Assembly: GCA_003483065.1 (NCBI GenBank) | Contig: DMWY01000018.1 | Span: 8,160 to 72,159, forward strand | Direction of reading: 5' to 3' | DNA length: 64,000 nucleotides | Source of the DNA: Candidatus Moraniibacteriota bacterium | GTDB taxonomy: Bacteria > Patescibacteriota > Minisyncoccia > Moranbacterales > UBA2206 | Shown: positions 1 to 64,000 of the stretch, piece by piece | Layout of the letters: the number at the start of each line of letters is the position of its first letter | How positions within the stretch are numbered: position 1 is the first letter of the stretch | The notes under the pieces: model-generated | What the model was told of the DNA's origin: nothing | What the model saw: the letters and a program-made list of their open reading frames with translations, nothing else | Databases searched by the model: none | Program-made: the position numbers and the translations under genes

Positions 1-799
1 AACATTTCACAATATCTTCAGGGGTTCCCACCCCCAAAGCAAAACGCAAAGCATTTTCTGGGATAAATTTGGCAGTTTCTCGCACCACCTCTTCCATAAA
101 ATTTCCCTGCGAATCAATATGTCTCGCGCCAAAACCATAGCCATCGAAACCTATTTTCACTAACTCCTGCGTGCAATGCTTTCGCAGATCTAAATATTCC
201 CCACCCTGAATAACCCCAAAAATCAAAGGTCTATCCGCCTCAGATATTTTTCTTTTTTCAATTTGTCTTTCATATTCATCTTTGCACCTCTTTGCCCAAC
301 TAATTGTTCGCTCAACTGCCATCGCAATTTTTTCGCGTGGATAATCATTAGGTGGCGGATCATCCAAGCAAACCATCATATCCACCCCTAAATCAAATTG
401 AATTTGAATGGCAATTTCCGGTGTCAAAATATGTTTTGAACCATCAGTGGGCGAACGAAAAATAACTTCATTGTCAGTAATTTTTCCCAGTTTTGGATTT
501 TTATGAATCAAAGAAAAAACCTGATAACCACCAGAATCGGATAACAAGGGTTTTGGCCAATTCATAAAATTATGCGCGTCACCAGCTTGTTTTATAATTT
601 CCATCCCAGGATTTAAAAATAGGTGATAAGTATTAATGAGAATCGCTTCCAGCCCAATTTCTTCTAAGATTTCATTGTCAATTGAACGCACAAATCCGCG
701 CGTCGCGTCAGGCATAAAAAACGGAGTGTTCACTTCTCCGTTTTTGAGTCTAATTTTCCCCACTCGACTATTTTGCCTTTTCGAAATTATCTCAAACAT
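1..799 (-). CDS. tgt: Queuine tRNA-ribosyltransferase (tRNA-guanine transglycosylase), C-terminally truncated by window edge
   Basis: Reverse-strand translation from ATG at 799..797 gives MFEIISKRQNSRVGKIRLKNGEVNTPFFMPDATRG...LLSDSGGYQVFSL...MVCLDD, the classic Tgt motifs. GGAG RBS upstream. The ORF runs off the window start, which is why it is absent from the ORF track. Confidence 0.9.
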   Translation of the reverse strand, partial: MFEIISKRQNSRVGKIRLKNGEVNTPFFMPDATRGFVRSIDNEILEEIGLEAILINTYHLFLNPGMEIIKQAGDAHNFMNWPKPLLSDSGGYQVFSLIHKNPKLGKITDNEVIFRSPTDGSKHILTPEIAIQIQFDLGVDMMVCLDDPPPNDYPREKIAMAVERTISWAKRCKDEYERQIEKRKISEADRPLIFGVIQGGEYLDLRKHCTQELVKIGFDGYGFGARHIDSQGNFMEEVVRETAKFIPENALRFALGVGTPEDIVKC

Positions 800-965
800 A
801 CTCCATTTTTTTATCTCTCTTAAGAGACTGTTTTGTTAAAGTATAAAAACTCCTGTTTGAAAATGTGATTTTTCTCTAAAAATTTTCTTATCCGCCGTCG
901 ATTGAGGAAAATTTTTAGCCAGAAAAATCACATTTGAGTTAGTTTTTATATTTTAGCAAACGGTC

Positions 966-2864
966 TCAACCTTCTACCCTATTCCCTCCCACAATCGAAC
1001 TATCTTCTGTGAGATTAGTATTTTTTGCCTCATATTCTCCCTTGATATCCTCTCCAGTGAAAAGATCCTTGGCAAATATATTTGTTTTTTCCAAAAGCCC
1101 GACTTCTCTGCCAACTTGATCCGGCGATGGAGTTATCTTTACCTGAAAAGCCACCTCGGGCGAAGGCAAAAGAAGCCCGGTGCCTGATTTCATATTTCCA
1201 ATTGTCCAAACCATTTCATTAGTTCTAGAATTATAATTCAAATTTGCACCCTCTGGAAAAATTTTTCCAGTCATCTGCGCATTAGTCGGGAGAGTCGCGA
1301 CAACCTTAGCGCCAGAAACATCATTAGAAATATTCAATGCTTTCCAATGAATTGTATAGGTTGTCTCTTGGCCAACTTTTGGTGGAATTGGACCAAAATT
1401 TGGAATGCTCTTGTCAGCATAATATCCCTTGACACTCACCGCCACCTTTGAGTTAACTTTCATATTAATCTCATTGCTGGAAATTATTTTGTTCATAGAA
1501 ATTGGCGTTGGCACATCCGGACTGTCAATTTTCGCCACACTATGAATGATAAAATTTTTGTCTTTTTCTTCTCCTACTGGAAAAGTATTGGAAACTTTAA
1601 CAGTAAAATTCAACATCCCGCTTTGATTAGCGCCCAAATTGACCAACTCGGATATATCCGAAGCTTTCCAAGTAATTATCTTTTTATTTATGTCAAAACT
1701 TCCATTTTTCAATCTTAGCGATGAATAATCCAGTAGCGCGCTATCTATTTCTTCAGTAATGATAACGTCGCGGAGCCCCACATTACCATTGTTTTTATAG
1801 GCAATTTCAAATTCCAAAGTATCGCCCGCATTCACAACAAGATTATCTTTTTTATTCACTCTTTGCGCTATTGTCAACGGAGAAAAAATCATTTTCGTCT
1901 CCGCGCTTTCACTGTTGTATGCCACAAATTCATTTTGATTAGACACTCCAATCTCAGCCGAAACCGTTTTGATATTATCTCTCTCACCTTCCAACTTTCC
2001 GCTTACGACTATTTTTCCACTTTGCCCGGCTGAAAGATTCCCAATGTCCCAAGTGTTATTATCAGTGGAGGTTTTCGGACTAGCCGAAGAAAAAGTGAAT
2101 TGATCCGGATATTTTATTTTTATCACCAAACCATCTATTGTTTCCCCACCATCATTTCGATAATTTATCTGGTAGTCCACCGCGTCGCCACTTGAAGCAT
2201 TTTGTGGAGCCAATACTTCCAAAGTAATCGGGGCAGAATTAACCGTCACACCTAATTGATAATTAGCCTGAAATTGGCTAGAATAGCCGGCCGGATTATA
2301 TGACATTGAAGCCTTGAGATAGATGAGAGCTCCTTTTGGACTATAGGCTTTTCCGTTTAAAACAATTTTTCCTTGAGTTTTGCCTTTGATTGTTCCAATG
2401 TTGAAACTTCCGGAAGTTAGATTGTCAGACTTGAAATTTGGATTATTTTCCGGCTTGAAATTTTCCGGATAATTTATTTTTATAACTGCATTGTTTATAG
2501 TCAGCCGATTGTCATTTTTATAATTTATTTCATAAGTCAAAAGTTTTCCACTGTTTACTTGCATTGGGCCGGAAATTTCAATTGTAGCATTGCCCGATTG
2601 AAAAAGCATTTGCCGAACTAGCATAAACACCGCCATCAAAATAATTATCCCAATGACAATTGCACCAGCAATCACGCCTTTTTTGATAGCCTTTTTTTCA
2701 GCCTTATCCAATCCGGTTTTTTTTGCCCACAAATCACTCTCGCCTTTTTTCATTTCTCCTGTGTCCTTGGCAAGCGACGGATCATACTTACTAATCTCAT
2801 GATCCGACAAATTCTCCGGCGCATCTTTTTTGTATAAATTATTCTTAATATCTTGAAGTGACAT
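966..2864 (-). CDS. Membrane-anchored cell-surface repeat protein (DUF11/CARDB-like beta-sandwich repeats)
   Basis: 632 aa with an N-terminal TM helix (IAGAIVIGIIILMAVFML). Three or more roughly 110-aa repeats carry recurring motifs (YEINYKNDNRLTINNAVIKINYPENF / VDYQINYRNDGGETIDGLVIKIKYPDQF / LEFEIAYKNNGNVGLRDVIITEEID). Confidence 0.6.
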   Translation of the reverse strand: MSLQDIKNNLYKKDAPENLSDHEISKYDPSLAKDTGEMKKGESDLWAKKTGLDKAEKKAIKKGVIAGAIVIGIIILMAVFMLVRQMLFQSGNATIEISGPMQVNSGKLLTYEINYKNDNRLTINNAVIKINYPENFKPENNPNFKSDNLTSGSFNIGTIKGKTQGKIVLNGKAYSPKGALIYLKASMSYNPAGYSSQFQANYQLGVTVNSAPITLEVLAPQNASSGDAVDYQINYRNDGGETIDGLVIKIKYPDQFTFSSASPKTSTDNNTWDIGNLSAGQSGKIVVSGKLEGERDNIKTVSAEIGVSNQNEFVAYNSESAETKMIFSPLTIAQRVNKKDNLVVNAGDTLEFEIAYKNNGNVGLRDVIITEEIDSALLDYSSLRLKNGSFDINKKIITWKASDISELVNLGANQSGMLNFTVKVSNTFPVGEEKDKNFIIHSVAKIDSPDVPTPISMNKIISSNEINMKVNSKVAVSVKGYYADKSIPNFGPIPPKVGQETTYTIHWKALNISNDVSGAKVVATLPTNAQMTGKIFPEGANLNYNSRTNEMVWTIGNMKSGTGLLLPSPEVAFQVKITPSPDQVGREVGLLEKTNIFAKDLFTGEDIKGEYEAKNTNLTEDSSIVGGNRVEG

Positions 2865-2990
2865 AGATTTATCTTTATTTTTTATACTACTATAATACTA
2901 GATTTCTTGATTTTTAACAATACAATCCTCATCTCTCTAAAGTTGAACTTTTTTGCATTTTATATTTTACATTTTAATTTCAGCCTTGCG

Positions 2991-3187
2991 ACGGCGACGA
3001 TAAAAATTGAAGTTTACGAACGTTAAGAATTTACTCATTCTGTGCCTAAAGGGAGTTAGTAAATTTAGTGAGTAAACTGAAAATTTTTCGTCGTAGGAGC
3101 TCGGCTGAGAGTTCTTTTTGTTACTTTTTCTTGCGGAAAGAAAAAGTAAGGCTAAGTTTTTTAGAAAAAGAAAAATGGCGAGGAGCC
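2991..3187 (+). repeat. Structured intergenic repeat family R200, copy 1 (divergent left arm)
   Basis: Shares the conserved core cgttaagaatttactcat...ttagtaaatttag and the second hairpin ttgttactttttcttgcggaaagaaaaagtaag...ggcgaggag with the copies at 27377 and 37232. Its outer arms (cgacgataaaaattgaagttt / aaactgaaaatttttcgtcg) differ in sequence but remain complementary to each other. Confidence 0.7.
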
Positions 3188-3921
3188 TAATTCGTTATCC
3201 ACCTCACCGCTTCTCGCACAATAATTTTCAAATTATTCAAATTATTCAAATTCTTTTTTTCCAATTTTATCTTGCCAAGATTTTCCATTTTATTTTCCAG
3301 CACAATCCGAATGAATTTCACCCCTTCATCATTTATTCTGATTTTTTTTGTCTCTTGTTTGGCACAGTTTGAACAAATTATTCCGCCCCTCTCCGCACTG
3401 AAATAATTTTCTCCAGAAATTAGTTTGCCGGCGCAAACAGCACATTTTTTGGCCTCTTGTTTGTAGCCTAAATTTTGCAATAATTTAAAGATAAAACCAA
3501 GAGTATAAATATCAAATTTCAAAATATCCTTTTCGGCTTTGCCAGCCTCATCATTCATCATCAATAGATATTCCAATAAAAGTTGGAAAGTTTTTTCATC
3601 CTTTTCTTCCTGCGTCATCAAACGATTGAAAATTTTCATCACACCAAAAACTTTCTCCAGTGCAAAAATATTTTCTTTGATTGCCAAAAAATTTTCCATC
3701 GGGATTACGCCCGTGATATTACCTCTCCCCTTGCCCTTAGCCAAAAAAATTTCACACTGCGTTATAGATTCCAAATTGCCCGCCAATTTTGCATTGGGCT
3801 TTTTGACCCCAATTGCCCGCGCCAAAATCCGCCCGGCTTCTCGAGTGTAAACCACATAAACACGGTCAGTTTCGCCCGTGTCAATCTTATTTAGCACAAT
3901 CGCATTATATTTATATTCCAT
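3187..3921 (-). CDS. recO: DNA repair protein RecO
   Basis: N-terminal OB-fold region (MEYKYNAIVLNKIDTGETDRVYVVYTRE) and C-terminal zinc finger (CAVCAGK...GIICSNC). The ORF track starts 4 codons upstream at an ATG that lies inside the TIR of the adjacent MITE-like repeat. The MEYK start fits RecO N-termini better. Confidence 0.8.
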   Translation of the reverse strand: MEYKYNAIVLNKIDTGETDRVYVVYTREAGRILARAIGVKKPNAKLAGNLESITQCEIFLAKGKGRGNITGVIPMENFLAIKENIFALEKVFGVMKIFNRLMTQEEKDEKTFQLLLEYLLMMNDEAGKAEKDILKFDIYTLGFIFKLLQNLGYKQEAKKCAVCAGKLISGENYFSAERGGIICSNCAKQETKKIRINDEGVKFIRIVLENKMENLGKIKLEKKNLNNLNNLKIIVREAVRWITN

Positions 3922-3927
3922 ATTCCT

Positions 3928-4006
3928 TGTCATCCTGAACTTGTTTCAGGATCTCTAATATTAGCTACATCAGGTGCTGAAACCCGCCGGCCAGCGAGGT
4001 AAATTC
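3928..4006. repeat. MITE-like palindromic element, TGTCAT...ATGACA family 2, copy 1
   Basis: tgtcatcctgaacttgtttcaggatct...gctgaaacccgccggccagcgaggtaaattcagtatgaca. It has 12-bp imperfect terminal inverted repeats. A GC-rich mini-palindrome sits in the second hairpin loop. The copy at 29231 has the same outer sequence. Confidence 0.7.
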
Positions 4007-4059
4007 AGTATGACACGTTTTATCATAAGCTTCTATATCCCTATTCTACTATCTTTCCC

Positions 4060-4130
4060 TAAAAACAAAAAGGCGCCCGTCGCAATGAATCTGCAACGAG
4101 ACGCCTCTTCTGAATTTTTCAGAAAACGGG
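4060..4130 (-). terminator. Putative rho-independent terminator after receiver-like gene
   Basis: Minus strand reads aggcgtctcgttgcagattcattgcgacgggcgcct followed by ttttgttttt. Confidence 0.4.
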
Positions 4131-4135
4131 ATTTT

Positions 4136-4492
4136 TTAAAGTAGCCTCCTAACTACTTCGGTGATTTCCCTTCCTCCAGCCGGCTTTGCCAAAAAAGCAT
4201 TAACACAAAAAATCATTGCCAGATTTTGCGCATTAACACTTCCGGAGTAAACAAAAATATTTGTTTGGGGTGATTTTCTCTGACAAAATCTTATAATATC
4301 TACTCCGCCTTTTTTGATTCCAACAATAATCAGGTCAGGCTTATAACTGATTATTCTTTGTCTCTGCTCGTCTCGATCATCTGAGACGATAATCTCACCC
4401 GCAAAACCAGCCGAAAGAATTTGTCTTCTGATTAAATCATTTGTGGCACTGTCTAAATATGCCACTAAAATTATCCCCGACTTTTCTTCCAT
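4136..4492 (-). CDS. Degenerate receiver (CheY-like) domain protein lacking the phospho-acceptor Asp
   Basis: 118 aa with the receiver fold pattern (..ILVAYLDS..PDLIIVGIKK..FLAKP) but Gly where the phosphorylatable Asp is expected. AGGGAG RBS. Confidence 0.5.
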   Translation of the reverse strand: MEEKSGIILVAYLDSATNDLIRRQILSAGFAGEIIVSDDRDEQRQRIISYKPDLIIVGIKKGGVDIIRFCQRKSPQTNIFVYSGSVNAQNLAMIFCVNAFLAKPAGGREITEVVRRLL

Positions 4493-4504
4493 TCTTTTTT
4501 CTCC

Positions 4505-4873
4505 CTATAGGGTTAAAATTAGATTTTCCACTGCTTCCCTGATAACTTCCAATGGAAACGGTTTCAATAAAAACACATCGTATCCAATGGAAAAATCTTC
4601 TTCTTTTTCTGAACCAGACATATAAATAACACCCATCTCCGACATAATCTCTTTTGCTTTTTTTATCAACCTTGCCCCATTCATTTCGGGCATTTGGCTA
4701 TCCGAAATCAGAAGATCGATTTTTTTGTCTTCCAATTTCATATTTTTTATGAAGTCTAAAGCAAAAAGTGGAAATGAGAAATCAAAAACTTCATATCCCA
4801 ATTCTCCTAGATATAAGGAGAGCGTAGTTAAAATTAAATCACTATCATCAACCACGACTATTGTTTTGACCAT
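4505..4873 (-). CDS. Stand-alone response regulator receiver domain protein
   Basis: VVVDDSD...LLISDSQMPEMNG...LLKPF gives the canonical DD / D / K receiver residues. Strong AAGGAGGGG RBS before MVKT. The ORF track has a longer alternative-start extension. Confidence 0.7.
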   Translation of the reverse strand: MVKTIVVVDDSDLILTTLSLYLGELGYEVFDFSFPLFALDFIKNMKLEDKKIDLLISDSQMPEMNGARLIKKAKEIMSEMGVIYMSGSEKEEDFSIGYDVFLLKPFPLEVIREAVENLILTL

Positions 4874-5033
4874 ATCTCCCCTCCTTATATATTCAAGAAA
4901 GTATTTATTCAATTTTTAAGATTAACTAAAAGCCTACCGTTTTAGGCTTCCCCACATTCAAGCATATTTTGAATTTTTAGTCAAACAAAAACCCCGTTTT
5001 GGCGGAGTTTTTGTCTTATTTGAGCCTAAATTG

Positions 5034-8000
5034 CTATTTAATTTCTGCTCTTTGAGTAGCTTTTTTCCTAGTAAAATAGAAAATAGCATATAGCACCACA
5101 CCTCCAATTATCGCTGTCCAAGGAAGCCATTTGTAAAGTCGACATACTTCATAGAAGTACCAGACAAACAAAATCACAGCCAATTCTATCACTTGAGACA
5201 CCCAAGGCAAATTCTTTCCTTCTTTGAACTTGTTGAAAGTAGAAAAACTAAATATTCCTGCATATGCGAGTAGCATTAGAATCCAAACCCACAAAGGCCA
5301 TTCTTTGCAATTCTTTTCCGCCCCAGCCACTTCTGGATTAGATTGAACGCCCTCGACTTGTCCACCCTGATTATTCTCTTCATTCGGAGTCGGTTGTGTT
5401 TCTTGCCCACCTCCCGTTGTCGCTGGAAGTGTTCCTCCTGTTACGATAGCCACATTTTCGTCTTCATCGCTTCCATTATCTTCATTTCGAGAATAATCAT
5501 TATCGTATTTGCATATAACATTTGAACCGGAAGCTAAATTGATAGTGACTTTCTTTTTACTTTTCACAAAAGTTGCTAAGTTCGTTGAATCACTACAACG
5601 AATTTTGTCAAAAGACCAGTGGTCACTATTCAAGGATCCTTCTGTGACTGAATATGTGCCAGGGACCAAAAATTCACTTGTCCATGCATCATCCTGCCCC
5701 AACTTAAATGTGCCAGCGAAACTTGAGGAGAAAGGAAACTTTCTGCTGGTGTCATGATCAACTCTCTTAATGATTGTGATTTTTCCTAATTGCTGATTGC
5801 CGAAATTATATTCCGGTCCACTCACATAATTTTGCGATTCCTGGAATTCATAAGAATTTCCATCAGGAAGATTTATCGTGTAGCAATTCGATTCACTCGG
5901 GAAAGTTTGTCTCCAACCATCTTTTTGCGTCTCACAAACCTTGTATTCTCCTGGCAATAATTTTTCAAACCAATACCAACCAAAATGTTGATCGCTACCA
6001 TCCGTATTCATTGTTTTCATTGGCTCACTGTTATATCCCTCTCCATTTGACTGATAGAGATTAATAGTCCAGCCAGAAAGCAAGGACTCTGTTTCATCTT
6101 TTACCCCATCTCCATCCGCATCGCTCCATTTATATCCATGAATTGTGCTTAGTTTGGTATTGGTAATAGTACATTCTTTGGTTTCACCAGCTTCCACACT
6201 CACATCTGCGCAAGTATTCTCGGTCTGTTGCCAATTATTTGGAAGATTCTTTTCTAAAACAGAATATGTTCCCGGTGTCACTTCATAATCTGCTGATTTG
6301 GCAGTTAAAATCGATTGATTTGAATCAGAAATAACAGTGCCTTTTTCAGTACTAATAGAAGTATCAAAAGATGTTTCGTCATTAGCTGGATTGGTTATCT
6401 TATTAACAATCAAATGTCCGTTTCTATTATTAGTAATTGTACAAACAATATCTTCGTCCTTATTCACTGTGATTCCAGAAAGACTTGTCCCAGCTCCTGA
6501 AGCTATAATTTCATCACCATTTTTACATTCAATTGAAGATGAGTAATCTGAAAGATCAGTTGGTATCCAAACAAGATGATGGTTTATCCATTCAAAATGA
6601 CCCGCGGCGGTTTCTGAAACACTATGCGTTCCAGTTTTCACTGTTTTTTTCCAAGTTGAATCACCATCACTTGCAAGCAATCTTTCAATGTCTCCGTCAA
6701 TTTTCAAATTAAATCTGCCTTCGTCATCAGATGGATTGAGATTTTTCACAACCTTGATCGTTCCAGTGTTTCTGGTGTTTTGAATTGTGCAAGTGACGTC
6801 CTCATCCTCTCCAACATTGATTCCAGAAAGACTTGTTCCTTGTCCTGAAGAAACTTCCACTGTTTCATAATGACAATGACCATAGTGGCAATAGTCAATT
6901 TCTTGACGAGTGCATCTTATCGAAGATGTATAATCTGCCAAATCTGTTGCGCCATAACCTTCTTCCGAAACGCTATGTGCTCCAGTTATCACTGTTTGTG
7001 TTCCTGTTGTGCCATTGTCGCCTTTATTAGTTCCTTTGACAGTTTCATCAATCAGCAAATTAAATCGTCCCGAATCAAAACTCAAATTTGAATGTAAATC
7101 TTTGACAACTTTTATAGTTCCCGTTGCCAATTCAACTTTAATATTAAATGATTTATTTGAAGTATTCCCAGCAGAATCACTCGCACTGCAAGTTACTACA
7201 GTTGTTCCGATTGGAAAAATTGAACCGGATACTGGAATACAATTCACTTCAATATCTCCATCCACTGCATCATTTGCTGTTGGATTTACATATGTGACAA
7301 TCTTTCCACTAGGATCAGTGGTTTTGGTGTTTATATTTGCAGGCATTCCGGAAATAACTGGAGGAGTTGTGTCTTGAACTGTCACAGTGAATGAACCGCT
7401 GGCTATATTTCCCGCCGTGTCAGTCGCACTACAAGCAACAGTGGTTGTTCCAATTGGAAAAGTTGAACCGGAAACTGGGTTGCAAGTCACGACAGGATGA
7501 GCAGGATTAGCATCATCAGCAATAGCAACAAAAGAAACCATAGCTCCGCTTGAATTTGTCGCTTCAGTGGTAATATTGGCTGGTAAATTTAGAGTCGGAG
7601 AAGTTGTGTCAGAATAATCATAAGCAATTTTTATTTGCACATTATCAACATAAGCTGTTTGATGACCAACAGGAGATCTTCTAACAGATAAAACGACACC
7701 AAAATCAGCATCATTCACTTGCTCTGGTGTCCAAGTTGTTCCCCATAGATTAGTTTCTCCTCCGTAGATTGCAACAGCATCCGTTGCTGGCCAATATTCA
7801 CCACGAAAATAATTAGATCCCACCACTGCTCCAGTATTGTCTACAAGCCTAACTAAATGATCTTGAACTGCGTTTGAAGAAGAAGCTTTTCGCTCTATTG
7901 AAACTTGGATTCCCGTGATAGTTGCTCCGGCTGGTACAGAAAAACCAAAATCAGAAACCTTGAGATAGTTGGAAACATGCCCAGAGCTTGTAAGATTGGC

Positions 8001-8945
8001 ATAAGCATATTGATTATCAGAGGTCTTGGCTTTATCTGGGTTCCTCCATTTAAAATCATTACCAACCCAACTATTAATTGATTCATCTGGATTCATTTCT
8101 ACATAAAATATCGTAAAATGATCCAAGCTTACTGAAACTTTTTTGTCTTCAATTTTTATGTCATCTTCAGAAACTGTTTTTGCATCTTCTAGCTCTGATT
8201 CTTTTTCCGCATATTTAATTTGCACATTATCTTGACCTTTTGGTTTTGGAAGAGTCAAATCATACTCAAAAGTTCCGTCTTCCATATCAGAAGTAATATC
8301 ATAAGCTTTGTTGGAAAGCGCATTAAGACTCGCTACTTGTTCATCTGTTAATTTTATTTCTTCAATCGAAAGTTTTCCAGAATTTTCTGGCAATTTTGTG
8401 AAAGTGACCGTCACGTGATCATTTTGTGGAGCAACATATTTTTCATTGAGTTTTACATCTTCGGTGGTTGTTTCTTTGTCACCATCCCTTGACCAAATGT
8501 CTTTTTCCGATTCCTCATCTTTTGCATCCCCATTGGAACCTCCTTCTGTTGAATTTTCCTTCTCTGGCGCAACAATTGATGCCGCCTCAGGAGTGATTTG
8601 TCCTTCGCCTGTGATTTCAATGTTTTCTGTGTTTTCCGCTTCTTCTTTCACTTCTTGAATAAGTTCTTCTTTATCCTCATCTACAATTTCCTCCTTTAAA
8701 TCATCTTTTATTTCTTCTTTAACTTTAGTGTCCTTTTTTTCTTCCTTTTCCTTCTCTTCCTCTGAAGAAGAATCATCTTTTGATGAAATAGACTCTTCTG
8801 CGCTAGGCGAAGAGGCATTATCCTCGGCAATTGCCACCATTATTCCCCCTGGTTGAAAAAATACCAATGAAAAAATGGTAAACACATAAAGTGCTTTTTG
8901 CGCCCATTTTTTCAAACTTTTTTTGACTTTTCTTATAGTCTTCAT
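5034..8945 (-). CDS. Giant secreted/cell-surface protein with HYR (hyalin-repeat) Ig-like domains and a C-terminal multi-TM anchor
   Basis: 1303 aa. N-terminal signal/TM segment, acidic Ser/Glu-rich linker, two HYR-like units (PVVTCNPVSGSTFPIGTTTVACSATDTAGN / VNCIPVSGSIFPIGTTVVTCSASDSAGN), repeated TGTIKVVK blocks and three C-terminal TM helices. Confidence 0.7.
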   Translation of the reverse strand: MKTIRKVKKSLKKWAQKALYVFTIFSLVFFQPGGIMVAIAEDNASSPSAEESISSKDDSSSEEEKEKEEKKDTKVKEEIKDDLKEEIVDEDKEELIQEVKEEAENTENIEITGEGQITPEAASIVAPEKENSTEGGSNGDAKDEESEKDIWSRDGDKETTTEDVKLNEKYVAPQNDHVTVTFTKLPENSGKLSIEEIKLTDEQVASLNALSNKAYDITSDMEDGTFEYDLTLPKPKGQDNVQIKYAEKESELEDAKTVSEDDIKIEDKKVSVSLDHFTIFYVEMNPDESINSWVGNDFKWRNPDKAKTSDNQYAYANLTSSGHVSNYLKVSDFGFSVPAGATITGIQVSIERKASSSNAVQDHLVRLVDNTGAVVGSNYFRGEYWPATDAVAIYGGETNLWGTTWTPEQVNDADFGVVLSVRRSPVGHQTAYVDNVQIKIAYDYSDTTSPTLNLPANITTEATNSSGAMVSFVAIADDANPAHPVVTCNPVSGSTFPIGTTTVACSATDTAGNIASGSFTVTVQDTTPPVISGMPANINTKTTDPSGKIVTYVNPTANDAVDGDIEVNCIPVSGSIFPIGTTVVTCSASDSAGNTSNKSFNIKVELATGTIKVVKDLHSNLSFDSGRFNLLIDETVKGTNKGDNGTTGTQTVITGAHSVSEEGYGATDLADYTSSIRCTRQEIDYCHYGHCHYETVEVSSGQGTSLSGINVGEDEDVTCTIQNTRNTGTIKVVKNLNPSDDEGRFNLKIDGDIERLLASDGDSTWKKTVKTGTHSVSETAAGHFEWINHHLVWIPTDLSDYSSSIECKNGDEIIASGAGTSLSGITVNKDEDIVCTITNNRNGHLIVNKITNPANDETSFDTSISTEKGTVISDSNQSILTAKSADYEVTPGTYSVLEKNLPNNWQQTENTCADVSVEAGETKECTITNTKLSTIHGYKWSDADGDGVKDETESLLSGWTINLYQSNGEGYNSEPMKTMNTDGSDQHFGWYWFEKLLPGEYKVCETQKDGWRQTFPSESNCYTINLPDGNSYEFQESQNYVSGPEYNFGNQQLGKITIIKRVDHDTSRKFPFSSSFAGTFKLGQDDAWTSEFLVPGTYSVTEGSLNSDHWSFDKIRCSDSTNLATFVKSKKKVTINLASGSNVICKYDNDYSRNEDNGSDEDENVAIVTGGTLPATTGGGQETQPTPNEENNQGGQVEGVQSNPEVAGAEKNCKEWPLWVWILMLLAYAGIFSFSTFNKFKEGKNLPWVSQVIELAVILFVWYFYEVCRLYKWLPWTAIIGGVVLYAIFYFTRKKATQRAEIK

Positions 8946-9192
8946 AGATTTAATTTAGATAATTACCTTATTAAAAAAACAAAAAACAACCAAAACTGAC
9001 TGCCCCTAAAAAGGCAACAAGCTTTAGTTGTTCTTCCACAGCTAAAATTCTTCTGCTAGTTGTGCTCATTTCACCCGTATTTAAAACACTTTAACAGATT
9101 TAATCTACTACAGATATCAGATTTTGTCCAGCGTTTTGCCACTATTGACAAAAATAAAATATATGCCTTAATGTTTTTCCAAAAGTCAAAAA

Positions 9193-9216
9193 AACCACCC
9201 AAGCGGTGGAATTTTT
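9193..9216. terminator. Bidirectional hairpin terminator
   Basis: aaaaaaaccacccaagcggtggaattttttg: a GC stem flanked by an A-run and a T-run. Confidence 0.5.
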
Positions 9217-9443
9217 TGTTTTTGTTTTTATCTCTCGATATAACGAGATAAGGCAAGGAATCTAGCCTTTCTTTTTTTTAGGCTTGTTCGGCCTATTACT
9301 TGTTTATTAAATTCTTTCTATATTTACCCTATGGAATAATATTATATAAAACTCCAATCATATTTTAAAATTAAAGATAACCTATGGTCTTAAGAATATT
9401 CTAAGTCCGTATTCCATAGGGTGAAAATTCTATTTTTTCTTGT

Positions 9444-10256
9444 TTAAACTTGTTGGACATTTTTCTTCATTCCGTGAGCCATATATATTTTGTCGCAAGC
9501 TACTGCCAAAAAAGAAATTGGGAGAAGGGCAATTGATCCAAGGAAAAGTAATGCCGAAGCTACTGACAAAACATTCGATACATTCGGCCAAACTTTTTCG
9601 GGATTAATTTTGACAGTGTTTTTGTTTTCTGGGATTGTTTTAGTTAGCGTTTCTTCTTTTATCGCTAAAACTTGTGGCAGAATTCCTGCTCCCCTCTCGA
9701 GCAAATCAGAACTTTTTTGCATTATGAAATTTTCGCCATCTTTTGAAGCCATAAGCGCTCCCGCTCTAGTTCCAAATTCTTGCACTGTGATAAGTGACAT
9801 TTCACCATCTATCTCTCCTGCGCCAAACGCTACACCAATTTCTTTGTAATCAGGATTCAAAATATTTTTTCGGTGCGTCGGGCTTTTCATCCAAGCTGAT
9901 TGTTGCTCTTCGGCGCTGGTATAATTGATGGCTAAATTTTCACCGGCGAATTGATAGTCGTAGTTCTCGCGTGCAAACCAGTGCCATGGAGTTTTTCCAC
10001 TTGGTGAAGTATGCGCGAAATAACTATTCTTGATCATATCATTGAGTTTGTCATTAGCCACCCTGGAAAGTGCTTCGTTTTGACTAAGTGGTGCCAAGCC
10101 TTCTTTCTCTCGAGCGATGTTTACCAGTTGGATAACTTTTCCAGGATTTATTTCACTCGCCATTATCGGCACAGCAAAAATAAAGAACATAATTGCAATT
10201 GCAACCACCTCCACAAAACATTCTTCTATTAATTTGATTTTTAATCTCTTAATCAT
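9444..10256 (-). CDS. CAP/SCP/PR-1 domain protein, membrane-anchored
   Basis: YFAHTSPSGKTPWHW...GENLA...WMKSPTHRKNIL...YKEIGVA, with an N-terminal TM helix and C-terminal hydrophobic segments. Confidence 0.7.
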   Translation of the reverse strand: MIKRLKIKLIEECFVEVVAIAIMFFIFAVPIMASEINPGKVIQLVNIAREKEGLAPLSQNEALSRVANDKLNDMIKNSYFAHTSPSGKTPWHWFARENYDYQFAGENLAINYTSAEEQQSAWMKSPTHRKNILNPDYKEIGVAFGAGEIDGEMSLITVQEFGTRAGALMASKDGENFIMQKSSDLLERGAGILPQVLAIKEETLTKTIPENKNTVKINPEKVWPNVSNVLSVASALLFLGSIALLPISFLAVACDKIYMAHGMKKNVQQV

Positions 10257-10267
10257 CTTTTTGTTTT

Positions 10268-10330
10268 TGTATTTTATTCGTAGATTCCTGCCTACCGGCA
10301 GGCAGGCGCATTAAATTCGTAGATTCGCAT
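10268..10330 (-). promoter_or_regulatory. Operator-like site: direct repeats attcgtagattc flanking a GC palindrome, upstream of the CAP-domain gene
   Basis: attcgtagattc cctgcctaccggcaggcagg cgcattaa attcgtagattcgcatcgg. The 18-mer attcgtagattcgcatcg recurs exactly at 54884 upstream of nusG. Confidence 0.4.
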
Positions 10331-10349
10331 CGGTTAAAAATAATAAAAT

Positions 10350-10372
10350 CCGGGCTTTTCACCCGGCTTTCA
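10350..10372 (-). terminator. Rho-independent terminator (second of a tandem pair)
   Basis: Minus strand: agccgggtgaaaagcccgg followed by attttattattttt. Confidence 0.6.
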
Positions 10373-10462
10373 ACACTTTTGTGGCTTCCGCCAGCTGGCG
10401 GATTAACCACTTACATAACCATTATAGCAGACTTTTGACCTTTTGGCAAGCTTAGAAAAAAA

Positions 10463-10497
10463 CAACGGCGGTTTGCGAAAGATTCGCGAAACCGCCG
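10463..10497 (-). terminator. Rho-independent terminator downstream of the ileS operon
   Basis: Minus strand: ccggcggtttcgcgaatctttcgcaaaccgccg followed by ttgttttttt. The stem is 14 bp and nearly perfect. Confidence 0.75.
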
Positions 10498-10512
10498 GTA
10501 AGGATTGAAAAA

Positions 10513-10614
10513 AAATTATCCACGCTTAGCCCCCCAGAAAATATAGGAGGCCCAAATAATGAGAACTGCTCCAGCCAGATACATTCCGACCCTCATAAAA
10601 TCAACCATGTTTTC
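10513..10614 (-). CDS. Putative 33-aa single-TM membrane peptide
   Basis: MENMVDFMRVGMYLAGAVLIIWASYIFWGAKRG, preceded by AAGGAGG 6 nt upstream. Too short for the ORF track. Confidence 0.35.
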
Positions 10615-10634
10615 CATATTTCCTCCTTGCCAAG

Positions 10635-10949
10635 TTATTTCTTTATAATTTTAAATCCCAATAATAATATTGAACGAGAATCAATACGATCACCCTTATC
10701 AAATATTAGTAAAAAATCTCTCGTGAATCCCAGAATTTTATTTTTTCTGCCATTTCTGTTTATAACATCCCCAATTTCGATATCAAGATCATTAATAATC
10801 TTTCTTCTTTTTTCCGTAGCATCAGATATTTTCTTACCTATGATGTCTGCATTTACACCCTCATAGATAAAATTATATCTTTGCTCTTGATCCTCTTTTG
10901 GTTTTTTATCTAAATATTTGTTTCTTGTTGAGGTTATATTGCAAGACAT
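10635..10949 (-). CDS. Hypothetical protein
   Basis: 104-aa ORF immediately downstream of ileS on the same strand. No recognisable motif. Confidence 0.4.
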   Translation of the reverse strand: MSCNITSTRNKYLDKKPKEDQEQRYNFIYEGVNADIIGKKISDATEKRRKIINDLDIEIGDVINRNGRKNKILGFTRDFLLIFDKGDRIDSRSILLLGFKIIKK

Positions 10950-10969
10950 TTATCCGCTCTCCATCCCTA

Positions 10970-13900
10970 TTAAATTTTCCTAACCCCAATTTCCAATTTT
11001 TCTCCATCTACCTCAAAAGTTTTTTTGAGATCTCCGGATATTTCATTGGAAGACAATATGCCATTCGCCAAAGTTTCTTTGGCGATTAATTTCTTGAGAT
11101 CTATATTGTTAAAGATCAATGATTCACCACTATAAACTATTTCAATTCGATTGTCAACTTCATAGCCCGCCTCTTTTCTCATTTCTTGAATGAAACGAAT
11201 CACCTCTCGTGCTTGGCCTTCGAGTTTGAGTTCGAGGGTGATTTCGGTATTTAATTTTATATTTTCAACACTAGAACTAGATTGCGCATCATCCATTTTA
11301 AATTCCCCAACAAACTTAACTTCCTTAATATTTAATTCTTCTTTTATTATATCTAAAAATTCCGCTCGTAATTCGCAATTGGTAATTAGTAATTCAGATA
11401 GAGGCTGACGAACTTTTATCCCCGCTTTTGCTCGCAGTTGCAATGCTTCTGTGATAATATTTCTCGTTTCTTCCATTTCCTTATTTAATCTTTCATCAAT
11501 CAATTTTTCATCAGCGATTGGAAAATCTTGCAAGTGTACAGACGCAAAATTTTGCGTCTCTACGGCGCTGGATAAATTCCGATAAATTTCCTCAGAGATA
11601 AACGGCGTAAACGGCGCCATCAATTTTGAAAGGGTTATTAAAACATAATGCAAGGTTTCATAGGCCTCATTTTTATCACCATCATTTTCCGATTTCCAAA
11701 ATCGCTTTCGACTTCGACGAATATACCAATTGGAAAGGTTATCCACAAAAACTTCAATTGATTTTGCAGAACTATAAACATCATACGCCTCTAATTTTTC
11801 ATCTACATTTTTGATAAGCATTTGCATTTCAGAAATAATCCACTTATCAAGAAGATTTTTTGTATCTTGTATCTTGTATCTTGTATCTTGCGGTTGAAAA
11901 CCGTCTATATTTGCATACATCACAAAAAATGAATATGAATTCCAAAGCATGCGAAAAACTCGATTCATAATATCTTTCATATTTTTGATATCAAATTTTT
12001 TCGGAAGTCCTGGTTGATTGATGGTATAGAGCATCCAGCGAAGCATATCTGCTCCATATTCATCCATAACCTTCATTGGTTCAATGACATTGCCTTTTGA
12101 CTTAGACATTTTTTTGCCTTTAGCATCCAAAATATGCCCGAGACAAATAACATTTTTGAAAGCATAGCCGGTTGGAACTTTTCCGGATTCGTTGAGTAAT
12201 GTAGCAATTGCGTGCAGAGTGTAGAACCACCCACGAGTTTGATCCACTGCTTCGGAAATATAATCAGCCGGAAAAAACTTTCCACTTTCAACTTTTTCTT
12301 TTTCTTCCATGCTAGCTGAAGCAGGATAATAGAATTGAGCTAACGGCATCGAGCCTGAATCAAACCAAACGTCCAAAACTTCTGGCACTTTTTTCATTTC
12401 TTCTCCGCAGACACATTCAAATTTAACTTCGTCTATATATGGTTTGTGTAAATCCTCAATTTTTTGACCAGATAAATCTTCCAGTTCTTTTTGCGATTCA
12501 ATAACTTTCAATTCTCCACATTTTTCACATTTCCAAATTGGCAAAGGAGTTCCCCAATAACGTTCTCGGGAGATTGCCCAGTCTTTGACACCCTTCAACC
12601 ATTCACCAAAACGACCCTCTCTGAAATGCTCCGGAATCCAATTTATCTTCTCATTATTTTTTACTAATTTTTCTGAAAATTCACTCATTCGGATAAACCA
12701 TGATGGCTTGGCATAATAAATCAAAGGGGTATCGCATCTCCAACAAAATGGATAATCATGTTCATACAATTCTTCTTTGAAAAGCAACTCGCGCTTTTTC
12801 AAGTCCTCTAGAATTAATTCATCGACTGCATATTTGTTTTTTTCATTTTTCTTTTTAACTGGAATTCCAAATCCAGGAACTTCCGCTGACATTTTTCCTT
12901 CCGTGTCCACGGTAATCAGAGTTGGTAAGTCATTTTCGCGTCCAACATTACTATCATCCTCTCCAAAGGCCGGGGCGATATGCACTATTCCCGTTCCATC
13001 TTGTGTCGTCACAAAATCACCCGAGACAACTCGGTAAGCTTTTTTGTCAGAATCATTAGTTTTATAAAGCGGTTCGTATTCAAGGCCGATTAAGTCATTA
13101 CCACTCATATCATCATGCACTATTTCCATTTCTTTGTCTTTGAATATTTTTTCAATCAAATCGCTAGCGACGATAATCAATTCTGAAATATCTTTTATCC
13201 GAAGCGACGTATATTTTACATTTTTGTTAACCGCTAATGCAACATTGCCTGGGAGTGTCCAAGGTGTAGTCGTCCAAACTAAAATGTAAGCGCTGTCCTT
13301 AGTTTTATATTTACCTCCTCCGAATTCTTGTTCTGGCTTTAATTTAAATTTAACAAAAACTGAATTGTCTTTCACGACCTGATAACCCTGCGCCACTTCA
13401 TGAGAAGAAAGTGCTGTTCCACAACGATAACAATATGGCACAACTTTGTGACCTTGATAAATCAAGCTTTCTCCATTCTTATTTTTAGTTTTGAAAATTT
13501 GCGCAATCACCCACCAAACTGATTCGATATATTTATTTTCATATGTGACATAAGGTTTTTTCATATCCACCCAATATGCCATTCTTTGCGTGAGTTTTTC
13601 CCAAAGATCTCGATAGAGCCAAACTGATTCTTTGCATTTCTTGTTAAATTCAATGACACTTTCTCTCGGATTTCCCGGTATAATATTTTCAATTTCTTGT
13701 TTGTTTTTTAGTCCCAATGCTTTTTCCACTTGCAATTCAACTGGCAAACCATGTGTATCCCAACCAGCTTTTCTTTCCACTCGATAGCCTTTCATTGTTT
13801 TGTAGCGCGGAATGATATCTTTGAACGCTCGCGCTAAAACATGATGAAGCCCAGGAACACCATTGGCCGTCGGTGGCCCTTCATAAAACACAAAAGATTT

Positions 13901-14014
13901 ATCCTCCGGATTTTTCTCTACTGACTTTTGAAATATCTCATTCTCTTCCCAAAATTTCAAAATTTCTTCTTCCATCTTAGGAAATGATTGCTTCACCTCA
14001 ACTTTTTTAAACAT
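10970..14014 (-). CDS. ileS: Isoleucine--tRNA ligase (type 2, eukaryote-like)
   Basis: HIGH-class motifs (PPTANGVPGLHH) and KMSKSKGN. N-terminus MFKKVEVKQSFPKMEEEILKFW is typical of type-2 IleRS. The ORF track extends 12 codons upstream from a TTG. Contains an in-frame (caagata)x4 heptamer array at 11861..11888. Confidence 0.9.
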   Translation of the reverse strand: MFKKVEVKQSFPKMEEEILKFWEENEIFQKSVEKNPEDKSFVFYEGPPTANGVPGLHHVLARAFKDIIPRYKTMKGYRVERKAGWDTHGLPVELQVEKALGLKNKQEIENIIPGNPRESVIEFNKKCKESVWLYRDLWEKLTQRMAYWVDMKKPYVTYENKYIESVWWVIAQIFKTKNKNGESLIYQGHKVVPYCYRCGTALSSHEVAQGYQVVKDNSVFVKFKLKPEQEFGGGKYKTKDSAYILVWTTTPWTLPGNVALAVNKNVKYTSLRIKDISELIIVASDLIEKIFKDKEMEIVHDDMSGNDLIGLEYEPLYKTNDSDKKAYRVVSGDFVTTQDGTGIVHIAPAFGEDDSNVGRENDLPTLITVDTEGKMSAEVPGFGIPVKKKNEKNKYAVDELILEDLKKRELLFKEELYEHDYPFCWRCDTPLIYYAKPSWFIRMSEFSEKLVKNNEKINWIPEHFREGRFGEWLKGVKDWAISRERYWGTPLPIWKCEKCGELKVIESQKELEDLSGQKIEDLHKPYIDEVKFECVCGEEMKKVPEVLDVWFDSGSMPLAQFYYPASASMEEKEKVESGKFFPADYISEAVDQTRGWFYTLHAIATLLNESGKVPTGYAFKNVICLGHILDAKGKKMSKSKGNVIEPMKVMDEYGADMLRWMLYTINQPGLPKKFDIKNMKDIMNRVFRMLWNSYSFFVMYANIDGFQPQDTRYKIQDTKNLLDKWIISEMQMLIKNVDEKLEAYDVYSSAKSIEVFVDNLSNWYIRRSRKRFWKSENDGDKNEAYETLHYVLITLSKLMAPFTPFISEEIYRNLSSAVETQNFASVHLQDFPIADEKLIDERLNKEMEETRNIITEALQLRAKAGIKVRQPLSELLITNCELRAEFLDIIKEELNIKEVKFVGEFKMDDAQSSSSVENIKLNTEITLELKLEGQAREVIRFIQEMRKEAGYEVDNRIEIVYSGESLIFNNIDLKKLIAKETLANGILSSNEISGDLKKTFEVDGEKLEIGVRKI

Positions 14015-14055
14015 AAATTTATAAATTAAAAATAAAAAAACCTTACACAAAAAAA

Positions 14056-14235
14056 TGCATAAGGACGTTTGAAAAACGTGGTACCACCTTAGTTTTCATG
14101 TTTCATGCTACATGTTGCATGCTTCATGACTTATTCCTGCTATCACGGGCTTACCCGGTGAAGTCTACTTCTCACCGATGAGGCGAGTTTCTTTTCACAG
14201 CTCCGGAGTGATCTCTCCATCAAAGCCTTTCTTCT
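14056..14235 (-). promoter_or_regulatory. T-box riboswitch leader (Ile specifier candidate) with terminator, upstream of ileS
   Basis: Minus strand carries AACTAAGGTGGTACCACG, matching the T-box consensus AAUUAGGGUGGNACCGCG. It is followed by the helix AAGG...ACGTTTTTCAAACGT...CCTT and TTTTTTT. Upstream is a stem with loop TCATC (ATC Ile codon) and GA-rich Stem-I-like sequence (GGAGAGATCACTCCGGAGCTGTGAAAAGAAACTCGCC). Confidence 0.65.
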
Positions 14236-14269
14236 ATATACTAATACAAATCTCAAAAAACACAATGGT

Positions 14270-14752
14270 TTATATTTTTCCAAAAATATTTTTATTATTC
14301 GAATAAAACTCCCAGCCAATCATTATCTCCCGTTCAATACTGGAAATAAAATCTATCTCGGAAAGATTATTAATTGATTGCCATTTCCATTCGCTGTGTT
14401 CCCTTTCGTCAATCACGGGATTTTTTCCGTTGACATAAGAATGCCAGAAACACACAAATTTCATTCCAGGAATTTTTTTCTGTTCTAGCTCCAGTGTTTC
14501 AATCTCATAAGTTCCAAAAACTAAAACTCGATCGATAACAATTCCCAATTCTTCTTTTATTTGCCTACCTATCGCTTCTTCAAAATTTTCTCCAATATAA
14601 ACTTGTCCGCCACCACATTCCCACTTGCCTGGATACAATCTTCTACTGTCTTGTCTTTTCACAATCAAAACTTCAATGTCATTTTCTGTTTCCCGAAAAC
14701 ATATTCCCGCTACATGCACTTCTATTTTGTGTTGTTGTTGCTCTCTAGACAT
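14270..14752 (-). CDS. NUDIX hydrolase
   Basis: NUDIX box GKWECGGGQVYIGENFEEAIGRQIKEELGI (GX5EX7REUXEEXGU). Confidence 0.8.
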   Translation of the reverse strand: MSREQQQHKIEVHVAGICFRETENDIEVLIVKRQDSRRLYPGKWECGGGQVYIGENFEEAIGRQIKEELGIVIDRVLVFGTYEIETLELEQKKIPGMKFVCFWHSYVNGKNPVIDEREHSEWKWQSINNLSEIDFISSIEREIMIGWEFYSNNKNIFGKI

Positions 14753-15927
14753 TATTTATTTTTTTCAAAACTTTTATACACTTCCAAAGTCTCTCGCGCG
14801 CATTTTTCCCAATTGAATTTTTCCACTTGCTTCTTCCCTTTTTCTCGAAAATCATTTTTGAGATTTTCGTCTGTGGCAAATTTTGTCATTGCCTCAGCTA
14901 ACTCTTGCGTGTTAATTGGGTCAATTTGATAGGCGGCGTCTCCGGCTACTTCCGGAATGGACGAAACATTTGAGACAATGGCTGGTGTGCCCGTAGCAAA
15001 AGCTTCGAGCACTGTCATACCAAAACCTTCATAGAGTGACGGCATCACAAAGAAATCAGCATTTTTGAAAAGTGGCACTAGTTCATCACCAACCACATAA
15101 CCAGTGAAAAACACATCCTTAGAAAGATCAAGGTCTTTTACTATTTGCTTATATTCCTGTGCCAACCAACCATTCTTTCCGGCTAGGATAAGCTTGTGTT
15201 CACATTTGCCTTTGATTTTTTGACATTTTTCTTTGAAAATTTTGAATGCCTCTAGAAGTCGGGTAATATTTTTGATCGGCTCAATTGTTCCCAAAAACAA
15301 AATGTATTTCTTGTCAGTTGGAATTCCATATTTTTCCAAAACTTTTTCGCGGGTTAGCTTTGACTCTTCAAAAAGTCGTTTGTCAAAACCAACATTGATA
15401 ACTTTGATTTTTTCGGCTGGATATTTGAAAATATTTTTAATGTCTTTTTTGGTTGATTCAGAGACGGCAATTATCTTGTCAGCTTTGCTCACCATAATAC
15501 TCATCACGGCTCGCGCCTTGGTGCTTTTTAGTTTCGGAAAAACATCCGGCACCTTATAGACTGCCAAATCATGCGCTGTTACGATGGTTTTTCCGCGATA
15601 CCCAACCGGAATTCGACTCATCGGCGACGTTGAATGAACTACATCCAAATTTTCTTTCATCAGAGTCGCCGTGCCCAAAATTTCGTTGTAAGCTCCCGGC
15701 AAATATTTCTTATAATCCGAAAATGGATAGAATTTTATCTTCACATTCGACTGAGCAAATTTTTTCACATCTTTTTCTCGCACACGAAAATCAAAAAACA
15801 AAACATACTCGTTCACTTTGTCGATTTTCAAAAGATGTCGAATAAGTTGATAGGTATAGTGCCCCACTCCAATCGCTTCACCCTTCTCTGGATTCAAAAT
15901 TGTGCGCGCGTCAATTCCGATCTTCAT
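14752..15927 (-). CDS. Glycosyltransferase family 4 (GT-B, retaining)
   Basis: C-terminal EGFGMTVLEAFATGTPAIVS motif typical of GT4/GT1 enzymes. Confidence 0.8.
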   Translation of the reverse strand: MKIGIDARTILNPEKGEAIGVGHYTYQLIRHLLKIDKVNEYVLFFDFRVREKDVKKFAQSNVKIKFYPFSDYKKYLPGAYNEILGTATLMKENLDVVHSTSPMSRIPVGYRGKTIVTAHDLAVYKVPDVFPKLKSTKARAVMSIMVSKADKIIAVSESTKKDIKNIFKYPAEKIKVINVGFDKRLFEESKLTREKVLEKYGIPTDKKYILFLGTIEPIKNITRLLEAFKIFKEKCQKIKGKCEHKLILAGKNGWLAQEYKQIVKDLDLSKDVFFTGYVVGDELVPLFKNADFFVMPSLYEGFGMTVLEAFATGTPAIVSNVSSIPEVAGDAAYQIDPINTQELAEAMTKFATDENLKNDFREKGKKQVEKFNWEKCARETLEVYKSFEKNK

Positions 15928-15962
15928 AGTTTTGTCTTAGTTAATTAATTTAGCTTTTTTTC

Positions 15963-16076
15963 CTTACGAATTACGAACTTTTACAAATGTACTAATGTGG
16001 ACTGAGTACTTTTTTATTATTTCAATTTAATTATTCGTATTTCGTACATTCGTACCGATTCGTAATTCGTAAGGGT
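15963..16076. repeat. Small TIR-bounded element (perfect 16-bp inverted repeats ccttacgaattacgaa) with internal TACGAAT heptad repeats
   Basis: 15963 ccttacgaattacgaa...ttcgtaattcgtaagg 16076. The interior reads ttcgtatttcgtacattcgtaccgattcgtaattcgtaa. The CCTTACGAA terminus also bounds the 26156..26594 segment. Confidence 0.6.
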
Positions 16077-16078
16077 TA

Positions 16079-17710
16079 TCACATCTTTTCTGGAGAATTT
16101 ACTCCTAACAATCTGAGAACTTCTCCTAACACTATTCTAACAGCATTTATGAGGTTTAGTCTAGCGCTAGTTAGCTCTGGATTTTCATCATCTAGCACCT
16201 TGCAATCATTGTAAAAAGAATGAAATTTATCCGCCAATTTTATCGCATAATACGGCAATTTATGCACTTCATAACTTTCGGAAACATCCTCAATGATTTG
16301 CGGAAATTTGTCGAGTTCTCGAATTAAACTCAATTCTTTTTTATGAGTTAGTAATGACAAATCTACCTTATTCCTCCTCTCCTCTTGGGAGAGGATGTCC
16401 CGACAAAGTCGGGACAGGAGAGGGCTCTCTTTCACCTTCTCTAAGATACTACAAATTCTAGCGTGCGCATATTGCACATAGAAGACTGGATTTTTTTCAG
16501 ATCTTTCTTTTGCCAAACCAAGATCGAAAGTCATATGAGTGTTAGCATCATACATCAAAAAGAAAAATCGCACGGCGTCCAAACCAACTTCATCTATCAG
16601 CTCATCAATATATACAACATTCCCAGCACGCTTGCTCATTTTTGCTTCTTTGCCATCTTTCACAAGACGCACCAATTGCACAATCACAAACTTGAGTTCT
16701 CCCTTGAACCCAAGGGCTTCGGCTGCTGCGCGAAATCTCAAAATATAGCCATGATGATCAGCGCCCCAAACTTCAATTATTTTTTCAAATTTTCTGTCTA
16801 TTTTATTCAAGATATATCCACAATCCGAGGCAAAATATGTTTTTTGTCCGTCTTTTTTAACAAGCACTCGATCTTTGTCATCGCCAAATTTTGTCGTCTT
16901 AAGCCACATCGCTCCATCATTTTCAAAAGTTAATTCTTTCTTTTTCAATTTTTCAATCGCCTTATCAATATAGCCATCTTCATAAAGAGATTTTTCTGAC
17001 ATCCAGCTATCAAAATTAATTTTCATCTTTTCTTTGATTGTTTTTTTGATAATCTCATCCAGCACAATCTTGGCCGACTTTTCTCCAATTTCTTTGATAT
17101 CTTTTATTTTTGCAAATTTTTTATTCAATTGATCAATATATTCCCCGGAATATGCCGCCTCCTCATCCTTCAAAACACTGTGACCTAATTTGAGCAATTG
17201 CTCTCCAGCATCATTCACATAATATTCATTAACATTTTCATAACCCGCCTTTTCCAAAACTTTTCCAATCACATCTCCGAAAAATCCTCCTCGACCATTG
17301 CCCAGATGAAGCGGTCCAGTCGGGTTGGCAGAAATAAATTCATTGTTAACTTTTTTTCCTTTTCCAGTTTTGCCTTCGCCAAACTTATTTTCTCTTTCAT
17401 TTATCTCTCGAACTTTGTCCTGCAAATATTCTTTAGACAAATAGAAATTTATATACCCCGGTACAACAACTTCCACTTTCTCAAAAAATTGCTGTACGGA
17501 CAGGTCGCGACCTGTCCCTACCAAAAAATTTTTAATCTCCTCAGCTACTGTTATCGGATTTTTCTTGGCACTCTTACTCAAAACCATCGCCACATTAGTC
17601 GTATAATCACCAAAAGCTTCAAGCTTCGGATAGTCAACATCAACCTCACCTATTTCATAACCGAGGTCTTTCACCGCTTTTTCTATAAGTTTTTGAATTT
17701 CTTGTTTCAT
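16079..17710 (-). CDS. argS: Arginine--tRNA ligase
   Basis: N-terminal Arg-tRNA-binding domain, HIGH motif (PTGPLHLGNGRG), and C-terminal DALR anticodon-binding region. Carries the in-frame palindromic insertion at 16373..16424. Confidence 0.9.
   Translation of the reverse strand: MKQEIQKLIEKAVKDLGYEIGEVDVDYPKLEAFGDYTTNVAMVLSKSAKKNPITVAEEIKNFLVGTGRDLSVQQFFEKVEVVVPGYINFYLSKEYLQDKVREINERENKFGEGKTGKGKKVNNEFISANPTGPLHLGNGRGGFFGDVIGKVLEKAGYENVNEYYVNDAGEQLLKLGHSVLKDEEAAYSGEYIDQLNKKFAKIKDIKEIGEKSAKIVLDEIIKKTIKEKMKINFDSWMSEKSLYEDGYIDKAIEKLKKKELTFENDGAMWLKTTKFGDDKDRVLVKKDGQKTYFASDCGYILNKIDRKFEKIIEVWGADHHGYILRFRAAAEALGFKGELKFVIVQLVRLVKDGKEAKMSKRAGNVVYIDELIDEVGLDAVRFFFLMYDANTHMTFDLGLAKERSEKNPVFYVQYAHARICSILEKVKESPLLSRLCRDILSQEERRNKVDLSLLTHKKELSLIRELDKFPQIIEDVSESYEVHKLPYYAIKLADKFHSFYNDCKVLDDENPELTSARLNLINAVRIVLGEVLRLLGVNSPEKM
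16373..16424 (+). repeat. In-frame palindromic insertion element (PIE) copy A, inside argS
   Basis: cctcctctcctcttgggagagg atgtcccgacaaagtcgggacag gagaggg. Arms cctctcc/ggagagg plus an internal hairpin gtcccgac/gtcgggac. Encodes PLLSRLCRDILSQEERR within ArgRS with no stop. Confidence 0.75.
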
Positions 17711-17756
17711 AACTATATACTAACTCAACTTGCCCTTAAAATCAATATTTTCAAAA

Positions 17757-17790
17757 AAGCTTCAAGAAAATCTTGAAGCTTTTATTTTTC
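17757..17790 (-). terminator. Hairpin terminator downstream of Cys-rich secreted protein gene
   Basis: agcttcaag aaaat cttgaagct flanked by an A-run and ttttatttttc. Confidence 0.6.
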
Positions 17791-17813
17791 ATAGAATATT
17801 CCTAATATTTTTG

Positions 17814-18602
17814 CTAAAACAAACCCCCTAGCCAATTCATTATCCTTGCAAAAAATCCAACTCTTTCACACTCGCCATCAACAAGATTGTATCCGCCCTT
17901 GCAAACATACTCACATTTTGGTTCGTTTCCCTCGGGAACACTACAAGATTCAACCAATTCTTTCTTAGTGTAATAAAATACTTTTTCATCATCTTTTGGG
18001 CATAGTTCAGAATTTTTTGGCATTTCTCCAATGCAAGGAACTGTACTAATTTTTGAATCGACAGGCAAACCGATAAGTTCATTGTTTGAATTTTCGTTCC
18101 CCTTTGAATTATCTTGATTTTTAGAATTTTTATTCTGAGTTTGGCTATTGGCATTATTGCAATCGCGTGGCCAAGGCATTTTACACAAACCACTAAAATC
18201 CTCCATGCAATCCGCGAATGCTATCTTTGCGGTACAAAAATCTTTTTCATTAGAAATTTTATTATTACCAAACAGAAAGGCTCCTTGCTTATTATCACAC
18301 TCTTCATATTTAGCTAAGACTCTTTGAGAATAATCCCAACATTCATCTTCTTTTAAGGCACACCCTTCTAAGCATCCTCCTTTCACATAACCCCCTTCGC
18401 TGCTAGGACAAGAAACTTTACATTTATGCTCTAAATCAAGGCACTTATTAGCTTCTTCGGCAGCACAATCATGCATTTTATTAATAAATTCAACACCCGA
18501 GCCCGGAACAGCAGCAACAGTATAGAATGGTGAAAATAAAATAAAAAACGAAAAAAATATTTTTATCACTTTAATTTTTATCATATTATTTAGCTTGATC
18601 AA
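17814..18602 (-). CDS. Secreted cysteine-rich protein
   Basis: N-terminal signal peptide (KIFFSFFILFSPFYTVAAVPG), more than 20 Cys and a low-complexity N/Q/S linker. Confidence 0.5.
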   Translation of the reverse strand: MIKLNNMIKIKVIKIFFSFFILFSPFYTVAAVPGSGVEFINKMHDCAAEEANKCLDLEHKCKVSCPSSEGGYVKGGCLEGCALKEDECWDYSQRVLAKYEECDNKQGAFLFGNNKISNEKDFCTAKIAFADCMEDFSGLCKMPWPRDCNNANSQTQNKNSKNQDNSKGNENSNNELIGLPVDSKISTVPCIGEMPKNSELCPKDDEKVFYYTKKELVESCSVPEGNEPKCEYVCKGGYNLVDGECERVGFFARIMNWLGGLF

Positions 18603-19725
18603 TTTTTTTCTGTCCCTCGTTATATGCCTCCGCTATTTGATCTTCTATGCTTTTGTGCCTTTCATCATATTTATCACTGACATATTTTTGACATTCATCA
18701 GAGACTTCATTTCTTAAACGTATGCCAAGAGAAATATTGGTGCTTTCATTGCCAAGCTTGAGCGTACAAGAACTATGACTATTTGTCACTGAAATTTGGC
18801 TCATACTATTGGCATTTACCTTATTTATAGCGCAAGTAGCTTCCGACATTTTATTCATAACATTATTGAGCTCTTCTGAACTTCTCGCTGAATAATAAAC
18901 TCCGCCACCATTTTGGGAAATATTTTTGAGTTGACTTTCCGCTGTTCCGCCAACATTAAAACCGATGACATTGGTTATCAATTTTATATTATTACCGTTT
19001 AATTCTTTCGCTTTAGAAACTGGATTGCCACCACAAGTTTCTTCGCCATCACTAATTAGCAGGACTGAATTTTGATATTGATCTCCTGGATATTTCGCCA
19101 AAATATCACTAGCTTTTTGCAAAGAATCAGCTATTGGTGTCCAGCCAGTCGCTTGTAAAAGGGAAACTTTTGAAGTTATCACATCTAGCTTGATTTTATC
19201 CAACCAATAAATTTCTTCTATGCCGGCGCAAGAAACAGCTTTGTCGCTAGCACTATTACTTCCTTTGTGACCATAAGCAATAATGGAAACATTCACCTCT
19301 TCATTTAAATTTTTCACAAAATTCAAAGCCGCTTCCTTAGCAATTTCAATTTTAGATTTTCCACCAATTTTTGGTGCCATAGAACCAGAAGAGTCCAGAA
19401 TTAAAACTAAATTTTTCTTTTTGTTTGTATTATTTTTATTATCGCAAGTCGCTGTGTCCACCTTTCCATAACAATCCTCATATGTTTTTCCGTATTTGGA
19501 AATAAGCGCATCGTACTCAGCGTCACATTTAGTGTTATTAGAAAGATCTTGATTCTCCGCAGAAGCCGTATTTGTATCTGCCACCGGAGCTGTATTTTTT
19601 GCACTATTTATCTCAGGAGAAGTTTCGCTAGTCGTCTTTTGTTCTACAGTTGAACTATTTTTAGCTCCACAACCAGAAAAAATAATTACCGACGTTGCAA
19701 GTATTAGAAATAACATTTTTTTCAT
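18586..19725 (-). CDS. Lipoprotein with von Willebrand factor A (vWA) domain
   Basis: Lipobox LILATSVIIFSGC. vWA MIDAS motif LVLILDSSGSMAPKIGGKSKIEIAKEA. Confidence 0.7.
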   Translation of the reverse strand: MKKMLFLILATSVIIFSGCGAKNSSTVEQKTTSETSPEINSAKNTAPVADTNTASAENQDLSNNTKCDAEYDALISKYGKTYEDCYGKVDTATCDNKNNTNKKKNLVLILDSSGSMAPKIGGKSKIEIAKEAALNFVKNLNEEVNVSIIAYGHKGSNSASDKAVSCAGIEEIYWLDKIKLDVITSKVSLLQATGWTPIADSLQKASDILAKYPGDQYQNSVLLISDGEETCGGNPVSKAKELNGNNIKLITNVIGFNVGGTAESQLKNISQNGGGVYYSARSSEELNNVMNKMSEATCAINKVNANSMSQISVTNSHSSCTLKLGNESTNISLGIRLRNEVSDECQKYVSDKYDERHKSIEDQIAEAYNEGQKKIDQAK

Positions 19726-19767
19726 ATTTTTGTTTTTATCTTATAAAATAAAATTTTACTTTCTTAT

Positions 19768-19848
19768 TATACCATACACTTCCTCACCGGCCGGAAACTT
19801 TTTCGGTGGATTTCACAGGGGCCGTGTTTTTTGAGGGCGTCCATGTTT
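19768..19848 (-). repeat. Duplicated copy of the rnhB 3' end (encodes MDALKKHGPCEIHRKSFRPVRKCMV*), directly downstream of fic
   Basis: About 76 of 81 nt are identical to 20831..20911, which is the genuine rnhB C-terminus. Confidence 0.8.
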
Positions 19849-20771
19849 TATTTTCTATTCAAAATATCAAAACCACTAGTCACTGCATCACAGATGAAAT
19901 TTTCCAGTTGAGTGAAATCATTTTTGAGTTGCGCTGCCCGAAGATAGGCATAATATAATCGTTTGTTTTCTTGTTTTATCACGGCTGGAGCAATATTGCT
20001 CTTTAGAAACATTGCCACTAAAATCAATCTTCCAATTCGTCCGTTGCCATCAGAAAATGGATGGATTTGCTCAAATCTGGCGTGAATATCGGAAGCATGA
20101 CTAATTATATCTTTTGGTTTTTTATTTAAATCTACAAAAAGACTTTCCATTAATTTTGTAATCTTGAGATAATTCGCCGTTGGCACATTTGAGCCAACAA
20201 TTCGCACTCCGTGACGACGATAAATTCCAGCATCGTCTCTAATTCCATTCATTAGAATACTATGCAATTTCAAAACCAACGCCTCATCTATTTTTTTTAT
20301 ATTCTCTAATTGTCTAAAAAGATATTTCAAAGCCGTTTGATGATTTTTAACCTCAAATTGTTCCACTAAACTTTTGTCTGGTATTGTTCTGTTATTAAAC
20401 ATAATGTCAGCAGTTTCATCCTCCGACAAAGTTGACCCTTCTATTTTGTTGGAATTATAGGTAAGGGAAAGCATAAATTGATCACGGATGTCTGGATTTT
20501 TCGAAATAGTTCTCAGAATATTTTTATGCCTTGCTGATTCTTTGATAATCAATTCTTTTTTGGCCAATAAAACGGTTCCGGGAATTGTTTTTTGCCCAGT
20601 ATATTCAAGATACATCGCATCGATAGAATCTTGTTGTTTTTTTCTTGGCTTGGATTTTCCATTCCACCAATTATTGAGTGCCACAAAAGAAACGCCTATT
20701 TTAGCCGCCATTTTGGTCTGAGTGAGACCTGATAAATCCTGGATGATTTTTAGCTTATCTTTCGTATTCAT
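19848..20771 (-). CDS. fic: Fic/DOC family protein with N-terminal HTH
   Basis: Fic motif HPFSDGNGRIGRL (HPFx[DE]GNGR). N-terminal HTH (LSGLTQTKMAAKIGVSFVALNNWWNG). Flanked by roughly 80-bp direct repeats. Confidence 0.85.
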   Translation of the reverse strand: MNTKDKLKIIQDLSGLTQTKMAAKIGVSFVALNNWWNGKSKPRKKQQDSIDAMYLEYTGQKTIPGTVLLAKKELIIKESARHKNILRTISKNPDIRDQFMLSLTYNSNKIEGSTLSEDETADIMFNNRTIPDKSLVEQFEVKNHQTALKYLFRQLENIKKIDEALVLKLHSILMNGIRDDAGIYRRHGVRIVGSNVPTANYLKITKLMESLFVDLNKKPKDIISHASDIHARFEQIHPFSDGNGRIGRLILVAMFLKSNIAPAVIKQENKRLYYAYLRAAQLKNDFTQLENFICDAVTSGFDILNRK

Positions 20772-20829
20772 AAAGCTATTATACTAAACTTTATAAAGTT
20801 TGTCAATATTATAAGTTTTTATAAAGTTT

Positions 20830-21513
20830 CTATACCATACACTTCCTCACTGGTCGGAAACTTTTGCGGTGGATTTCGCAGGGGCCGTGTTTTTTGAGAG
20901 CGTCCATATGTATTTTTGTTCCATAGCCTTTATGCTGAGCAAAATTATATTCAGGATAAATTTTGTGCATTTCTTCCATCATGCGGTCACGCGTCACCTT
21001 GGCATAAATCGAAGCGGCGGAAATTGATTTGATCAGTTTATCCCCACTCACAATTGCTCTTTGCTCAAAAGAAAAGTTGGGAATTTTTTTGTTGCCGTCT
21101 AAAAGAATTATTAATTTAGAATTATCAAAATCTTGAATTTTAGTTTTCAATTGTGAAACCGCACTTTTCATCGCGAGAAAAGAAGCTTCCAAGATATTCA
21201 CCCGATCAATCGTCCGATGATCACAAATTCCCACTCCCACATGAAAATTCTCCCCTATAAAATCAAACAGGCTTTCTCTCTGTTTTTCCGAGAGCATTTT
21301 GGAATCGCGGATAAGATTGAATTTTTCCAAATCCTTCTCGCCCTTAGGGAGAGGATGTCGTGTACTCACGACAGGAGAGGGAACACGCAAAGCTACCGCA
21401 CACGCCACAACAGGCCCAGCCAGTGGTCCTCTTCCCACCTCATCAATCCCGATGATAATTTCATATCCTTCGGCGCTTAATTTTTCCTCTAACTCAAATG
21501 TTGACTTTATCAT
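20830..21513 (-). CDS. rnhB: Ribonuclease HII
   Basis: IGIDEVGRGPLAGPVVACAV...DSK RNase HII motifs. Carries the in-frame palindromic insertion at 21333..21381. Confidence 0.9.
   Translation of the reverse strand: MIKSTFELEEKLSAEGYEIIIGIDEVGRGPLAGPVVACAVALRVPSPVVSTRHPLPKGEKDLEKFNLIRDSKMLSEKQRESLFDFIGENFHVGVGICDHRTIDRVNILEASFLAMKSAVSQLKTKIQDFDNSKLIILLDGNKKIPNFSFEQRAIVSGDKLIKSISAASIYAKVTRDRMMEEMHKIYPEYNFAQHKGYGTKIHMDALKKHGPCEIHRKSFRPVRKCMV
21333..21381 (+). repeat. In-frame palindromic insertion element (PIE) copy B, inside rnhB
   Basis: ccttctcgcccttagggagagg atgtcgtgtactcacgacag gagaggg. Inner hairpin gtcgtg/cacgac is compensatory relative to copies C and D. Encodes RVPSPVVSTRHPLPKGE. Confidence 0.75.
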
Positions 21514-21648
21514 AAGATTATTATATCCTTAAATATACTTTTTTAACAGCCTGATTTAACATAATCGGCTTTAAAGAAAGTATATTTTTTATTCTTTTAC
21601 AACATTAAGTGGCAATAATGCCAAAAACTTTTCCTTTAAGGAGAAAAA

Positions 21649-21987
21649 ATGGTGAAAACAGAAAAAAAAGTAGCGGAAGAAAATAGTGGTAAAAAACTTA
21701 TCATTTTCATCTTCACTTTATTGTTTGCAATTGCAATAGTGAAGACAGTTCAATTTTCCTATAATCATTTAACAACAAATAAGGGGGTGGAGTTATATTA
21801 TTTACAAAATAAGGCCGCCCTGATTGAAAATGGAACGTTGGTCTTAAAAAAAATAACCGCCGGATTTAACAAGAAGATAGATGAGATATCAAAAACAAGG
21901 GAAAAGTATCCCGCCGGCGAACCCATTCCAAAAAAAATTGACCTCTGTAAAATAATTGCAGGAAAGGAGGTGATCCATGATCATTGA
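21649..21987 (+). CDS. Hypothetical small membrane protein (first gene of a two-gene module)
   Basis: 112 aa, one TM helix, AGGAG RBS. Stop overlaps the next start (ATGA). Confidence 0.5.
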   Translation: MVKTEKKVAEENSGKKLIIFIFTLLFAIAIVKTVQFSYNHLTTNKGVELYYLQNKAALIENGTLVLKKITAGFNKKIDEISKTREKYPAGEPIPKKIDLCKIIAGKEVIHDH

Positions 21988-22225
21988 TTTAAATAAGGGC
22001 GACGTGGTCAAATTGCCAAACAATATTACGGCGCGCCTATTCAACATCTTTACAATAACACCAAGGGAAGTCTCTTATATTTTGAAAGATGTTGCATCGG
22101 GAAAATTTTATCTAAGAATTTTCCAAAAAACAGACGAGGGCGTCAACCTAGAAGATTGCATAATAAATGTTGTGCCTAGCAAAAAAACACCAGCCTATTT
22201 TGCCATTTATCCATATAAGCGATAA
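21977..22225 (+). CDS. Hypothetical protein (second gene of a two-gene module)
   Basis: 82 aa, AAGGAGG RBS, followed by a strong terminator. Confidence 0.5.
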   Translation: MIIDLNKGDVVKLPNNITARLFNIFTITPREVSYILKDVASGKFYLRIFQKTDEGVNLEDCIINVVPSKKTPAYFAIYPYKR

Positions 22226-22239
22226 TGCACAAGCTCCCT

Positions 22240-22301
22240 CAGACAAATTCACTCAGCTCAACGAGCCGAATTTGTCTGGGGGCTTTTTTATTTCTAAAAA
22301 T
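22240..22301 (+). terminator. Strong rho-independent terminator (nested hairpin)
   Basis: ccctcagacaaattc actcagctcaacgagccg aatttgtctggggg followed by cttttttatttc. Confidence 0.75.
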
Positions 22302-22467
22302 TATGTTATACTCAAAACAAGAATAACTTCCCCTGCAAAACCCAAGGGTCATCCCGGGCTATGAGGAGAACAAAATCATATGAAAATAATTACACTATTT
22401 TTTAAAGTCTGGGCTAGCAATTAAATTTGACTAGTCTTTTATTTCGCTCAAATTTTATAACTTTTAA

Positions 22468-22557
22468 TTTTGTAATTTTTAAATAATACTTTAATTTCTA
22501 ATGTTTAAAAATTTAAGAATTAAGATTTATTTATAAAATTAAAAATTCAAAAATTAA
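22468..22557 (+). repeat. AT-rich roughly 95-bp repeat, copy A (immediately upstream of dnaE)
   Basis: aattttgtaatttttaaataat...ttctaatgttt aaaaat ttaagaa ttaagatttattta aaaattaa aatt. Near-identical to 61281..61377. Confidence 0.7.
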
Positions 22558-22566
22558 AAATTGCTT

Positions 22567-25500
22567 ATGCCAAAGTTCACTCACCTCCACGTCCACACTC
22601 ACTATAGTTTACTCGACGGTCTAGCTAAAGTCGATGAGATTCTTGATCGTGCCAAAGAACTTGGGATGGACTCTCTTGCCATTACTGATCACGGCGTACT
22701 TTACGGCGCCATTGAGTTTTATATCAAAGCCAAAGAACGCGGGATAAAACCCATCATCGGTTGTGAGATGTATCTGACATCTGGAGATTATTTGAGCAAA
22801 AATAACACCCGAGAAGACAAAACTCGCTATCACTTGATTTTGCTCGCCAAAAATGAAATCGGCTACAAAAATCTGATGAAACTAATTTCCGTGGCACACT
22901 TGGAAGGTTTCTATTATAAACCGCGAATCAACAAAGCACTTTTGCGAAAATATAGCGAGGGACTAATCGGACTATCCGCTTGCGCGCAAGGAGAAATTCC
23001 AGAAACCGTTATAAACGGAAAAATTGAAGATGCTGAGAAGCTAGCCCTGGAATATCAAGAAATTTTTGGCAAAGGTAATTTCTATTTGGAAATTCAACAT
23101 CATCCAAAAATGACTAACCAAAAAATTGCCAACGATGCGTTGATTGGAATTTCCAAAAAATTCGACATCCCTCTGGTCGCCACTAACGATATCCATTATA
23201 TAAACAAAGAAGACAACGTAATTCAAGATATTTTGCTCTGTATTCAGACTAACCGCAAAGTTACGGAAACTAATCGGATGAATTTTATGGATTTTGAGCT
23301 TTATCTCAAAAGCCCCGAGGAAATGGCTGAGCATTTCAAGGAAGTTCCGAAGGCACTATCAAACACTCAAGAAATTGTGGACAAATGCAATTTAGAAATA
23401 ACTCTCGGCGAAACTCAACTCCCTCATTTTGATGTGCCCGAAGGATATACGGCCGAAACATATCTTTTGAAAATTACCCAAGACGGTCTCAAAAAAAGAT
23501 TTGGTGAAAACATAACCGAAGAACATCGGCATAGAATGGATTACGAATTAGATATAATTCAAAAAACTGGTTTTGCATCATACTTTCTTATCGTGCAAGA
23601 TTTTGTAAACTGGGCCAAAGAGCAAGGCATCGTGGTGGGTCCAGGACGTGGCAGTGCGGCGGGAAGTTTTGTGTCCTATCTTATCGGCATCACTAACATC
23701 GATCCGATAAAATATGATTTACTGTTTGAAAGATTTTTGAACCCCGAGAGAATCTCCATGCCCGATGTGGATATGGACTTTGCTGACGACCGTCGAGATG
23801 AAGTTTTGGAATATGTCAGGCAAAAATATGGCAACGATCATGTAGCTCAAATTATCACTTTCGGAACTATGGCTGCGCGCGCGGCCATTCGAGACGCCGG
23901 ACGAGCTCTCGGACTCCCCTATGATTTTTGCGACAAAACTGCCAAAATGATTCCGATGTTTTCCACAATTTCTGATGCTCTGGAGTCAGTGAAAGAATTT
24001 AGTGATTTGCACAAAAATGATGAGGGTGGAAAAAAATTAATTGATAGCGCCTCACGCTTGGAAGGCGTCGTGCGTCATGCTTCGATGCATGCTTGTGGAG
24101 TGGTTATTACTAAAGAACCCGTGACAGAATATACCCCTTTGCAAAAAATCACTGGCAAGGGTGATGGCACCGTGACGCAATATTCCTCTTCAACTAAATA
24201 TAGTTTTGTAGAAAAAATTGGCCTCCTTAAGATGGATTTTCTGGGGCTAAAAAATCTCACCATTATCCAAAATGCTTTGAAAATTGTGAAAAAAACTTAT
24301 GGCCAAGATATTGATATCAACGACATTCCGCTAGAAGATGAAAAAACTTTCAAACTTTTGCAAGAAGCCAGAACTACGGGAGTGTTTCAATTGGAAAGTT
24401 CCGGCATGAAAAGATATTTGAAACTTTTAAAACCAAATGTTTTGGAAGACATCATTGCTATGGTGGCGCTCTACCGCCCCGGACCAATGGACTGGATTCC
24501 GGACTTCATTTCCAGAAAACATGGTGAGAAAGAAATCAAATATCTGCACCCTAATTTGAAACCAATCTTGGAAAAAACTTATGGCGTAGCGGTCTATCAA
24601 GAACAAGTTATGCAGATTGCTCAAGCTTTGGCTGGTTTCACGCTTGGTGAAGCGGATGTGCTTCGAAAAGCCATGGGCAAAAAAATCTTTGCGCTTATTC
24701 AGGAACAAAAACATAAATTCATTGAAGGCTGTATGAAGCAAGGCATCGCCGGCACGGTGGGCGAAAAAGTTTTTGCCTATATTGAACCTTTTGCGGGGTA
24801 CGGATTTAACAGAAGTCACGCCGCTTGCTATGCCTTGGTTGGATACCAAACAGCCTACCTCAAAGCACATTTTCCAGCCGAATTTATGGCGGCCCTGCTC
24901 ACTTCTGATCAAGACAACATCGATCGCGTGGCGATTGAAATTGCTGAATGTCGAGAAATGGGTATTGAGGTTTTACCACCTAATGTCAATGAAAGTTTTG
25001 AGCAATTTGCGGTTATAACAGACGCAGAAAATAATACTAAAAAAATTCGCTTTGGACTAAACGCCGTTAAAAATGTTGGCCACACTATTGCCCATGAAAT
25101 TGTGGAAGAAAGAAAAAGGAATGGAAAATTTTTGAGTCTTAATGATTTCATAGAAAGAGTGCGCCACAAAGATCTCAACAAAAAATCCATTGAGGCTCTT
25201 TCCAAAGTTGGCGCGTTAGAAGAATTTTCCGAAAGAAATTCCATCATCGCTTCCATTGAAAATATCTTGGCGCATTCTAAAAATATTGAGAAGCTCAAAA
25301 ATTCCAATCAGACCAGTCTTTTTGGAGACGCTGACATCAAATTACCACCGATAAAATTAGAAGTCTCGATAGAAGCTTCTAAAAAAGAGAAGCTAACTTG
25401 GGAAAAAGAACTTCTCGGACTTTATATTAGCGATCATCCCGTCAAAGACTATCAGGAATATTTTGAAAAAATGGCCTTGCCAATTCGAAACATTGGCGCA

Positions 25501-26118
25501 GAGTCAGTTGGGCAAATGGTGTCGGTGGGTGGGATAATTTCCAAGATAAAAAAGATTTTTCTCAAAAATCAAAAAACAATGATGTTTGTCACGCTGGAAG
25601 ATATGAATTCCACCATGGAAATTCTGGTTTTTCCAAAAGTTTTGGAAGCAACCGGATCGATCTGGCAAGAGGAAAAAATAATTTTGGCGAGTGGAAAAAT
25701 TTCTGACAAAGATGGTAGTTTCAAATTACTCTGCGACACAGTCAAGGTCGTCAACGAAAATGAATTGGAAAATTTCAAAAGAATTCTACACACCCAAAGA
25801 AACAACGGCGGTGAGCCTACAAAAAAATCCCTTCCCAATCCTCCTCTCCCCTCGGGAGAGGATGTCGCGTACTCGCGACAGGAGAGGGAGAATCTTAGTA
25901 AGTCTTCCAAACTCATCATCACCCTCCCACCAAATTTCGACAAAGCCATCCTCAAAAATCTTTCTTCCCTGTTTGATCGTTGCGAACTAGGCGCTATGAA
26001 AGTATACTTATCTATCAACAACTCAAAACTTGAAACACCCTATTGCATCCAAAATACCGCGGAACTCGAAAAAGCCTTGAAGATAATTGTGCCAGAAGGG
26101 AAAGTGGAGATTTGGTAG
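22567..26118 (+). CDS. dnaE: DNA polymerase III alpha subunit
   Basis: PHP domain N-terminus ([13 protein letters not shown]), polymerase core ([27 protein letters not shown]), OB fold. Carries the in-frame palindromic insertion at 25840..25888. Confidence 0.95.
   Translation: [1183 protein letters not shown]
25840..25888 (+). repeat. In-frame palindromic insertion element (PIE) copy C, inside dnaE
   Basis: cctcctctcccctcgggagagg atgtcgcgtactcgcgacag gagaggg. Encodes [17 protein letters not shown] near the DnaE C-terminus. Confidence 0.8.
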
Positions 26119-26125
26119 AAATAAA

Positions 26126-26153
26126 AAGCGCCGTTGATTTTATCAACGACGCT
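26126..26153 (+). terminator. dnaE terminator hairpin
   Basis: agcgccgttgat ttt atcaacgacgct. Confidence 0.5.
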
Positions 26154-26155
26154 TG

Positions 26156-26594
26156 AACTTACGAAAGCCTTCAGCATCTTTTGCAGATTATTGCCACGGT
26201 CTTTTTTTGACGAACCTAGTCGAATTCCGTCGACACGGGTAAAGCATGACTTTATGCCAGTCACAGGCTCTTTTAGGTCAGATCGATTGCAATACAATCC
26301 TGCAGAATCAACTAATTAAACTGTGGTGCTATTCCTAATGACCACATATCAAATTTAATTCCTTCTAGTGCTGGTCGCACGTAGGCGCCAGATATAGGGT
26401 GGCAATTCATAATCTTAAATGCTTGAGAATAAATTTTAACTCAACGCATAAGACTATGTCCAATCCTATCATAGAATTAAACTCTTTATGTTTCATTAGA
26501 GCGGCACTCGCCCTCTATGATGAGACGAGCTACTTTAACCACAGACAACTAATTGCCTTGCAAGAAGGCTCACTGCATTTATTTCTTTCGTAAG
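26156..26594. repeat. GC-richer roughly 440-bp segment bounded by perfect inverted termini cttacgaaag / ctttcgtaag, candidate MITE or structured ncRNA
   Basis: Ends pair over 430 nt. Internal palindromes (gtcgaattccgtcgac). No credible ORF. Base composition departs from flanking DNA. The termini share CCTTACGAA with the 15963..16076 element. Confidence 0.45.
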
Positions 26595-26722
26595 GTACTA
26601 CTTTTTAGTTTACTTGGCATTATAGCATACTAATAAATTTTGTCAAGACAAACATTCCGTTATACTATAAATTTCCTTATATAAGCCATTTTTAGCCTAC
26701 TTCAATTTTTCAACTAAAATTT

Positions 26723-27277
26723 TTAGCCTATTTTCCTCACTTCTCCTCTTATCTTTTTATACTCCGGTACCATTTTTACCACGAGATTCCAAAAATCCCT
26801 GGAATGATTGAATTCGCCAAGGTGGCAGAGTTCATGGACGATTATGTAGTCGCAAAGTTTTTCGGAAAGATAGATTATCCGATAGCTGAAATTTAGGTTT
26901 CCCGATCTGGAACAACTCCCCCAGCGAGTCTTTTGATTGCGAATAGAAACTCGACCATATGAAAAACCATAGAACTCATTGAAATATTTCAATTTCTTTT
27001 CAGCGATTTCTCGCGCCAGCTTTTTATATTTCAAATAATCTTTTCTCGTTGCCGGTGGCAAAGCCGATTCCTTATTTTGGAAATGTTTTATCTTCCCAAG
27101 AATCCAATCCGCCTTTTCTCTCACAAACCTCATCGCAATTTCCTCACTGAGTCGCCACGGCACACTTACCACCAAAGTCGCATCATTTCTGATTGTGAGT
27201 CGCATGCACTTTGAACGTCGACTTTTTTTGAAAGTATATGAGATTCTTTCTTGATTTAATATTATTTCTTTTTGCAT
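26723..27277 (-). CDS. YgjP-like metal-dependent hydrolase (DUF45 / WLM-like HExxH)
   Basis: C-terminal IIVHELCHLGEFNHSRDFW zinc-metallohydrolase motif. Confidence 0.7.
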   Translation of the reverse strand: MQKEIILNQERISYTFKKSRRSKCMRLTIRNDATLVVSVPWRLSEEIAMRFVREKADWILGKIKHFQNKESALPPATRKDYLKYKKLAREIAEKKLKYFNEFYGFSYGRVSIRNQKTRWGSCSRSGNLNFSYRIIYLSEKLCDYIIVHELCHLGEFNHSRDFWNLVVKMVPEYKKIRGEVRKIG

Positions 27278-27376
27278 AAGGCTACAAAATTACAAAATTT
27301 TACAAAAATACAAATATACAAAAAATTACACTCAGATAAATTAATTATAGCAGGTATCTTGTATTTTGTATTTAAA

Positions 27377-27590
27377 CCCACCCTATAAAATAAAGAAAAA
27401 TAAATTGAGATTTTAGCGCGTTAAGAATTTACTCATCAGCGATTGACGGGGGCTTAGTAAATTTAGCGAAAAAATCGAAAATTTATTTCTTTATTTTATT
27501 TGGGTGGCCGCTTTCTTTTGTTACTTTTCTTTGAGGCAAAGAAAAGTAAGTGGAGAACTTTTTTTGGCTCGAGAGAAAAAGTACGAAGAA
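27377..27590 (+). repeat. Structured intergenic repeat family R200, copy 2
   Basis: cccaccctataaaataaagaaaaataaatt...aatttatttctttattttatttgggtgg form roughly 28-bp arms around the conserved core gcgttaagaatttactcat / ttagtaaatttagcgaaaaaatcgaaaattt. A second hairpin follows (ttacttttctttgaggcaaagaaaagtaa). Confidence 0.75.
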
Positions 27591-27646
27591 CCATAAAAAA
27601 AGATTCCGATTGCTCGGAATCTTTTTGAAATTCTACTTGAGTCAGA

Positions 27647-27928
27647 TTATAATACAGCTTCCTTAACAGCTTTTGCTAATCTAAACTTTGCTACAGTCTT
27701 AGCAGCAATGTTGATTTTTTCTCCTGTAGCTGGATTGATTCCAACTCGAGCTTTTCTGTGCATCTTTACCAATTTTCCAAATCCAGGAAGAACAAATTCT
27801 CCGTTCTTCTTTACTTCGCTGTAGGCCATTTCAGTAAGTGTGTCCATAAAGGCCACTACTTCCTTTTTCGCAAGACCTGTTTTTTCTGCCAACGCGCTCA
27901 TGATTTGAGCTTTTGTCATTTTTGCCAT
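27647..27928 (-). CDS. hup: DNA-binding protein HU
   Basis: 93 aa. GFGKLVKMHRKARVGINPATGEKINIAAK matches the HU beta-arm signature. Confidence 0.9.
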   Translation of the reverse strand: MAKMTKAQIMSALAEKTGLAKKEVVAFMDTLTEMAYSEVKKNGEFVLPGFGKLVKMHRKARVGINPATGEKINIAAKTVAKFRLAKAVKEAVL

Positions 27929-28107
27929 CGCTTTTTTTGCTTCATTCTTTTTTGTGAGAAAAGAATGAAACTTAATTAATTATTATTTATATCCCCTAAT
28001 TACCCTTGTATTATAAGGCTTTTTGAAAAGTCGCGCAATAGGCACTTTCCGCCAAGCTAAATTTACGCTATAATAAGATTATTAAACAAACTAAAATTTC
28101 AAAAAAT

Positions 28108-29175
28108 ATGAAACATAATTTAAACTCGACATACCTTCTAATTCTCATTGTTTTGGCTGGAATATGCGCTTATTTGGTCTTTAAGCCCTTTTTAGTGGCA
28201 CTTTTTTTGGCCTTTATCCTTTCCCAACTTTTCAAAAAATGGTACGAAAAAATCAATCAAAAATTTGGTGGTCGATCTTCCTTGGCCTCTCTTGCACTTT
28301 GTATTATTTTATTTTTCATTTTAGTTATTCCATTCTTTCTCACTGCCAGCTTAATTGCCAAAGAAGCCACCGATCTCTACCAAGATATTCAAAAAACTGA
28401 TTGGCAAGCTCAGCTTCAATCTTTTTCCACTTCACCAATTCTCAAAAGTGTTGGAATGAATTTTCCAGTAATAGACTTGCAAAATATTACGGCTCAAGAT
28501 TCGGAAGGGATAACCGGTAATCTTCAGAGTGTTGGGAATTTCATTTTTTCCGCGGTGAAAAAAACCTACCAAGGCGTAACTCATTTTGTTTTTATAACTT
28601 TTGTGGTTTTCTTTTCTCTCTATTATCTTTTCAAAGATGGCGATGCGATTATAAAAAAAATAATGGCACTTAGCCCGCTCAAAGATTCACAGGAGAGCCA
28701 GCTTTTGAAAAATTTCATTTCAGTTTCCAAGGCTACGCTAAAAGGTTCGCTTGTTATCGCCATTATCCAAGGAGCCTTGATGACTATTCTCTTTTTATTC
28801 ACAGGCGTGCCCTCACCTGTTATTTGGGGAGTAATCACTGTGCTATTCTCTCTTATTCCAATGGTTGGCGCCGGCCTAGTTTGGCTTCCAGCAGGAATCA
28901 TTATGCTTCTCCTAGGAAATATTTGGCAAGGATTAACGATACTTATTTTTGGAGCCTTGGTTGTGAGCACTATTGATAATTTCCTTCGCCCGAAACTTGT
29001 AGGGAAAGAAACTAGCCTTCACCCAATTCTCGTTTTTCTTTCCACTATCGGCGGTATCGCACTTTTTGGTCTAGTCGGCATCCTTCTTGGACCAGTCATT
29101 ATAGTTCTTTTCATTTCTCTTCTTGATATTTATCAAATTGAATTCAAAGATGAGTTGGAAAAAATGAATCAATAG
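28108..29175 (+). CDS. AI-2E family transporter (UPF0118/PerM-like)
   Basis: 355 aa with 7-8 TM segments. N-terminal pattern ALFLAFILSQLFKKWYEKI and C-terminal GPVIIVLFISLLD are typical of the family. Confidence 0.6.
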   Translation: MKHNLNSTYLLILIVLAGICAYLVFKPFLVALFLAFILSQLFKKWYEKINQKFGGRSSLASLALCIILFFILVIPFFLTASLIAKEATDLYQDIQKTDWQAQLQSFSTSPILKSVGMNFPVIDLQNITAQDSEGITGNLQSVGNFIFSAVKKTYQGVTHFVFITFVVFFSLYYLFKDGDAIIKKIMALSPLKDSQESQLLKNFISVSKATLKGSLVIAIIQGALMTILFLFTGVPSPVIWGVITVLFSLIPMVGAGLVWLPAGIIMLLLGNIWQGLTILIFGALVVSTIDNFLRPKLVGKETSLHPILVFLSTIGGIALFGLVGILLGPVIIVLFISLLDIYQIEFKDELEKMNQ

Positions 29176-29230
29176 AAATATTTTTGCAAGTTAAAAACCA
29201 CAGCACTAGGCCGTGGTTTTTTATAATATT

Positions 29231-29315
29231 TGTCATCCTGAACTTGCCGTGCCTCGCCGGCAGGCGGGTTTCAGGATCTATTTTTTTAAGATGCTGAAAT
29301 AAATTCAGCATGACA
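29231..29315. repeat. MITE-like palindromic element, TGTCAT...ATGACA family 2, copy 2
   Basis: tgtcatcctgaacttg ccgtgcctcgccggcaggcggg tttcaggatct...gctgaaataaattcagcatgaca. Same outer sequence as copy 1. The GC-rich mini-palindrome sits in the first hairpin loop, not the second. Confidence 0.7.
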
Positions 29316-29319
29316 TCTT

Positions 29320-30114
29320 TTATTTCACTTCAAAATTTACTCCCATATTCACCACAATGTCTTGCGTGCCGGAGGAGATTTGCGGTGGAGTACTAGATTT
29401 GGCTTCGGCAGATCCCCCCATTCCAAGTGCTATTGGGGAATTAGCATAATCATAATTATCCGCAGTCATTGGCGCGTCTTCATACCAACTCACCACTTTC
29501 CCAAGTCTTCGAATTCCAGCCGCTTTCGCCAAAGCGCCAGCTTTTTGTCGCGCATCTTCTAGCGCCAAGACTCTCGCTTTTTGTTTCAAGATACTGATGT
29601 CATCAATATAATAATTCACGCCTTGAATCTCATTAGTACCATTGTCGCCTGCTGTCATCACAACACTATTCACAGTTTCAGAATTCTCATCCACTTTTCT
29701 CACTTTGATTGAAATATTTTGACTGGCATTATAGCCAGAAACTTTTGAGGTGCCATCTTTATAATCATAATTTGGATACAGATTATAATTTTGCGTTTTG
29801 ATGTCATCCACTGGAATTCCCAAAGCCAAAACCGCGTCACTTATTTTTTTGATCTTCACATTCAATTGTTCCAGTGCTTCTCCTGCGCTTCCTGCTCTGT
29901 CCACTCGCACGCCCAGCGTCACACTCGCCGTATCCGGTTTATATTCCACTTTCCCCTGCCCATAAACCGTCACTTGATTTTGAATTGGATTTACTAGTCT
30001 CTCCCGCACTAGCGAAACCACCGCCACAACCGTGACAAGAACTAGTCCCGCCAAGATAAGATAGAAACTATATTTCTTCTTATTAAATTCTTCTTTGATG
30101 TTTACTGTCTCCAT
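29320..30114 (-). CDS. SIMPL domain protein (DUF541; BP26/OMP28-like periplasmic protein)
   Basis: N-terminal TM anchor, then YGQGKVEYKPDTASVTLGVRV...QNISIKVRKVD, the characteristic SIMPL pattern. Confidence 0.7.
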   Translation of the reverse strand: METVNIKEEFNKKKYSFYLILAGLVLVTVVAVVSLVRERLVNPIQNQVTVYGQGKVEYKPDTASVTLGVRVDRAGSAGEALEQLNVKIKKISDAVLALGIPVDDIKTQNYNLYPNYDYKDGTSKVSGYNASQNISIKVRKVDENSETVNSVVMTAGDNGTNEIQGVNYYIDDISILKQKARVLALEDARQKAGALAKAAGIRRLGKVVSWYEDAPMTADNYDYANSPIALGMGGSAEAKSSTPPQISSGTQDIVVNMGVNFEVK

Positions 30115-30156
30115 TTTATTTTAAATTAATAATTACAACTTTAAAATTTCTATTTT

Positions 30157-30235
30157 TGTCATCCTCGCGAATGCGGGGATCCAGTCTTAAATCATTAAGT
30201 TTCTACACTAGATTCCCGCCTAGGCGGGAATGACA
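30157..30235. repeat. MITE-like palindromic element, TGTCAT...ATGACA family 3, copy 1
   Basis: tgtcatcc tcgcgaatgcgggg atccagtc...ctacactagattcc cgcctaggcggg aatgaca. Partner copy at 42034..42129. Confidence 0.7.
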
Positions 30236-30369
30236 GAATTTTACATTACTATTATACCACAGAATTTAAAATTGACATTACTCCATTTTTACGCTAATCT
30301 ACATTTTCAAAAAGCTCCTCGTAAAATCACGGGGAATTAACCTTAATAGAAATTTAGGAGGTGGATACC

Positions 30370-30612
30370 ATGAAAGGAGTTACATCATTCGATTCCATTA
30401 GACTAGTTACTCATGCGGTGTGGTTAACGCTAGATGATCTTGATCAGTTAACTGACAAGGAAATCATCGATTATGGCGATGCGTTAGGTGCCACCGTCGG
30501 GCAAGGCGATAATAAAATGATCCTTGTCCAAATCAAAGAAAAATCTCAGCGTTTTCTTTATGTTTGGGAATTGAGGGATTCGCTATATGATTATTTTTTA
30601 AAAAATTCCTGA
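30370..30612 (+). CDS. Hypothetical protein
   Basis: AGGAGG RBS 8 nt upstream of ATG. Followed by a strong terminator. No recognisable motif. Confidence 0.5.
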   Translation: MKGVTSFDSIRLVTHAVWLTLDDLDQLTDKEIIDYGDALGATVGQGDNKMILVQIKEKSQRFLYVWELRDSLYDYFLKNS

Positions 30613-30615
30613 TTT

Positions 30616-30662
30616 CCCCTTAGGCTTCCGAGAGAACATCTCGGGAGCCTAAAATTTTTTTT
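30616..30662 (+). terminator. Rho-independent terminator
   Basis: aggcttccgagagaacatctcgggagcct followed by aaaatttttttt. Confidence 0.7.
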
Positions 30663-30722
30663 AAATTGACATTCCTCTCATTTTTTGCTACCATAAGTTT
30701 TCAAATAATTAATGAATAATCT

Positions 30723-31799
30723 ATGAAAAAATCAATATTTGCCGTTATAATCATTGCTATTATTTTTGGAGGAATGTTTTTTTTGCGTCAAAAAAATAGC
30801 TCTCAGGATGAAATCATAAAGACTCCTCCGGCGCCTACCTTAGTCAAAGTCAAAACCGCTAAAGATAGCAAGAGCCTCAAAGAAATCACCGAATATCCCG
30901 CTATTATTTCCAGCGACAGTGAAGCCACACTAAGCGCCAAAAATTCTGGAATTGTAGTTTCGGCTAACATTGATCTGGGAAAATTTGCCTCAAAAGGTCA
31001 AAATTTGGTCAAAATTGACGATATGGGATCTAATTTAACTTTAGGGAAAAATAATTTCGAAAGCGTTCAGGTTCAGCAATTGGAAATTGCCCTAAAGCAA
31101 GCCAAAAAATCCGAAGATTTGGCGGATGAAAATTATGATGACGACAAAAATGAAAGCACAAAAATTGCACGAGACATTGCCAAGCTTCAAGTTAAAAATG
31201 CCGAACTATCACTTCTTTCTGCCATCGACAGCCGTAATATCGCTTCTCCGATTGCAGGCCAGATAACTGAAAAATTTGTTTCCGTTGGCGATTTAGTTTC
31301 TTTTGGCCAGCCTTTGGCAAAAATAACTAATACTAGTCTGATTAAATTCCAATTTTATGTGGAAAAAGAAAAATTAGCTGATTTGAAAATTGGTCAATCA
31401 CTAGAAATATTAAGCGACGAGCAGGAAAATATTCCCGCTAAAATTATCCGCATTTCTCCATCAGCTGATCCAGCTACCAAAAGATTTCTAATTGAGGCCA
31501 AACCAAATCAAAAGATTACTTCTCCAATCGGAACAATTCTAACTGCTAAAATAGAAATCGAAAGAAAGCCGGGGAAAGAGTCCTCATTCATTCTTCCAAT
31601 TCCCGCTGTTATCATTAGTCAAAATGAGAACTATATTTTCATTGCTGAAAATGAAAAGGCTAGAAAGATTAATGTTTCGATTGAAAAAATAATTGGCGAA
31701 ACGGCTGAAATCAAAGCTGATCTTGCGCCAGAAGACAAAATTATCCTTGAGGGCAACAAATTTCTTGCTCAAGACTCTCTTATAAAAATTGAAGAATAA
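30723..31799 (+). CDS. RND efflux periplasmic adaptor (membrane fusion protein, HlyD/AcrA family)
   Basis: N-terminal TM, biotin-lipoyl-like hairpin (ISSDSEATLSAKNSGIVVSANIDLGKFASKGQNLVKID...IASPIAGQITEKFVSVGDLVSFGQPLAKI). Confidence 0.8.
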   Translation: MKKSIFAVIIIAIIFGGMFFLRQKNSSQDEIIKTPPAPTLVKVKTAKDSKSLKEITEYPAIISSDSEATLSAKNSGIVVSANIDLGKFASKGQNLVKIDDMGSNLTLGKNNFESVQVQQLEIALKQAKKSEDLADENYDDDKNESTKIARDIAKLQVKNAELSLLSAIDSRNIASPIAGQITEKFVSVGDLVSFGQPLAKITNTSLIKFQFYVEKEKLADLKIGQSLEILSDEQENIPAKIIRISPSADPATKRFLIEAKPNQKITSPIGTILTAKIEIERKPGKESSFILPIPAVIISQNENYIFIAENEKARKINVSIEKIIGETAEIKADLAPEDKIILEGNKFLAQDSLIKIEE

Positions 31800-31806
31800 A
31801 AATATT

Positions 31807-34800
31807 ATGAATAATAAAGAAATACAAGAAAGCTGTCCCCAGAATGATTCGTCACTTTCTTCTGATTCGGCTTATTTGGAAAAATTGGAGTTTGATCCAG
31901 CACTCAAAAAAACTTGGCTTAATTTTTTTGTGTCTAATTTTCGCGTAGTAGTTCTACTTATCATCCTTCTTTCTAGTTGGGGAATTTATTCTTTCATAAA
32001 TTTGCCCCTAGAATCCAATCCGGAAGTCAAAATTCCTTTTGCAGTTGTGACCACTGTTTTTCCTGGTGCTTCTCCGTCTGATGTTGAAGAATTAGTGACT
32101 AAAAAATTAGAAACGGCTATTTCGGGAGTTAAGGGGATAAAAAAAATCACTTCCGATTCCACCAATTCTTTCTCTGCTATTTCGGTGGAATTTGATACTT
32201 CAGAAAATCAAGATGATGCTTTGCGCAATCTAAAAGATAGGGTTGCTACAGTCAAAGACTTGCCGGAAGATGCCAATGATCCGCAGACGAATGAAATTTC
32301 CTTCGACAGCACCCCGATTTTTACTTTTTCTATTTCAGGAAATTATGATGACTTCACGCTCAGGACACAAGCGGAAAAGATTAAAGATGAACTGGAAAAG
32401 ATTTCTGGCGTGCAAGAAGTTAATATTTTCGGAGGCGATGAAAAAGAATTTGAAATTGCTTATGATCCGCAAAAATTGACTTACTATAACATCACTGTTG
32501 GCCAAGCCAATCAGGTCGTAGCTTCACTTAATCATATTTTCCCAGGAGGAAATTTTGAAGGAGAAAAATTCAACTATCCCGTGAGCGTTGACGGTAGATT
32601 TTTTAACGCCGAAAAATTAGGCAATATTCCACTGACTCATATTCAAAATGGAAATATTTTGTATCTCAAAGATGTCGCCAAAGTTTCAGAAAAATCCATC
32701 AAAAAAACCATTTATTCCCGACTTTCTATAAACGGCCAAGAACCTCAAAGTGCAGTGACAGTGAGTTTGGTCAAAAAAACTGGCGGTTCAATTGTTGATA
32801 TTGTTGATGAAGCCAAAAAAGTTATTGCGACTCAACTGGAAACTTTTCCTCCCGGAACAACCTACCAAATAACTACTGATTTTTCAGAAATAATCAGAAA
32901 GGATTTTAAGCAACTCACTCACGATTTTGTCCTCACCTTGATTTTAGTTTTTGGAATTCTCTTTTTAATCGTCGGTCTCAAAGAAGCCATTGTGGCAGGA
33001 CTAGCTATTCCATTGGTCTTTTTCGCTACTTTTGGCGTAATGGTCCAAACAGGAATTTCTCTTAATTTTCTTTCTATATTTTCCCTTATCCTTTCTTTAG
33101 GACTTCTCGTAGATGATGCTATCGTCGTTGTGAGCGCTACGAAACAATATTTGAAAACTGGAAAATTCACTCCGGAAGAAGCTGTGCTTTTGGTGCTTCG
33201 CGACTTTAAAGTCGTTTTGACCTCAACTACGCTGGCTACTACTTGGGCATTTTTGCCTTTGCTTTTGTCAACTGGAATTATCGGTTCATTTATCAAATCT
33301 ATTCCCATTACTGTTTCCGTCACTCTGATTTCTTCTCTGATTATTGCATTAGCCATCAATCATCCCCTAGCCGCTGTTTTGGAAAGAATCCGACTTACCA
33401 AAAAATTCTTCTTCGTTATTGAATTTTTTCTTTTGGCAATTTTTGCAAGCCTAATTTATTTTGGTGGTTTTTGGAATTATCTTTTCGGCGCTATTTTTGC
33501 ATTTATCTTTCTGTGGCTAATGCATTGGTATGAAAAAGGCGGAGAAGAAAAATTAGAAAGCAATAAGATACTTGCTGAAAAAGAATGGTACGACGATGAT
33601 TTGATTAAGCTAAAATTAAAAACCCAAGGGGAAAGCAAGGATATGAGTTTTGCCAGTCGACTAATTCACGGCATTATTCATTTTGACAAAGTTATCCCAA
33701 TTTATGAAAAATATCTAAGAATGGCAATTTGCACCAAAAAAAGACGTACTATTGTCCTTTTTGCCACTGCGCTACTTTTCATCTCTTCTGTCCTCCTGCC
33801 AATTTTTGGAATTGTTCCAATGGAATTTTTCCCCGCTTCAGATGAAAATAATTTATATATTAATGTAGAAAAAGCGGTCGGTTTGAATTTAGATGAAACT
33901 GACAAAACTGTCCAGGAATTGGAAAGGAGATTATTGAATTATAAGGAAATTATCAATTTCTCCACTGTCACAGGAAAACAAGGTGCTTCCCCAAGTGGTG
34001 GAGGAGATTTTTCTAGTGGTTCTTCCAACAAAGCCTCTATCACAATCACTCTATCAGACAAAGAAGCTCGTGAAATAACCTCCTATGATTTAGCCAAAAA
34101 AATTAGAGATGATTTTTCTAATATTCAAGAGGCTGATATCACTGTCGAATCTGCTCAGGGTGGTCCGCCATCAGGCTCAGCTTTTGAAGCGCAAATTATT
34201 GGTGATGATTTACAAGAATTAGATCGCGTTGCCAATGAACTAAAACCCATCCTCGCGTCAATCTCTGGCGTAGTGGATATAAAATCATCTCTGAAAGACG
34301 CTCCGGCGCAATATACTTTTTTGCTTGATCCGATAAAACTAGCTTTTCATAATCTAAGTGCGCCAAATGTTGGCACAACTATTCGCACTGCTATTTCTGG
34401 AACGGAGATTAGTACTATAATTGAAGATAACAAAGAAATTTCCATCAATGCTCGTTTTGACGAGAAAAAAATTCCAACACTGGAAACTATTCAAAATCTT
34501 GAAATTACCAATTCCAACGGACAACCAATTTTCATAAAAGATGTAGCCAAAGTCGAGCTCAAACCTTCCGTTGACACCATCACAAGAATTGATCAAAAAA
34601 GAGCAGTGGTTCTCAGTGCTGGAGTTGAAGGAGGAGTGAGATCAAATGAGGTGGTAGCCCAGTTTCAAAAGAAATTGAAAAATGATTATGTTTTGCCGGA
34701 AGGCTATGTCATTACTTATGGCGGAGAAAATGAACAAAATGCCGAGTCAGTTCTTTCCATCATTCGCGCCATGGCCATTGCCGGAATTCTCATTGTTTCC

Positions 34801-35238
34801 ACTCTCATCATTCAATTCAACTCCTTCAAAAAAGCTATGATTGTGCTCATCACCCTGCCACTCGCCCTCATCGGCGTTTTCTATGGTTTGGCAATTTTCG
34901 GTGTCGCCCTTTCTTTCCCAGGACTAATTGGAATTCTGGCGCTTTTTGGTATCGTAGTGAAAAACGCCATTATTCTCATTGACAAAATAAACTTGAACAT
35001 TAAATTTGGTATTCCTTTTTATGATTCTATTATAGACGCCGGCAAATCTCGCCTAGAAGCCATTTTCATCACTTCCATCGCCACAATTTTTGGCCTCATC
35101 CCCATCACTCTTTCTGACGCCACTTGGATGGCGCTGGGCAGTGCTGTCATTTTCGGCCTAATGTTTTCTTCATTCTTAACCTTATTTGTTGTCCCGCTTT
35201 TATATGTCAGCTGGATTTCACAGAAAGAAAGATTTTAG
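31807..35238 (+). CDS. RND efflux transporter permease (AcrB/HAE1 family)
   Basis: About 1140 aa with 12 TM helices in a 1+5 / 1+5 arrangement and two large periplasmic loops. Typical AcrB C-terminal region. Translationally coupled to the adaptor. Confidence 0.85.
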   Translation: MNNKEIQESCPQNDSSLSSDSAYLEKLEFDPALKKTWLNFFVSNFRVVVLLIILLSSWGIYSFINLPLESNPEVKIPFAVVTTVFPGASPSDVEELVTKKLETAISGVKGIKKITSDSTNSFSAISVEFDTSENQDDALRNLKDRVATVKDLPEDANDPQTNEISFDSTPIFTFSISGNYDDFTLRTQAEKIKDELEKISGVQEVNIFGGDEKEFEIAYDPQKLTYYNITVGQANQVVASLNHIFPGGNFEGEKFNYPVSVDGRFFNAEKLGNIPLTHIQNGNILYLKDVAKVSEKSIKKTIYSRLSINGQEPQSAVTVSLVKKTGGSIVDIVDEAKKVIATQLETFPPGTTYQITTDFSEIIRKDFKQLTHDFVLTLILVFGILFLIVGLKEAIVAGLAIPLVFFATFGVMVQTGISLNFLSIFSLILSLGLLVDDAIVVVSATKQYLKTGKFTPEEAVLLVLRDFKVVLTSTTLATTWAFLPLLLSTGIIGSFIKSIPITVSVTLISSLIIALAINHPLAAVLERIRLTKKFFFVIEFFLLAIFASLIYFGGFWNYLFGAIFAFIFLWLMHWYEKGGEEKLESNKILAEKEWYDDDLIKLKLKTQGESKDMSFASRLIHGIIHFDKVIPIYEKYLRMAICTKKRRTIVLFATALLFISSVLLPIFGIVPMEFFPASDENNLYINVEKAVGLNLDETDKTVQELERRLLNYKEIINFSTVTGKQGASPSGGGDFSSGSSNKASITITLSDKEAREITSYDLAKKIRDDFSNIQEADITVESAQGGPPSGSAFEAQIIGDDLQELDRVANELKPILASISGVVDIKSSLKDAPAQYTFLLDPIKLAFHNLSAPNVGTTIRTAISGTEISTIIEDNKEISINARFDEKKIPTLETIQNLEITNSNGQPIFIKDVAKVELKPSVDTITRIDQKRAVVLSAGVEGGVRSNEVVAQFQKKLKNDYVLPEGYVITYGGENEQNAESVLSIIRAMAIAGILIVSTLIIQFNSFKKAMIVLITLPLALIGVFYGLAIFGVALSFPGLIGILALFGIVVKNAIILIDKINLNIKFGIPFYDSIIDAGKSRLEAIFITSIATIFGLIPITLSDATWMALGSAVIFGLMFSSFLTLFVVPLLYVSWISQKERF

Positions 35239-35289
35239 AATTTGACCTTTTGCAATTTTTGTATATAATATAGATGAAGCCTTGATGCG

Positions 35290-35456
35290 ACCCCACCAAC
35301 CGCGGAGCTTCCGCCCAAAGTTAGCGATATAACTTTTCAAAGAGCGCCCAAATGATATGGGAATTCGAGTGGAACCGTCCTAAGATAATAGGACCTCGAA
35401 ATCTAATATTATTTTGGTGCTTTTTTATTTTTAATAATTAAATAAATTTCAAATTT
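35290..35456 (+). promoter_or_regulatory. Structured thrS leader, weak T-box candidate (Thr ACC specifier?)
   Basis: Promoter-like ttgcaa...tataat at 35255..35280. Leader contains TGATG (GA motif), ccccACCAacc (ACC followed by A) and GGGAATTCGAGTGGAACCGTCC, a partial match to the T-box core with a UGGA bulge. No clean terminator. Confidence 0.3.
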
Positions 35457-37217
35457 ATGTCAAACAAAAAAACCACTCCTAACGATTTAGACATCCTTCG
35501 CCACTCAGCATCACACGTAATGGCATCAGCAGTCCTCGAAATGTTTCCAGAAGCCAAGTTTGCTATTGGCCCCTCCATTGAAAACGGCTTTTATTATGAC
35601 TTTGAGCTTCCACGAACTCTCATTCCAGAAGACTTGGAAATTCTTGAAGAAAAAATGCGAGCCATCATCAAGGCCAATCACCCTTTTGAACGTGCAGAGA
35701 TTTCTTTTGCAGATGCGCTAAAAGATTTCAAAAAAGCTAACCAACCCTACAAAGTTGAGCTTATCAAAGATCTTGAAAAATCCCAAGAAACTAATAAGCC
35801 ACTAAACCAATTAACTATTTACAAATCCGGAGTTTTTGTCGACCTCTGCAGTGGCCCACATCTTGAATCAACCGGAGAAATTCCAGCTGACGCCTTCAAG
35901 CTCACCAAAATCTCCGGTGCTTATTGGCGAGGTGATGAAAAAAATAAAATGCTTCAAAGAATTTATGGTGTGGCTTTTGGAAGCAAAAATGATTTGAAAG
36001 AATATTTGCATATGATTGAAGAAGCGGAAAAAAGAAACCATGTTAAATTAGGAAAGGAACTCCGATTATTTTCTACTCACATTGAAGGACCGGGTTTTCC
36101 ATTTTTTCATCCAAAGGGAATGATAGTTTGGAATGAGCTTATCAAGTATTGGAAAGAAGAACATACAAAAGAGAATTACCAAGAAATAAGCACGCCAATT
36201 ATTCTCAATCGAACTCTTTGGGAAAAAAGTGGCCACTGGGATCACTACAAAGATAATATGTATTTTACCAAAATTGATGAAACTGATTATGCGGTGAAAC
36301 CTATGAATTGCCCAGGAGGAATTTTAGTTTACAAATCCGATATGCATAGCTACAAAGAATTACCTCTTAAGTTAGCGGAGATTGGCCTCGTCCATCGACA
36401 TGAACTCTCCGGAACCTTAAATGGACTTTTTCGAGTGCGTATGTTTCGACAAGACGATGCTCACATCTATTGCATGGAGAATCAAATCAAGGATGAGATA
36501 ATTAAACTGACAAAAATGATTGAACGAATTTATAAAACTTTTGGATTGTCATATCATATGGAACTATCCACTCGACCAGAAAATTCAACCGGTACGGACA
36601 AGATATGGGAACAAGCTGAAAATGCCCTGAAGGATGCTTTGAATGAAATGAAAGTTGATTATAAACTAAATCCGGGAGATGGAGCTTTTTACGGACCAAA
36701 AATAGATTTTCATATTAAAGACGCTATTGGCAGAACTTGGCAATGCGGAACAATTCAGCTTGATTTTTCAATGCCGGAAAGATTCGATTTGACCTATATC
36801 GGCGAAGATGGCAAAGAACATCGACCCGTAATGCTTCATCGGGTTATTTATGGCGCAGTAGAGCGCTTCATGGGAATTCTTATTGAACACTATGCCGGTG
36901 CCTTCCCTCTTTGGCTCTCCCCTGTGCAAGTAGCAATTTTGCCAGTCAGTGAAAAGTTTGAAAAATATGCCAAAGATGTAGAGACGCAATTTATTGCCTC
37001 TGGTATTCGTGTGGAATTATATAACCAATCCGAGTCACTCGGCAAAAGAATTCGCGAAGCCGAAAAGCAAAAAATTCCATATATGCTCGTAGTCGGAGAA
37101 AAAGAAGAAGCCGACAACTCTGTAGCTGTGCGCTCCCGAGGAACGAAAGATCAAGAAGTTATGAAAGTAGAAAATTTTGTTGAAAAAATTATCGCAGAAA
37201 TTAAGGAGAAGAAATAA
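35457..37217 (+). CDS. thrS: Threonine--tRNA ligase (short form lacking N-terminal TGS domain)
   Basis: Editing/second-addition domain HSASHVMA, class II core (RVRMFRQDDAHIYC, GPKIDF), C-terminal anticodon-binding domain. Confidence 0.9.
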   Translation: MSNKKTTPNDLDILRHSASHVMASAVLEMFPEAKFAIGPSIENGFYYDFELPRTLIPEDLEILEEKMRAIIKANHPFERAEISFADALKDFKKANQPYKVELIKDLEKSQETNKPLNQLTIYKSGVFVDLCSGPHLESTGEIPADAFKLTKISGAYWRGDEKNKMLQRIYGVAFGSKNDLKEYLHMIEEAEKRNHVKLGKELRLFSTHIEGPGFPFFHPKGMIVWNELIKYWKEEHTKENYQEISTPIILNRTLWEKSGHWDHYKDNMYFTKIDETDYAVKPMNCPGGILVYKSDMHSYKELPLKLAEIGLVHRHELSGTLNGLFRVRMFRQDDAHIYCMENQIKDEIIKLTKMIERIYKTFGLSYHMELSTRPENSTGTDKIWEQAENALKDALNEMKVDYKLNPGDGAFYGPKIDFHIKDAIGRTWQCGTIQLDFSMPERFDLTYIGEDGKEHRPVMLHRVIYGAVERFMGILIEHYAGAFPLWLSPVQVAILPVSEKFEKYAKDVETQFIASGIRVELYNQSESLGKRIREAEKQKIPYMLVVGEKEEADNSVAVRSRGTKDQEVMKVENFVEKIIAEIKEKK

Positions 37218-37231
37218 ATATTCATTATTTT

Positions 37232-37450
37232 CCCCCACCCCATAAAATAAAGAATTTAAATTGAGATTTTCGAGCGTTAAGAAATTCCTCATCTTCGCTC
37301 GATGTACTCATCGAGCCTAGGAATTTTAGCGAGAAAATCGAAAATTTATTTCTTTATTTTATTTGGGTGGCCTTTTTCTTTTTTGCCACTTTTCTTTTGG
37401 GAAAAGAAAAGTGGCGAGGAGTTTTTTGAGGCAAAGAAAAAGTAAGAATA
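37232..37450 (+). repeat. Structured intergenic repeat family R200, copy 3 (between thrS and miaB)
   Basis: ccccaccccataaaataaagaatttaaatt...aatttatttctttattttatttgggtgg with the conserved core and a second hairpin gccacttttcttttgggaaaagaaaagtggc. Ends 6 nt before the miaB ATG. Confidence 0.75.
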
Positions 37451-37456
37451 GAATTT

Positions 37457-38902
37457 ATGAAATACCACATCAAAACATTTGGTTGCCAGATGAACATTTC
37501 AGATAGCGAAAGAATTGCTAGCTTTTTGGAGTCGCAAAAAATTAAACCAACCGAAGAAATAACAAAAGCTGATTTGGTTATTTTTAATACTTGTGGAATA
37601 AGACAGATGGCTGAGGATCGTGTTTATGGACAAATACATAATATCAGAAAACAAGAATCAATGATCAATGATCAACAAAAAAAGAAAACTATTATTCTCA
37701 CCGGATGTTTAGCTAATCGAAAAGATGTGCAGAGAAGATTGAAAAATAAGGTTGATTTGTTTTGTGAGATTAAAGATTTTCAAAAGGAATTTAGAAATTG
37801 GATAATTGGAAATTATTTGGAAATTGGAAATTGGAAATTGGAAATTCCGGCACAACAAAAAAACACGCCATGCTCAGATTATTTATCCATCAACCCCAAA
37901 TACAATAATTCGCATAGCGCCTTCGTGCCGGTTATGACCGGTTGCAACAATTTCTGTTCCTATTGCGTTGTGCCATACGCCAGAGGACGCGAAGTTTCAA
38001 GGCCTTCAAAGGAAATAATTATGGAAATAAAAAACCTGCTCAAAAATGGTTGCAAAGAAATAATTCTTCTTGGACAGAATGTGAATTCTTATCAGCATAT
38101 GCCCTCTCCCCAACCCTCTCCCGATTACGGGAGAGGGGGTAATTCCAATCCTTCTCCCCCTTTGGGGGAGATGTCGCGTACTCGCGACAGAGAGGGTGAC
38201 GTTGTAAATTTCCCCAAACTCTTGCAACTCATCGAAAAAATTCCCGGCCATTTTTGGATTTCTTTTATGTCTAGCCACCCGAAAGATTTTTCTTCGGAAT
38301 TAATTGAAACAATTGCGAAATCGAAAAAAATATGTGAGCATATCCATCTCCCCTTGCAAGCTGGAGACGACAAGATTCTTTTAGCAATGAATCGAAAATA
38401 CACCGCCAAAAAATATTTAAACCTAGTAGCAAAAATAAAGTCCGCTTTCGCTAAATATAAACCCAATAAATTATATTCCATCACCACCGATATAATTGTC
38501 GGTTTTCCCGGAGAAACAAAAAAACAATTTCTTGAGTCGGCGTGCGTCATGAAAAAAGTCGGCTATGATCTTGTCTATTTTGGCCAATTCTCTCCCCGCC
38601 CAGGAACTGTTGCTTTTAAAATGAAAGATAATGTTTCCAAAATCGAAAAAAAGAAACGGGAATTTTTTCTCAATGAAATCCTAAAAGAAACTGCTCTTGG
38701 AAATAATCAAAAATATCTTGGAAAAATTTTGGAGGTTCTCATTGATAAAAAGGAAGGTGCTAATTATTTCGGCCGAACTCACTCATTAAAAAATGTGAAG
38801 ATTATTTCCACACAGAAAAATTTGGTCGGAAAATTTGTAAAGGTAAAAATAACCAAAGCTAATATTTGGAATTTGGAAGCTTCTCTTTACATAAAGCCAT
38901 AA
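37457..38902 (+). CDS. miaB: tRNA (N6-isopentenyl-adenosine) methylthiotransferase MiaB-like radical SAM enzyme
   Basis: MTTase N domain (KTFGCQMNISDSE), radical SAM CxxxCxxC (GCNNFCSYCVVPYARG), C-terminal TRAM domain. Carries a tandem double in-frame palindromic insertion at 38102..38196. Confidence 0.85.
   Translation: MKYHIKTFGCQMNISDSERIASFLESQKIKPTEEITKADLVIFNTCGIRQMAEDRVYGQIHNIRKQESMINDQQKKKTIILTGCLANRKDVQRRLKNKVDLFCEIKDFQKEFRNWIIGNYLEIGNWKLEIPAQQKNTPCSDYLSINPKYNNSHSAFVPVMTGCNNFCSYCVVPYARGREVSRPSKEIIMEIKNLLKNGCKEIILLGQNVNSYQHMPSPQPSPDYGRGGNSNPSPPLGEMSRTRDREGDVVNFPKLLQLIEKIPGHFWISFMSSHPKDFSSELIETIAKSKKICEHIHLPLQAGDDKILLAMNRKYTAKKYLNLVAKIKSAFAKYKPNKLYSITTDIIVGFPGETKKQFLESACVMKKVGYDLVYFGQFSPRPGTVAFKMKDNVSKIEKKKREFFLNEILKETALGNNQKYLGKILEVLIDKKEGANYFGRTHSLKNVKIISTQKNLVGKFVKVKITKANIWNLEASLYIKP
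38102..38196 (+). repeat. In-frame palindromic insertion elements (PIE) copy D, two tandem units inside miaB
   Basis: ccctctccccaaccctctccc gattac gggagaggggg...ccttctccccctttgggggag atgtcgcgtactcgcgacag agaggg. Encodes MPSPQPSPDYGRGGNSNPSPPLGEMSRTRDREGD between the radical SAM and TRAM domains. Confidence 0.8.
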
Positions 38903-38920
38903 TTACCTTATATTATTTCT

Positions 38921-40228
38921 ATGAATATCATTGTTTCAAAATTTGGCGGTACCTCAGTGGGAAGCCCCGAAGCTATTCAAAAACTTCGCGAAATTGTCTT
39001 GGAAAAAGAAGAACGAAAAATAATCGTTGTTTCTGCCGTTTCCGGCACTACCGATCTGTTGATCAAAGCCGGCACCGAAGCCAAACAGAAAGGAGATTGG
39101 GAAATTACACTGGAAATTATCAAAAAGAAGCATTTGAAATTAATCAAAGAACTCGGGATCAAATTAGATCTGTCTGAATATTTTGAAGAATTAGAAGCTT
39201 TTCTTAACGGCATAGAATCCATTGGAGAACTCACGCCAAGAAGCCGGGATTACATTTTGTCTTTTGGTGAAAGACTAAGTTCGAAAATAATTGAAAGTTT
39301 TTTGGAAAAAAAATCCAAAGCTATCCGCATTAATTCTCGAAAACTTATAAAAACCGACAATTCTTTCAGCTCAGCCAAACTAGACATGAAAGAAACGATC
39401 AAAGCTATAAAGAAAAATTTACTACCAAAATTAAATGACTTTGACAAAATCGTCATCACCGGCTTTATCGGCTCCACTGCGCACGGAGAATACACAACTT
39501 TTTCCCGCGGAGGCTCTGATTATACGGCGGCTATTTTAGCCAATGTGCTAAATGCCACCGAACTAGAAATTTGGACCGACGTGGACGGAATTCTCACTGC
39601 TAATCCCAAAATAATTCCTCAAGCGAAAGTAATTCCAAAAATAAATTATCGCGAAGCAGCTGAACTCGCCTATTTTGGCGCCAAAGTTCTTCACCCAAAA
39701 ACCATTGAACCCGTCGTGGTCAAAGAAATTCCCGCTCGTGTAGTCAACACTTTCAATCACAAACATCGCGGAACTCTCATTACCGGCGAATCGCAAAAAA
39801 ACATCAAATCCGTTTCCAGCAAAAATGGATCCTATATAATCAATCTCTATTCGACTGAGATGCTTGGAACTTCTGGATTTATGGCAGAAATATTTTCCAT
39901 CTTTTTGAAACATGATGTCGTCATCGACGTTGTGAGCACTTCCGAGTCTAGCATTTCCGTCACGACCGAATGCGAACCAACCACGCTCCTTATAAAGGAT
40001 TTGGAAAAATATGCACTCACTGAAATCCTATATAACAAAACTATAATTTCTCTTGTTGGTGAGGGCATCAGCCAAAGAAAAAATATTCTTTCTAGACTTT
40101 TCGGCGCAGTGAAAAACCATTCTATTAAAATGGTTTCCCAAGGTGCCTCCCCTCGAAACATCACGCTCGTCGTTGACAAAAAAGATGAAAAGCTAGTTAT
40201 CCGCGCTATTTATAAAGAATTTTTTTAA
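38921..40228 (+). CDS. lysC: Aspartate kinase
   Basis: N-terminal IVSKFGGTSVGS kinase motif, C-terminal ACT domains. Confidence 0.85.
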   Translation: MNIIVSKFGGTSVGSPEAIQKLREIVLEKEERKIIVVSAVSGTTDLLIKAGTEAKQKGDWEITLEIIKKKHLKLIKELGIKLDLSEYFEELEAFLNGIESIGELTPRSRDYILSFGERLSSKIIESFLEKKSKAIRINSRKLIKTDNSFSSAKLDMKETIKAIKKNLLPKLNDFDKIVITGFIGSTAHGEYTTFSRGGSDYTAAILANVLNATELEIWTDVDGILTANPKIIPQAKVIPKINYREAAELAYFGAKVLHPKTIEPVVVKEIPARVVNTFNHKHRGTLITGESQKNIKSVSSKNGSYIINLYSTEMLGTSGFMAEIFSIFLKHDVVIDVVSTSESSISVTTECEPTTLLIKDLEKYALTEILYNKTIISLVGEGISQRKNILSRLFGAVKNHSIKMVSQGASPRNITLVVDKKDEKLVIRAIYKEFF

Positions 40229-40242
40229 TACTAGAATTTAAG

Positions 40243-40385
40243 GATTTAAGCATTTGATTGTGGAAAAGATATTAACGCAGTCGCCAGGAAAATACTTTGT
40301 ATAGATAATTCTTAATTACTGGCGAGTTATTAAATTTTATAATTACTTTCGCGACGAGCATATCTTGACACAAGCGAATGCTTAA
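40243..40385 (+). promoter_or_regulatory. Structured lysC-asd intergenic element (13-20 bp long-range helix enclosing nested hairpin)
   Basis: ggatttaagcatttgattgtg...cacaagcgaatgcttaaatcc, with inner stem gtcgccag...ctggcgag. Confidence 0.4.
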
Positions 40386-40400
40386 ATCCTACATAAAATT

Positions 40401-41405
40401 ATGCGTTTTGCAATTATCGGTGCTACGGGCATCGTCGGGAGAGAAATGATTCAATGCCTCGAAAAAAAACATTTGAAAGTTTCTGCTTTGAGATTGGCGG
40501 CTTCACCACGCTCGGTGGGGAAAATGATCAAAACCAATTTCGGAAAAATAAAAGTGGAGAAAATCAGTGAAGAACTTTTCAAAAATTCTGACATCGCCCT
40601 TTTTGCCGCCGGCTCGGAAATTAGTTTGGAGTGGGCCAAAAAAGCGGCTGAGCTTGGCTCGGTTGTTATCGATAATTCCTCATGCTTTCGCTATGACCCA
40701 CAGGTGCCACTCATTATCCCAGAAATAAATCCAAAAGAAATTTCGAAACATAGAGGCATCATCGCCAATCCCAACTGCACCACTGCTATTGCCGCTATTC
40801 CACTTTGGGAAATTGAAAAAAAATTCGGTCTGAAAAAAGTTATTATTTCCACCTATCAGGCAGTTTCCGGCGCGGGGAAAGAAGCGATGGAAGAGTTGGA
40901 AAATCAAACTCATAGTTATTGCCAAAATAAAAAGTTCACAATAGACAAATTTCAACATCAAATTCTTTTCAATCTTATTCCTCATATTGATAAGTTTCAA
41001 GAAAATGGATATACCAAAGAAGAAATGAAGGTCGTTTGGGAAACTAGAAAAATATTTTCTCGTCCTAACATTGACATTTCTTGCACGGCTGTTCGTGTGC
41101 CGGTTATGCGAGCGCACAGCGAATCAATTGTAGTTGAAACAAAAAAGAAAATCACTCCCGAAAAAATTAGAGCGATTTTCAAAAAGACTTCTGGGATAAA
41201 AGTAGTTGATGATCCAAAAAATAATTCCTACCCAATGCCACTTTTTGCCAGTTCGGATTTTTCTGTTCATGTCGGGAGAATTAGACAAAGCCTTATTTTT
41301 GGAGATTTTGGACTGGAATTTTTTGTTAGTGGCGATCAAATCTTGAAAGGCGCCGCCCTCAATGCTGTCCAAATCGCCGAGCTTTTGATGAAGAAAAAGA
41401 AATAA
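40401..41405 (+). CDS. asd: Aspartate-semialdehyde dehydrogenase
   Basis: N-terminal Rossmann motif FAIIGATGIVGREM, with the catalytic Cys context NPNCTTAIAAIPL and SGAGK. Confidence 0.9.
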   Translation: MRFAIIGATGIVGREMIQCLEKKHLKVSALRLAASPRSVGKMIKTNFGKIKVEKISEELFKNSDIALFAAGSEISLEWAKKAAELGSVVIDNSSCFRYDPQVPLIIPEINPKEISKHRGIIANPNCTTAIAAIPLWEIEKKFGLKKVIISTYQAVSGAGKEAMEELENQTHSYCQNKKFTIDKFQHQILFNLIPHIDKFQENGYTKEEMKVVWETRKIFSRPNIDISCTAVRVPVMRAHSESIVVETKKKITPEKIRAIFKKTSGIKVVDDPKNNSYPMPLFASSDFSVHVGRIRQSLIFGDFGLEFFVSGDQILKGAALNAVQIAELLMKKKK

Positions 41406-41526
41406 ATTTATTTAGTTTATTTTAGGACTTACACGTTTACCTGAAAATCTATTTATGTAGCCAGTACAATGACAGGATTATAATCAATAATTTCTATCTA
41501 TAATCTTAGTTCATTTTTTTGTAATT

Positions 41527-42006
41527 TCAGCGAACAATAGATTTGAAGGGAAATGCGTAAGTCATATCCAAAACCGCCTCAGTCGCTTCTTTGCCCTTAT
41601 TGCATCTTTCATTCGCCCTGTCTTTTGCTTGCTTCAAGTTATTCACAGTTATCACGCCAAAACCAATTGGCAAAGAAAATTTCAGCATCACGTCCATTAT
41701 CCCCCTGGAAACTTCTTGTGATATATAATAGTAATGATCAGTGTCGCCCTTTATCACGCACCCGATAGCCACCAAGCCATCATATTTTTTTTCTTTCGCT
41801 AATTTCTGACAAGCTAAGGGAATTTCATATGCACCCGGAACCCAAACAATTTCAATATTGTTTTTTTTAACCTTATTTATTCGCAAAACTTCCAGCGCGC
41901 CCTGAAGCATTTTTTCCGTGATGTCCACATTGAATTTTGAGACTATAATCGCAATTTTGAGATTGCGACCATCAATTTTATTAATTTTTTTGTTTTCTCT
42001 TTGCAT
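41527..42006 (-). CDS. ribH: 6,7-dimethyl-8-ribityllumazine synthase
   Basis: 159 aa. LKIAIIVSKFN...GAYEIPLA...VIKGDTDHY matches the lumazine synthase fold signature. Confidence 0.85.
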   Translation of the reverse strand: MQRENKKINKIDGRNLKIAIIVSKFNVDITEKMLQGALEVLRINKVKKNNIEIVWVPGAYEIPLACQKLAKEKKYDGLVAIGCVIKGDTDHYYYISQEVSRGIMDVMLKFSLPIGFGVITVNNLKQAKDRANERCNKGKEATEAVLDMTYAFPFKSIVR

Positions 42007-42033
42007 AAGTATTTATAGTTATTTAAACCCCTC

Positions 42034-42129
42034 TGTCATTCCCGTGAAAACGGGAATCCAGTCATCAAATAAATTTTATTGCAATAAATTTAGTATCTAC
42101 ACTAGATTCCTGCTTTCGCAGGAATGACA
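42034..42129. repeat. MITE-like palindromic element, TGTCAT...ATGACA family 3, copy 2 (between ribH and ribE)
   Basis: tgtcattcc cgtgaaaacggg aatccagtc...ctacactagattcc tgctttcgcagg aatgaca. Confidence 0.7.
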
Positions 42130-42137
42130 AATCGAAC

Positions 42138-42725
42138 TTATTTATTTCTTAAAAGTTTATCTACATATTTAGCTAGCACATCTGTTTCAATGTTCACGCT
42201 ATCACCTATTTTTATCTTTCCTAAATTAGTATTCTCCAAAGTATAACTCACTAGCGAAACCGAAAACCAATCTCGCCCGGTATCCACTACAGTTAAACTT
42301 ATCCCATCCACAGAAACCGACCCTTTCTCTGCTACCAAGCGCATAAATTTTGTGGGAATTTGTATTTTTATTATTTTTGATTTCTTGTCTTTTCTTATAC
42401 CCACCACAATTCCTCGCGTATCAATGTGCCCCTGCACTATGTGTCCATCCAAAAGATCCTTGAGCGCCAAACTTTTTTCTAAATTCACAGCCGTTCCTTT
42501 TTTCCAATCGCCCGCAGTAGTTTTCTCAATAGTCTCCGGCATATATTCCACTTGAAAAATTTTTGCATTAAATTTTTTAACTGTCGAACAAATTCCATTC
42601 ATAGAAATACTTTCCCCTTCCCAAATTTTCCAGCCTTTGGGTCGAGAAATTTCCACAAATAAACTTTCATTTATTTTGGAAACTTTTTCTACTGTGGATA
42701 ATTTTTTAATAATCCCGGTAAACAT
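42138..42725 (-). CDS. ribE: Riboflavin synthase alpha subunit
   Basis: MFTGIIKKLSTVEKV N-terminus and duplicated barrel (GHIVQGHIDTRGIV). Confidence 0.85.
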   Translation of the reverse strand: MFTGIIKKLSTVEKVSKINESLFVEISRPKGWKIWEGESISMNGICSTVKKFNAKIFQVEYMPETIEKTTAGDWKKGTAVNLEKSLALKDLLDGHIVQGHIDTRGIVVGIRKDKKSKIIKIQIPTKFMRLVAEKGSVSVDGISLTVVDTGRDWFSVSLVSYTLENTNLGKIKIGDSVNIETDVLAKYVDKLLRNK

Positions 42726-42727
42726 AA

Positions 42728-43072
42728 TTATTTTCTTCTTATTATTTCCAAATCTTTCTTAATTTGTTTTATTAATTCTTCACTGTTTTTAAACTTTATA
42801 ATTTCTCTAATTTTCTCAACAATCTCTACTCTCATTTCTTTGTTGTATAAATTTCCCGAAAAATCCAGTAGATGCGCTTCCAAAAGAGATTTCTCAGGAA
42901 AATAGACAATGGCGGCCTTATATTTTTTGCCTTCAAACTCAACATTTCCCGCATAAACCCCGGCCTCAAGTTTTCCACTAAAGTTCAAATTGGCCGTAGG
43001 AAAGCCTAATTTATGGCCATTTTCTTGTCCATGAATGACTTTTCCGACTATTTTCAAATGTTGGTTCTCCAT
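42728..43072 (-). CDS. Riboflavin kinase (flavokinase domain, stand-alone)
   Basis: 114 aa. GHKLGFPTANLN...YAG flavokinase motifs (RibF C-terminal domain homolog). Confidence 0.75.
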   Translation of the reverse strand: MENQHLKIVGKVIHGQENGHKLGFPTANLNFSGKLEAGVYAGNVEFEGKKYKAAIVYFPEKSLLEAHLLDFSGNLYNKEMRVEIVEKIREIIKFKNSEELIKQIKKDLEIIRRK

Positions 43073-43149
43073 AGACTAAATTCTAACAAGAGCGCCGGAT
43101 ATTGGCAAATTCATTTGCTTTTGCTAGTATGTAGTATAATCTTAATTTT

Positions 43150-44043
43150 ATGGAAAAAATCATCGTCATTCTTGGACCCACTTCTTCTGGCAAATCAGAG
43201 GTGGCAATTGCATTGGCTCAAAAATTAAACGGGGAGATAATTAGCGCTGACTCGCGCCAAATTTATCGTGGCATGGATGTTGGTACTGGAAAAATAACCA
43301 AGTCTGAACAAAAAATGGCTAAACATTATGGTATTGATATAGTAAGTCCAAAGACTGAATATAACTCGGCTAAATTCAAAAAGTATGCTAACAAAATAAT
43401 CAAAGATATTTTAGCGCGCGGAAAACTCCCGATTATTTGCGGTGGAACCGGTTTTTGGATAAAAGCGCTGGTGGATAATGTTGTCTATCCAGAAGTCGCA
43501 CCCGATTGGAAGCTGCGAGAAAAGTTAGGCAAAAAATCAACTGAAGAATTATTTAAGACACTGCAAAAACTAGATCCCCAGCGTGCCAAAAACATCGACG
43601 CCAAAAATCCCGTCCGTCTCATTCGCGCCATTGAAATTTGCAAAAGTATCGGCAAAGTGCCAGATACAAGATACAAGATACAAGATACAAGATACAAATT
43701 TGTTCAGATTGGAATAAGAATTACCAAAGAAAAACTTGATGAAAGAATTAAGCTAAGACTGCAAAAAAGATTTTCTGCAGGCATGACTAAGGAAGTCAAA
43801 AAACTCCACTTTAAAGATAAAATTAGTTGGAAAAAATTGGAAAGCTTTGGGCTTGGATACTCGCTTATTCCAAAATATTTGAAAGGTGAAATAGAATCAA
43901 AAGAAGAGCTTTTTGAACAAGTTTACCTCGCCGAAAAAAACTACGCCAAACGCCAAATGACTTGGTTTAAAAAAGATAAAAGAGTAATTTGGCTACCTGA
44001 ATACAAAGATATAGAAAAAGAAGTAAAGAAGTTTTTAATTTAA
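43150..44043 (+). CDS. miaA: tRNA dimethylallyltransferase
   Basis: P-loop ILGPTSSGKS, SADSRQIYRGMDVGTGK. Contains an in-frame (agataca)x4 heptamer array at 43664..43691. Confidence 0.9.
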   Translation: MEKIIVILGPTSSGKSEVAIALAQKLNGEIISADSRQIYRGMDVGTGKITKSEQKMAKHYGIDIVSPKTEYNSAKFKKYANKIIKDILARGKLPIICGGTGFWIKALVDNVVYPEVAPDWKLREKLGKKSTEELFKTLQKLDPQRAKNIDAKNPVRLIRAIEICKSIGKVPDTRYKIQDTRYKFVQIGIRITKEKLDERIKLRLQKRFSAGMTKEVKKLHFKDKISWKKLESFGLGYSLIPKYLKGEIESKEELFEQVYLAEKNYAKRQMTWFKKDKRVIWLPEYKDIEKEVKKFLI

Positions 44044-44046
44044 TAA

Positions 44047-44090
44047 GAGTCCCCAAGAAAGATTTCTTGAGGACCCTTGTGTTTTTCGGA
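44047..44090 (+). terminator. miaA terminator
   Basis: ccccaagaaagatttcttgagg followed by acccttgtgtttttcgg. Confidence 0.5.
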
Positions 44091-44094
44091 AGGA

Positions 44095-44271
44095 TTATTT
44101 ATTGGGTAGGTAGGGCTGAAGCGGTATATTGTGAAATTCTGCGCATCTTCTACAGATTGGCCAACCTGAACCATTGTACCCAGCGATTTCATCAAAACCA
44201 CTACACATCCTACAAAATTCTTTTTCTTCCGATAAAATATCGTAAGAAACCTCAGCCAGATCACTATCCAT
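44095..44271 (-). CDS. Hypothetical small zinc-ribbon protein (two CxxC pairs)
   Basis: 58 aa from MDSDLAEV with GGAGG RBS. CRMC...CRRC. Confidence 0.35.
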   Translation of the reverse strand: MDSDLAEVSYDILSEEKEFCRMCSGFDEIAGYNGSGWPICRRCAEFHNIPLQPYLPNK

Positions 44272-44302
44272 AATATCTCTCCTCCCAAAAAAGAACATAA
44301 AA

Positions 44303-44330
44303 AAAATCCACCTATTTGGTGGATTTCACA
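44303..44330 (-). terminator. Rho-independent terminator
   Basis: Minus strand: atccaccaaataggtggat followed by tttttttt. Confidence 0.6.
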
Positions 44331-44533
44331 TTGTCTATAAAAAATATAAAAAACTTTTTTGGTCTTTGTCTGTTTGGTTTTTTATACTTATTTTTCATAT
44401 CTAAATATAAATATACTCCTTTCTCCTAATTTTGGCAAGAGCAACTATTTCAACTTGTTTTTGACAATTTCCTGCACTATTTGCGGATTAGCTTTGCCTT
44501 TAGTCATCGCTCCGCCAAAGGCGGATCTGACGC

Positions 44534-46009
44534 TTATTCTCCTGACATTTTTTTTACTAATAATTCAGACGCAGCATTTGGATTAGCCTTTCCTTTAGTA
44601 GCCGACATAGTTTGCCCGATCAGAAACTTCAACGCATTTTCTTTCCCAGCCTTGAAATCAACCACCGATTTCTCATTCTTGGCCAAAACTTCCTCGACTA
44701 TTTTTTCCAATTCGTCTGAATTATCCATTTGCGCCAAATTTTTTTCTTCGATGATTTGCGATGGATCGCCACCTGCCTTGTACATCTCGGCAAGCACTGT
44801 TTGCGCTGCACTGGAATTTATTTTCCCCTCTGACAAAATACAAATAAACTCGGCGTAATTTTCTGGAGTGATTTTGATATCAGATAAATCATGTTCGTGT
44901 TCCCCCATGTGCTTGCGAAGTTCACCAATCATATAATTAGCAGCCAATTTAATCGCCCTTTCTTCTTGGCACACATATTCTTTGCAACTAATTTTTTCCC
45001 TAATTTCGCTCACCACATTTTCAAAATACTGCGCCAATTCTTTTTCGCAGGTTATAATTTCCACGTCAGCAATTGGCAGATCATATTCCTTTTTGAATCT
45101 TTCAAATTTTTGCTCCGGCAGTTCTGGCAATTTTCTTTTAATATTTTCCACATAAGTTTCATCAAAACTAAACGGCGGGATATCCGGTTCAGGAAAATAG
45201 CGATAATCATGCGCTGATTCTTTTTTCCTCTGTGAAACTGTCTCACCTTTGTTCGCATCCCATCCGCGAGTTTCTTGAACAATCTTTTCACCTTTATCCA
45301 ACATTTCCGTTTGTCGCTCAATTTCAAAATTGATGGCTTTTTCCACGAATTTAAAACTATTAATATTCTTCACTTCAACTTTAGTGCCAGAAAGTTTTTC
45401 CTCGCCTTCTTTATAAAGTGAAATATTAGCTTCGCAACGCATATTTCCTTTTTCCATATCCGCATCTGATATTTCAAGATATCTGCAAATCTGTTGCAGT
45501 TTTTGACAAAAAATTCGCGCTTCTTCACCCGTTTCAATGTCCGGTTCAGTCACCAGCTCCATTAGTGGCACTCCAGCGCGATTGAAATCCACCAGAGTAT
45601 ATTCCACGCCTTTTGGGTGAATGAGCTTGCCTGTGTCCTCTTCGAGATGAATGCGAGTGATTCCGATTTCTTTCCCATTTATTTTCAATTTTCCTTTTTC
45701 ACAAAATGGTTGATCATATTGGGAAATTTGATAGCCTTTTGGAATATCCGGATAAAAATAGTTCTTACGATCAAACTTTGAAATTTGACGCAAATTGCAA
45801 CCCAACGCCAAGCCAACTAACTGAACAAATTCAATTGCTTGAATGTTTGGCACCGGCAATGTTCCTGGTTGCGCTGTGCAAACAGGACAAATATCAATAT
45901 TTGGAGTCTTTTCAAGCCCCAAGCCATTCTTGCATTGGCAAAACATTTTTGATTTAGTTTTGAGTTCCACATGGATTTCCATGCCGATTACGGGAGTGTA
46001 TTTTTTCAT
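44534..46009 (-). CDS. gatB: Asp-tRNA(Asn)/Glu-tRNA(Gln) amidotransferase subunit B
   Basis: MKKYTPVIGMEIHVELKTKSKMFCQC N-terminus, GatB/YqeY C-terminal domain. Confidence 0.9.
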   Translation of the reverse strand: MKKYTPVIGMEIHVELKTKSKMFCQCKNGLGLEKTPNIDICPVCTAQPGTLPVPNIQAIEFVQLVGLALGCNLRQISKFDRKNYFYPDIPKGYQISQYDQPFCEKGKLKINGKEIGITRIHLEEDTGKLIHPKGVEYTLVDFNRAGVPLMELVTEPDIETGEEARIFCQKLQQICRYLEISDADMEKGNMRCEANISLYKEGEEKLSGTKVEVKNINSFKFVEKAINFEIERQTEMLDKGEKIVQETRGWDANKGETVSQRKKESAHDYRYFPEPDIPPFSFDETYVENIKRKLPELPEQKFERFKKEYDLPIADVEIITCEKELAQYFENVVSEIREKISCKEYVCQEERAIKLAANYMIGELRKHMGEHEHDLSDIKITPENYAEFICILSEGKINSSAAQTVLAEMYKAGGDPSQIIEEKNLAQMDNSDELEKIVEEVLAKNEKSVVDFKAGKENALKFLIGQTMSATKGKANPNAASELLVKKMSGE

Positions 46010-46013
46010 AAAT

Positions 46014-46532
46014 TTAAAATAAAATTTTCTTATATTTTAATTTGTTTAAATTTTTTTCAATATCCTTATATTTTTTTCCGCAAAGCATCCCTCCAGCGAT
46101 AAACTCTTCCTGAGTAACTTCCACCAGGCAAAATTCTGGCATTTTGAATCTATCTTTTTCTTTTTTATTTTTAAATTCAAAATCTATCAATACTAAGCCA
46201 CTCAGTCCTTCCTTGAAAATATCAATTTCTGCGATATTCTTATTATAATCATAGTAGTATCTTTTTTTAAATATTTTCCTCCCTTCTGTTTTTTTCAAAA
46301 CCTCAAACTCTTTTTCGGAAAGACTGATTGTTTGCTCTTTTTGAACCGATTTGTCGTTATCACTGATTGGTGTTTTTTTCGTCATCTCGAAACTATCTCC
46401 ATTTTTTCTAATACGCAAAACAGGATGATCGCTAGATTTTGGAATATAAATATCAATAACTTCTCTCCATTTTGATTTTTTTATATTCGCAGGAATATTT
46501 TTCGCTAAATATGTTTTTTCTAATTCAATCAT
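46014..46532 (-). CDS. CYTH domain protein (class IV adenylyl cyclase / triphosphate tunnel metalloenzyme fold)
   Basis: MIELEKTYL N-terminal ExExK motif characteristic of CYTH. Confidence 0.6.
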   Translation of the reverse strand: MIELEKTYLAKNIPANIKKSKWREVIDIYIPKSSDHPVLRIRKNGDSFEMTKKTPISDNDKSVQKEQTISLSEKEFEVLKKTEGRKIFKKRYYYDYNKNIAEIDIFKEGLSGLVLIDFEFKNKKEKDRFKMPEFCLVEVTQEEFIAGGMLCGKKYKDIEKNLNKLKYKKILF

Positions 46533-46540
46533 AAAAAGAA

Positions 46541-47041
46541 TTAATATACAACATTATATTTTAAAACCACTGAATCATCATTAATTTTTTCACAATCAAT
46601 CAATTTTAGATTAACATCAAAATCCCCCTTGAAAAGTCCCAGGCCATCACCAAAAATTTTCGGCTCGACTGTGATATGAATTTCATCCACTAATTTATGA
46701 TCCAAAAACATCCCATTAATAAATGCTCCTCCACCTAAGATAGCTGACTCGTACCCCATATCTTCCAAATCCTTCAAAACATCCTCTGGCTCACCCTTGA
46801 CCCATTTTACCCCTTCAATTTCCTTTGGATTTTCCTCTAGCGTAAAAACAACATTCAGACGCTCCTTAAGCGGAGATGGAAAAGTAGCAAAAGTTTTATC
46901 ACCCATAATCACCACTCTTGCCTCCTTGGAAACACGGGCGAAATATTTTTTGTCTTCTCGAGAAGTCCAATCTGGGAAATGATTGCTCGTTTTAGCGATC
47001 TTTCCATCTAGCGTCATTGCCATTACCATTATAATTTTCAT
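46541..47041 (-). CDS. Dihydrofolate reductase family protein (RibD C-terminal reductase-like)
   Basis: 166 aa. IMVMAMTLDGKIA...WTSREDKKYF...AILGGGAFING pattern of the DHFR/RibD_C family. Confidence 0.65.
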   Translation of the reverse strand: MKIIMVMAMTLDGKIAKTSNHFPDWTSREDKKYFARVSKEARVVIMGDKTFATFPSPLKERLNVVFTLEENPKEIEGVKWVKGEPEDVLKDLEDMGYESAILGGGAFINGMFLDHKLVDEIHITVEPKIFGDGLGLFKGDFDVNLKLIDCEKINDDSVVLKYNVVY

Positions 47042-47060
47042 AATTTAAAACTTTTAATTC

Positions 47061-47651
47061 TTATTTTTTCCAGTCGCCAGTTTTGAATCTGTTGTTTTCT
47101 GAATTAAAATGCCAGCTATTTACATCGCTCAAATAAATTTCTCTAAATATTTTTTTAGCCGTTTTTGTAAAAAGTTTTTTAGGAATTATTTTTTTACGCG
47201 ATTCTGATTTTAATTTAAATAGACTCTCATTTGCATCTTTTTGCTCCATAAGCTCTAAATCAATATCAAGATTGTCGGCATCCTTGACTATCCTTGCTTC
47301 AATCGTTTCTCTTTTTTCATTTTCTTTAAATAATTCTAAGAATTCTTTTTCAAGCGAAGTGTTTTTAAGCATATCGCGTATGGCCAAATCTTCATTTCTC
47401 TTGACATATAATCTTGACAAATAGTCCACATCTCCCGCCCGACTCTCTGCAATATCATGTAATAATGCTAATTTCAATATTTTCTCCTGATTGTTATTCT
47501 TCTCTTTTTTAGCAATAATCAAAGCCAACCACATTACCCTGAAAGTATGTTCCGCATCATTAGCTACTTTTGTTACAAAAAACCTCTGCCAAGTCCTTTG
47601 GAGGAATCTTATTTTTCCGATTTCAAACAAAAAATCCAAATCTTTGTTCAT
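47061..47651 (-). CDS. HD-domain 5'-deoxynucleotidase (YfbR-like)
   Basis: HD motif AEHTFRV...LLHDIAESRAGD...DAD. Confidence 0.7.
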   Translation of the reverse strand: MNKDLDFLFEIGKIRFLQRTWQRFFVTKVANDAEHTFRVMWLALIIAKKEKNNNQEKILKLALLHDIAESRAGDVDYLSRLYVKRNEDLAIRDMLKNTSLEKEFLELFKENEKRETIEARIVKDADNLDIDLELMEQKDANESLFKLKSESRKKIIPKKLFTKTAKKIFREIYLSDVNSWHFNSENNRFKTGDWKK

Positions 47652-47813
47652 TTTGATTTCAGTTAACTATTACGCATAATGTATAATACCACACAAAAAA
47701 GTGATAGTAAAATCACTATATCTGTTTGACTTTAATGGTCTTTATGCTATTCTAATTTGAAACCCTATTAACCTGAAACCTTAAAAAAAGAATAGACCCG
47801 AAGGAGGTCAAAC

Positions 47814-48317
47814 ATGAAAAAGCCTATCAGCGAAATCGTAAGGGGATTTTCGGAAAAACTTCCAAGATTCCCTGATGGCCGAATTAACTACACCAAATCA
47901 AACACGGCACCTGTTATCATAATTTTTGTCAAAGTTGGCGAAGAATTCTTGCTTCTAAGACGGAGCAAGAAGGTGCTTGCCTATCAAGGCAAGTGGAGTG
48001 GAAGCGCTGGCTTCCTAGATGATCAAAAACCAATTCGTGATAAAGTTTTAGAAGAGCTTGTCGACGAATTGGGTATTGACGAGAAAAAATTAAAAGAACT
48101 GATCACAAAGATCAAGATCAGTGAGTATTATGAATTTAGGGACGAACAAACCAATAGGATCTGGATTAAAAATCCAGTATTGGTTGAATTGAAAGAAAAA
48201 CCAGAAGTACGCATCAATTGGGAACACGATGCCTTTTGCTGGATTCGAAAAAATGAACTGTCCAAGTTCGACATAGTTGTCGATTTGGAACATGCCCTCG
48301 AATGCGCTTTACAATAA
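47814..48317 (+). CDS. NUDIX hydrolase
   Basis: NUDIX box GFLDDQKPIRDKVLEELVDELGI. GGAGG RBS. Confidence 0.75.
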   Translation: MKKPISEIVRGFSEKLPRFPDGRINYTKSNTAPVIIIFVKVGEEFLLLRRSKKVLAYQGKWSGSAGFLDDQKPIRDKVLEELVDELGIDEKKLKELITKIKISEYYEFRDEQTNRIWIKNPVLVELKEKPEVRINWEHDAFCWIRKNELSKFDIVVDLEHALECALQ

Positions 48318-48500
48318 ACCCTCCTTCGGTAAAACGCCGAGGATTAACTCTCAAAAAGAATTGGAGAAGGCGGACAGGCTTATATAGCTATCCGTCTTTT
48401 ATTTTCCCAAAATCATCCAAAATAGCTTTTTTATAGCTATATTGTCAACATCATATCAAAGTGATAATATGATTATATAAGATAATAATTAGTAAGCTTT

Positions 48501-49088
48501 ATGGATATCAAAATATCGAGTATTTTAGGAAGTGGAAAACTTATCCCTACGAAAGATATAGGTAAAATTGCAACTGCCTTAAAAAATAATGGCCACAAAG
48601 TTGTGCTAACTCAAGGGGTGTGGGATCTTATTCATGAAGGGCATGCCAGATATCTCCAAAAAGCCAAAGCGCTTGGAGATGTGTTGATTGTAGCTGTTGA
48701 TACTGACGAAGTGGTAAAGCATCGCAAGGGTCCTAATCGTCCAATAGTCCCAGAGAAAGAGCGAGTTAATATGATCTCACATTTAAAACATGTCGATCTG
48801 ATTGTTATGAAAGAATCAAAAACAGATCATAATAAACTAATCAGAACTATAAAACCTGATATTTTTGTTATCTCAGAGTCCACACCGTCGAATAAAAAAG
48901 GAAAAAGTTTTTTTGAGGAAGTGAAAGAAGAACACGAAAAGTTCTGTGGAGAAATTATCAACCTAAAACCACAGTCAATAACATCCACTACCGCAAGGAT
49001 TAGATTTCTGACTATTAAGGGAGCAGAAGATCTTGCAACGGAATTACAAAAATCAATAGAAAATTTCTTATATAGCAATAAAATATAA
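48501..49088 (+). CDS. Cytidylyltransferase-like nucleotidyltransferase (HxGH superfamily; RfaE domain II / RibL / TagD-like)
   Basis: LTQGVWDLIHEGHARYL (the (T/H)xGH nucleotidyltransferase motif) and ...ISES later. Confidence 0.6.
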   Translation: MDIKISSILGSGKLIPTKDIGKIATALKNNGHKVVLTQGVWDLIHEGHARYLQKAKALGDVLIVAVDTDEVVKHRKGPNRPIVPEKERVNMISHLKHVDLIVMKESKTDHNKLIRTIKPDIFVISESTPSNKKGKSFFEEVKEEHEKFCGEIINLKPQSITSTTARIRFLTIKGAEDLATELQKSIENFLYSNKI

Positions 49089-49105
49089 ATTCCCATACTA
49101 AAAAG

Positions 49106-49960
49106 ATGCCTAAAAAAAAGATTTTAATTTCGTTAGTCCCTGTTATACACATCAAATATTTAGAATTATTCAAAAAATATCCAGATCATCTTTATATCTT
49201 AGATGACACAATTCTAAAAAAATGGGACAAATTTGAAAACCTAAAAAGAGATCTACGCTCCATTGATCAAAAGACTATTTGCAATTTCGTTAGGAACTCT
49301 GGCATCCTGAAGGAAGTTGAGCTTCTGACGATGAACAATTTAAAAAATCTAACAAACTTGGAAGAAAAAAATATTTCTATCGTTATGCCAGATGAAGATG
49401 TTTCCCATTGGTTTGCAGAAGAATTTCTTCCTAACAAAAAAGTTGAATTTGAAAATGTCTTTTTAAGATGGAATAAGCCAGTATCGACTCAGGAATTAGC
49501 TATTTCCAGCGACAGGATAATCACCCAAGAAAAAGCTCATAAGGAACTTATCAAAAAAGCCAGTGAACTAAAAGAAAAAAGTGCCAATTGGTGGAGACAA
49601 ATTGGCGCCCTGATTACAGATAAAAAAGGCGCGGTAATACTTTCGGCATTCAATCGTCATGTTCCGACCCAAGAAAATATGGCGGTTTATGGAGATTTAA
49701 GAATGTGCTTTGATGCGGGCGAAAATCATCATCTATCAAACTCTATTCACGCAGAAGCCTCTCTAGTCGGAAAGGCTGCTAAGGATGGAATCAGTCTCAA
49801 CAACACCAGCTTATATGTCACCACATTCCCTTGTCCAACTTGCGCTAAATTGGTAGCAGAGGCCGGCGTCAAAAAAATTTATTATGAGAGTGGCTATTCT
49901 CTCTCTGATGCTGAGGATATTCTCAAAAATGCTGGGGTTGAAATTGTTTTAGTTAAATAG
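49106..49960 (+). CDS. dCMP/cytidine deaminase-family zinc enzyme with roughly 130-aa N-terminal extension
   Basis: C-terminal HAEASLV...TFPCPTCAKL (H-A-E / PCxxC zinc site). The N-terminal half has no recognisable motif. Confidence 0.65.
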   Translation: MPKKKILISLVPVIHIKYLELFKKYPDHLYILDDTILKKWDKFENLKRDLRSIDQKTICNFVRNSGILKEVELLTMNNLKNLTNLEEKNISIVMPDEDVSHWFAEEFLPNKKVEFENVFLRWNKPVSTQELAISSDRIITQEKAHKELIKKASELKEKSANWWRQIGALITDKKGAVILSAFNRHVPTQENMAVYGDLRMCFDAGENHHLSNSIHAEASLVGKAAKDGISLNNTSLYVTTFPCPTCAKLVAEAGVKKIYYESGYSLSDAEDILKNAGVEIVLVK

Positions 49961-49974
49961 AATTACAAAAAAAT

Positions 49975-50006
49975 CCCGCAACTAATGGCGGGATTTTTTT
50001 ATTTGT
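49975..50006. terminator. Bidirectional terminator between convergent genes
   Basis: aaaaaaatcccgcaactaatggcgggattttttt. Confidence 0.7.
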
Positions 50007-50019
50007 TAGTCTAGTATTT

Positions 50020-50460
50020 TTAGCCGATTCTTGTGATAACCGGCTCTTTATTTTTAGCAACAACTAGTTGAGCATGCAAGTGTTGCACTGTTGCGCCTGT
50101 CATGCCAGTACTGTCTGAACGCATCAAAAAAGTACTATGCGTTATCTTCAGTTTTTTCTTGACTTTTTTAATAGTATTCCATAGATCTAAAATCTCATCT
50201 TTTTTCATCTCTTCTGGATTTAGAATATGACGCTTCACCACAAAAATTAAATGCTCTCTGGTGTGTTCATATGGCCAAGCGTTTCTTGTCACCACCCAGA
50301 AATCAGTTTCCACTATGATCGGGTTGGGATGATAAGCCGGCTTTTCCTTGTCAATAAAATCATGACAAAAAGGACATATTCCATCAGTTATGATTTTTTT
50401 CATAGTTTCGATTTGTTCTTTTCTACGAGCGTTATTCAAATCTAATCCGCTTTTGTTCAT
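50020..50460 (-). CDS. HIT family protein (histidine triad nucleotide hydrolase/transferase) with N-terminal CxxC
   Basis: Histidine triad VQHLHAQLV. CPFC near the N-terminus (GalT/Ap4A-phosphorylase-like branch). Confidence 0.7.
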   Translation of the reverse strand: MNKSGLDLNNARRKEQIETMKKIITDGICPFCHDFIDKEKPAYHPNPIIVETDFWVVTRNAWPYEHTREHLIFVVKRHILNPEEMKKDEILDLWNTIKKVKKKLKITHSTFLMRSDSTGMTGATVQHLHAQLVVAKNKEPVITRIG

Positions 50461-50486
50461 ATCGTTATATTCATAAATTACATAAT

Positions 50487-51464
50487 CTAAACTGGTGTTG
50501 GAATTTTAAACCAAGGTTCAGGATTATAATCCTCGAGCACAAAATCTTCTTTGCGAAAATCCTGAATTCTCGTCACCTCTCTATTTAGTTTTAGTGTTAC
50601 AGTTGGAAAAGGTTTTGGCTTAATTGAAAGAATCTTATCCACAGATTCCGCCTGAACATCATAATAATGTGGATTAGACAAGAAATGAGTATATTTAGTA
50701 AATTTATAACCCAATAAATGTGCTACCATCAAACCCAAGGCAGACCATTCAATTAGATTAAACTGCAAGCCCACTGGAACATCAGCTGATCGCTGAGTAT
50801 GCGTCATTTCTAATTCTTTCTGCTCATCAAAAAGTACAAAATGAATAAAATTTCCATGACAAGGAGCAACAACAACTTTGCGTTTGAAACCCTGTTTTTC
50901 ATCTCCCATCGACAAAGGTGGATTCCATGTGGTCAAAACATGAGTTCTTAGAAATGGTGCTTTTTCCATTTGCCTCTGGACTGCACTGACCTGATCGAAT
51001 TCTCCCGTTGCGGATTGAAAGTGACCCAAGGAAGCTCCATAAGATCCATCCCCCAAATCACCCTCAGGTAAACCAAATATTGCACATTTTTCTTTTGTAA
51101 CCCAGTCTCTCCAGAAAACTTCCGGACAACCATATTCCTTAAGACCACTTAAGGTGCTTTGCCCATTTAAAAATGCCACCAATTCGCCTATCGAACCATA
51201 AAAAGATTTGGATAAATCACGTTCCGTCAAAACAGGAAAACCATTACTCATTTCGAATTGCAACATAGCGCCTGTTATTTCTTTTGAATTCTGATGTCCA
51301 GAAGTTGCATTCTCTGAAAGCCTCGCATGAATAGGCACCTTGTCTTTTCCTATTGTTTTAATTTTTTTAAGCAGTTCCTGATACTGAAAATCAGGAGTTC
51401 TTTCATTGAAGGGAAGATAATTTATGCCTCCAGCGTTTTTAATTTCAATTTCTTTATCTGCCAT
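50487..51464 (-). CDS. Divergent thymidylate synthase (ThyA) family protein, possible pyrimidine-nucleotide hydroxymethylase/methylase
   Basis: Retains the catalytic VVAPCHG and HTQRSADVPVGLQFNLIEWSAL (Asn, uracil-type), NGFPVLTER, ELVAFLNG and WRDW. The N-terminal phosphate-binding DRTGTGT region and the second Arg of the SRR pair appear replaced. Has a 30-aa N-terminal extension. Confidence 0.6.
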   Translation of the reverse strand: MADKEIEIKNAGGINYLPFNERTPDFQYQELLKKIKTIGKDKVPIHARLSENATSGHQNSKEITGAMLQFEMSNGFPVLTERDLSKSFYGSIGELVAFLNGQSTLSGLKEYGCPEVFWRDWVTKEKCAIFGLPEGDLGDGSYGASLGHFQSATGEFDQVSAVQRQMEKAPFLRTHVLTTWNPPLSMGDEKQGFKRKVVVAPCHGNFIHFVLFDEQKELEMTHTQRSADVPVGLQFNLIEWSALGLMVAHLLGYKFTKYTHFLSNPHYYDVQAESVDKILSIKPKPFPTVTLKLNREVTRIQDFRKEDFVLEDYNPEPWFKIPTPV

Positions 51465-51468
51465 ATTT

Positions 51469-52035
51469 TTATTTATTAATTATTTTAATTATTTTATCTA
51501 TCTCCCTGTGAAATTCTTCTAAGCTTTCGTCATTTTCAATTATATAATCAGCTTTTTTTCGTAAACATCTTGTTTGTCTTTCTGCTTCACTTTTATGATC
51601 TTTTTTGAATTTATCCAAAGTTTTAACTCCGTCGTCCGTATTCTCCAGACGCTTACAGATTCTTTCATATCTATTCTTTAAACTAGAATCTATATAAATT
51701 ATTTTTACTTCAAAATATTTTTTGAGAATTTTCAAATCAGAAAACCTTCTTATCCCGTTTATTGCAATTATTCTTTTTTTAATTTTCTTCAAATCTTGAC
51801 TAGCAACATAAGAAATAATATCTTCTCCAAAATATTCCCTCATCATCGTCGAAACTTTTTGCATATTCTCTCTGCTTTCCGGCAAATACATTCTTCCTAA
51901 AATATCACGTAGCACTTCTGAGGATCGGTAAGCATAACTCTCATATTTCTTTTCTATATACGCAGACATCTCATTTTTACCAGAAGCAATATCTCCAGAA
52001 ATAGCTAATATTATTTTCTTCTTTTGCTTATCCAT
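51469..52035 (-). CDS. Deoxynucleoside-monophosphate kinase, phage T4 gp1-like (paralog 1)
   Basis: P-loop ILAISGDIASGKN. C-terminal YIIENDESLEEF resembles the T4 dNMP kinase C-terminus (VITNDGSLEEL). Confidence 0.5.
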   Translation of the reverse strand: MDKQKKKIILAISGDIASGKNEMSAYIEKKYESYAYRSSEVLRDILGRMYLPESRENMQKVSTMMREYFGEDIISYVASQDLKKIKKRIIAINGIRRFSDLKILKKYFEVKIIYIDSSLKNRYERICKRLENTDDGVKTLDKFKKDHKSEAERQTRCLRKKADYIIENDESLEEFHREIDKIIKIINK

Positions 52036-52099
52036 ACTAGTTTCTTAATTTTACTATCTTTCCCTTCTTTGGTCAAAAATGATTTTTCTATAAATTAAA

Positions 52100-52126
52100 A
52101 ACGCCAAATTACGGCGTTTTAACGAT
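52100..52126 (-). terminator. Hairpin terminator between the two kinase genes
   Basis: aaaaacgccaaattacggcgtttt. Confidence 0.5.
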
Positions 52127-52146
52127 GATTTTTGATTCTTTGCTTT

Positions 52147-52716
52147 TTATTCATGTTTACTTGAAATTTTAGCCATCATTTTATCCACCTGCGCCTTGAG
52201 TTCTTCGGCTGTACCGTTATTGTTAAACTTAAATTCCGCCTTGCGTCCAATTTCGTGAATAGAAACTTCCGTGAGCTTGCCTTCTTCTTCTAGAAATTCT
52301 TCAAAAGTTGCCTCGCCTTCTCCATCATTTTGTTTTCTCAATTTTGTTCGCTCGTATCTAAGTTTCAAATCGGCATAAACATATACTAGATAAAAATTAT
52401 TGCCGTATTTTTTCACAAAAGGTTCAACGTCACCATGCATTCTAATTCCATCGGCAATGATAACATCCGATCCGTTTTTTTCCATGTCCGTTATCAGAGA
52501 ATCAATAATAATTGAGGGTCCATAACCCTCTTTAAGCACCAAGGCTAGTTTAGCTAAATTATCGCGCGTTACTCCAACGTGAATATCTTCCAACGTTCTT
52601 CGAAGAATTTTGGAAGTGCCATAGTGAATAGCGCCATACTTTTCAATTAAATAATCCGAAACAGTGCCTTTACCCGCACCTTTTTCGCCGATCAGACCTA
52701 AAACTATCTTAGTCAT
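52147..52716 (-). CDS. Deoxynucleoside-monophosphate kinase-like P-loop kinase (paralog 2; adenylate-kinase-type GxxGxGKGT loop)
   Basis: LIGEKGAGKGTVSDYL. Shares DGIR / LKxRYER / NNG..EEL blocks with paralog 1. Confidence 0.5.
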   Translation of the reverse strand: MTKIVLGLIGEKGAGKGTVSDYLIEKYGAIHYGTSKILRRTLEDIHVGVTRDNLAKLALVLKEGYGPSIIIDSLITDMEKNGSDVIIADGIRMHGDVEPFVKKYGNNFYLVYVYADLKLRYERTKLRKQNDGEGEATFEEFLEEEGKLTEVSIHEIGRKAEFKFNNNGTAEELKAQVDKMMAKISSKHE

Positions 52717-52829
52717 AAAAATATTTTAACCTTTTAAAACACCTACTAATTCTAGCAAAAAAATGCCGCTTCGTCAATAGAAAAAAAGCGTTTTCACGCT
52801 TTTTTCTTCTATAATCTATAAGCTACGAA

Positions 52830-53519
52830 CTATAAGCTAATTCGAATCCCCACGCCCATCGTTGAGCAAATATTTATTCCTGAAATAAGTTTTCCTTTTA
52901 GGCCTGATGGTTTAGATTTCTCAAGACTACTCACAAAAGTCTTGATATTTTCGTTTAGTTTTGCATCTTCAAAAGAAATTTTTCCCACAATTTGATGGAC
53001 ATTTCCACCATCATCATTTTTGAAAGCAGCTTTACCTTTCTTGAGTGCGGCCACTGTTTCTTTGATTTTTGTAGTCACAGTTTCAGTTTTTGGGTTTGGC
53101 ATAAGGCCCTTTGGTCCAAGAATTTTAGCCACAGGCGCCAATTTTGGCATCATTTCTGGAGTAGCAATCAAAATATCGAATTTGTCTTTGCCGGAAAAAG
53201 CTTTGCCGGATTTTATCTTTTCAATCAACTCTTCTCCACCCACAACATCTGCGCCCGCTTCCTTAGCATCCTTGGCATGAGTTGAGGTAATAACTGCGAT
53301 TAGCTTGCTTTTACCTGTTCCGTGCGGAAGATCTACTATTCCTCGAATTTGTTGATCGCCTTTTTTTGGATCGATATTAGTTTTGATATGAACTTCTACT
53401 GATTCGTCAAATTTAGCAAGCTTATTTTCTTTCATTAAGTTGACCGCCTCTTCTAGTGAATAAATTTTATTCTTATCAATTTTTTCCGCTACTGCGCGAT
53501 ATTTTTTACTTCTTTCCAT
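52830..53519 (-). CDS. rplA: 50S ribosomal protein L1
   Basis: MERSKKYRAVAEKIDKNKIYSLEEAVNLMKE...GTGKSKLIAVIT. The ORF track extends 17 codons upstream from a GTG. Confidence 0.9.
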   Translation of the reverse strand: MERSKKYRAVAEKIDKNKIYSLEEAVNLMKENKLAKFDESVEVHIKTNIDPKKGDQQIRGIVDLPHGTGKSKLIAVITSTHAKDAKEAGADVVGGEELIEKIKSGKAFSGKDKFDILIATPEMMPKLAPVAKILGPKGLMPNPKTETVTTKIKETVAALKKGKAAFKNDDGGNVHQIVGKISFEDAKLNENIKTFVSSLEKSKPSGLKGKLISGINICSTMGVGIRISL

Positions 53520-53574
53520 ATAGTTCTGTGGTAATAATGAATCTTTTTTGAAACAATTAGATTCTCCCACTTAA

Positions 53575-53670
53575 TTAATATTTATAACCCTACGAAAATA
53601 CAAATTTTTACAAAAGTACAAAATCACGAAATTATAATTTTTTGTATTTTTGTATGTTTTTGTAATTTTG
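53575..53670 (-). promoter_or_regulatory. AT-rich extended hairpin in the rplK-rplA spacer
   Basis: cctacgaaaatacaaatttttacaaaagtacaaaatcac...tttttgtatttttgtatgtttttgtaattttgtagg (imperfect inverted repeat over about 85 nt). Confidence 0.35.
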
Positions 53671-53677
53671 TAGGAAC

Positions 53678-54100
53678 TTATTCAATTTTTATTCCCATTG
53701 ATCTTGCTGTTCCGGCGATAATTTTCATTGCGCCTTCGATGTCATTTGCATTTAGATCAGGCATCTTTTTTTCGGCAATTTCTCGAAGCTTGTCTTTTGA
53801 AATTGTTCCAACCTTGTCTTTCAAAGGATTGCCTGCACCTTTTTCAATGCCGGCCGCTTTTCGCAAAAGATCAGAAGCTGGAGGAGTTTTCAAAACAAAA
53901 CTAAAGGTTCGGTCTTCAAAAACAGTGATTTCAGCTGGGATAATGTCGCCCATCTTGTCCTTGGTCGCATCATTAAACTTCACACAAAACTCTTGGATAT
54001 TTAGTCCGTGTTGCCCCAAAGCCGGTCCGACTGGAGGCGCTGGGTTAGCTTTGCCGGCTTGAATTTGTAGTTTGATAACTGTTTTAATTTTCTTTGCCAT
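53678..54100 (-). CDS. rplK: 50S ribosomal protein L11
   Basis: [35 protein letters not shown]. Confidence 0.95.
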
Positions 54101-54247
54101 AATATTATAATAATCAAGAAACAAGCTACAAGATACAAACAATATTCAATATCCAGATTTCAATTTTCAAAAAGTTTGATGTTTGAATTTTGGAATTTAG
54201 AATTTGTTTGTTTCTTGTCCCTTGTGCCTTGTGTCTTATTTTTTAAT

Positions 54248-54793
54248 TTATATCTTATTAATTTGCAAAAAGTCCAATTCTACCGGAGTTTCTCGTCCAA
54301 AAATAGAAACTAAAACTTTTATCCTTCCTTTTTCTTCATCTACTTCATCAACTTTTCCATCAAAATCTTTGAATGGTCCGTCGATAATTTTGACGCTGTC
54401 GCCCGAAACCACATCAATCTTATATTTTGGCTCCGCTACACCCATTCTTTTCTTGAGCGCTTCAATTTCTCGCGGATCAACTGGAGTAGGTGTTGTTCCT
54501 AGTCCGATAAACCCCGTAACATTGGGCGTATTTCGAACCACATACCATGAAGCGTCTGTGACGATCATATCTACCAAAACATAGCCGGGATAAATTTTTT
54601 CTTCCACCACTGTTCTTTTGCCAGTCTTGATCTTGATTTTCTTTTCAATTGGCACCATCACATCAAAAATCAAATCTTGCATATCCATCGATTCAATTCT
54701 TTGACGCAAATTTCTCGATACATTATCTTCATAACCGCTATAGGTATGAAGTACGTACCAAGCTCGGCCGTGGTGTTGACTTTGTTTTGCCAT
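54248..54793 (-). CDS. nusG: Transcription termination/antitermination factor NusG
   Basis: NGN domain (WYVLHTYSGYEDNV) and C-terminal KOW (GDSVKIIDGPFKDFDGKV). Confidence 0.9.
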   Translation of the reverse strand: MAKQSQHHGRAWYVLHTYSGYEDNVSRNLRQRIESMDMQDLIFDVMVPIEKKIKIKTGKRTVVEEKIYPGYVLVDMIVTDASWYVVRNTPNVTGFIGLGTTPTPVDPREIEALKKRMGVAEPKYKIDVVSGDSVKIIDGPFKDFDGKVDEVDEEKGRIKVLVSIFGRETPVELDFLQINKI

Positions 54794-54807
54794 AATTGTA
54801 ATAGCGA

Positions 54808-54900
54808 TGCTAATCTTGCTAATAAATGCTAATCTGCTAATTGCTAATCGTTCATATCATTCGCAATTCGCATCATTCGCATATATTCGTAGATTCGCAT
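54808..54900. repeat. Tandem short repeats in the secE-nusG spacer: (gctaat)x5 then (attcgca)x3-4 plus attcgtagattcgcatcg
   Basis: gatgctaatcttgctaataaatgctaatctgctaattgctaatcg...tcattcgcaattcgcatcattcgcatatattcgtagattcgcatcg. Confidence 0.7.
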
Positions 54901-54904
54901 CGTT

Positions 54905-55090
54905 TTATTTCAAAATAAATGTTTTTAATAAAAATCCGAAAAAATAATCCAACCCGCCCAAAAATATCGCAACGGAAAGACTAATACCAACTACAATTAT
55001 TGTATAGTTGATTGTTTTTTTGCGTGTTGGCCAGTTGACTTTTGTCAGTTCTATCTTGGCTTCTTTTAAAAATTCTAGTATTTTGTTCAT
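54905..55090 (-). CDS. secE: Preprotein translocase subunit SecE
   Basis: 61 aa with a single C-terminal TM helix, KVNWPTRKKT. Canonical position upstream of nusG. Confidence 0.85.
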   Translation of the reverse strand: MNKILEFLKEAKIELTKVNWPTRKKTINYTIIVVGISLSVAIFLGGLDYFFGFLLKTFILK

Positions 55091-55161
55091 ATTTTGAGCT
55101 TTTTTAAAAGCCCCTGTGGGCTTCTTTATTAATCTAATACTATCTTATTTTTCAATTTATG

Positions 55162-56196
55162 TCAAATATTGTCCTGTGAACCAATCGCTAGGATAGACAG
55201 TTGATAAAGAATCCGACTTCCAACGATGGCATTCCAATCACTTTTAATATCGTCTTTTTTAGATGGAGAGACTTCGCAAAGGTCAAAACCAATGATTCTT
55301 CTACCGCTTTTCACAATTTGGCGAAGGAGAAAACAGACTTGGTCAAATTCCAATCCTCCCGGCACTGGCGTTCCGGTATTAGGACAAAGAGCTGGATTTA
55401 ACCCATCAATATCAAAACTCACATAAATATTTTTTGGCAAATCCGCAATTATTTCTTGGCACATCACAGACCATTTTTCTCCAGAAAATAGCTTGTCGGA
55501 AATTTCCCGATCGCTATAACACATAATTTTCCCTTTGGATTTTTCCAAAAATTCAATTTCTTCTTCGCAAAAATCACGCGCACCAACATTTACAATTTTT
55601 TCCACCCCCTTAAGTTCACTGGCATTTCGCATAATAGAAGCGTGCGAATTTAGAAATCCTTCATACCCTTTTCGCAAATCAAGATGAGCATCGATTGTTA
55701 AAATTCCAAAATTGCCTTTTTTCGAAAGTGCTCGCATCAGTCCCAACGGACAACTATGATCCCCGCCTAACAGTCCCACAATCTTATCTTGTGAAATATT
55801 TTCTTTTGCAACTTCTTCGATCCAATCAGCCAAAACTTCCGTTCCTTCATTTACTTTTTTCCAAAGATTTTTGTTTTTTATAGGATCACCTTTCTCCAGA
55901 TGCTTTATGCAAGAAACTGCAATTTTTCGCAAATTATTGCAATATTTTTTCCATTTGTTAGAAATTGGAAACATGAAAATTCCCACCTTCCAAGCTTCTG
56001 GAAAAAATGAATCATAAAAATCAATTTGTGGAGATGCTTTGAGAATTGCCTCTGGACCAAGACTTGTCCCATCTCGAAAAGAGACTGTAATTTCACAGGG
56101 TACTGGTAGTATGACAACTTTCGCTTCTTTTTGGCTGAATGGAAGCGCAAAAATATTACCATTTGGCTTAGCAGTTTCGTTAGGATCAAATTGCAT
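55162..56196 (-). CDS. Arginase/agmatinase/formiminoglutamase family ureohydrolase
   Basis: Mn-binding motifs GGDHSCPLG, IDAHLDLR, SFDIDGLNPA. Confidence 0.8.
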   Translation of the reverse strand: MQFDPNETAKPNGNIFALPFSQKEAKVVILPVPCEITVSFRDGTSLGPEAILKASPQIDFYDSFFPEAWKVGIFMFPISNKWKKYCNNLRKIAVSCIKHLEKGDPIKNKNLWKKVNEGTEVLADWIEEVAKENISQDKIVGLLGGDHSCPLGLMRALSKKGNFGILTIDAHLDLRKGYEGFLNSHASIMRNASELKGVEKIVNVGARDFCEEEIEFLEKSKGKIMCYSDREISDKLFSGEKWSVMCQEIIADLPKNIYVSFDIDGLNPALCPNTGTPVPGGLEFDQVCFLLRQIVKSGRRIIGFDLCEVSPSKKDDIKSDWNAIVGSRILYQLSILAIGSQDNI

Positions 56197-56204
56197 AGAC
56201 TATA

Positions 56205-57032
56205 TTAAATCACAACTTTATTTACATCGATATTTTTTCCAAAAAACTTTTTACCTAAAGTTTTGAATCTATTTGTTAGATCTGTTGAATAAAAATTAAT
56301 TATTTTGTTTTTTCCCAATACTATTTCTATTTCCTTATGTCTTTCAAGATAATTCTTTAATTTTTTTGATACAATTTTTGCTTCCGAAATAATCTTAATT
56401 TTCTTTCCTGCTATTTTTCTAATTTTATTTTCCAATATCCCATAATGAGTGCATCCAAGGATTAGCGTGTCTATATTTTTGTTTTTAAAATAAGAAAGGT
56501 ACTCTTTTAGAATTAGCTCTGTTGCTTTCGAACTATATTCCCCAGCTTCTATAATAGGAACTAGTAGTGGACAAGCCTTTTGAAAAATTTTTATCCCCGG
56601 CTGAATCTTTAATAATTCTCTTTCAAACGCCCCAGACAAAACAGTTCCTTCGGTAGCAATTATACCCACCCTTCCATTTTTTGTTTTTTCTATCGCCTCT
56701 TCAGAGGCAGGAATAAGCACTCCTATTACTTTCTTATTTGGATATTTTTTTGGCAAATATTCACGCTGAATTCTGCGTAAAGCATCACAGGAAACTGTAT
56801 TACAAGCTAAGATAATAATTTCACAATTATTTTTAAAAAGAAAATCTACTGCTTGTTTCGTAAAATCATAAATGATTTCTCCTGAACGTGTGCCATATGG
56901 AGCGCGAGCAGTATCACCCAAATAAATATAATTATACTCAGGAAGTTCCCTTGCGATACTACGCAAGATATGGAGACCACCAAAACCAGAATCGAATACG
57001 CCTATAAACTTATTTCTGGTTTTTTTAGTCAT
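56205..57032 (-). CDS. murI: Glutamate racemase
   Basis: IGVFDSGFGGLHIL...ILACNTVS...GCTHY. Confidence 0.9.
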   Translation of the reverse strand: MTKKTRNKFIGVFDSGFGGLHILRSIARELPEYNYIYLGDTARAPYGTRSGEIIYDFTKQAVDFLFKNNCEIIILACNTVSCDALRRIQREYLPKKYPNKKVIGVLIPASEEAIEKTKNGRVGIIATEGTVLSGAFERELLKIQPGIKIFQKACPLLVPIIEAGEYSSKATELILKEYLSYFKNKNIDTLILGCTHYGILENKIRKIAGKKIKIISEAKIVSKKLKNYLERHKEIEIVLGKNKIINFYSTDLTNRFKTLGKKFFGKNIDVNKVVI

Positions 57033-57059
57033 AAAAATGATGCAAAATTTGGTGGGCGA

Positions 57060-57136
57060 TTCAAGATTCGAACTTGAGACCTCGTCATTATCAGTGACGC
57101 GCTCTAACCAACTGAGCTAATCGCCCGAAATATTTT
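57060..57136 (-). tRNA. tRNA-Ile (anticodon GAU), CCA encoded
   Basis: Reverse complement GGGCGATTAGCTCAGTTGGTTAGAGCGCGTCACTGATAATGACGAGGTCTCAAGTTCGAATCTTGAATCGCCCACCA folds as a cloverleaf with anticodon loop CTGATAA. Confidence 0.9.
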
Positions 57137-57150
57137 TTTTAAAAAAAATG

Positions 57151-57223
57151 TGGACCCTATCGGGCTCGAACCGATCACCCCCTGCTTGCAAAGCAGGTGC
57201 TCTACCAAATGAGCTAAGGGCCC
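57151..57223 (-). tRNA. tRNA-Ala (anticodon UGC) with G3:U70 identity pair
   Basis: Reverse complement GGGCCCTTAGCTCATTTGGTAGAGCACCTGCTTTGCAAGCAGGGGGTGATCGGTTCGAGCCCGATAGGGTCCA. Anticodon loop TTTGCAA. Acceptor stem has the G3-U70 wobble. CCA not encoded. Confidence 0.9.
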
Positions 57224-57272
57224 AAAAACTAAAATTTATTATATCAAAAGAAGAAAAAAATGGCAAGTCAAA

Positions 57273-58670
57273 CTATTTTATCATCCTAACCACCTCCCTA
57301 AATTTATCCCCTCGATCAAATTCATTAGTGAAAAGTCCAAAGCTGGCCGAGCCAGGAGAGAGAAGAATTATATCTCCTTTCTCTGCTAATGCCATTGCTA
57401 ATTCCACTGCCTTTTCCATCGACTCCGCTACTTTTAAATTTTCCAAATCTAAACAATTATCTGTTTTTTTCATTTCTGTAATTATTTCATCTGTCGATTG
57501 TCCTTTTAGAAAAACTACACCCTTCACTTTTTTGCAAATAGTTTTCGCAAATTCTGCCATATTCAAATTCTTGTTCGATCCGCCACAAATCAAAATAATT
57601 GGCTCCAAAAAAGAATTCAAAGCAGAAATTCCTGCTTCTGGCGTAGTTGCCGCCGTATCATTTATATATTTAACCCCTCCTATTTCTCTCACAAATTCCA
57701 ACCTATGCGCTACACCAGAAAATTCTATGATAGCTTTTTTGATTATCTCTATTTTTATTCCCATTGAAACAGCTACCGCTATGGCCGCCATAATATTCGC
57801 CCTGTTATGCTTTCCAATTAATTTTATTTCTTCCAAATCAATAATCTTTTTTTCATCAATTCCATTGTTGAAAAAAATACTTTCATTTTCAATATATACT
57901 CCATCCCCCTCTAAAATTTTATCTTTTGAAAATTTGATCAGGTGACTTTTTATCTCCACTTCAAAATTTTTCATATCCTCATTATCACCATTTATCACAC
58001 AGGTATCTTCTTTATTTTGAAACAAAAATATATTCTTCTTGTCTGCGATATAATCCTCCATTGATTTATAATAATTCAAATGATCTGGATAAATATTGGT
58101 AAAAACTGAAATTTTTGGGCTAATTTTAGCTCTTCTAAGAGCTGACAGGCGCCAGCTAGAAAGCTCAAAAATAACAATAGTGTCATCCTTTAATTCTTTT
58201 AATTTATCCAGAACTGAAGTTTGACCAATTCCAACTTTAATCGGATTTTTTCCAGCTACTCTCAGAATTTCATAAATCAAACTAGCTGTGGTAGTTTTCC
58301 CTTTCGTACCAGTCACTCCCACAATTTGATTTTTGCAAAGCTTAAAGAATAAACTAGAATCAACCTCCACTGGAATTTTATTTTCGAGAGCTAATTTAAT
58401 TTGTTTATTATCCCAAGGCACTGGCGGAGTTTTAATTATCATATCAGCGCTAACAAAATCTTCCGGTCGATGTTGTTGAAAAACATAAGAAATATTTTTC
58501 AAATCTTTTAATTTCTCAAGCGAAGAGGCTAATTCTTCTTTAGATTTTAAATCTGTTACTGTAATTTTCGCTCCTGCCTCAGATAAAAAACGAACGGTTC
58601 CCACACCGCCCCCATGAAGCCCTAGCCCCATAACTGTAATTTTTTTATTTTTTAAATCAGTAATTTGCAT
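57273..58670 (-). CDS. murD: UDP-N-acetylmuramoyl-L-alanine--D-glutamate ligase
   Basis: N-terminal VMGLGLHGGG, Mur ligase central GTKGKTTT and C-terminal domains. Confidence 0.9.
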   Translation of the reverse strand: MQITDLKNKKITVMGLGLHGGGVGTVRFLSEAGAKITVTDLKSKEELASSLEKLKDLKNISYVFQQHRPEDFVSADMIIKTPPVPWDNKQIKLALENKIPVEVDSSLFFKLCKNQIVGVTGTKGKTTTASLIYEILRVAGKNPIKVGIGQTSVLDKLKELKDDTIVIFELSSWRLSALRRAKISPKISVFTNIYPDHLNYYKSMEDYIADKKNIFLFQNKEDTCVINGDNEDMKNFEVEIKSHLIKFSKDKILEGDGVYIENESIFFNNGIDEKKIIDLEEIKLIGKHNRANIMAAIAVAVSMGIKIEIIKKAIIEFSGVAHRLEFVREIGGVKYINDTAATTPEAGISALNSFLEPIILICGGSNKNLNMAEFAKTICKKVKGVVFLKGQSTDEIITEMKKTDNCLDLENLKVAESMEKAVELAMALAEKGDIILLSPGSASFGLFTNEFDRGDKFREVVRMIK

Positions 58671-58675
58671 AAAAA

Positions 58676-60247
58676 CTATCTTTTTATAACGCGCCCATTC
58701 CTCATTCCCGCATATTTCCCTTCTTGAATAACCATTCTACCATTTACAAAAGAATAATCAACTCCTCGTGAATATTGATAGGGTCGGTCTTTCTCAGAAG
58801 GGCTAGAAATCTTGTCTCGGTCTAGCACTAAAACATCGGCAAAAAATCCTTTTGCCAATTTCCCTCTCTTGGCAACTCCGAATTTTTCCGCAGGATATGA
58901 TGTCATTTTTCGAATTGCTTCCTCCATGGTGATTATTTTTTCTTGCAAAACATATTTTTCCAAAACTTTGATGAAAGTTCCAAAAGATCTCGGGTGAACT
59001 AGCTCTCCAGTTTTCGCGTGATTCAAGCTATAGCCTGCCCCATTGGACGCAATCATTGAAAGTGGGTGAATGATTGCTTGTCTAATATTATCTTCGCTTA
59101 AAACTTCCATTGAAGTTATCACTCGCCCTTCTGAAGCAATCAAAATATCGACAATCGCTTCTTCTACTGTTTTGTTTTGCGAAATTGCAATATCTGTTAT
59201 TTTTCGACGCGTCAAAGTTTTGTCTAGAGAGCTGGTGGCAATTTCAATTTTCTTATATTCAAAACCGGATTTTTTCATCTCAGCTATAACTTTTGTTCGA
59301 ATGATTGGGTCTTTCAATCGATGAATCATTATCTTCCTCCCGCCTTCTGCTACCCAAGAGGGAAGCATGGCATAGAGCACTGAACCAGTATTGGTGTAGG
59401 GATAAACATCGAAAGAAATATCTATCCCCGCCTCTTTGGCGCGGGATATATGCGCCAGTGCTTCTTCCATTTTTCCCCAATTTTTTTTGCCCATCACTTT
59501 GAGATGAGCAATATGTAATTTCATTTTGACTTCTTGCCCAATTTTTATCGCCTCTTCAATTGATTCAACAACCCCCTGGGCTTCATCGCGAATATGTGTC
59601 ACATAAACTCCGCCGTATTTTTTGACAATATTAGCCAAATCTTTGAGTTCTTCCCCAGAAGCCAAACGAGCATGAGTATAAATAAGACCAGTTGAAAGTC
59701 CAAGCGCTCCCGCCTTCATTGAATCTTGAAACATTTTTTCAATAAATTTCAATTCTTTGGAATTTGGCGAACGCAATTCATCCTTCAAAATTCCCCGACG
59801 CAAATTTTCATGCCCTACCAGTGTTGCAAAATTAACTGAGAGTTTTTTCAGCTCTAATACTTTTAGAAATTCCTTGAGTGTGAGCCAATTAAAACTAATA
59901 TTTTTGAGATCTATCCATTTTTGAATTGACTCCATTGCAAGAGGCGTAGCCAATGGTGCCAAAGATGATCCACAAGCTCCACCAACAATTGTGGTGATGC
60001 CTTGATAGGCCAAACTTTCCAAATTAGGATTCAAAAATATCTGCCAATGGGTGTCAGAATGATTGTTAATATCCACAAACCCCGGACAAACAATTTTTCC
60101 GCTCGCATTGATTTCAATTTCTCCTTTTTCATTGTGCAACTCCCCAATTTTTACAATTTTATCCTCTTTAATCGCCACATCCGCCAAGAAAGGCACACTC
60201 CCCGTGCCATCAATCACATGACCATTTTTAATTAGAATATCGTACAT
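58676..60247 (-). CDS. N-acyl-D-amino-acid deacylase (D-aminoacylase) family amidohydrolase
   Basis: MYDILIKNGHVIDGTG...CPGFVDINNHSDTH metal-binding HxH, about 520 aa. Typical D-aminoacylase architecture. Confidence 0.75.
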   Translation of the reverse strand: MYDILIKNGHVIDGTGSVPFLADVAIKEDKIVKIGELHNEKGEIEINASGKIVCPGFVDINNHSDTHWQIFLNPNLESLAYQGITTIVGGACGSSLAPLATPLAMESIQKWIDLKNISFNWLTLKEFLKVLELKKLSVNFATLVGHENLRRGILKDELRSPNSKELKFIEKMFQDSMKAGALGLSTGLIYTHARLASGEELKDLANIVKKYGGVYVTHIRDEAQGVVESIEEAIKIGQEVKMKLHIAHLKVMGKKNWGKMEEALAHISRAKEAGIDISFDVYPYTNTGSVLYAMLPSWVAEGGRKIMIHRLKDPIIRTKVIAEMKKSGFEYKKIEIATSSLDKTLTRRKITDIAISQNKTVEEAIVDILIASEGRVITSMEVLSEDNIRQAIIHPLSMIASNGAGYSLNHAKTGELVHPRSFGTFIKVLEKYVLQEKIITMEEAIRKMTSYPAEKFGVAKRGKLAKGFFADVLVLDRDKISSPSEKDRPYQYSRGVDYSFVNGRMVIQEGKYAGMRNGRVIKR

Positions 60248-60256
60248 AAGTTTTAT

Positions 60257-61249
60257 TTATTTACAAATAAACTCTGCCATCTCAACCAGTCGATTGGAAT
60301 ATCCCCATTCGTTATCATACCAACCCACCACTTTCACAAGGTTTCCATTAGCCATCGTGAGAGGCAAATCCACAATAGCGCTACTTGCATTACCTTTAAA
60401 ATCCATTGAAACTAATTCTCCTTCACTCACTGCCAAAATATTTTTTAGTCCATTTTTCACAGCTTCCCTGAAAGCATTATTTATTTCTTCCACAGATGTT
60501 TCTGTTTTGACATTACAAATAAAATCAACAATGGAAACAGTTGGTGTTGGCACGCGTAGCGATATGCCATCCAATTTTCCTGCTAGATGCGTCATGACCT
60601 TCCCTACAGTTTTCGCTGCGCCCGTAGTAGTCGGGATAATGTTAAGTGCGGCTGCTCGCGCTCGACGCAAATCATCATGAGGCAAATCTTGCAAGCGCTG
60701 ATCATTAGTATATGAATGAGTGGTTGTCATAAAACCTTTTTCCACGCCAAAATTTTCATCCAAGACTTTTATCATCGGTGCCAAACAATTTGTAGTGCAA
60801 GAACCATTGGAAATAATGGTTTCATTTTTGTATTCATTTTCATTTACTCCCAAAAGATAAACTGGGGTGTCATCTTTGGCCGGCGCTGAAAGGATAACTT
60901 TTTTTGCGCCCGCGTCAATGTGTTTTTGGGCTTTTTCTTTGTTGTTAAAAACTCCGCTACATTCCAAAACCACATCCACTCCCAAATCTCCCCACGGCAA
61001 ATTCGCTGGATCCTTTTCCATGAAATATTTTATCCTCGTTCCGGAGACTATTAATTCTGAATTTTCTTCATCCACCACCACTTCTTTGCCATAAGTGCCA
61101 TAACTTGAATCATATTTCAAAAGATGCGCCGCAGTTTTGATATCCGTCAGATCATTTATCGCCACAATCTCCACATCATCTTTTTTGAAAGCGATTTTGA
61201 AACTTGGTCGACCAATTCGACCGAAACCGTTGATAGCTATCTTAATCAT
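60257..61249 (-). CDS. gap: Glyceraldehyde-3-phosphate dehydrogenase
   Basis: INGFGRIGR NAD motif, catalytic SCTTNCLAP. Confidence 0.95.
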   Translation of the reverse strand: MIKIAINGFGRIGRPSFKIAFKKDDVEIVAINDLTDIKTAAHLLKYDSSYGTYGKEVVVDEENSELIVSGTRIKYFMEKDPANLPWGDLGVDVVLECSGVFNNKEKAQKHIDAGAKKVILSAPAKDDTPVYLLGVNENEYKNETIISNGSCTTNCLAPMIKVLDENFGVEKGFMTTTHSYTNDQRLQDLPHDDLRRARAAALNIIPTTTGAAKTVGKVMTHLAGKLDGISLRVPTPTVSIVDFICNVKTETSVEEINNAFREAVKNGLKNILAVSEGELVSMDFKGNASSAIVDLPLTMANGNLVKVVGWYDNEWGYSNRLVEMAEFICK

Positions 61250-61280
61250 AATTTTTGAATTTTTGAATTTTGTAATTTTT

Positions 61281-61377
61281 AAATAATTTCTAATGTTTTA
61301 ATGTTTAAAAATTAAGAAATTAAGATTTATTTACAAAATTAAGAATTATAAAATTTAAAAATTTTCTGCTTTAATTA
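61281..61377 (+). repeat. AT-rich roughly 95-bp repeat, copy B (between hypA-like gene and gap)
   Basis: About 90% identical to 22468..22557. Contains a duplicated taatgttt unit. Confidence 0.7.
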
Positions 61378-61647
61378 TACCTCTATATTAGTTATTCTCC
61401 AATTTTCTCCCGCAATTTTTTTGATGTTGAATTTCACACCTTTAAATTCAGTGTTTTTTGCGATGCTTTCGAGTCCAAATTGCAAATTTTCCAAGGAGAT
61501 ATCTTCGGTATGCTCAGGAAATCCGTCGTGCGACAATGCGATTGTTCCAATCTCCACATTCACACTGCGAATATTCCCAAGTTTTTTTTCTTGAGTTATT
61601 ATTTTTAGCTCGTCAATTATTTCTTTGGCAAGTAAAAAGTCATGCAT
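61375..61647 (-). CDS. HypA-like hydrogenase nickel-insertion protein, N-terminal domain only (no zinc-finger)
   Basis: MHDFLLAKEIIDELKII...VNVEIGTIALS resembles the HypA N-terminus. Only 90 aa, and the C-terminal CxxC...CxxC is absent. Confidence 0.4.
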   Translation of the reverse strand: MHDFLLAKEIIDELKIITQEKKLGNIRSVNVEIGTIALSHDGFPEHTEDISLENLQFGLESIAKNTEFKGVKFNIKKIAGENWRITNIEV

Positions 61648-61703
61648 GCGAATTTTGTCTTTGAGCGATAGCGAAAAGCTACAAAATTGAGCACCCCGCA
61701 GAA

Positions 61704-61815
61704 ATTCGCTCTTGAAATATAAATTATTTAAAAACTAAGCCGTAGGCGTCTACGCACACAAATCCATACGTTACACTAATTTTTATTGGAATTTTGTGCG
61801 GGGTAATCACACTAA
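61704..61815 (-). repeat. Operon-internal repeat E, copy 1 (between SOR and hypA-like genes)
   Basis: aattcgct...aaactaagccgtaggcgtctacgcacacaaa...ttggaattttgtgcggggtaatcacac. Paired with 62250..62360. Confidence 0.6.
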
Positions 61816-61822
61816 AAACTAT

Positions 61823-62200
61823 TTATTCTTTCCACAACCCATGCACATTACAATAGGCTCTTGCTTCAATATGCTCGGCTTCCAAACAAAATTCCGCTGA
61901 TGGTTCTTGTCCTGGTTCCAAATGCTTCCTATAGACTCGATGTTCTGTGATTACTTCAATCCATTCGATATAATGCTCGGATGTCATTGGATGTGGAATT
62001 TTTCCCACACTCACAATCACTCCAATGGCTGTTCTTTCGATTACCGGCACGTGTTTTTCCATGCCTTCATCTTGAGTTTTTTCTTGCTTGAGCTCCATCG
62101 GTTGTCCACAACAAACCAACTCACCTACTCCAGTGTGAACCATTTCCACAATGTTCCCGCAAACATTGCATTTATAAATTTGATTTAACTCGGTTGCCAT
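61823..62200 (-). CDS. dfx: Desulfoferrodoxin-type superoxide reductase (2Fe-SOR)
   Basis: N-terminal desulforedoxin site KCNVCGN...CCGQPM and C-terminal neelaredoxin His/Cys site (HVPVI...EHYIEW...CNVHGLW). Confidence 0.8.
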   Translation of the reverse strand: MATELNQIYKCNVCGNIVEMVHTGVGELVCCGQPMELKQEKTQDEGMEKHVPVIERTAIGVIVSVGKIPHPMTSEHYIEWIEVITEHRVYRKHLEPGQEPSAEFCLEAEHIEARAYCNVHGLWKE

Positions 62201-62249
62201 TTTTGTCTGCGAAGTATGAGCAAGGAACGTTTAGGAGCATCCCTGCACT

Positions 62250-62360
62250 AATTCGCTATAAATAATTATGTTAATTATAAACTAAGCCGAAGGCGACCAC
62301 GCGCACAAAACCAAATACTAAATTAAATTTTAATTGGAATTAGTGCGGGACACCACAATC
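62250..62360 (-). repeat. Operon-internal repeat E, copy 2 (between hydrogenase large subunit and SOR genes)
   Basis: aattcgct...aaactaagccgaaggcgaccacgcgcacaaaa...ttggaattagtgcgggacaccacaatc. Confidence 0.6.
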
Positions 62361-63620
62361 TCAATGCACTGCACAACTTATACAAGGATCATAGGCTCGA
62401 ATAAAAGCCCGCAATTTTCGTTCGCGTGCCTTGCCTTTTAATTTTATGATTCCTGGAATATACCCAGCAATATCTTCTTCTAAATTAGACAAAACTTGCG
62501 CCGTCGGTGTAATTATGTTCACATTTCTAATATACCCCTTAGCATCAATTTCTGTGTGATAATAGAGAGTGCCTCTTGGAGCTTCCACGGCCGCTGCCCC
62601 CGAGCCCTCTCTAATTTCATACGGCCTCGTGAGAACTTTTTCCAAATCTGAATTTAAAATTTGTTTGATAAGATGCGAGGATTCTTCGATGGCATGAATT
62701 ACTTCCACCATTTGACATAGGATATTGTTGAAAGGATTATAATTAGGAAATTTCAATTCTAAACTACCAAGATATTTATGCGCCTCTGGTCGCAATTTTT
62801 TTCGGTTCAAGTTGATTCTAGCAATTGCTCCTACCATATAACTTTTTCCGTCATGTTCCACTCTTTTTATAATCTCTCTTTGTTTTTGCAATTCGTGAAA
62901 ATTATTCTCAAAACTACCCACGGGAATGTTGAGTCCCTGATTGGAAATAATATCTCCGTCATAAACTGCATACTTAGCCGGCGCTGACAAGCAAACGTAT
63001 TCTGTTTCTCGAGAAAATTCCGGCAGTTTTATTTTTCTGAAAAAATTTCCTAGCATAGACGCATCTTGCAAAATTTCACTAGAAGAAAAAACTAATTTTC
63101 TGAATTCTTCGCTATCCGGTATTCTTTTGAATCCGCCGACTTCATTGGTAAGTGGATGAATTACTCGTCCGCCAATCACTCTCACAATCTCCATTCCATA
63201 TTCGCGAATTCGCATGGCTATTTTTGTCTCCTTGGGATATTTTTCCACTAATTTTAAATCATTATCCATATCCAAAAAATCCGCTAGCGACAAAAAGAAA
63301 AGGTGCAGTGCATGCGAATGGATAATTTGTCCCAGCTCCATAATTTCACGAAGTTTTTTTGTTTCTTCACTCACGATTATTCCAAAAGCATTTTCAATAG
63401 ATTTTATAGCCGTTATATTATGTACTACCGGACAAATTCCACAAATTCTTTGTGCCACTACGGGCATATCGCTAAAGTGTCGACCAATCAAAACACCTTC
63501 GATAAGACGAATTCCTTCTTGAATTTCTAATTTAGAAGACTTAACATCCCCCTGAAGAACACTCGCCATAAATCCGGCGTGTCCTTCCATTTTTGCAATG
63601 TGATTAATTTTAATTTGCAT
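62361..63620 (-). CDS. [NiFe]-hydrogenase large subunit (small cytosolic group-3-like)
   Basis: N-terminal RICGICPVVH (RxCGxCxxxH) and C-terminal DPCISCAVH (DPCxxCxxH) Ni-Fe ligand motifs. 419 aa. Confidence 0.85.
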   Translation of the reverse strand: MQIKINHIAKMEGHAGFMASVLQGDVKSSKLEIQEGIRLIEGVLIGRHFSDMPVVAQRICGICPVVHNITAIKSIENAFGIIVSEETKKLREIMELGQIIHSHALHLFFLSLADFLDMDNDLKLVEKYPKETKIAMRIREYGMEIVRVIGGRVIHPLTNEVGGFKRIPDSEEFRKLVFSSSEILQDASMLGNFFRKIKLPEFSRETEYVCLSAPAKYAVYDGDIISNQGLNIPVGSFENNFHELQKQREIIKRVEHDGKSYMVGAIARINLNRKKLRPEAHKYLGSLELKFPNYNPFNNILCQMVEVIHAIEESSHLIKQILNSDLEKVLTRPYEIREGSGAAAVEAPRGTLYYHTEIDAKGYIRNVNIITPTAQVLSNLEEDIAGYIPGIIKLKGKARERKLRAFIRAYDPCISCAVH

Positions 63621-63636
63621 ACATTTATAAGTATTA

Positions 63637-64000
63637 TTATATCATCTTAACGCTCTTCTCTTCGATATCATCTCTGAGTCCATAAATTTCTGTTGCATTT
63701 TCAAATTCTTCTTCTGTCATCATGGTTTTTAGTGTAGCGCGCATCGCTGAAACATTCCCATTCGGACGAAGCCCCCGACAGCCTTGGCACATCATGCGCG
63801 AGCTTGGACAAACTGCATTGCAACCACCCAAAATCATTGGACCAAAGCATGGTTTTTTGTCGAGAAGAAGACAACGATTGCCCGCTTTTTTGCATTCCAC
63901 ACAAACTGGCTGATCGGGAATAACTGGAATATTATTTTTCAATAATTCCGGCATATATTTCAAAAATTCCTGTGCGGATATTGGACAGCCAGGAAAAACA
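63637..64000 (-). CDS. [NiFe]-hydrogenase small subunit, N-terminally truncated by window edge
   Basis: The ORF continues in frame past the reported TTG start to the window end (...VFPGCPISAQEFLKYMPELL). Multiple Cys clusters (CVECKK...CFGP...GGCNAVCPSS...CQGC) are typical of the FeS small subunit. Confidence 0.7.
   Translation of the reverse strand, partial: VFPGCPISAQEFLKYMPELLKNNIPVIPDQPVCVECKKAGNRCLLLDKKPCFGPMILGGCNAVCPSSRMMCQGCRGLRPNGNVSAMRATLKTMMTEEEFENATEIYGLRDDIEEKSVKMI

Follow-up and report, generated by a model that had tools for sequence, protein, structure and literature searches.

Closest described systems

Several families of structured intergenic repeats and of MITE-like elements, co-transcribed and folding as RNA, have been described: Correia/NEMIS in Neisseria, ERIC/IRU in enterobacteria, RUP/BOX in pneumococci and bcr1 in Bacillus cereus. 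The element described here is like them gene-less, 100-300 nt long, multi-copy and intergenic near gene 3' ends, and it likewise forms a long imperfect hairpin with compensatory changes and is present in some strains and absent from others. To our knowledge, none of these families extends beyond a genus or family, and their termini (terminal inverted repeats) are conserved. In the present element, by contrast, the conserved part is an internal asymmetric loop and an apex common to four phyla, the ends are asymmetric, the arm subfamilies are interchangeable, and there is a separate 3' domain of the form Y1-Y2-R. The REP/BIME/REPIN sequences, mobilised by RAYTs (Y1 transposases like those of IS200/IS605), and the IS200/IS605 PATEs share with it strand-specific hairpins without terminal inverted repeats or target-site duplication. 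Like it, they are also non-autonomous and form clusters of inverted copies (head-to-head pairs). However, our element lacks a GTAG-type 5' tetranucleotide and is a much larger and more complex unit, neither its surroundings nor the ORFs scanned in the window (the whole 64-kb stretch of DNA analysed) yielded a RAYT or TnpA gene, and its G.U-rich pairing points to RNA.

Triple-helix RNA elements include the ENE with its A-rich tract (PAN, MALAT1, transposon RNAs) and triplex pseudoknots (telomerase RNA, SAM-II, preQ1-II). They resemble the 3'-end domain of the element, in which a purine strand is predicted to lie between two U-rich strands as a U*A-U triplex with occasional C+*G-C. Unlike in these elements, the order would be Hoogsteen strand, short centre, Watson-Crick strand, loop and purine strand, in cis within ~45 nt and without a poly(A) tail; the triplex is predicted solely from mirror covariation. 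We know of no triple-helix 3'-end elements of this form in bacteria. Intrinsic (Rho-independent) terminators are another relative: in one of the copies described below (copy 3) and about one third of the CPR copies, the second hairpin (hairpin 2), extended by wobble pairs between Y1 and GAGGAG and followed by a T-run, scores as a terminator. Yet the stem is A/U-rich, the U-run is often missing or 7-9 nt away, Bacteroidota-type tails have none, and a ~130-nt rod is part of no terminator.

Single-stranded DNA origin and recombination hairpins (integron attC, ssoA, G4-type ssi sites, ssDNA promoters such as Frpo) are similar in being orientation-specific, long and imperfect, with conserved unpaired bases, and in occurring on plasmids and ICEs; one copy of the element adjoins a primase-like gene. 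The R''/R' boxes of attC (RYYYAAC...GTTRRRY) are paired. They are absent from the element, because its GTTAA is unpaired and on the 5' side. The CS-6 sequence of ssoA (TAGCGT in the terminal loop) has no counterpart, and dozens of chromosomal copies in tiny CPR genomes would not be expected of origins.

Three copies in a Moranbacteria genome

The three repeats of the window, which comes from a Moranbacteria (CPR) genome, were confirmed to be real copies of a small element without an ORF. They were located at about 2978-3186, 27378-27592 and 37236-37451, all on the + strand, where and in the single orientation in which the initial annotation had placed them. The core GCGTTAAGAATTTACTCAT occurred three times at ≤3 mismatches against 0.07 occurrences expected, and a covariance model search of the window recovered exactly these three copies. 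Each folds into a long hairpin and a second hairpin. The ~130-nt rod and the Y/R hairpin 2 are common to all three and were not reproduced by shuffled sequence (z = -5.7, -5.4 and -7.4 for copies 1, 2 and 3 against dinucleotide shuffles). The long hairpin had been described as having 28-bp arms; this had to be corrected to a rod with arms of ~45 nt interrupted by conserved purine-rich internal loops. The neighbours had been named properly (RecO, HU, YgjP-like, ThrRS and MiaB-like). As these are unrelated housekeeping genes, and many other loci also carry the element, the copies cannot be duplicated promoters belonging to paralogous genes.

Copy 1 starts with a T-rich leader (tgcatttt..acatttta, 2960-2980) directly 5' of the rod. 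No convincing promoter was seen in the leader; a K-Y-ATTTT motif, for which a promoter role has not been shown, lies 5' of the base of the rod in almost every CPR copy, at loci unrelated to one another. The rod (2981-3107, 130 bits in the covariance model, arm subfamily B) consists of the GUUAA loop (3022-3026), the core helix (3027-3035/3058-3066), the apex (3036-3057), the opposing single A (3067) and the outer arms, which are wholly unlike those of copies 2 and 3 but nonetheless paired. It is followed by the Y1 tract TTCTTTTT (3112-3119), a candidate Hoogsteen strand that mirrors the tract TTTTTCTT of the hairpin 2 5' arm, by hairpin 2 (ttactttttctt/gcgg/aaagaaaaagtaa, 3121-3149) and by a tail of ggctaag, a T-run and the degenerate second module aaaaagaaaaatggcgaggagc (3150-3186). 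This module reaches the recO stop codon (3187-3189), and its terminal tggcgaRgagc also adjoins recO at three other loci (L033, L053 and L058).

The leader of copy 2 (aggtatcttgtattttgtatttaaa, 27353-27377) lies within the segment missing from the empty site of a relative (L081). The rod (27378-27507, arm subfamily A) contains GUUAA at 27420-27424, the core helix at 27425-27433/27456-27464, the apex at 27434-27455 and the opposing A at 27465. Next come the Y1 tract CTTTCTTTT (27511-27519), a mirror of TTTTCTTT, hairpin 2 (ttacttttctttg/agg/caaagaaaagtaa, 27521-27549) and a tail of gtggagaac, T7 and the module ggctcgagagaaaaagtacgaagaacc (27550-27592), whose boundary was taken from the empty site. 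The same tail is present at two other loci (L055, L061); an ordinary hup terminator (27597-27626) lies downstream, outside the element.

In copy 3 the rod (37236-37370) combines subfamily A arms with a different apex: GUUAA at 37276-37280, core helix at 37281-37289/37319-37327 with two compensatory pairs relative to copy 2, apex hairpin at 37290-37318 and opposing A at 37328. The Y1 tract TTTTTCTTTTTT (37373-37384) and hairpin 2 (gccacttttctttt/ggg/aaaagaaaagtggc, with gaggag 37385-37421) together score as a terminator-like stem of 20 pairs before T6. The tail, formed by this T6 and the degenerate module gaggcaaagaaaaagtaagaatag (37422-37451), ends 5 nt 5' of the miaB ATG (37457). The tail is modular, hairpin 2 being followed by one or two degenerate modules of T-run, loop and purine tract. 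A ggcgaggag sequence reported to follow hairpin 2 in every copy was found in copies 1 and 3, whereas copy 2 has gtggagaac.

Fold, strand asymmetry and tail of the family

The covariance model matched at least 54 copies in Moranbacteria and Parcubacteria MAG loci. In the CPR copies 94.4% of the paired cells were occupied by pairs, compared with 75.7% in shuffles and 31-50% when the sequences were slid, and 15 of the 24 pairs had changes on both sides. This covariation is strong, although it partly reflects shuffling of pre-existing modules between copies and not independent compensatory mutations. The core is a 5x1 internal loop, C-[GUUAA]-G / U-[A]-G, situated above a freely covarying helix and below the apex YUGUYUGAG...CGAGUU. 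Its closing G.U was present in 49 of 52 copies.

The same fold recurs in Bacteroidota, Firmicutes, Fusobacteriota and some viral, plasmid and ICE contigs. The core was found in Clostridium, Lachnospiraceae, Flavobacteriales, a Cytophagales plasmid, a CTnDOT-like ICE, Ilyobacter, IMG/VR contigs and more than 120 metagenome contigs, as the motif NN-GUUAA-G[helix]...[helix]U-A-N'N' with many helix variants (GAAGGGCAGA/TCTGCCCTTT, GAGCCTCCTA/TAGGAGGCTT, GCAAAACATAAG/CTTATGTTTTGT). No Rfam family matches the element. Because of the many G.U pairs, the + strand folds better than the complementary strand: this held for 37 of 40 CPR copies (mean -6.6 kcal/mol) and for 5/5 Flavobacteriales copies, where G.U pairs numbered 35 (~7 per rod) against 3 on the other strand. 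From this the element is taken to act as a single strand, the + strand as given, and most likely as RNA; without expression data the RNA nature is an inference, and G.T-tolerant folding of single-stranded DNA cannot be excluded.

Ahead of hairpin 2 lies a pyrimidine tract that mirrors the 5' arm of that hairpin instead of complementing it. Y1 equalled the reverse of Y2 in all 16 tail variants, and Bacteroidota-type tails follow the rule too (e.g. CTTTCTTTTT against R GAAAGAAAAA). Among the 16 variants the mirror match exceeded the direct match in 11, the direct one being longer only in L017. No variant was significant alone (p = 0.012-0.34); Fisher's combined p was ~2e-6 over all 16, and a hand calculation limited to seven distinct tail patterns gave ~1e-4. 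The tracts are of low complexity, and the variants are not fully independent. Since Y1 mirrors Y2, a parallel Y*R-Y triple helix is predicted, which the tail could form; its formation is inferred from the mirror covariation only. In CPR tails 4-5 bp of the Y2/R stem (UUAC/GUAA or GCCAC/GUGGC) intervene between Y1 and the triplex register, so that in this version either these pairs or the triplex must give way. By hand count a U-run of ≥5 follows hairpin 2 in only ~1/3 of the CPR copies, and it is missing from Bacteroidota-type tails, so that termination is ruled out as the general function.

Mobility, proposed mechanism and alternatives

Presence/absence variation, suggested at the outset as a check together with further copies and covariation, was observed like the other two: the orthologous hup-ygjP site is empty in L081, without target duplication. 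The ends of the element are devoid of terminal inverted repeats. Close relatives differ by swaps of apex, arms and tail modules; in the relatives at 97% amino-acid identity (L046 and L052) the apex is exchanged, the tail modules are different, and there are additional 5' remnants as well as further copies that are nested or inverted, and the orthologous sites thrS-miaB, recO and ygjP-hup carry different arm subfamilies in different species. Every one of the 52 CPR copies lies between genes. The 3' end points towards the 3' end of a gene in 29 of 46 as called, or in ~32 of 46 once genes below 100 aa missed by the caller are added, and an antisense position within an operon is about twice as common as a sense one. 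The copies on viral contigs are all (5/5) either antisense to the genes beside them or convergent with these. Head-to-head pairs occur within one intergenic region, with the tails pointing outward. No protein recurred next to the copies, and no transposase, RT or integrase domain was detected in the 51 of 55 called window ORFs scanned (dnaE, a permease, an RND pump and the end-truncated ORF 63637-63999 were left out).

These findings support the original suggestion that the repeats are a functional structure at the RNA or DNA level and may be a non-autonomous mobile element. The reading we favour, tentatively and with a probability of roughly 45%, is a non-autonomous mobile element that acts as its folded + strand, most likely RNA, and that has apparently not been described before; its function is inferred. 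In this reading it comprises a short T-rich leader; a ~130-nt rod whose arm sequences may vary freely provided that pairing holds, and which retains purine-rich internal loops and one invariant G.U-closed 5x1 module; a variable apex, derived from an ancestral YUGUYUGAG-hairpin-CGAGUU with tandem G.A pairs; and a 3' domain Y1-centre-Y2-loop-R in which Y2 and R form a pyrimidine/purine hairpin. Y1, able to lie parallel to R because it mirrors Y2, may occupy the major groove in U*A-U and C+*G-C triples. Transcripts entering the element in the + orientation may end in, or be processed to, a compact rod-plus-triplex 3' module resistant to 3' exonucleases, and the subset of copies with a hairpin followed by a U-run could terminate transcription. 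The GUUAA loop may serve as the docking site of a widespread unknown partner, either a host factor or the mobilising enzyme. The element would spread to gene-3'-proximal intergenic sites, preferably in or adjoining resident copies, and recombination between copies would remodel it rapidly. The 3'-end or terminator role and the mode of mobility are likewise inferences. It weighs against this reading that the majority of copies run antisense to the adjoining genes, whose mRNAs then do not include the folded strand, so that it would need transcription of its own.

Alternatively, the fold may form in the single-stranded DNA of replication forks or of rolling-circle or conjugative transfer, and be recognised by a DNA enzyme that moves or uses it: an HUH/Y1 transposase (IS200/IS605, REP/RAYT), a tyrosine recombinase (attC) or a primase (ssi sites). 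We regard this as unlikely, although the strand-specific fold, the asymmetric ends without terminal repeats and the lack of target duplication would suit it. So would the genomic context of some copies: the plasmid copy is flanked directly by a Toprim/CHC2 primase-like gene on one side and by two tyrosine recombinases on the other, one lies inside the CTnDOT-like ICE after RteC, and others are on viral contigs. Within the ancestral apex stands GCGAAGC, a very stable DNA mini-hairpin; pyrimidine mirror repeats, as in the tail, are a classic H-DNA/triplex-forming sequence; and in 36 of 51 copies the C-rich strand is that of the element. Against this, G.U(T) pairs, including the near-invariant one, are very frequent, which is typical of RNA and costly in DNA, and no candidate enzyme emerged beside the copies or among the ORFs scanned. 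A strict replication-strand rule is hard to reconcile with head-to-head pairs in a single intergenic region; the two hairpins, in contrast to IS200/IS605 ends, have unrelated sequences, and GTTAA is unpaired, unlike the attC boxes.

It is quite improbable, in our view, that the copies are independently transcribed, trans-acting small RNAs (a protein sponge or regulator) whose GUUAA loops titrate a conserved RNA-binding protein, multi-copy state and mobility being secondary. Conservation of internal loop and apex across phyla while the helices covary is as in protein-binding ncRNAs, rods carry one to three GUUAA loops, nested double or triple modules being spaced by 24-28 nt, CPR copies have the conserved leader motif, head-to-head pairs are divergent with outward tails, and a triplex could stabilise a free 3' end. 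But Bacteroidota-type copies share no upstream promoter, their conserved unit beginning at the very base of the fold; variable presence and copies that are truncated or nested resemble selfish DNA and not a dosage-tuned gene family; and no partner protein was identified.

An ordinary palindromic MITE or terminator repeat, its pairing due to palindrome self-correction or to a transposase needing both ends and its cross-phylum matches being artefacts of a palindromic AT-rich search pattern, has very little left to support it and is largely refuted: the first genome scan did demand the core pattern, MITEs and REPs typically lie between genes close to gene 3' ends, and in Clostridium the element forms a nearly perfect palindrome of ~290 bp that has clear terminal inverted repeats and exists in many almost identical copies, but MITEs keep their ends and leave the centre free, whereas here it is the loop and apex that are conserved across phyla and the arms that vary while staying paired; the most conserved features, the asymmetric 5x1 loop and its G.U closure, break palindromy; and palindrome maintenance cannot yield strand asymmetry or a mirror (non-inverted) repeat. 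Moreover, extended pairing, the apex 20-mer and the Y1-Y2-R tail recurred although the search pattern did not demand them, and chance matches to the pattern were recognisable as coding sequence (L003, L021, L059 and viral matches).

Three copies and the wider family

The three stretches described in the initial annotation as copies of a structured repeat were present on the plus strand, at about 2978-3186, 27378-27592 and 37236-37451 (copies 1-3), with a mean column identity of 78% on alignment. The core 19-mer occurred three times in the window at up to three mismatches (0.07 expected). Each copy folded as a long hairpin with a second one behind it (z = -5.7, -5.4 and -7.4 relative to dinucleotide shuffles), the two being unrelated in sequence. 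The arms of the first hairpin had been put at 28 bp. The hairpin proved to be a longer rod of about 130 nt; its arms measure about 45 nt and are interrupted at regular intervals by purine-rich internal loops. Although the outer arms of copy 1 had no sequence kinship with their counterparts in copies 2 and 3, they paired in the same register. Copy 1 lies between the 3' end of the RecO gene and the gene of a DUF11 surface protein, copy 2 between the 5' end of a YgjP-like gene and the 3' end of the HU gene, and copy 3 between the 3' end of the ThrRS gene and the gene of a MiaB-like radical-SAM enzyme. Mechanically called ORFs of 84-85 aa ran over copies 1 and 3 (window 3118-3372, plus strand, and 37035-37292, minus strand). 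Gene callers are likely to place spurious 'hypothetical proteins' over these repeats, and the element is thus a possible confounder of gene calling; it is also a potential strain-typing marker.

The family extends beyond these copies. A first genome scan with the core pattern, using one genome per species, yielded 68 loci, about 40 of them, several per genome, in MAGs of Candidatus Moranbacteria or Parcubacteria (here called CPR). The search patterns demanded the core only and the remaining shared features were not required; chance matches were recognisable as coding sequence (loci L003, L021 and L059). At least six subfamilies could be distinguished, which have the geometry in common and no arm sequence. 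With a covariance model built from 39 copies, 54 were detected in the CPR loci; in the window the model found the three known copies and no others. The compensatory substitutions first noticed between the three copies were borne out in the alignment to this model: standard pairs made up 94.4% of the alignment cells, a share that fell to 75.7% when columns were shuffled and to 31-50% when partners were slid. Among the CPR copies both sides had changed in 15 of 24 pairs, and double-change cells numbered 228 (79 expected). Because whole modules were swapped between close relatives, many of the 'compensatory' cells represent recombined pre-existing variants and not independent mutations.

One module was common to all instances tabulated: NN-GUUAA-G, a helix of 8-12 bp and, on the returning side, the helix followed by U-A-N'N'. 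It constitutes a 5x1 internal loop with a Watson-Crick pair as outer closure and a near-invariant G.U as inner closure, and one to three such modules are nested per rod. The helix above the loop covaries freely, occurring for example as GAAATTTCT, GAACCTCCTA, GAGCCTCCTA, GAAAGATTTG, GAAGGGCAGA and GCAAAACATAAG, each with its complement. This precise conservation of the loop and its G.U closure implies a conserved binding partner, as yet unidentified. The ancestral form of the apex (the rod tip), YUGUYUGAG-(C-GAA-G or longer hairpin)-CGAGUU, can pair through G-C, tandem A.G/G.A and U.G. It was kept in one CPR subfamily (loci L017, L027, L043, L052 and L054), and the apices of all three window copies are derived.

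The same scan matched Clostridium peptidivorans, C. pascui and Clostridium sp. BSD9I1, where the repeat is a palindrome of about 290 bp in many copies. Further carriers were Flavobacteriales, a Lachnospiraceae MAG with tandem units and a 'Bdellovibrionales' MAG. In the Lachnospiraceae arrays (L035, 6640-6810; L007, 1280-1370) each unit of about 88 nt consisted of the core plus a short GC hairpin spacer; the arrays lay between MarR-like and ABC transporter genes and between pmbA/tldD-like genes, and this tandem form was not seen in other lineages. BLAST against plasmids added Aureibacter tunicatorum pAT2 and Ilyobacter polytropus. The pAT2 copy (L073, 2455-2650; NZ_AP025307.1, 168950-169145) has a Toprim/CHC2 primase-like gene on one side and two tandem tyrosine recombinases on the other. 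It overlaps an annotated 63-aa 'hypothetical protein', which is probably a spurious call. A copy in Soonwooa is located directly after RteC of a CTnDOT-like ICE, a viral scan with the ancestral apex identified five IMG/VR contigs carrying the element, and a metagenome scan gave more than 120 contigs among the matches listed, from samples including gut, fermentation and marine. The range comprises CPR, Bacteroidota, Firmicutes and Fusobacteriota as well as some viral, plasmid and ICE contigs, with abundant occurrence in gut, fermentation and marine metagenomes.

Comparison of the window with Rfam 15 at the gathering threshold returned two tRNAs only. With eight loci from five lineages nothing was found on the element at E <= 1 but a spurious mir-1297 match (28.6 bits; gathering threshold 84), and the plasmid, Fusobacteria and viral versions gave only noise at E <= 5. 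Limited literature searches with sequence strings, or on the topic of Moranbacteria repeats, returned nothing relevant; a similarly limited search on CPR ncRNA covariation led only to TIGR-Tas, a different, array-type system. There is no description of the element that we could find in Rfam 15 or, within these limits, in the searchable literature. If the fold is real in vivo, few of the structured nucleic-acid elements that Rfam still lacks would have a wider distribution.

Mirror repeat in the tail

After the rod the tail runs in the order Y1 (a pyrimidine tract), a centre (GUUAC, UGCCAC and others), Y2, loop and R. Y2 and R are the pyrimidine and purine arms of the second hairpin, and their pairs covary (UUAC/GUAA, GCCAC/GUGGC, CCAC/GUGG). 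Y1 is the reverse, and not the complement, of Y2, as in the Y1 and Y2 tracts TTCTTTTT and TTTTTCTT, TTTCTTTT and TTTTCTTT, TTTTTCTTTC and CTTTCTTTTT, TTCCTTTT and TTTTCCTT, TTTTCTTTCC and CCTTTCTTTT, and TTCTTTTC and CTTTTCTT. The mirror match was complete or nearly so in 16 of 16 CPR and Aureibacter variants, which display at least seven distinct C/G patterns. It was longer than the direct match in 11 of the 16; the direct match was longer in a single variant (L017). None of the 16 was significant by itself (p = 0.012-0.34). The Fisher combined p over all 16, whose tracts are of low complexity and not independent, was about 2e-6, and for the seven clearly independent patterns a hand estimate gave p of about 1e-4. 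Tails of the Bacteroidota type obeyed the mirror rule wherever a C occurred inside Y1, one such case being Y1 CTTTCTTTTT and R GAAAGAAAAA.

In parallel orientation the mirror repeat sets each C of Y1 against a G of R. Judged from sequence alone, this is how the strands of a pyrimidine-motif triple helix (U·A-U, C+·G-C) are arranged. Since duplication or inversion cannot make mirror repeats, the simplest reading is that selection has favoured a triplex, whether in RNA, ssDNA or H-DNA. The putative triplex probably competes with the full-length hairpin, the short centre pairing in part with the 3' end of R. In the tails of Flavobacteria and Fusobacteria the loop is overlapped by a further helix, CUUGAU/AUCAAG. 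Steric constraints rule out a classical pseudoknot with it and suggest alternative conformers. An H-type pseudoknot made of this helix (S1) and S2 was rejected because loop 3 would have 0-2 nt and could not span S1, and the two helices are more likely alternatives. Two other partners of Y1 were considered. Watson-Crick or wobble pairing with the purine tail GGCGAGGAG fits some A-type copies, with C positions that fail to track, and a second purine module downstream cannot serve as a general partner, since it is missing from many copies. In its predicted triplex the element is similar to ENE-type elements. With this tail, the idea of a triple helix backed by 'mirror covariation', a signal outside the scope of standard covariation tools, can be put to the test.

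Context, turnover and nature of the element

All CPR copies (52 of 52) were intergenic. The 3' end of the element pointed toward the 3' end of a gene in 29 of 46 cases as called, or about 32 of 46 after correcting for missed small genes such as hup. Among the CPR copies, antisense placement between co-directional genes was about twice as common as sense placement, and divergent, promoter-only spacers were avoided. The viral-contig copies were all (5 of 5) antisense to, or convergent with, the flanking genes, and the metagenome contigs, among the matches listed, comprised 29 antisense, 21 sense, 21 convergent and 7 divergent cases. The simplest reading is that sense insertions in operons are counter-selected since the plus-strand structures are polar when transcribed. 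The element was on the C-rich strand in 36 of 51 cases (3 of 3 in the window); a replication-strand rule was not adopted, this bias being neither strict nor separable from gene orientation.

When scored as terminators, copy 3 had 20 pairs followed by T6, copy 1 scored only at the rod base plus Y1, and copy 2 did not score. By our own count about 12 of 38 CPR tails, and none of the Bacteroidota tails, contained a U-run (at least five T within 12 nt). Because only about one third of the CPR tails have a U-run, termination is not the general function. The leader contained no sigma-70-like promoter match above shuffled expectation.

The suggestion that the repeat might be mobile gained support from an empty site. 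Locus L081, whose HU is identical to that of the window, has no element: its hup terminator is followed by 27 nt and the ygjP start codon. Relative to this site, 13 nt (atatcgttgtcat) are replaced by the element in the window, without a direct repeat at the junctions. In two loci with about 97% amino-acid identity (L046 and L052) the hup-ygjP site is occupied by an element with a different apex, accompanied by compensatory pairs that match, and with tail modules unlike those of the window copy; upstream there is a 5' remnant that belongs to another subfamily. In L052 inverted second and third copies interrupt the resident copy at the apex. Several species, one of them at only 56% amino-acid identity, had different arm subfamilies at the thrS-miaB, recO-DUF11 and ygjP-hup junctions, indicating re-targeting of sites or of resident copies, or conversion between copies. 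Tails can stack up to four 'T-run / loop / purine tract' modules (L083), and head-to-head pairs are common. Streamlined CPR genomes of about 1 Mb appear to tolerate fast-turnover selfish or regulatory repeats at housekeeping junctions such as thrS-miaB, recO and hup-ygjP.

The reading best supported is a non-autonomous mobile element whose active form is the folded plus strand, most likely as RNA. For 37 of 40 CPR copies (mean difference -6.6 kcal/mol) the plus strand gave the better fold of the two strands, and the same held for 5 of 5 Flavobacteriales copies (-16.7 kcal/mol; 35 versus 3 G.U pairs). The loop-closing G.U was present in 49 of 52 distinct CPR copies, and palindromy was broken in a fixed orientation by the 5x1 loop and by purine-purine internal loops (GA/GA, GA/GAA). 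These features point to RNA as the active strand. The rod would carry the conserved docking loop, and a 3' triplex or hairpin domain would cap or terminate the transcript. We go further only tentatively: that the element represents a new class of mobile structured RNA across phyla, phages, plasmids and ICEs, with a triple-helix 3' cap, a GUUAA docking loop and RNA-mediated propagation, has in our estimate a probability of roughly 0.12. A possible route would be target-primed or fork-primed reverse transcription in trans, making the element a bacterial analogue of SINEs. Reverse transcription of this kind would accord with a 3' end rich in purines, with stacked modules that consist of tails only, with asymmetric ends that lack a target-site duplication and with the strand bias.

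The main rival is a single-stranded DNA element on which a DNA enzyme acts. In its favour are the contexts on a plasmid, in an ICE and beside a primase-like gene, but the frequency of G.U pairs makes ssDNA less likely, without excluding it, and no linked enzyme was found. Clustering of the flanking ORFs at 68 genome and 120 metagenome loci disclosed no adjoining protein common to the copies, only syntenic housekeeping neighbours, and no recurrent ORF that could belong to a parent autonomous IS with the same ends. Pfam revealed no transposase, reverse transcriptase, integrase, recombinase, TnpB or RAYT in 51 of the 55 called window ORFs (dnaE, a permease, an RND pump and the end-truncated ORF at 63637-63999 were left out). 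A long TIR pair at locus L009, considered as a parent IS, encloses a MATE-like membrane protein and not a transposase. REP/REPIN-RAYT systems and IS200/IS605 PATEs are characterised by a Y1 (HUH) transposase gene nearby, a conserved 5' tetranucleotide and similar hairpins at both ends. The rod and second hairpin of the element are dissimilar in sequence, and no Y1 (HUH) domain was detected in the same 51 of 55 window ORFs or in recurrent neighbours, the whole genome not being covered. Integron attC sites are defined by paired R''(RYYYAAC)/R'(GTTRRRY) boxes at the base, extrahelical bases and arrays beside intI. In the element GTTAA is on the 5' side, unpaired and opposite a single A, and the copies are dispersed and not in cassette arrays. 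The ssoA CS-6 motif was dropped after inspection by eye. A phage origin was not supported either, as the CPR core pattern, scanned against viral sequences, matched coding sequence by chance alone and GenBank phages had no blastn match; the five IMG/VR contigs came from the later scan with the ancestral apex.

A family of trans-acting sRNAs or protein sponges is the next possibility. The multicopy sRNAs FopS and GibS of Bacteroides have a single-stranded 5' seed (R1) followed by a terminator hairpin and are deposited in Rfam (PMC11697453). This description is unlike a rod of about 130 nt, and the element has no Rfam match. Also dropped after inspection by eye were a K-turn (no 3-nt bulge adjoins the GA pairs), a hammerhead core (the invariant A6 is missing and the spacing is wrong), and T-box, 6S RNA and the Cas12a repeat handle, to which the AT-rich similarity is only about 10 nt.

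A trivial palindromic MITE is largely refuted, as the strand asymmetry, the G.U closure and the oriented breaks in palindromy exclude a purely double-stranded palindrome. MITE-type TIRs are clear in the Clostridium version (ACGACATTTTTAATGTTGAAC); the CPR and Bacteroidota versions have asymmetric ends (5' rod base, 3' purine tract), with no terminal sequence common to the arm subfamilies. No target-site duplication was seen in the L081-window comparison, and no consistent flank repeat in the Clostridium copies. Measured against the criteria for REP/RAYT, attC, ssoA and all Rfam families the element does not qualify, nor does it as a TIR-MITE, apart from the TIRs of the Clostridium version; its likeness to Correia, ERIC, REP and bcr1-type structured repeats is one of lifestyle.

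Other repeats and features in the window and in related loci

The window, in which no rRNA was detected, has the classical rRNA-spacer pair, tRNA-Ile(GAT) and tRNA-Ala(TGC), at 57050-57223 (minus strand), flanked by murD-like and racemase genes. A segment of about 110 nt with 82% identity occurs at 19743-19854 and 20806-20917, and has a GC-rich foldable core (ccggccggaaactttttcggtgg...). It spans the 5' UTR and first codons of two adjacent minus-strand genes, one for a VWA-domain and one for a Fic-domain protein; a leader or regulatory RNA common to both is possible. An extremely AT-rich repeat, also of about 110 nt (66-81% identity), is found at 22450-22560 upstream of dnaE and at 61242-61360 upstream of gap; with respect to their genes the two copies face opposite ways.

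Tandem heptamers GATACAA (TTGTATC on the other strand) form five units at window 43651-43698 and recur at 54106-54139. The same motif, as TTGTAT(C/T)TT, is reiterated in the T-rich leader of the element (27353-27377, and the upstream region in L046), with a copy number that differs between the window and L046. A small intergenic repeat with GC-rich hairpins (...gattcccgcctaggcgggaatgaca) was noted at 30150-30235 and 42040-42129; a related 'gaatgacag' motif also ends the tail of the element in loci L046 and L085.

A second, unrelated repeat family has a GC-rich unit of about 60-85 nt, CCTCCTCTCCCCTCGGGAGAGGATGTCGCGTACTCGCGACAGGAGAGGG, with two adjacent hairpins, and is inserted in frame within housekeeping genes: at window 16372-16430 in the argS ORF (16079-17710), 21325-21382 in rnhB (20830-21513), 25832-25889 in dnaE (22561-26118) and 38135-38200 in miaB (37457-38902). 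MiaB has 28 extra residues (the PSPQPSPDYGRGGNSNPSPPLGEMSRTRDREGD region) compared with its homologue at locus L001. These in-frame genic repeats are reminiscent of the Rickettsia palindromic elements. A third tiny mobile repeat, with the element as its target, is a GC-rich mini-hairpin of 20 nt, CCCTGCCTACCGGCAGGCAGG, which is inserted into the tails of L005, L063 and L064 and into the 5' arm of the resident L052 copy; it splits Y1 exactly after TTC in three loci and interrupts a rod arm once.

Follow-up and report, generated by a model that had tools for sequence, protein, structure and literature searches.

Inverted hairpin pairs in the window

The window, the whole stretch of DNA analysed here, covers 64,000 nucleotides from a groundwater member of the Moranbacteria, in the candidate phyla radiation (CPR). 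Four palindromic elements with the outline TGTCAT...ATGACA, 79-96 bp in length, lie in it beside recO, on either side of a SIMPL gene and between ribE and ribH. Each element is composed of two modules of 25-28 nt in inverted orientation, with their TGTC heads pointing outward ("head-out") and a short AT-rich spacer between them. A module consists of the TGTC head, an 8-bp stem starting with AT, a loop of 4-5 nt and an ATC(Y)AG tail. The initial annotation had described four such palindromes in two subfamilies, and alignment upheld this division into family 2 (elements C and D) and family 3 (elements A and B). It had placed three of the copies correctly, at 29231-29315, 30157-30235 and 42034-42129, while the first copy, which it ended at 4006, extends to 4015 and has its terminal ATGACA at 4010-4015. 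In the feature list below, "strict detector" marks modules found by a search for a TGTC or CGTC head, a perfect stem of 8-9 bp and a loop of 3-6 nt; the names SRM, NTS and CGTC-REP refer to published repeats discussed in the next sections.

3919..3921, minus strand: probable authentic start codon of recO, M5 in the longest ORF, 6 nt beyond the edge of element C
3928..4015, no strand: element C, family 2, putative head-out SRM/CGTC-REP dimer of 88 nt, just upstream of recO
3928..3955, plus strand: C-left module, TGTC-ATCCTGAA-cttgt-TTCAGGAT-ctc, with 8-bp stem and 5-nt loop (strict detector)
3971..4015, minus strand: C-right module, ACTGAA/TTCAGC type, with GC-rich loop insert
3983..3999, no strand: 17-nt GC-rich insert CCCGCCGGCCAGCGAGG (as read on the plus strand) in the loop of C-right
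29231..29315, no strand: element D, family 2, head-out dimer of 85 nt that closely follows the AI-2E terminator, in the spacer between the convergent AI-2E and SIMPL genes
29231..29280, plus strand: D-left module, CCTGAA type, with loop insert
29247..29268, no strand: 22-nt GC-rich insert CCGTGCCTCGCCGGCAGGCGGG, which lengthens the D-left stem
29288..29315, minus strand: D-right module, TGTC-ATGCTGAA-tttat-TTCAGCAT (strict detector)
30157..30235, no strand: element A, family 3, 79 nt, two NTS-like modules paired head-out in the spacer between the divergent SIMPL and HlyD genes
30157..30184, plus strand: A-left module, TGTCATCCTCGCGAATGCGGGGATCCAG (SRM pattern match)
30208..30235, minus strand: A-right module, TGTCATTCCCGCCTAGGCGGGAATCTAG (3 mismatches to NTS)
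42034..42129, no strand: element B, family 3, 96-nt head-out dimer separating ribE from ribH
42034..42061, plus strand: B-left module, TGTCATTCCCGTGAAAACGGGAATCCAG (SRM pattern match)
42102..42129, minus strand: B-right module, TGTCATTCCTGCGAAAGCAGGAATCTAG (3 mismatches to NTS)

The pattern TGTCAT-N(50-80)-ATGACA matched three times in the window, versus 0.14 matches expected from shuffles; the fourth element is longer than this gap permits and falls outside that count. The strict detector returned seven matches, six of which are modules of the four elements, compared to about 0.2 in shuffles. It was used in place of a relaxed head-plus-hairpin detector that proved non-specific (about 40 matches in shuffles), and half-site patterns alone match at chance level. 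Folding into long hairpins, which had been proposed for these elements, was borne out for all eight strands, each of which scored better than its shuffles (z from -2.4 to -8.6), with predicted energies of -25 to -40 kcal/mol. Scans with half-site and whole-element patterns and with the module detector revealed no further copies, either in the window or over the ~20 kb of contig next to it, and the eight modules in these ~84 kb, arranged as four dimers, are all extragenic or at gene junctions.

The head is TGTC in every module. The 8-bp stem starting with AT is perfect in six of the eight, and in the other two the same stem is broken by a loop insert. Loops span 4 nt in four modules and 5 nt in two, and the remaining two contain the inserts of 17-22 nt. 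In family 3 the 3' tail is CCA in the two left modules (A-left, B-left) and CTA in the two right ones; family 2 has CTC, CTA, CTT or CCT. Mean column identity between copies, with both strands of each pair aligned together, is 68-78%, and copies this diverged give no sign of a recent burst.

Element C had been thought to overlap the recO start codon, with translation perhaps beginning inside it. Three observations place the start outside: the Pfam domain RecO_N begins at residue 5 of the longest recO ORF, the public RecO annotation is 244 aa long, and all 120 homologues among the matches listed cover residues 5-248, i.e. from the ATG at 3921-3919. The recO start of the relatives reads ATGGAATATAAATATAATGCG. 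Read on the opposite strand, a head supplies ATGAC and with it a spurious start codon by which gene callers can be misled, as at recO.

GC-rich loop inserts and nested modules

All of the GC-rich palindromic strings reported inside the elements are present, and in family 2 they are true inserts in a hairpin loop, 17 nt long in C and 22 nt in D. The family-3 strings are nothing but the two terminal hairpin stems, part of the repeat itself, and no element is nested there. The insert occupies a GCTGAA-type arm in C and a CCTGAA-type arm in D. A plain inversion of D as the origin of C is permitted by the alignment and was rejected: once the inserts are removed, the plus strands of C and D share left and right arms, and the insert is therefore truly in different arms. 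The opposite orientation that the initial annotation read into the two copies does not survive when each insert is viewed relative to its own module, since both lie in the same orientation just 5' of TTTCAG. The C-right insert has this loop position and module-relative orientation in common with D and with the loci L097 and L179, and in unrelated genomes kindred GC-rich inserts occupy this loop position in modules of other types. Judged from these alignments, the family-2 loop inserts look like a separately acquired unit, which agrees with the suggestion that the mini-palindrome is itself mobile or recombining. Entire modules were also found nested in the loops of other modules (six cases, always in the same orientation). 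Both modules and GC-rich mini-hairpins are thus able to sit inside other modules' loops.

Relationship to described repeats

CGTC-tagged REPs are defined by an unpaired 5' head, CGTC or its variants TGTC and CCTC, followed by a stem of 8-9 bp that opens with a complementary A-T and then a T-A pair, a loop of 4 nt in family 1 and 5 nt in families 2-4 (some families have variable loops), and a short, unpaired 3' tail with the consensus CCA (Di Nocera, De Gregorio & Rocco 2013, PMC3733652). They are present in many copies per genome, mostly extragenic and frequently as dimers, and Neisseria dRS3 and RPE-6 / RPE-4 of Rickettsia are CGTC-1 and CGTC-4 repeats (PMC3733652). The NTS/SRM motifs are repeats recognised in single-stranded form by Ssn GIY-YIG nucleases, which bind and cleave them, and in Neisseria these motifs form the gene arrangement NTS-ssnA-NTS (Chenal 2025, PMC11893778).

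Compared to the 28-base Neisseria NTS consensus, CGTCATTCCCGCGMAVGCGGGAATCYRG, the family-3 modules have 3, 3, 3 and 5 mismatches of 28. Their stem changes, at pairs 7/22, 10/19 and 12/17 plus one G-T wobble, are all compensatory or wobble. The five mismatches of A-left are spread over the head base, a compensatory stem pair, a G-T wobble and a single loop base; the head base is also changed in each of the others, together with two loop bases in A-right, the compensatory pair 12/17 in B-left and the compensatory pair 10/19 in B-right. The published degenerate SRM pattern, HGTCWYN(0-2)YYVSBRHN(0-5)WNVSBRGN(0-2)RNCYNB (PMC11893778), is matched by two of the eight modules, A-left and B-left, versus 0.08 expected; A-right escapes it through its loop changes and B-right through one compensatory pair. 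All four family-2 modules (CCTGAA...TTCAGG) fail the pattern, and family 2 shares nothing with NTS beyond the head GTCAT and the tail ATC. Membership of family 2 rests on its architecture and on 11 cases in which such modules adjoin Ssn-type genes, described below.

The likeness to CGTC-1 and CGTC-2 REPs includes the head, the 8-bp stem starting with AT, the extragenic location, the predominance of dimers with heterodimers common, loops of 4 nt in family 3 and 5 nt in family 2, and the CCA tail of two modules. The copies described here differ in that most tails are CTA, CTC or CTT, that two of eight modules carry 17-22 nt GC-rich loop inserts, and that the host belongs to the CPR, which is not among the five phyla from which CGTC-tagged REPs have been reported. 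With NTS/SRM repeats they share the head-out orientation seen around ssn genes, and the SIMPL gene between D and A recalls the NTS-gene-NTS arrangement of Neisseria, but the 84 kb examined showed no ssn gene and the family-2 modules lie outside the published pattern. Like the Rickettsia RPEs, element B lies in coding sequence, at the ribE/ribH overlap, with both genes still intact; RPEs, however, are typically 100-150 bp long and in frame within genes, whereas three of the four copies here are intergenic.

Rfam searches at gathering thresholds returned nothing but two tRNAs, and permissive searches gave only sub-threshold hairpin-like matches (microRNA precursors, FtrB and WsnRNA46). The match of element B to RF02625 WsnRNA46 (Wolbachia small RNA 46) scored 33.6 bits (E 1.4e-5), against a gathering score of 65.3. 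The WsnRNA46 consensus, UGUCAUCC...GGAUCCAG ... CUGGAUUCC...GGAUGACA, is a head-out SRM dimer too and aligns with element B from end to end, although heads and tails alone match and the stem cores differ. Considered together, these sequence comparisons make it very likely that the elements are inverted pairs of a described hairpin repeat, the CGTC/TGTC-tagged REP that is equivalent to dRS3/NTS/SRM and to RPE-4/-6, in an arrangement resembling an ssn cassette with no gene.

Filled and empty sites in related genomes

Syntenic Moranbacteria relatives were compared at protein identities of 69-87%, and in these all four element sites proved to be empty. Element C is absent upstream of recO in L282 (86% RecO identity) and L283 (84%), element D corresponds to a clean 85-nt gap in L273 (87%) and L274 (70%), and element A is absent from these same two genomes. 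At the site of element B, L279 (84%) and L281 (69%) have overlapping ribE and ribH genes with no spacer. The reverse case also occurs: L279 carries an SRM dimer at a position where the window has none. Given these four empty sites, the elements are insertions gained in this Moranbacteria lineage, not conserved regulatory hairpins in fixed positions. At three sites the insertion goes beyond the dimer by roughly 6-30 bases on one or both sides, and no target-site duplication was found in any of the four filled-versus-empty comparisons; both observations count against the model of spreading pairs given below.

Association with GIY-YIG nuclease genes

A classical transposase with TGTCAT terminal inverted repeats, sought as a possible source of the elements, was not found; GIY-YIG is the only gene family seen repeatedly between such ends in other genomes, with the larger clusters coming from the phage-contig set. 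Among ~185 loci fetched by DNA pattern, all nine GIY-YIG genes lie directly between head-out modules. GIY-YIG genes flanked by modules of either type encode proteins of 82-97 aa with the domain PF01541; "Ssn-type" here denotes such single-domain genes with flanking modules. Eighty metagenome loci fetched by protein only gave the same picture, with 3.5-4.6 SRMs per kb up to 100 nt from the gene, ~0-0.4 per kb beyond 300 nt, and mostly head-out orientation. Modules of the CCTGAA type (family 2) adjoin Ssn-type genes at 11 unrelated loci (L130, L134, L138, L149, L177, L178, L220, L243, L247, L249 and L251). No NCBIfam model is specific to these GIY-YIG proteins, the one weak match being to a group I intron endonuclease, and PDB yielded only two UPF0213 structural-genomics entries. 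A tblastn search with eight Ssn-type proteins found no ssn gene in the window or the ~20 kb of adjoining contig.

The family-2 module sequence occurs in exact form in at least 120 DNA stretches from many phyla, the C-left 27-mer TGTCATCCTGAACTTGTTTCAGGATCT being the commonest form among the genome stretches matched. Identical 27-mers are found in many phyla and in viral contigs, beside unrelated genes. In the 120 genome loci among the matches listed, 52 pairs are head-out, 20 head-in and 14 tandem, and the head-out spacer has a median of 22 nt. Near-identical dimers form arrays in L088 and L192. Cassettes with two differing ends were seen, and heterodimers combine CCTGAA at one end with GCTGAA, GCCGAA or CCCGAA at the other. 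Since the same head-out arrangement flanks Ssn-type genes (single-domain GIY-YIG, ~90 aa) elsewhere, the elements in the window look like ssn cassettes minus the gene.

Origin of the elements

Ssn binds its cognate hairpin only as single-stranded DNA and only on the head-forward strand, with cleavage a few bases to the 5' side of the head (PMC11893778). A head-out pair would offer one cleavable site per strand. Pairs may spread as non-autonomous units by a single-stranded DNA route, with Ssn supplied in trans; once settled, they might mark a locus for Ssn cutting of single-stranded DNA, either incoming or replicating, and where transcribed, for example inside the ribE-ribH operon, they would form a strong RNA hairpin. 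A separate observation, which counts against mobility of the pairs, is that Ssn makes a single cut in each strand of a dimer.

Accounts of the elements differ in what they take to move. It is possible, and we suggest it only tentatively, that SRM/CGTC-REP modules and their head-out pairs are still mobile and horizontally transferred via single-stranded DNA, favouring exposed hairpin loops and gene junctions as targets, and that CCTGAA is an undescribed Ssn specificity class that reaches ultra-small CPR bacteria dependent on DNA uptake. Active mobility would account for the gains at all four sites in this CPR genome, the identical 27-mers across phyla and viral contigs, the six loop-nested modules, all oriented alike, and the recurrence of the GC-rich mini-hairpin at one loop position in differing module types. 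The dimers could instead be immobile scars of SRM-ssn-SRM cassettes, from which the gene was deleted and the two ends and a short spacer were left. Their head-out geometry is identical to that of cassettes, heterodimers mirror cassettes with unlike ends, and the copies are diverged with no burst. Nonetheless, we consider scars unlikely, given that head-out pairs outnumber cassettes by 52 to 6 in the 120 genome loci among the matches listed, that spacers are tightly short and hold no recognisable ssn remnant, that near-identical dimers form arrays, and that gene loss leaves solo modules inside other modules' loops unexplained.

Models that dispense with Ssn fare worse. The elements had been called MITE-like, and they are indeed repeated and palindromic, with the small size, AT-rich interior and terminal inverted repeats of a MITE; a DDE insertion sequence even lies just past the window end. 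The ends of that insertion sequence, TCCTGACTTCGTCG, are unrelated to TGTCAT, however, the supposed terminal repeats are self-folding hairpins identical to SRMs, and the lack of target-site duplications and the recurrence of GIY-YIG genes between such ends also make it very improbable that these are deletion derivatives of an insertion sequence with TGTCAT ends and a DDE transposase. Conserved cis-regulatory RNA hairpins (terminators, attenuators or processing sites of the flanking genes) would fit the strong predicted folding and the positions inside the ribE-ribH operon and directly upstream of recO, but the same positions are empty in relatives, no Rfam family reaches threshold, and the same sequences lie beside unrelated genes in many phyla. 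No T-run or terminator call was found at the elements, as expected from the earlier view that they are not simple terminators, and a cis-regulatory origin is likewise highly doubtful. REPINs, doublets of GTAG-type REPs moved by RAYT, an IS200-like tyrosine transposase, are alike in design: two inverted, oriented short palindromes form a long extragenic hairpin, and a small dedicated nuclease gene between its own repeats acts through single-stranded DNA. Yet the head here is TGTC and not GTAG, the enzymes are unrelated (HUH tyrosine transposase versus GIY-YIG), and a REP family is usually confined to one species, whereas these modules recur nearly unchanged in different phyla. No RAYT was present near any of ~190 loci, and Di Nocera et al. 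found none flanked by CGTC repeats (PMC3733652), leaving a REPIN origin with a negligible probability.

Significance

Both the repeat family and its nuclease are already known, and the elements do not constitute a new kind of system. The family now reaches the candidate phyla radiation, where modules within three bases of the Neisseria meningitidis NTS point to either strong constraint by the nuclease or ongoing horizontal transfer. The clean filled-versus-empty pairs at four loci supply evidence from nature for mobility, of a kind that both published studies called missing, and in one of them the insertion split the overlapping ribE and ribH genes and left both intact. The AT-rich CCTGAA class escapes the published search pattern despite flanking Ssn-type genes, and censuses of SRMs may therefore undercount the family.

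Anatomy of the elements

The four palindromic elements reported in the initial annotation are all present in the sequence, and the flanking genes it guessed are the right ones: recO, an AI-2E transporter, SIMPL/DUF541, an HlyD-type RND adaptor, ribE and ribH. The host belongs to the candidate phyla radiation (CPR), and the window has a G+C content of 36.6%.

Palindromic elements (window positions)
3928-4015, element C, family 2
29231-29315, element D, family 2
30157-30235, element A, family 3
42034-42129, element B, family 3

Element C starts at 3928 as first proposed, but its end had been set at 4006; its terminal ATGACA occupies 4010-4015, and the element therefore spans 88 nt. The pattern TGTCAT-N(50-80)-ATGACA has three matches in the window where 0.14 are expected; its gap is too short for the 96-nt fourth copy, which escapes the count. 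On both strands, all four copies have better folds than their dinucleotide shuffles (z from -2.4 to -8.6). No additional copy came up in the window or in about 20 kb of adjoining contig, whether by half-site scans or with a strict module detector.

Each element is built from two inverted modules, or oriented hairpin repeats, with their TGTC heads outermost (hereafter "head-out") and a short AT-rich spacer between them.

Anatomy of a module
Head: unpaired TGTC
Stem: 8 bp, first pair A-T, second T-A
Loop, family 3: 4 nt, between stem arms ATTCCCGY...RCGGGAAT
Loop, family 2: 5 nt, ATCCTGAA-CTTGT-TTCAGGAT and ATGCTGAA-TTTAT-TTCAGCAT
Tail: ATC(C/T)AG or ATCT

Given this anatomy, the GC-rich "mini-palindromes" described as nested units in family 3 are simply the stems of the modules themselves.

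Relationship to known repeats

The same anatomy exactly is found in the CGTC-tagged REPs, which in Di Nocera et al. 2013 (PMC3733652) have a TGTC variant head, a stem starting with AT, loops of 4-5 nt, a CCA tail and a prevalence of dimers. That paper equates CGTC repeats with Neisseria dRS3 and Rickettsia RPE-6 and RPE-4, and states that a dedicated transposase is seemingly absent. Chenal et al. 2025 (PMC11893778) describe ssnA genes flanked by the oriented Neisseria form, NTS (CGTCATTCCCGCGMAVGCGGGAATCYRG), and by its relatives, the Ssn-related motifs (SRM). Ssn proteins, small GIY-YIG nucleases, are site-specific and act on single-stranded DNA only; they bind to the hairpin and cleave the DNA a few bases upstream, recognition being strand-specific and the cut lying 5' of the head. 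In N. meningitidis this nuclease activity restricts transformation by DNA that bears an NTS. With an NTS on either side of ssnA, the layout is like that of an insertion sequence, and its mobility is there only hypothesised.

Compared with the NTS consensus over 28 positions, the four family-3 modules have 3, 3, 3 and 5 mismatches, which fall on the head base, on loop bases and on stem positions that either change together with their partner (7/22, 10/19, 12/17) or form a G-T wobble. The published SRM pattern is matched by two family-3 modules (0.08 expected); the family-2 modules fail it. On their anatomy and 11 Ssn-adjacent cases, we place family 2 in the same class as the SRM modules. Element B can also be aligned along its whole length, at a score below threshold, to Rfam WsnRNA46, the consensus of which is itself a Wolbachia SRM dimer.

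Association with Ssn-type genes and spread across phyla

All ORFs within 600 nt of modules were clustered for about 185 loci. Apart from a nine-protein phage-contig cluster, only one family recurred, that of a GIY-YIG protein with a single domain (PF01541) and a length of 82-97 aa. Its genes lie directly between two head-out modules in nine cases out of nine, and the module ends around them are NTS-like or of the CCTGAA type, the latter for example in L138 and L149. An independent test used 80 metagenome loci retrieved through the GIY-YIG protein only. SRM-pattern density in these loci is 3.5-4.6 per kb within 100 nt of the gene and about 0-0.4 per kb past 300 nt, and orientation around the gene is mostly head-out. 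CTGAA-type modules stand beside the gene in 5 of the 80.

The family-3 pattern TGTCATTCC-N10-GGAATCYAGT occurs, as lone modules and as pairs, in 65 viral-contig stretches with a G+C content of 40 to 69%. At least 120 stretches (contigs, one genome per species) carry the family-2 pattern TGTCATCCTGAA-N(4-30)-TTCAGGATCT. The matches listed come from Alpha-, Gamma-, Delta- and Epsilonproteobacteria, CPR lineages, Bacteroidota, Firmicutes, Melainabacteria, Elusimicrobia, Spirochaetes, Chloroflexi, Dependentiae and more, and include cultured isolates, among them Vibrio, Shewanella, Kangiella and Tamlana. Among these matches the commonest form is the exact 27-mer of the left module of element C, and head-out pairs prevail (52, with 20 head-in and 14 tandem; median spacer 22 nt).

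In many viral contigs (L008-L072, e.g. L014, L012, L056) a single NTS-like module directly precedes a Shine-Dalgarno sequence with its start codon, which lie on the opposite strand (...GGAATGACAGAGGGAAATATG). Three viral contigs (L015, L032, L034) have ssn genes beside NTS-like modules, on both sides in L032 and L034. Two loci of the Alphaproteobacteria MAG ZE-Jul18-95 (L088, L192) hold long tandem arrays of near-identical heterodimers, each a CCTGAA module paired with a TCCGGG module, with linkers of about 10 nt, recalling BIME clusters.

Empty sites in related genomes

Syntenic loci of related Moranbacteria were found through SIMPL, RibH and RecO homologues.

State of the four sites in relatives (identity of relative)
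Element D: 87% and 70%; absent, upstream terminator and downstream SIMPL 3' end aligning cleanly around an 85-nt gap
Element A: the same relatives as for D (87%, 70%); absent
Element B: 84% and 69%; ribE and ribH overlapping, without spacer
Element C: 86% and 84%; absent, recO start ATGGAATATAAATAT straight after conserved upstream sequence

Because their sites are empty in syntenic relatives, the four elements are, on comparative evidence, lineage-specific gains. In the window ribE and ribH are separated by a 131-nt spacer containing element B, with ribE shorter and RibH longer than in the relatives. No target-site duplication is visible between filled and empty sites, and at A, B and C the dimer (the paired modules) comes with some extra bases. 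The 84% relative for its part carries an SRM dimer (CCTGAA/TCCGAA) in the convergent ribH/asd spacer (L279 2477-2544, L280 1627-1694); the window's ribH/asd spacer (41406-41526) holds no intact module and a possible degenerate trace (cctgtcattgtactgg...ttttcagg).

The B and C junctions hold different, unrelated inserts in other relatives, at 91% identity (ribE/ribH, L278 1866-2000) and 76% (upstream of recO, L284 about 1300-1500). The former is a 134-nt palindrome with 13-bp ends (CCCTGTTAAATAA...TTATTTAACAGGG). These two junctions seem to have been struck repeatedly.

The longest recO ORF starts with an ATG at 3933-3931, the complement of the TGTCAT terminus, and the initial annotation had the recO start overlapping the element, with translation possibly from inside it. 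The Pfam RecO_N domain begins at residue 5 of this ORF, the deposited RecO has 244 aa, all 120 homologues among the matches listed align from residue 5, and relatives lacking element C start recO at the corresponding ATG. These data favour instead the ATG at 3921-3919, which lies 6 nt outside element C, as the probable true start. False start codons arise generally from ATGAC heads that are read in reverse.

Insertions in hairpin loops

The extra DNA of family 2 is 22 nt (29247-29268) in the left loop of D and 17 nt (3983-3999) in the right loop of C. Once these inserts are removed, the left arms (CCTGAA) of C and D are alike, the right arms (GCTGAA) are alike and orientation is equal, so the inserts truly occupy different arms, as had been noticed. 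Read from the head of its own module, however, the insert is oriented alike in both copies and occupies the same place, immediately 5' of TTTCAG.

Of 213 CTGAA-type modules in all DNA compared, 181 have a 5-nt loop and about 20 carry inserts. Six complete smaller modules are nested in loops (L075, L105, L137, L152, L167, L183), each in the orientation of its CCTGAA-type host module. Several other inserts are GC-rich stem extensions that start with CCTGCC or CCTCGC, end with GGCGGG and are positioned as in C and D; such extensions are seen in module types other than these and in MAGs of Gammaproteobacteria (L097, L179 and others). The idea that the mini-palindrome was acquired separately gains support from these like inserts at the same loop position elsewhere. 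The pattern suggests that exposed loops are insertion targets, a point not found in the available text of PMC3733652 or PMC11893778. Same-orientation nesting suggests strand-specific insertion into hairpin loops.

Other repeats and features nearby

Four copies of a third palindromic family all lie within long ORFs. The repeat is a double hairpin that reaches about 58 nt (CCTCTCC-CCTC-GGGAGAGG, then TGTCGCG-TACT-CGCGACA, then GGAGAGGGA); the copy in DnaE encodes PPLPSGEDVAYSRQERE in a linker missing from the 87% relative. The family looks like an in-frame intragenic insertion in the fashion of Rickettsia RPE. An intergenic unit of about 170 nt, with 79% column identity among three copies, combines a promoter-like TTGAGA...TAAGAAT with a terminator-like hairpin and T-run. 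It matches no Rfam family at gathering score and may be a repeated small-RNA gene or leader. Heptamer runs that resemble microsatellites, (TACAAGA)n / (TCTTGTA)n, and related TACAAAA-rich tracts occur in several intergenic regions on both strands.

Other repeats (window positions)
16372-16402, 21325-21382, 25832-25889, 38157-38190: third palindromic family
2985-3175, 27383-27575, 37239-37440: intergenic unit of about 170 nt
11855-11890, 43651-43698, 54106-54139, 27276-27341, 53584-53672: heptamer runs

Adjacent genes for tRNA-Ile(GAT) and tRNA-Ala(TGC), the usual rRNA-spacer tRNAs, lie at 57050-57223 with protein-coding ORFs, not rRNA genes, on both sides. Just past the right end of the window (L287 4351-7449) is a diversity-generating-retroelement-like pair, bAvd and a reverse transcriptase (RT). 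The L287 assembly has a DDE insertion sequence (IS; ends TCCTGACTTCGTCG) beside a shortened RT gene (300 aa); in the L288 assembly the RT gene encodes 327 aa, and the IS and bAvd gene are not called.

Mechanism and significance

This analysis shows what the modules are, that they are associated with Ssn genes, that the pairs are head-out and that they were gained at four sites. The pairs would be ssn-less derivatives, spreading through Ssn supplied in trans via a single-stranded intermediate; each strand would get one cleavable site from a pair. The main weakness of this mechanism is that no ssn gene was found in the 84 kb of window and adjoining contig. A second is that a single cut in each strand would not alone account for excision or insertion.

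That the pairs are instead scars of decayed SRM-ssn-SRM cassettes is possible but disfavoured by the numbers of pairs and by solo modules being nested in loops. The evidence also disfavours a classical DDE MITE, since target-site duplication is lacking and the nearby IS has different ends. A reading as conserved regulatory hairpins is contradicted on three counts: the sites are empty in relatives, the elements lack a T-run, and they match no Rfam family at threshold. REPINs of the RAYT type are excluded by the TGTC head, which is wrong for them, and by the lack of a RAYT gene near any of about 190 loci.

The initial annotation described the feature correctly and interpreted it only partly so. 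The elements belong to a known, recently characterised repeat-nuclease system, here in a CPR genome, and are not a new kind of system. What they add of value is clean insertion polymorphisms, a CCTGAA module class missed by the published search pattern, and insertions nested in loops.

Follow-up and report, generated by a model that had tools for sequence, protein, structure and literature searches.

The ileS gene in a genome fragment of Candidatus Moraniibacteriota bacterium is preceded by a leader that, judging from comparative sequence analysis, is very probably a T-box riboswitch that senses tRNA-Ile, controls the gene by transcription attenuation and is built on an ultrashort Stem I. The whole stretch of 64,000 nucleotides that was analysed is called the window below. 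The original prediction was of a T-box leader preceding ileS in a host resembling the Candidate Phyla Radiation (CPR), outside the Firmicutes, and this is confirmed by a match to the Rfam T-box model RF00230, by covariation, by the cognate tRNA-Ile(GAU) with A73 and by ten further CPR loci. The assigned features are the following.

10970..14014, minus strand: ileS, the regulated gene (IleRS, 1014 aa; ATG at 14014), assigned by TIGR00392 and Pfam
14028..14232, minus strand: whole ileS leader, with the base of Stem I as its 5' limit and the end of the terminator U-tract as its 3' limit (RF00230 match and terminator scan)
14200..14227, minus strand: Stem I, ultrashort and based on a K-turn (RF00230 alignment, covariation, MFE fold)
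14200-14201 and 14225-14226, minus strand: C-stem of Stem I, G14226-C14225 with G14201-C14200, followed by the UUU bulge 14222-14224
14221-14220 and 14203-14202, minus strand: tandem GA of Stem I
14219-14215 and 14208-14204, minus strand: 5-bp helix of Stem I, UGGAG with CUCCG
14214-14209, minus strand: 6-nt apical loop of Stem I, AGAUCA
14210..14212, minus strand: Specifier AUC (Ile), with the conserved purine A14209 next to it on the 3' side (loop codon across loci)
14158..14198, minus strand: Stem II with S-turn (covariation; register of the N. farcinica structure); lower helix GUGAA/UUCAC, upper helix CUCGCC/GGUGAG
14193-14188 and 14170-14163, minus strand: S-turn strands of Stem II, AAGAAA on the 5' side and AAGUAGAC on the 3' side
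14181-14177, minus strand: apical loop of Stem II, UCAUC
14139..14157, minus strand: Stem IIA/B element CGGGUAAGCCCGUGAUAGC with the F-box-like CCGUGA inside (CPR leader alignment)
14096..14129, minus strand: Stem III (RF00230 alignment and MFE fold), with the purine string AAG-U (14130-14133) on its 5' side and AAA on its 3' side
14061..14090, minus strand: antiterminator (RF00230 alignment, posterior '*' throughout)
14090-14087 and 14064-14061, minus strand: antiterminator helix A1, AAGG with CCUU
14086-14080, minus strand: 7-nt T-box bulge of the antiterminator, UGGUACC
14079-14074 and 14070-14065, minus strand: antiterminator helix A2, ACGUUU with AAACGU
14028..14064, minus strand: intrinsic terminator with U-tract (terminator scan)
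14041-14064, minus strand: terminator hairpin, CCUUAUGCA (14064-14056) with UGUGUAAGG (14049-14041) and a U6 loop
14040-14028, minus strand: terminator U-tract UUUUUUUAUUUUU, that is, U7AU5
57050..57126, minus strand: tRNA-Ile(GAU), the predicted ligand (ARAGORN; Rfam tRNA, 73.7 bits)

The interval 14056-14235 of the original prediction falls short of this leader, as it omits the 3' arm and the U-tract of the terminator.

The product of ileS scores 963 bits against TIGR00392 (cutoff 621) and contains the Pfam domains tRNA-synt_1, Anticodon_1 and DUF5915. The nearest IleRS relatives are from Candidatus Moranbacteria MAGs (at most 93% amino acid identity), which places the host in the CPR. The tRNA-Ile(GAU) gene ends in AUCGCCC-A-CCA, with discriminator A73 and an encoded CCA. 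It fits the leader at both ends, the anticodon GAU being complementary to AUC and A73-C-C-A to UGGU. The scan found no consensus sigma-70 promoter between the stop codon of the NUDIX gene (14270) and Stem I. The string TTGTGT-N16-TAGTAT (14265-14238), picked by eye, is a weak promoter candidate only.

The RF00230 alignment covers positions 14058-14232 of the minus strand over the full model length, with 59.9 bits and E=1.3e-12 locally or 1.6e-10 for the whole window. This match was recovered only with permissive filters: a scan of the window at the Rfam gathering score (93 bits) gives no T-box match, so that the proposed Rfam check fails at the standard threshold and holds below it, and the prediction narrowly escaped refutation. 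The score is below the threshold because 74 positions of distal Stem I are replaced by 4 nt; the core is not responsible for the deficit. The near-consensus T-box string reported earlier, AACTAAGGTGGTACCACG, is present at positions 14077-14094 of the minus strand. The 14-nt core AAGGTGGTACCACG occurs once in the 64 kb window with 0.06 occurrences expected by chance; the second listed match is the palindromic GGTACC on the opposite strand. Variants of the T-box core among the leaders include AGAUGGUACC and GUUGGCACC.

Similar leaders were found upstream of ileS at 11 CPR genome loci (the window and 10 others), and dozens of low-GC metagenome loci have leaders of this design too; a metagenome pattern scan yielded at least 120 loci. 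The 11 CPR leaders score 31.6-62.7 bits with RF00230, all below 93, whereas Clostridia controls score 127-143. When the metagenome loci are compared by tblastn with the named loci, the best matches are labelled Patescibacteria, at 45-64% identity only. This assignment is not decisive, since the IleRS of the window is itself 50% identical to an IleRS from Clostridiaceae. One more candidate, from Saccharibacteria (L066), had a marginal model match (E=0.12) without Rfam confirmation and was dropped.

The decoding domain starts with the K-turn hairpin GC-UUU-GA-UGGAG-AGAUCA-CUCCG-GA-GC (14200-14226), which is reproduced by the MFE fold. The long Stem I of canonical transcriptional T-boxes, whose AG bulge and distal loop build the interdigitated T-loop platform for stacking on the tRNA elbow, is absent, and Stem I is a 5-bp hairpin in every CPR leader. 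The folding energy of the decoding domain indicates no unusual stability (z=-0.8), and thus the structure is supported by covariation rather than stability. On 82 distinct sequences, the predicted pairs are formed in 95.3% of cells, compared with 21-49% in slid controls, and the covariation score is 0.617, compared with at most 0.11 in controls; none of 500 shuffles reaches 0.617. The sequences were aligned by fitting to the model itself, and both IIA and parts of the S-turn were fixed in the metagenome pattern, so those columns are uninformative. Every pair of Stem I and Stem II shows both-sided changes: in Stem I all five helix pairs are compensated, with 4-6 pair types each, and in Stem II the same holds for five of five pairs of the lower helix and six of six of the upper one. 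The IIA/B element is invariant in 10 Parcubacteria-type CPR leaders, and its pseudoknot columns are thus uninformative for covariation. The covariance model was restricted to the decoding domain because the full-length MAFFT alignment is unusable 3' of IIA/B due to variable Stem III, A2 and terminator inserts. In L004 and L035 the model was mis-threaded through an inserted hairpin, and Stem I was read by eye. An extra hairpin 3' of Stem I (L002, L004, L035, L072) was considered as a possible substitute for the platform but set aside, its sequence being unconserved and in many cases a tandem repeat. Stem III of the window is also formed by a tandem repeat of period 7, CATGnnn, five copies at 14094-14128.

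The Specifier, as read from the aligned leaders, is AUC-A in the apical loop of Stem I. AUC followed by a purine occupies this loop in all 11 CPR genome leaders and in 48 of 58 clean ultrashort leaders, the remaining 10 having GAC or AAC. All AUC leaders with a readable downstream gene precede ileS, or an ORF and then ileS, and aspS was found downstream of GAC and AAC leaders in all seven cases checked. The triplet in the apical loop therefore tracks the downstream gene, which supports the assignment of the Specifier to Stem I.

Downstream of the decoding domain, two mutually exclusive helices can form. The 5' arm of the terminator reuses CCUU, the 3' strand of antiterminator helix A1; this sharing is a feature of the low-GC ultrashort subclass. 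The hairpin of the terminator has a calculated stability of -7.9 kcal/mol alone and -10.7 kcal/mol with A2 kept, compared with -4.2 kcal/mol for the antiterminator. The terminator scan finds this terminator in the window with 0.2 expected in shuffles, and all 10 other CPR loci have an equivalent hairpin with a T-run. Helix A2 covaries across loci, being GCCCA/UGGGU in L036 and ACGC/GCGU in L004. The combination of an ultrashort Stem I with an intrinsic terminator does not appear in the original prediction.

Regulation might proceed as follows. The nascent leader would fold the K-turn-based 5-bp hairpin and display AUC-A in its apical loop. Stem II would dock alongside, with a geometry suggested by the actinobacterial crystal structures, so that the S-turn purines G-A-A and G-U-A-G-A may hold the duplex of the codon and the anticodon of tRNA-Ile(GAU) in a clamp, the IIA/B element serving as a geometric hub. 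The tRNA elbow would remain uncontacted, as the distal Stem I platform is absent. If the tRNA is uncharged, its A73-C-C-A would pair with UGGU of the bulge and stabilise the weak antiterminator (14061-14090), allowing readthrough into ileS. If the tRNA is charged or absent, CCUU would pair with UGUGUAAGG to form the terminator (14041-14064), and transcription would stop in the U-tract at 14028-14040, approximately 15-25 nt before the ATG. We infer both the binding of tRNA by the leader and termination as the regulated step from sequence. Since reviews tie transcriptional T-boxes to the elbow platform (PMC7583486), an ultrashort transcriptional T-box would need some kinetic compensation.

The original prediction had described a canonical T-box with the Specifier in the UCAUC loop and with the UGGUACC-bulge hairpin followed by U7 as the terminator. 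Both hairpins are indeed present where it placed them, and AUC is likewise found in the Stem II loop (GUAUC) of L009, the closest relative. However, the hairpin with the UCAUC loop (stem 14171-14187, loop 14177-14181) is the apex of Stem II, set between the S-turn strands in both the Rfam and the structural alignment. Its loop is not conserved, being GAAA in L001, AU in L044, UUUUU in L069 and also UUAUU among the CPR leaders, whereas the loop of Stem I always contains AUC, or GAC/AAC before aspS. The hairpin AAGG-[UGGUACC]-ACGUUU-UUC-AAACGU-CCUU exists at 14061-14090, but it is the antiterminator and not the terminator, as in every T-box the hairpin with the UGGN bulge is by definition the antiterminator. 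The U7 run (14049-14055) is no terminator tail either: it starts 5 nt past the base of this hairpin and is looped out between the arms of the real terminator (14041-14064), and the second U-tract (14028-14040) lies beyond. Thus the canonical reading is already refuted by the comparative data and retains hardly any probability.

The same RNA could also act on translation, with the downstream hairpin sequestering the ribosome-binding site (AAGG in its 3' arm), uncharged tRNA releasing it, as in the actinobacterial ultrashort T-boxes of ileS, and the U-tract being incidental in a genome rich in A and T. All published T-boxes with an ultrashort Stem I are described as translational (PMC7583486, PMC11297988, PMC12990946, TBDB class II), and the low-GC leader of aspS in L148 does look like a Shine-Dalgarno sequestrator: it has no T-run, and AAAGGUG is placed 7 nt upstream of the AUG. 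The 3' arm of the hairpin, for its part, is necessarily similar to a Shine-Dalgarno box, being the complement of CCUU. But this AAGG, the only such motif, is 26 nt upstream of the ileS ATG, too far for a Shine-Dalgarno box; none was found within 25 nt of the ATG, and the 26 nt preceding it consist of A and U only. The hairpin is immediately followed by T7AT5. Among unique low-GC ultrashort leaders, 42 of 45 have a hairpin directly followed by T4-T8, whereas none of the five high-GC (actinobacterial-type) leaders does. Such low-GC hairpins with a T-run number 38 at -5 kcal/mol or below and 28 at -8 kcal/mol or below, compared with 13/165 and 2/165 in shuffles. T-runs are common at 33-37% GC; the shuffled controls speak against chance. 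In ultrashort leaders the start codon usually follows the terminator at a distance of at least 19 nt, which reaches hundreds of nucleotides. In L009, L044 and L003 the leader is separated from ileS by an entire, unrelated ORF, which fits transcriptional control and not masking of the Shine-Dalgarno box of ileS. Hence translational action is improbable. It is still less probable that the leader is a decaying remnant or a chance resemblance kept in a reduced CPR genome with no regulatory role, although the Rfam score is below the gathering score, no T-box was found upstream of ileS in the close relatives L005-L008, L034 and L074, unrelated genes are inserted next to the leader, and Stem III is a simple repeat. 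Against this stand the E-value of 1.6e-10, compensatory changes in each variable helix across the 82 sequences, the invariance among leaders of the functional residues (AUC-A, the S-turn purines, the F-box and UGGUACC), a loop codon that follows the gene, the matching tRNA, and the retained energy balance between terminator and antiterminator.

The attenuating T-box riboswitch is therefore the preferred reading. To our knowledge, little is known about gene regulation in the CPR, and this observation places T-box regulation there. The genome has few recognisable regulators, and by its sequence ileS is apparently tuned to tRNA-Ile charging; argS and thrS of the window are not: the original prediction had suggested a check of other aminoacyl-tRNA synthetase genes, and no T-box precedes these two. 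It is highly likely, as far as the leaders themselves tell, that this is a stripped-down T-box that lacks the elbow platform yet ends in a terminator, runs counter to the reviews and is missed by standard Rfam annotation. Transcriptional T-boxes are held to need an elbow-binding platform for fast tRNA capture (PMC7583486), and in published descriptions T-boxes with an ultrashort Stem I are translational (PMC7583486; PMC11297988; PMC12990946; TBDB class II). The stated correlation, long Stem I with transcriptional and ultrashort Stem I with translational control, is apparently broken here. It underlies the kinetic argument that the tRNA has to be captured before RNA polymerase passes, and a natural terminator-type T-box with no elbow platform makes this argument directly testable. 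In the literature searched, the coverage of which was partial, we found no report of a T-box in CPR/Patescibacteria and no published case of an ultrashort Stem I with a terminator. Annotation has a gap here as well: none of the 11 CPR leaders reaches the Rfam gathering score, the truncated-Stem-I model of TBDB was searched in Actinobacteria only, with the class translational by definition, and the metagenomes hold at least 120 loci.

More tentatively, the leader may represent a large unannotated class of T-boxes in CPR/Patescibacteria, and probably in other uncultivated low-GC lineages, that take the co-transcriptional decision with no elbow contact. If so, this would contradict the accepted view that a T-box working through a terminator captures its tRNA quickly enough only with the platform of a long Stem I. 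The decoding module (the codon in the apical loop, the S-turn of Stem II and IIA/B) would then be a portable core serving with either a terminator or a Shine-Dalgarno sequestrator and with Ile, Asp or Asn codons, and this minimal module may be nearer to the ancestral T-box than the form known from Firmicutes.

The closest known systems are the actinobacterial ultrashort T-boxes of ileS in M. tuberculosis, M. smegmatis and N. farcinica (PDB 6UFG, 6UFM; TBDB class II). Common to both are a short Stem I that stands on a K-turn and carries AUC-A in its apical loop, the lack of an elbow-binding distal platform, the S-turn purines at the same 5' register, IIA/B with the F-box, the purine string of Stem III and the UGGU bulge; the regulated gene is ileS in both, as predicted here, and each is the sole T-box nearby. 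In the N. farcinica structure, the S-turn is formed by G37-A38-A39 and G67-U68-A69-G70-A71 (PMC7583486), and the F-box is CCGUCA. With the first G of the basal GGC (14227) counted as position 1, the leader of the window has A16-U17-C18-A19, G37-A38-A39, then GUAGA and the F-box CCGUGA. By this alignment, the predicted decoding module matches the solved actinobacterial ones residue for residue. Moreover, high-GC leaders of the actinobacterial type score 59-70 bits with model R1, built from CPR sequences only. The expression platforms differ: the leader of the window has a terminator with a U-tract competing with the antiterminator, whereas the actinobacterial T-boxes have a helix sequestering the Shine-Dalgarno box, and in the high-GC leaders of our set GGAG precedes the AUG by 6-7 nt and a T-run is absent. 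The host is also different, being a member of the CPR (Moranbacteria; 33-37% GC) and not of the Actinobacteria, and tandem-repeat hairpins occur here in Stem III and at sites adjoining Stem I.

With the canonical transcriptional T-boxes of Firmicutes (e.g. tyrS and ileS of B. subtilis, or the Clostridia ileS leaders L013 and L021), the leader shares the UGGN-bulge T-box sequence, the competition between antiterminator and terminator, the U-tract, the K-turn, Stem II with the S-turn, IIA/B, Stem III and the AUC-A specifier of ileS. The proposed logic, in which uncharged tRNA leads to readthrough, is also the same. However, a 5-bp hairpin is all that remains of a Stem I of about 90 nt, and its apical loop, not an internal loop, carries the Specifier. 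Neither the AG bulge nor the distal loop, which stack on the tRNA elbow in the canonical form, is present, and the RF00230 scores are 32-63 bits as opposed to 127-143 in the Clostridia controls. The minimal T-boxes of glyQS are likewise reduced and still terminator-based, as predicted here, but the reduction is of the opposite kind: in glyQS leaders Stem II and IIA/B are missing while Stem I is long and has its elbow platform (PMC7583486), whereas in the leader of the window Stem II and IIA/B are retained and it is the distal part of Stem I that is missing.

A T-box leader precedes ileS on the minus strand of the window. The string AACTAAGGTGGTACCACG, on which the original prediction was based, is present at 14077-14094 (minus strand), and the 14-nt core AAGGTGGTACCACG has a single occurrence in the 64 kb, with 0.06 expected from shuffles. 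At Rfam gathering thresholds, the whole window contains two tRNAs and no T-box, whereas with permissive filters the T-box model RF00230 matches 14058-14232 (minus strand) over all 219 model positions with 59.9 bits (E=1.3e-12 in a 501-nt stretch, E=1.6e-10 in the whole window). The sole cause of the shortfall from the gathering score of 93 bits is that 4 nt stand in place of 74 consecutive Stem I positions. This is the only T-box in the window: the suggested check of other aminoacyl-tRNA synthetase genes found none at E<=0.1 before argS or thrS, nor before gatB. The relevant features are as follows.

ATG 14014, stop 10970, minus strand: ileS (isoleucine-tRNA ligase), downstream of the leader
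14041-14064, minus strand: terminator, CCUUAUGCA-UUUUUU-UGUGUAAGG
14061-14090, minus strand: antiterminator, AAGG-[UGGUACC]-ACGUUU-UUC-AAACGU-CCUU
14096-14129, minus strand: Stem III, preceded by the purine string AAG-U
14139-14157, minus strand: IIA/B, CGGGUAAGCCCGUGAUAGC
14158-14198, minus strand: Stem II, lower helix GUGAA/UUCAC, upper helix CUCGCC/GGUGAG, apical loop UCAUC
14200-14227, minus strand: Stem I, GC-UUU-GA-UGGAG-[AGAUCA]-CUCCG-GA-GC
16079-17710, minus strand: argS, without T-box
35457-37217, plus strand: thrS, without T-box
44534-46009, minus strand: gatB, without T-box
57050-57126, minus strand: tRNA-Ile(GAU), 3' end ...GCCC-A-CCA

Stem I has a K-turn (C-stem, 3-nt bulge, tandem G·A) below a 5-bp helix, and its 6-nt apical loop contains AUC followed by A. 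The internal loop of Stem II is AAGAAA / AAGUAGAC. The terminator, whose site was recovered by a terminator scan (0.2 expected in shuffles), is followed by UUUUUUUAUUUUU (14028-14040) and then by A and U alone as far as the ATG. Its energy is -7.9 kcal/mol alone and -10.7 kcal/mol with helix A2 kept; the antiterminator is less stable (-4.2 kcal/mol), which is the usual energy balance of T-boxes. Given this anatomy and balance, two initial assignments were wrong: the hairpin with the UGGUACC bulge, taken for the terminator, is the antiterminator, the "U7" after it being the terminator loop, and the UCAUC hairpin forms the upper end of Stem II.

A period-7 tandem repeat, CATGnnn x5 (14094-14128, minus strand, TRF score 42), makes up Stem III of the window T-box and folds because CAUG is self-complementary. 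In relatives, other tandem repeats make up Stem III as well as an additional hairpin next to Stem I, namely (CATGGAA)x3 with (CTCTATG)x3 and (TAATTACG)x3, located at ~2720-2810 in locus L072, at ~2740-2780 and ~2850-2920 in L035, and in Stem III of L003 and L004. Hairpins at permissive sites of the riboswitch seem to grow by tandem duplication.

The regulated gene was named correctly, as the product matches TIGR00392 with 963 bits (cutoff 621) and contains the Pfam domains tRNA-synt_1, Anticodon_1 and DUF5915. Genes of a NUDIX hydrolase and a GT4 glycosyltransferase lie upstream of the leader. The guess of a lineage similar to the Candidate Phyla Radiation (CPR) was also right, since the closest IleRS relatives among one-per-species genomes come from Candidatus Moranbacteria and other Parcubacteria/Patescibacteria MAGs (66-93% amino acid identity). 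The G+C content of the window is 35-38%. That gatB is present agrees with the indirect Asn/Gln-tRNA pathway, which is typical of CPR. The anticodon GAU of tRNA-Ile is complementary to AUC, and its A73-C-C-A end to UGGU. Separately, a 419-aa ORF (62361-63620, minus strand) resembles the large (alpha) subunit of NAD(P)-dependent [NiFe] sulfhydrogenase/hydrogenase (~241 bits, well under equivalog cutoffs) and points to a putative group 3 hydrogenase in this Moranbacteria genome.

The core GGTGGTACC was found on the same strand upstream of ileS in ten further loci that are CPR-labelled or have a closely related IleRS (L001, L002, L003, L004, L009, L035, L036 from Peregrinibacteria, L044, L069, L072), and in two Clostridia loci. 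Every CPR leader has a short Stem I with an NNAUC(A/G) apical loop (e.g. AAAUCA, CCAUCA, UUAUCG, CUAUCA, UAAUCA, UGAUCA) and scores 31.6-62.7 bits with Rfam, none reaching 93; in the two Clostridia controls, which score 127 and 143, Stem I is full-length and the specifier loop is internal, as usual. An additional hairpin separates Stem I from the closing stem in four leaders (L002, L004, L035, L072). No T-box was found at E<0.1 in seven other Patescibacteria loci (L005-L008, L034, L066, L074), and therefore its distribution among relatives is patchy.

In several relatives, an ORF unrelated to ileS lies between the terminator and ileS: a deoxyribosyltransferase-like protein in L009, also L145 (2560-2973, 137 aa), a CMAS-type methyltransferase in L044, also L098 (1718-2977, 419 aa), and a protein with no known function assigned in L003 (2327-2899, 190 aa). 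Such genes would fall under tRNA-Ile control. The upstream GT4 gene keeps its place in these relatives; in the window, it is a NUDIX gene that has been inserted, and it lies between GT4 and the T-box.

IleRS lengths vary: 1014 aa in the window, 1188 in L009 (2995-6561; 93% identical elsewhere), 1259 in L044 (2995-6774), 1164 in L035 and 1311 in L128, with L186 also listed. Large in-frame insertions are thus probable in some of the CPR IleRS genes. The labels of some MAGs look doubtful: L002 (CAYOTC010000019.1) is labelled "uncultured Bdellovibrionales", yet its IleRS is 69% identical to that of the window and its leader is of the CPR type, and L043 and L073 are labelled Gammaproteobacteria, yet are the best matches for IleRS genes with low-GC ultrashort leaders, that is, leaders with the 5-bp Stem I.

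The structure is supported by covariation. R1, a covariance model of the decoding domain (93 positions, 22 pairs), was built from six CPR leaders. In 10 confident genome matches, 93% of cells pair (27-48% in slid controls), and 14 pairs have two-sided changes (3-6 in controls). The codon-independent signature AAGAAA...TAGA-N7-GGGNANGCCCGTNANAGC retrieved at least 120 metagenome loci, and R1 aligned 88 leaders, 82 of them distinct. In the latter, in an alignment fitted to R1, 95.3% of cells pair versus 21-49% in slid controls, and the covariation score is 0.617 versus at most 0.11 in these controls, with 0/500 shuffles attaining 0.617. Two-sided changes occur in all five Stem I pairs and in all five lower and all six upper Stem II pairs, with 4-6 pair types each; IIA and parts of the S-turn are uninformative because they are fixed by the search pattern. 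Assignment to CPR rests on 11 genome loci, the taxonomy of the metagenome loci being unproven.

The same signature yielded 45 metagenome loci (e.g. L087, L121, L135, L153, L176) with GC-richer leaders in which a GAA-N-GUC-G specifier (Val) is combined with a long Stem I of the canonical type and with strong terminators. The ORFs that follow are valS-like and have N-termini such as "LPKxYDF...". Thus the sequence of the Stem II/IIA-B module is near-identical even between leaders whose Stem I architecture differs greatly. A sub-class of the ileS leaders with ultrashort Stem I (L094, L100, L103, L110, L119, L130, L137, L146, L156, L160) shows the variant core AGAUGGUACC, which lacks GG before UGG. 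Its terminator-like region is unusual in geometry: the hairpins are weak, but U7-U8 tracts are present. Helix A1 and switching may differ there from the standard scheme.

The Specifier is the triplet in the Stem I apical loop. Of 58 clean ultrashort leaders, 48 have AUC as this triplet before a purine, five have GAC and four or five have AAC. AUC leaders precede ileS, or an ORF and then ileS; all seven GAC/AAC leaders with a readable downstream gene are followed by aspS, above NCBIfam cutoffs. The T-box bulge is UGGC in 5/9 Asp/Asn leaders and UGGU in nearly all Ile leaders. The UCAUC loop, originally proposed to present the isoleucine codon, was rejected, as the apical loop of Stem II varies among CPR leaders (GAAA, AU, UUAUU, UUUUU). 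Since five of the seven aspS genes encode non-discriminating Asp-tRNA(Asn) ligases (the other two, bacterial-type AspRS), some of these genes seem to be adjusted to the charging of tRNA-Asn. Most Asp/Asn leaders (GAC/AAC loci L091, L124, L133, L138, L148, L149, L158, L165, L171, L183) have strong terminators, -11 to -28 kcal/mol.

It is quite likely, from the leader sequences, that ileS is controlled by transcription attenuation. In the set of unique ultrashort leaders whose 3' part is complete, 42/45 low-GC (<0.55) leaders have a hairpin with T4-T8 directly behind it, 38 of these at <=-5 and 28 at <=-8 kcal/mol (median -9.0; shuffles, 13/165 and 2/165, respectively). The high-GC (>=0.60) leaders have none (0/5) and instead contain CCUC...GGAG beside AUG, so that the platform splits cleanly by base composition. 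Masking of the Shine-Dalgarno box, with control at translation, is improbable here: the sole SD-like sequence in the window leader is AAGG in the 3' arm of the terminator, 26 nt from the ATG, and three relatives have an entire gene between leader and ileS. However, the low-GC aspS leader L148 looks translational and SD-sequestering, and thus the decoding module is used with both platforms.

Under attenuation, the AUC loop would capture uncharged tRNA-Ile(GAU), supported from the side by the S-turn of Stem II; the free ACCA end of the tRNA would pair with UGGU and lock the weak antiterminator, so that polymerase proceeds into ileS. Otherwise CCUU, the antiterminator strand always reused by the terminator 5' arm in the subclass of the window leader, would be captured by UGUGUAAGG and transcription would end in the U-tract. 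Possibilities for fast tRNA capture without elbow contact are a decision window lengthened by the long, variable Stem III/A2 inserts, or polymerase pausing.

A full-text literature search found no report of a T-box in "candidate phyla radiation" or "Patescibacteria", and the literature that mentions riboswitches together with CPR describes no natural riboswitch there. Nor was any mention found of ultrashort leaders with terminators; literature coverage is incomplete and an earlier mention is possible. The observation is of moderate to high relevance for riboswitch specialists and useful for CPR annotation. The ultrashort Stem I is treated as translational in a review (PMC7583486) and again in papers of 2024 to 2026 (PMC11297988, PMC12990946), and TBDB lists truncated-Stem-I leaders as "class II, putative translational", searched in Actinobacteria only. 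When the window RNA is numbered from the first G of the basal GGC (14227), with G14226 and C14225 in the C-stem pairs of the K-turn, A16-U17-C18-A19 and G37-A38-A39 of the solved actinobacterial ileS T-box (PMC7583486) occur at the same numbers. G-U-A-G-A forms the 3' strand, and CCGUGA is the F-box. Thus the decoding module reproduces the actinobacterial "anticodon pincer" almost residue for residue, and by analogy the RNA would dock and bind tRNA as actinobacterial T-boxes do.
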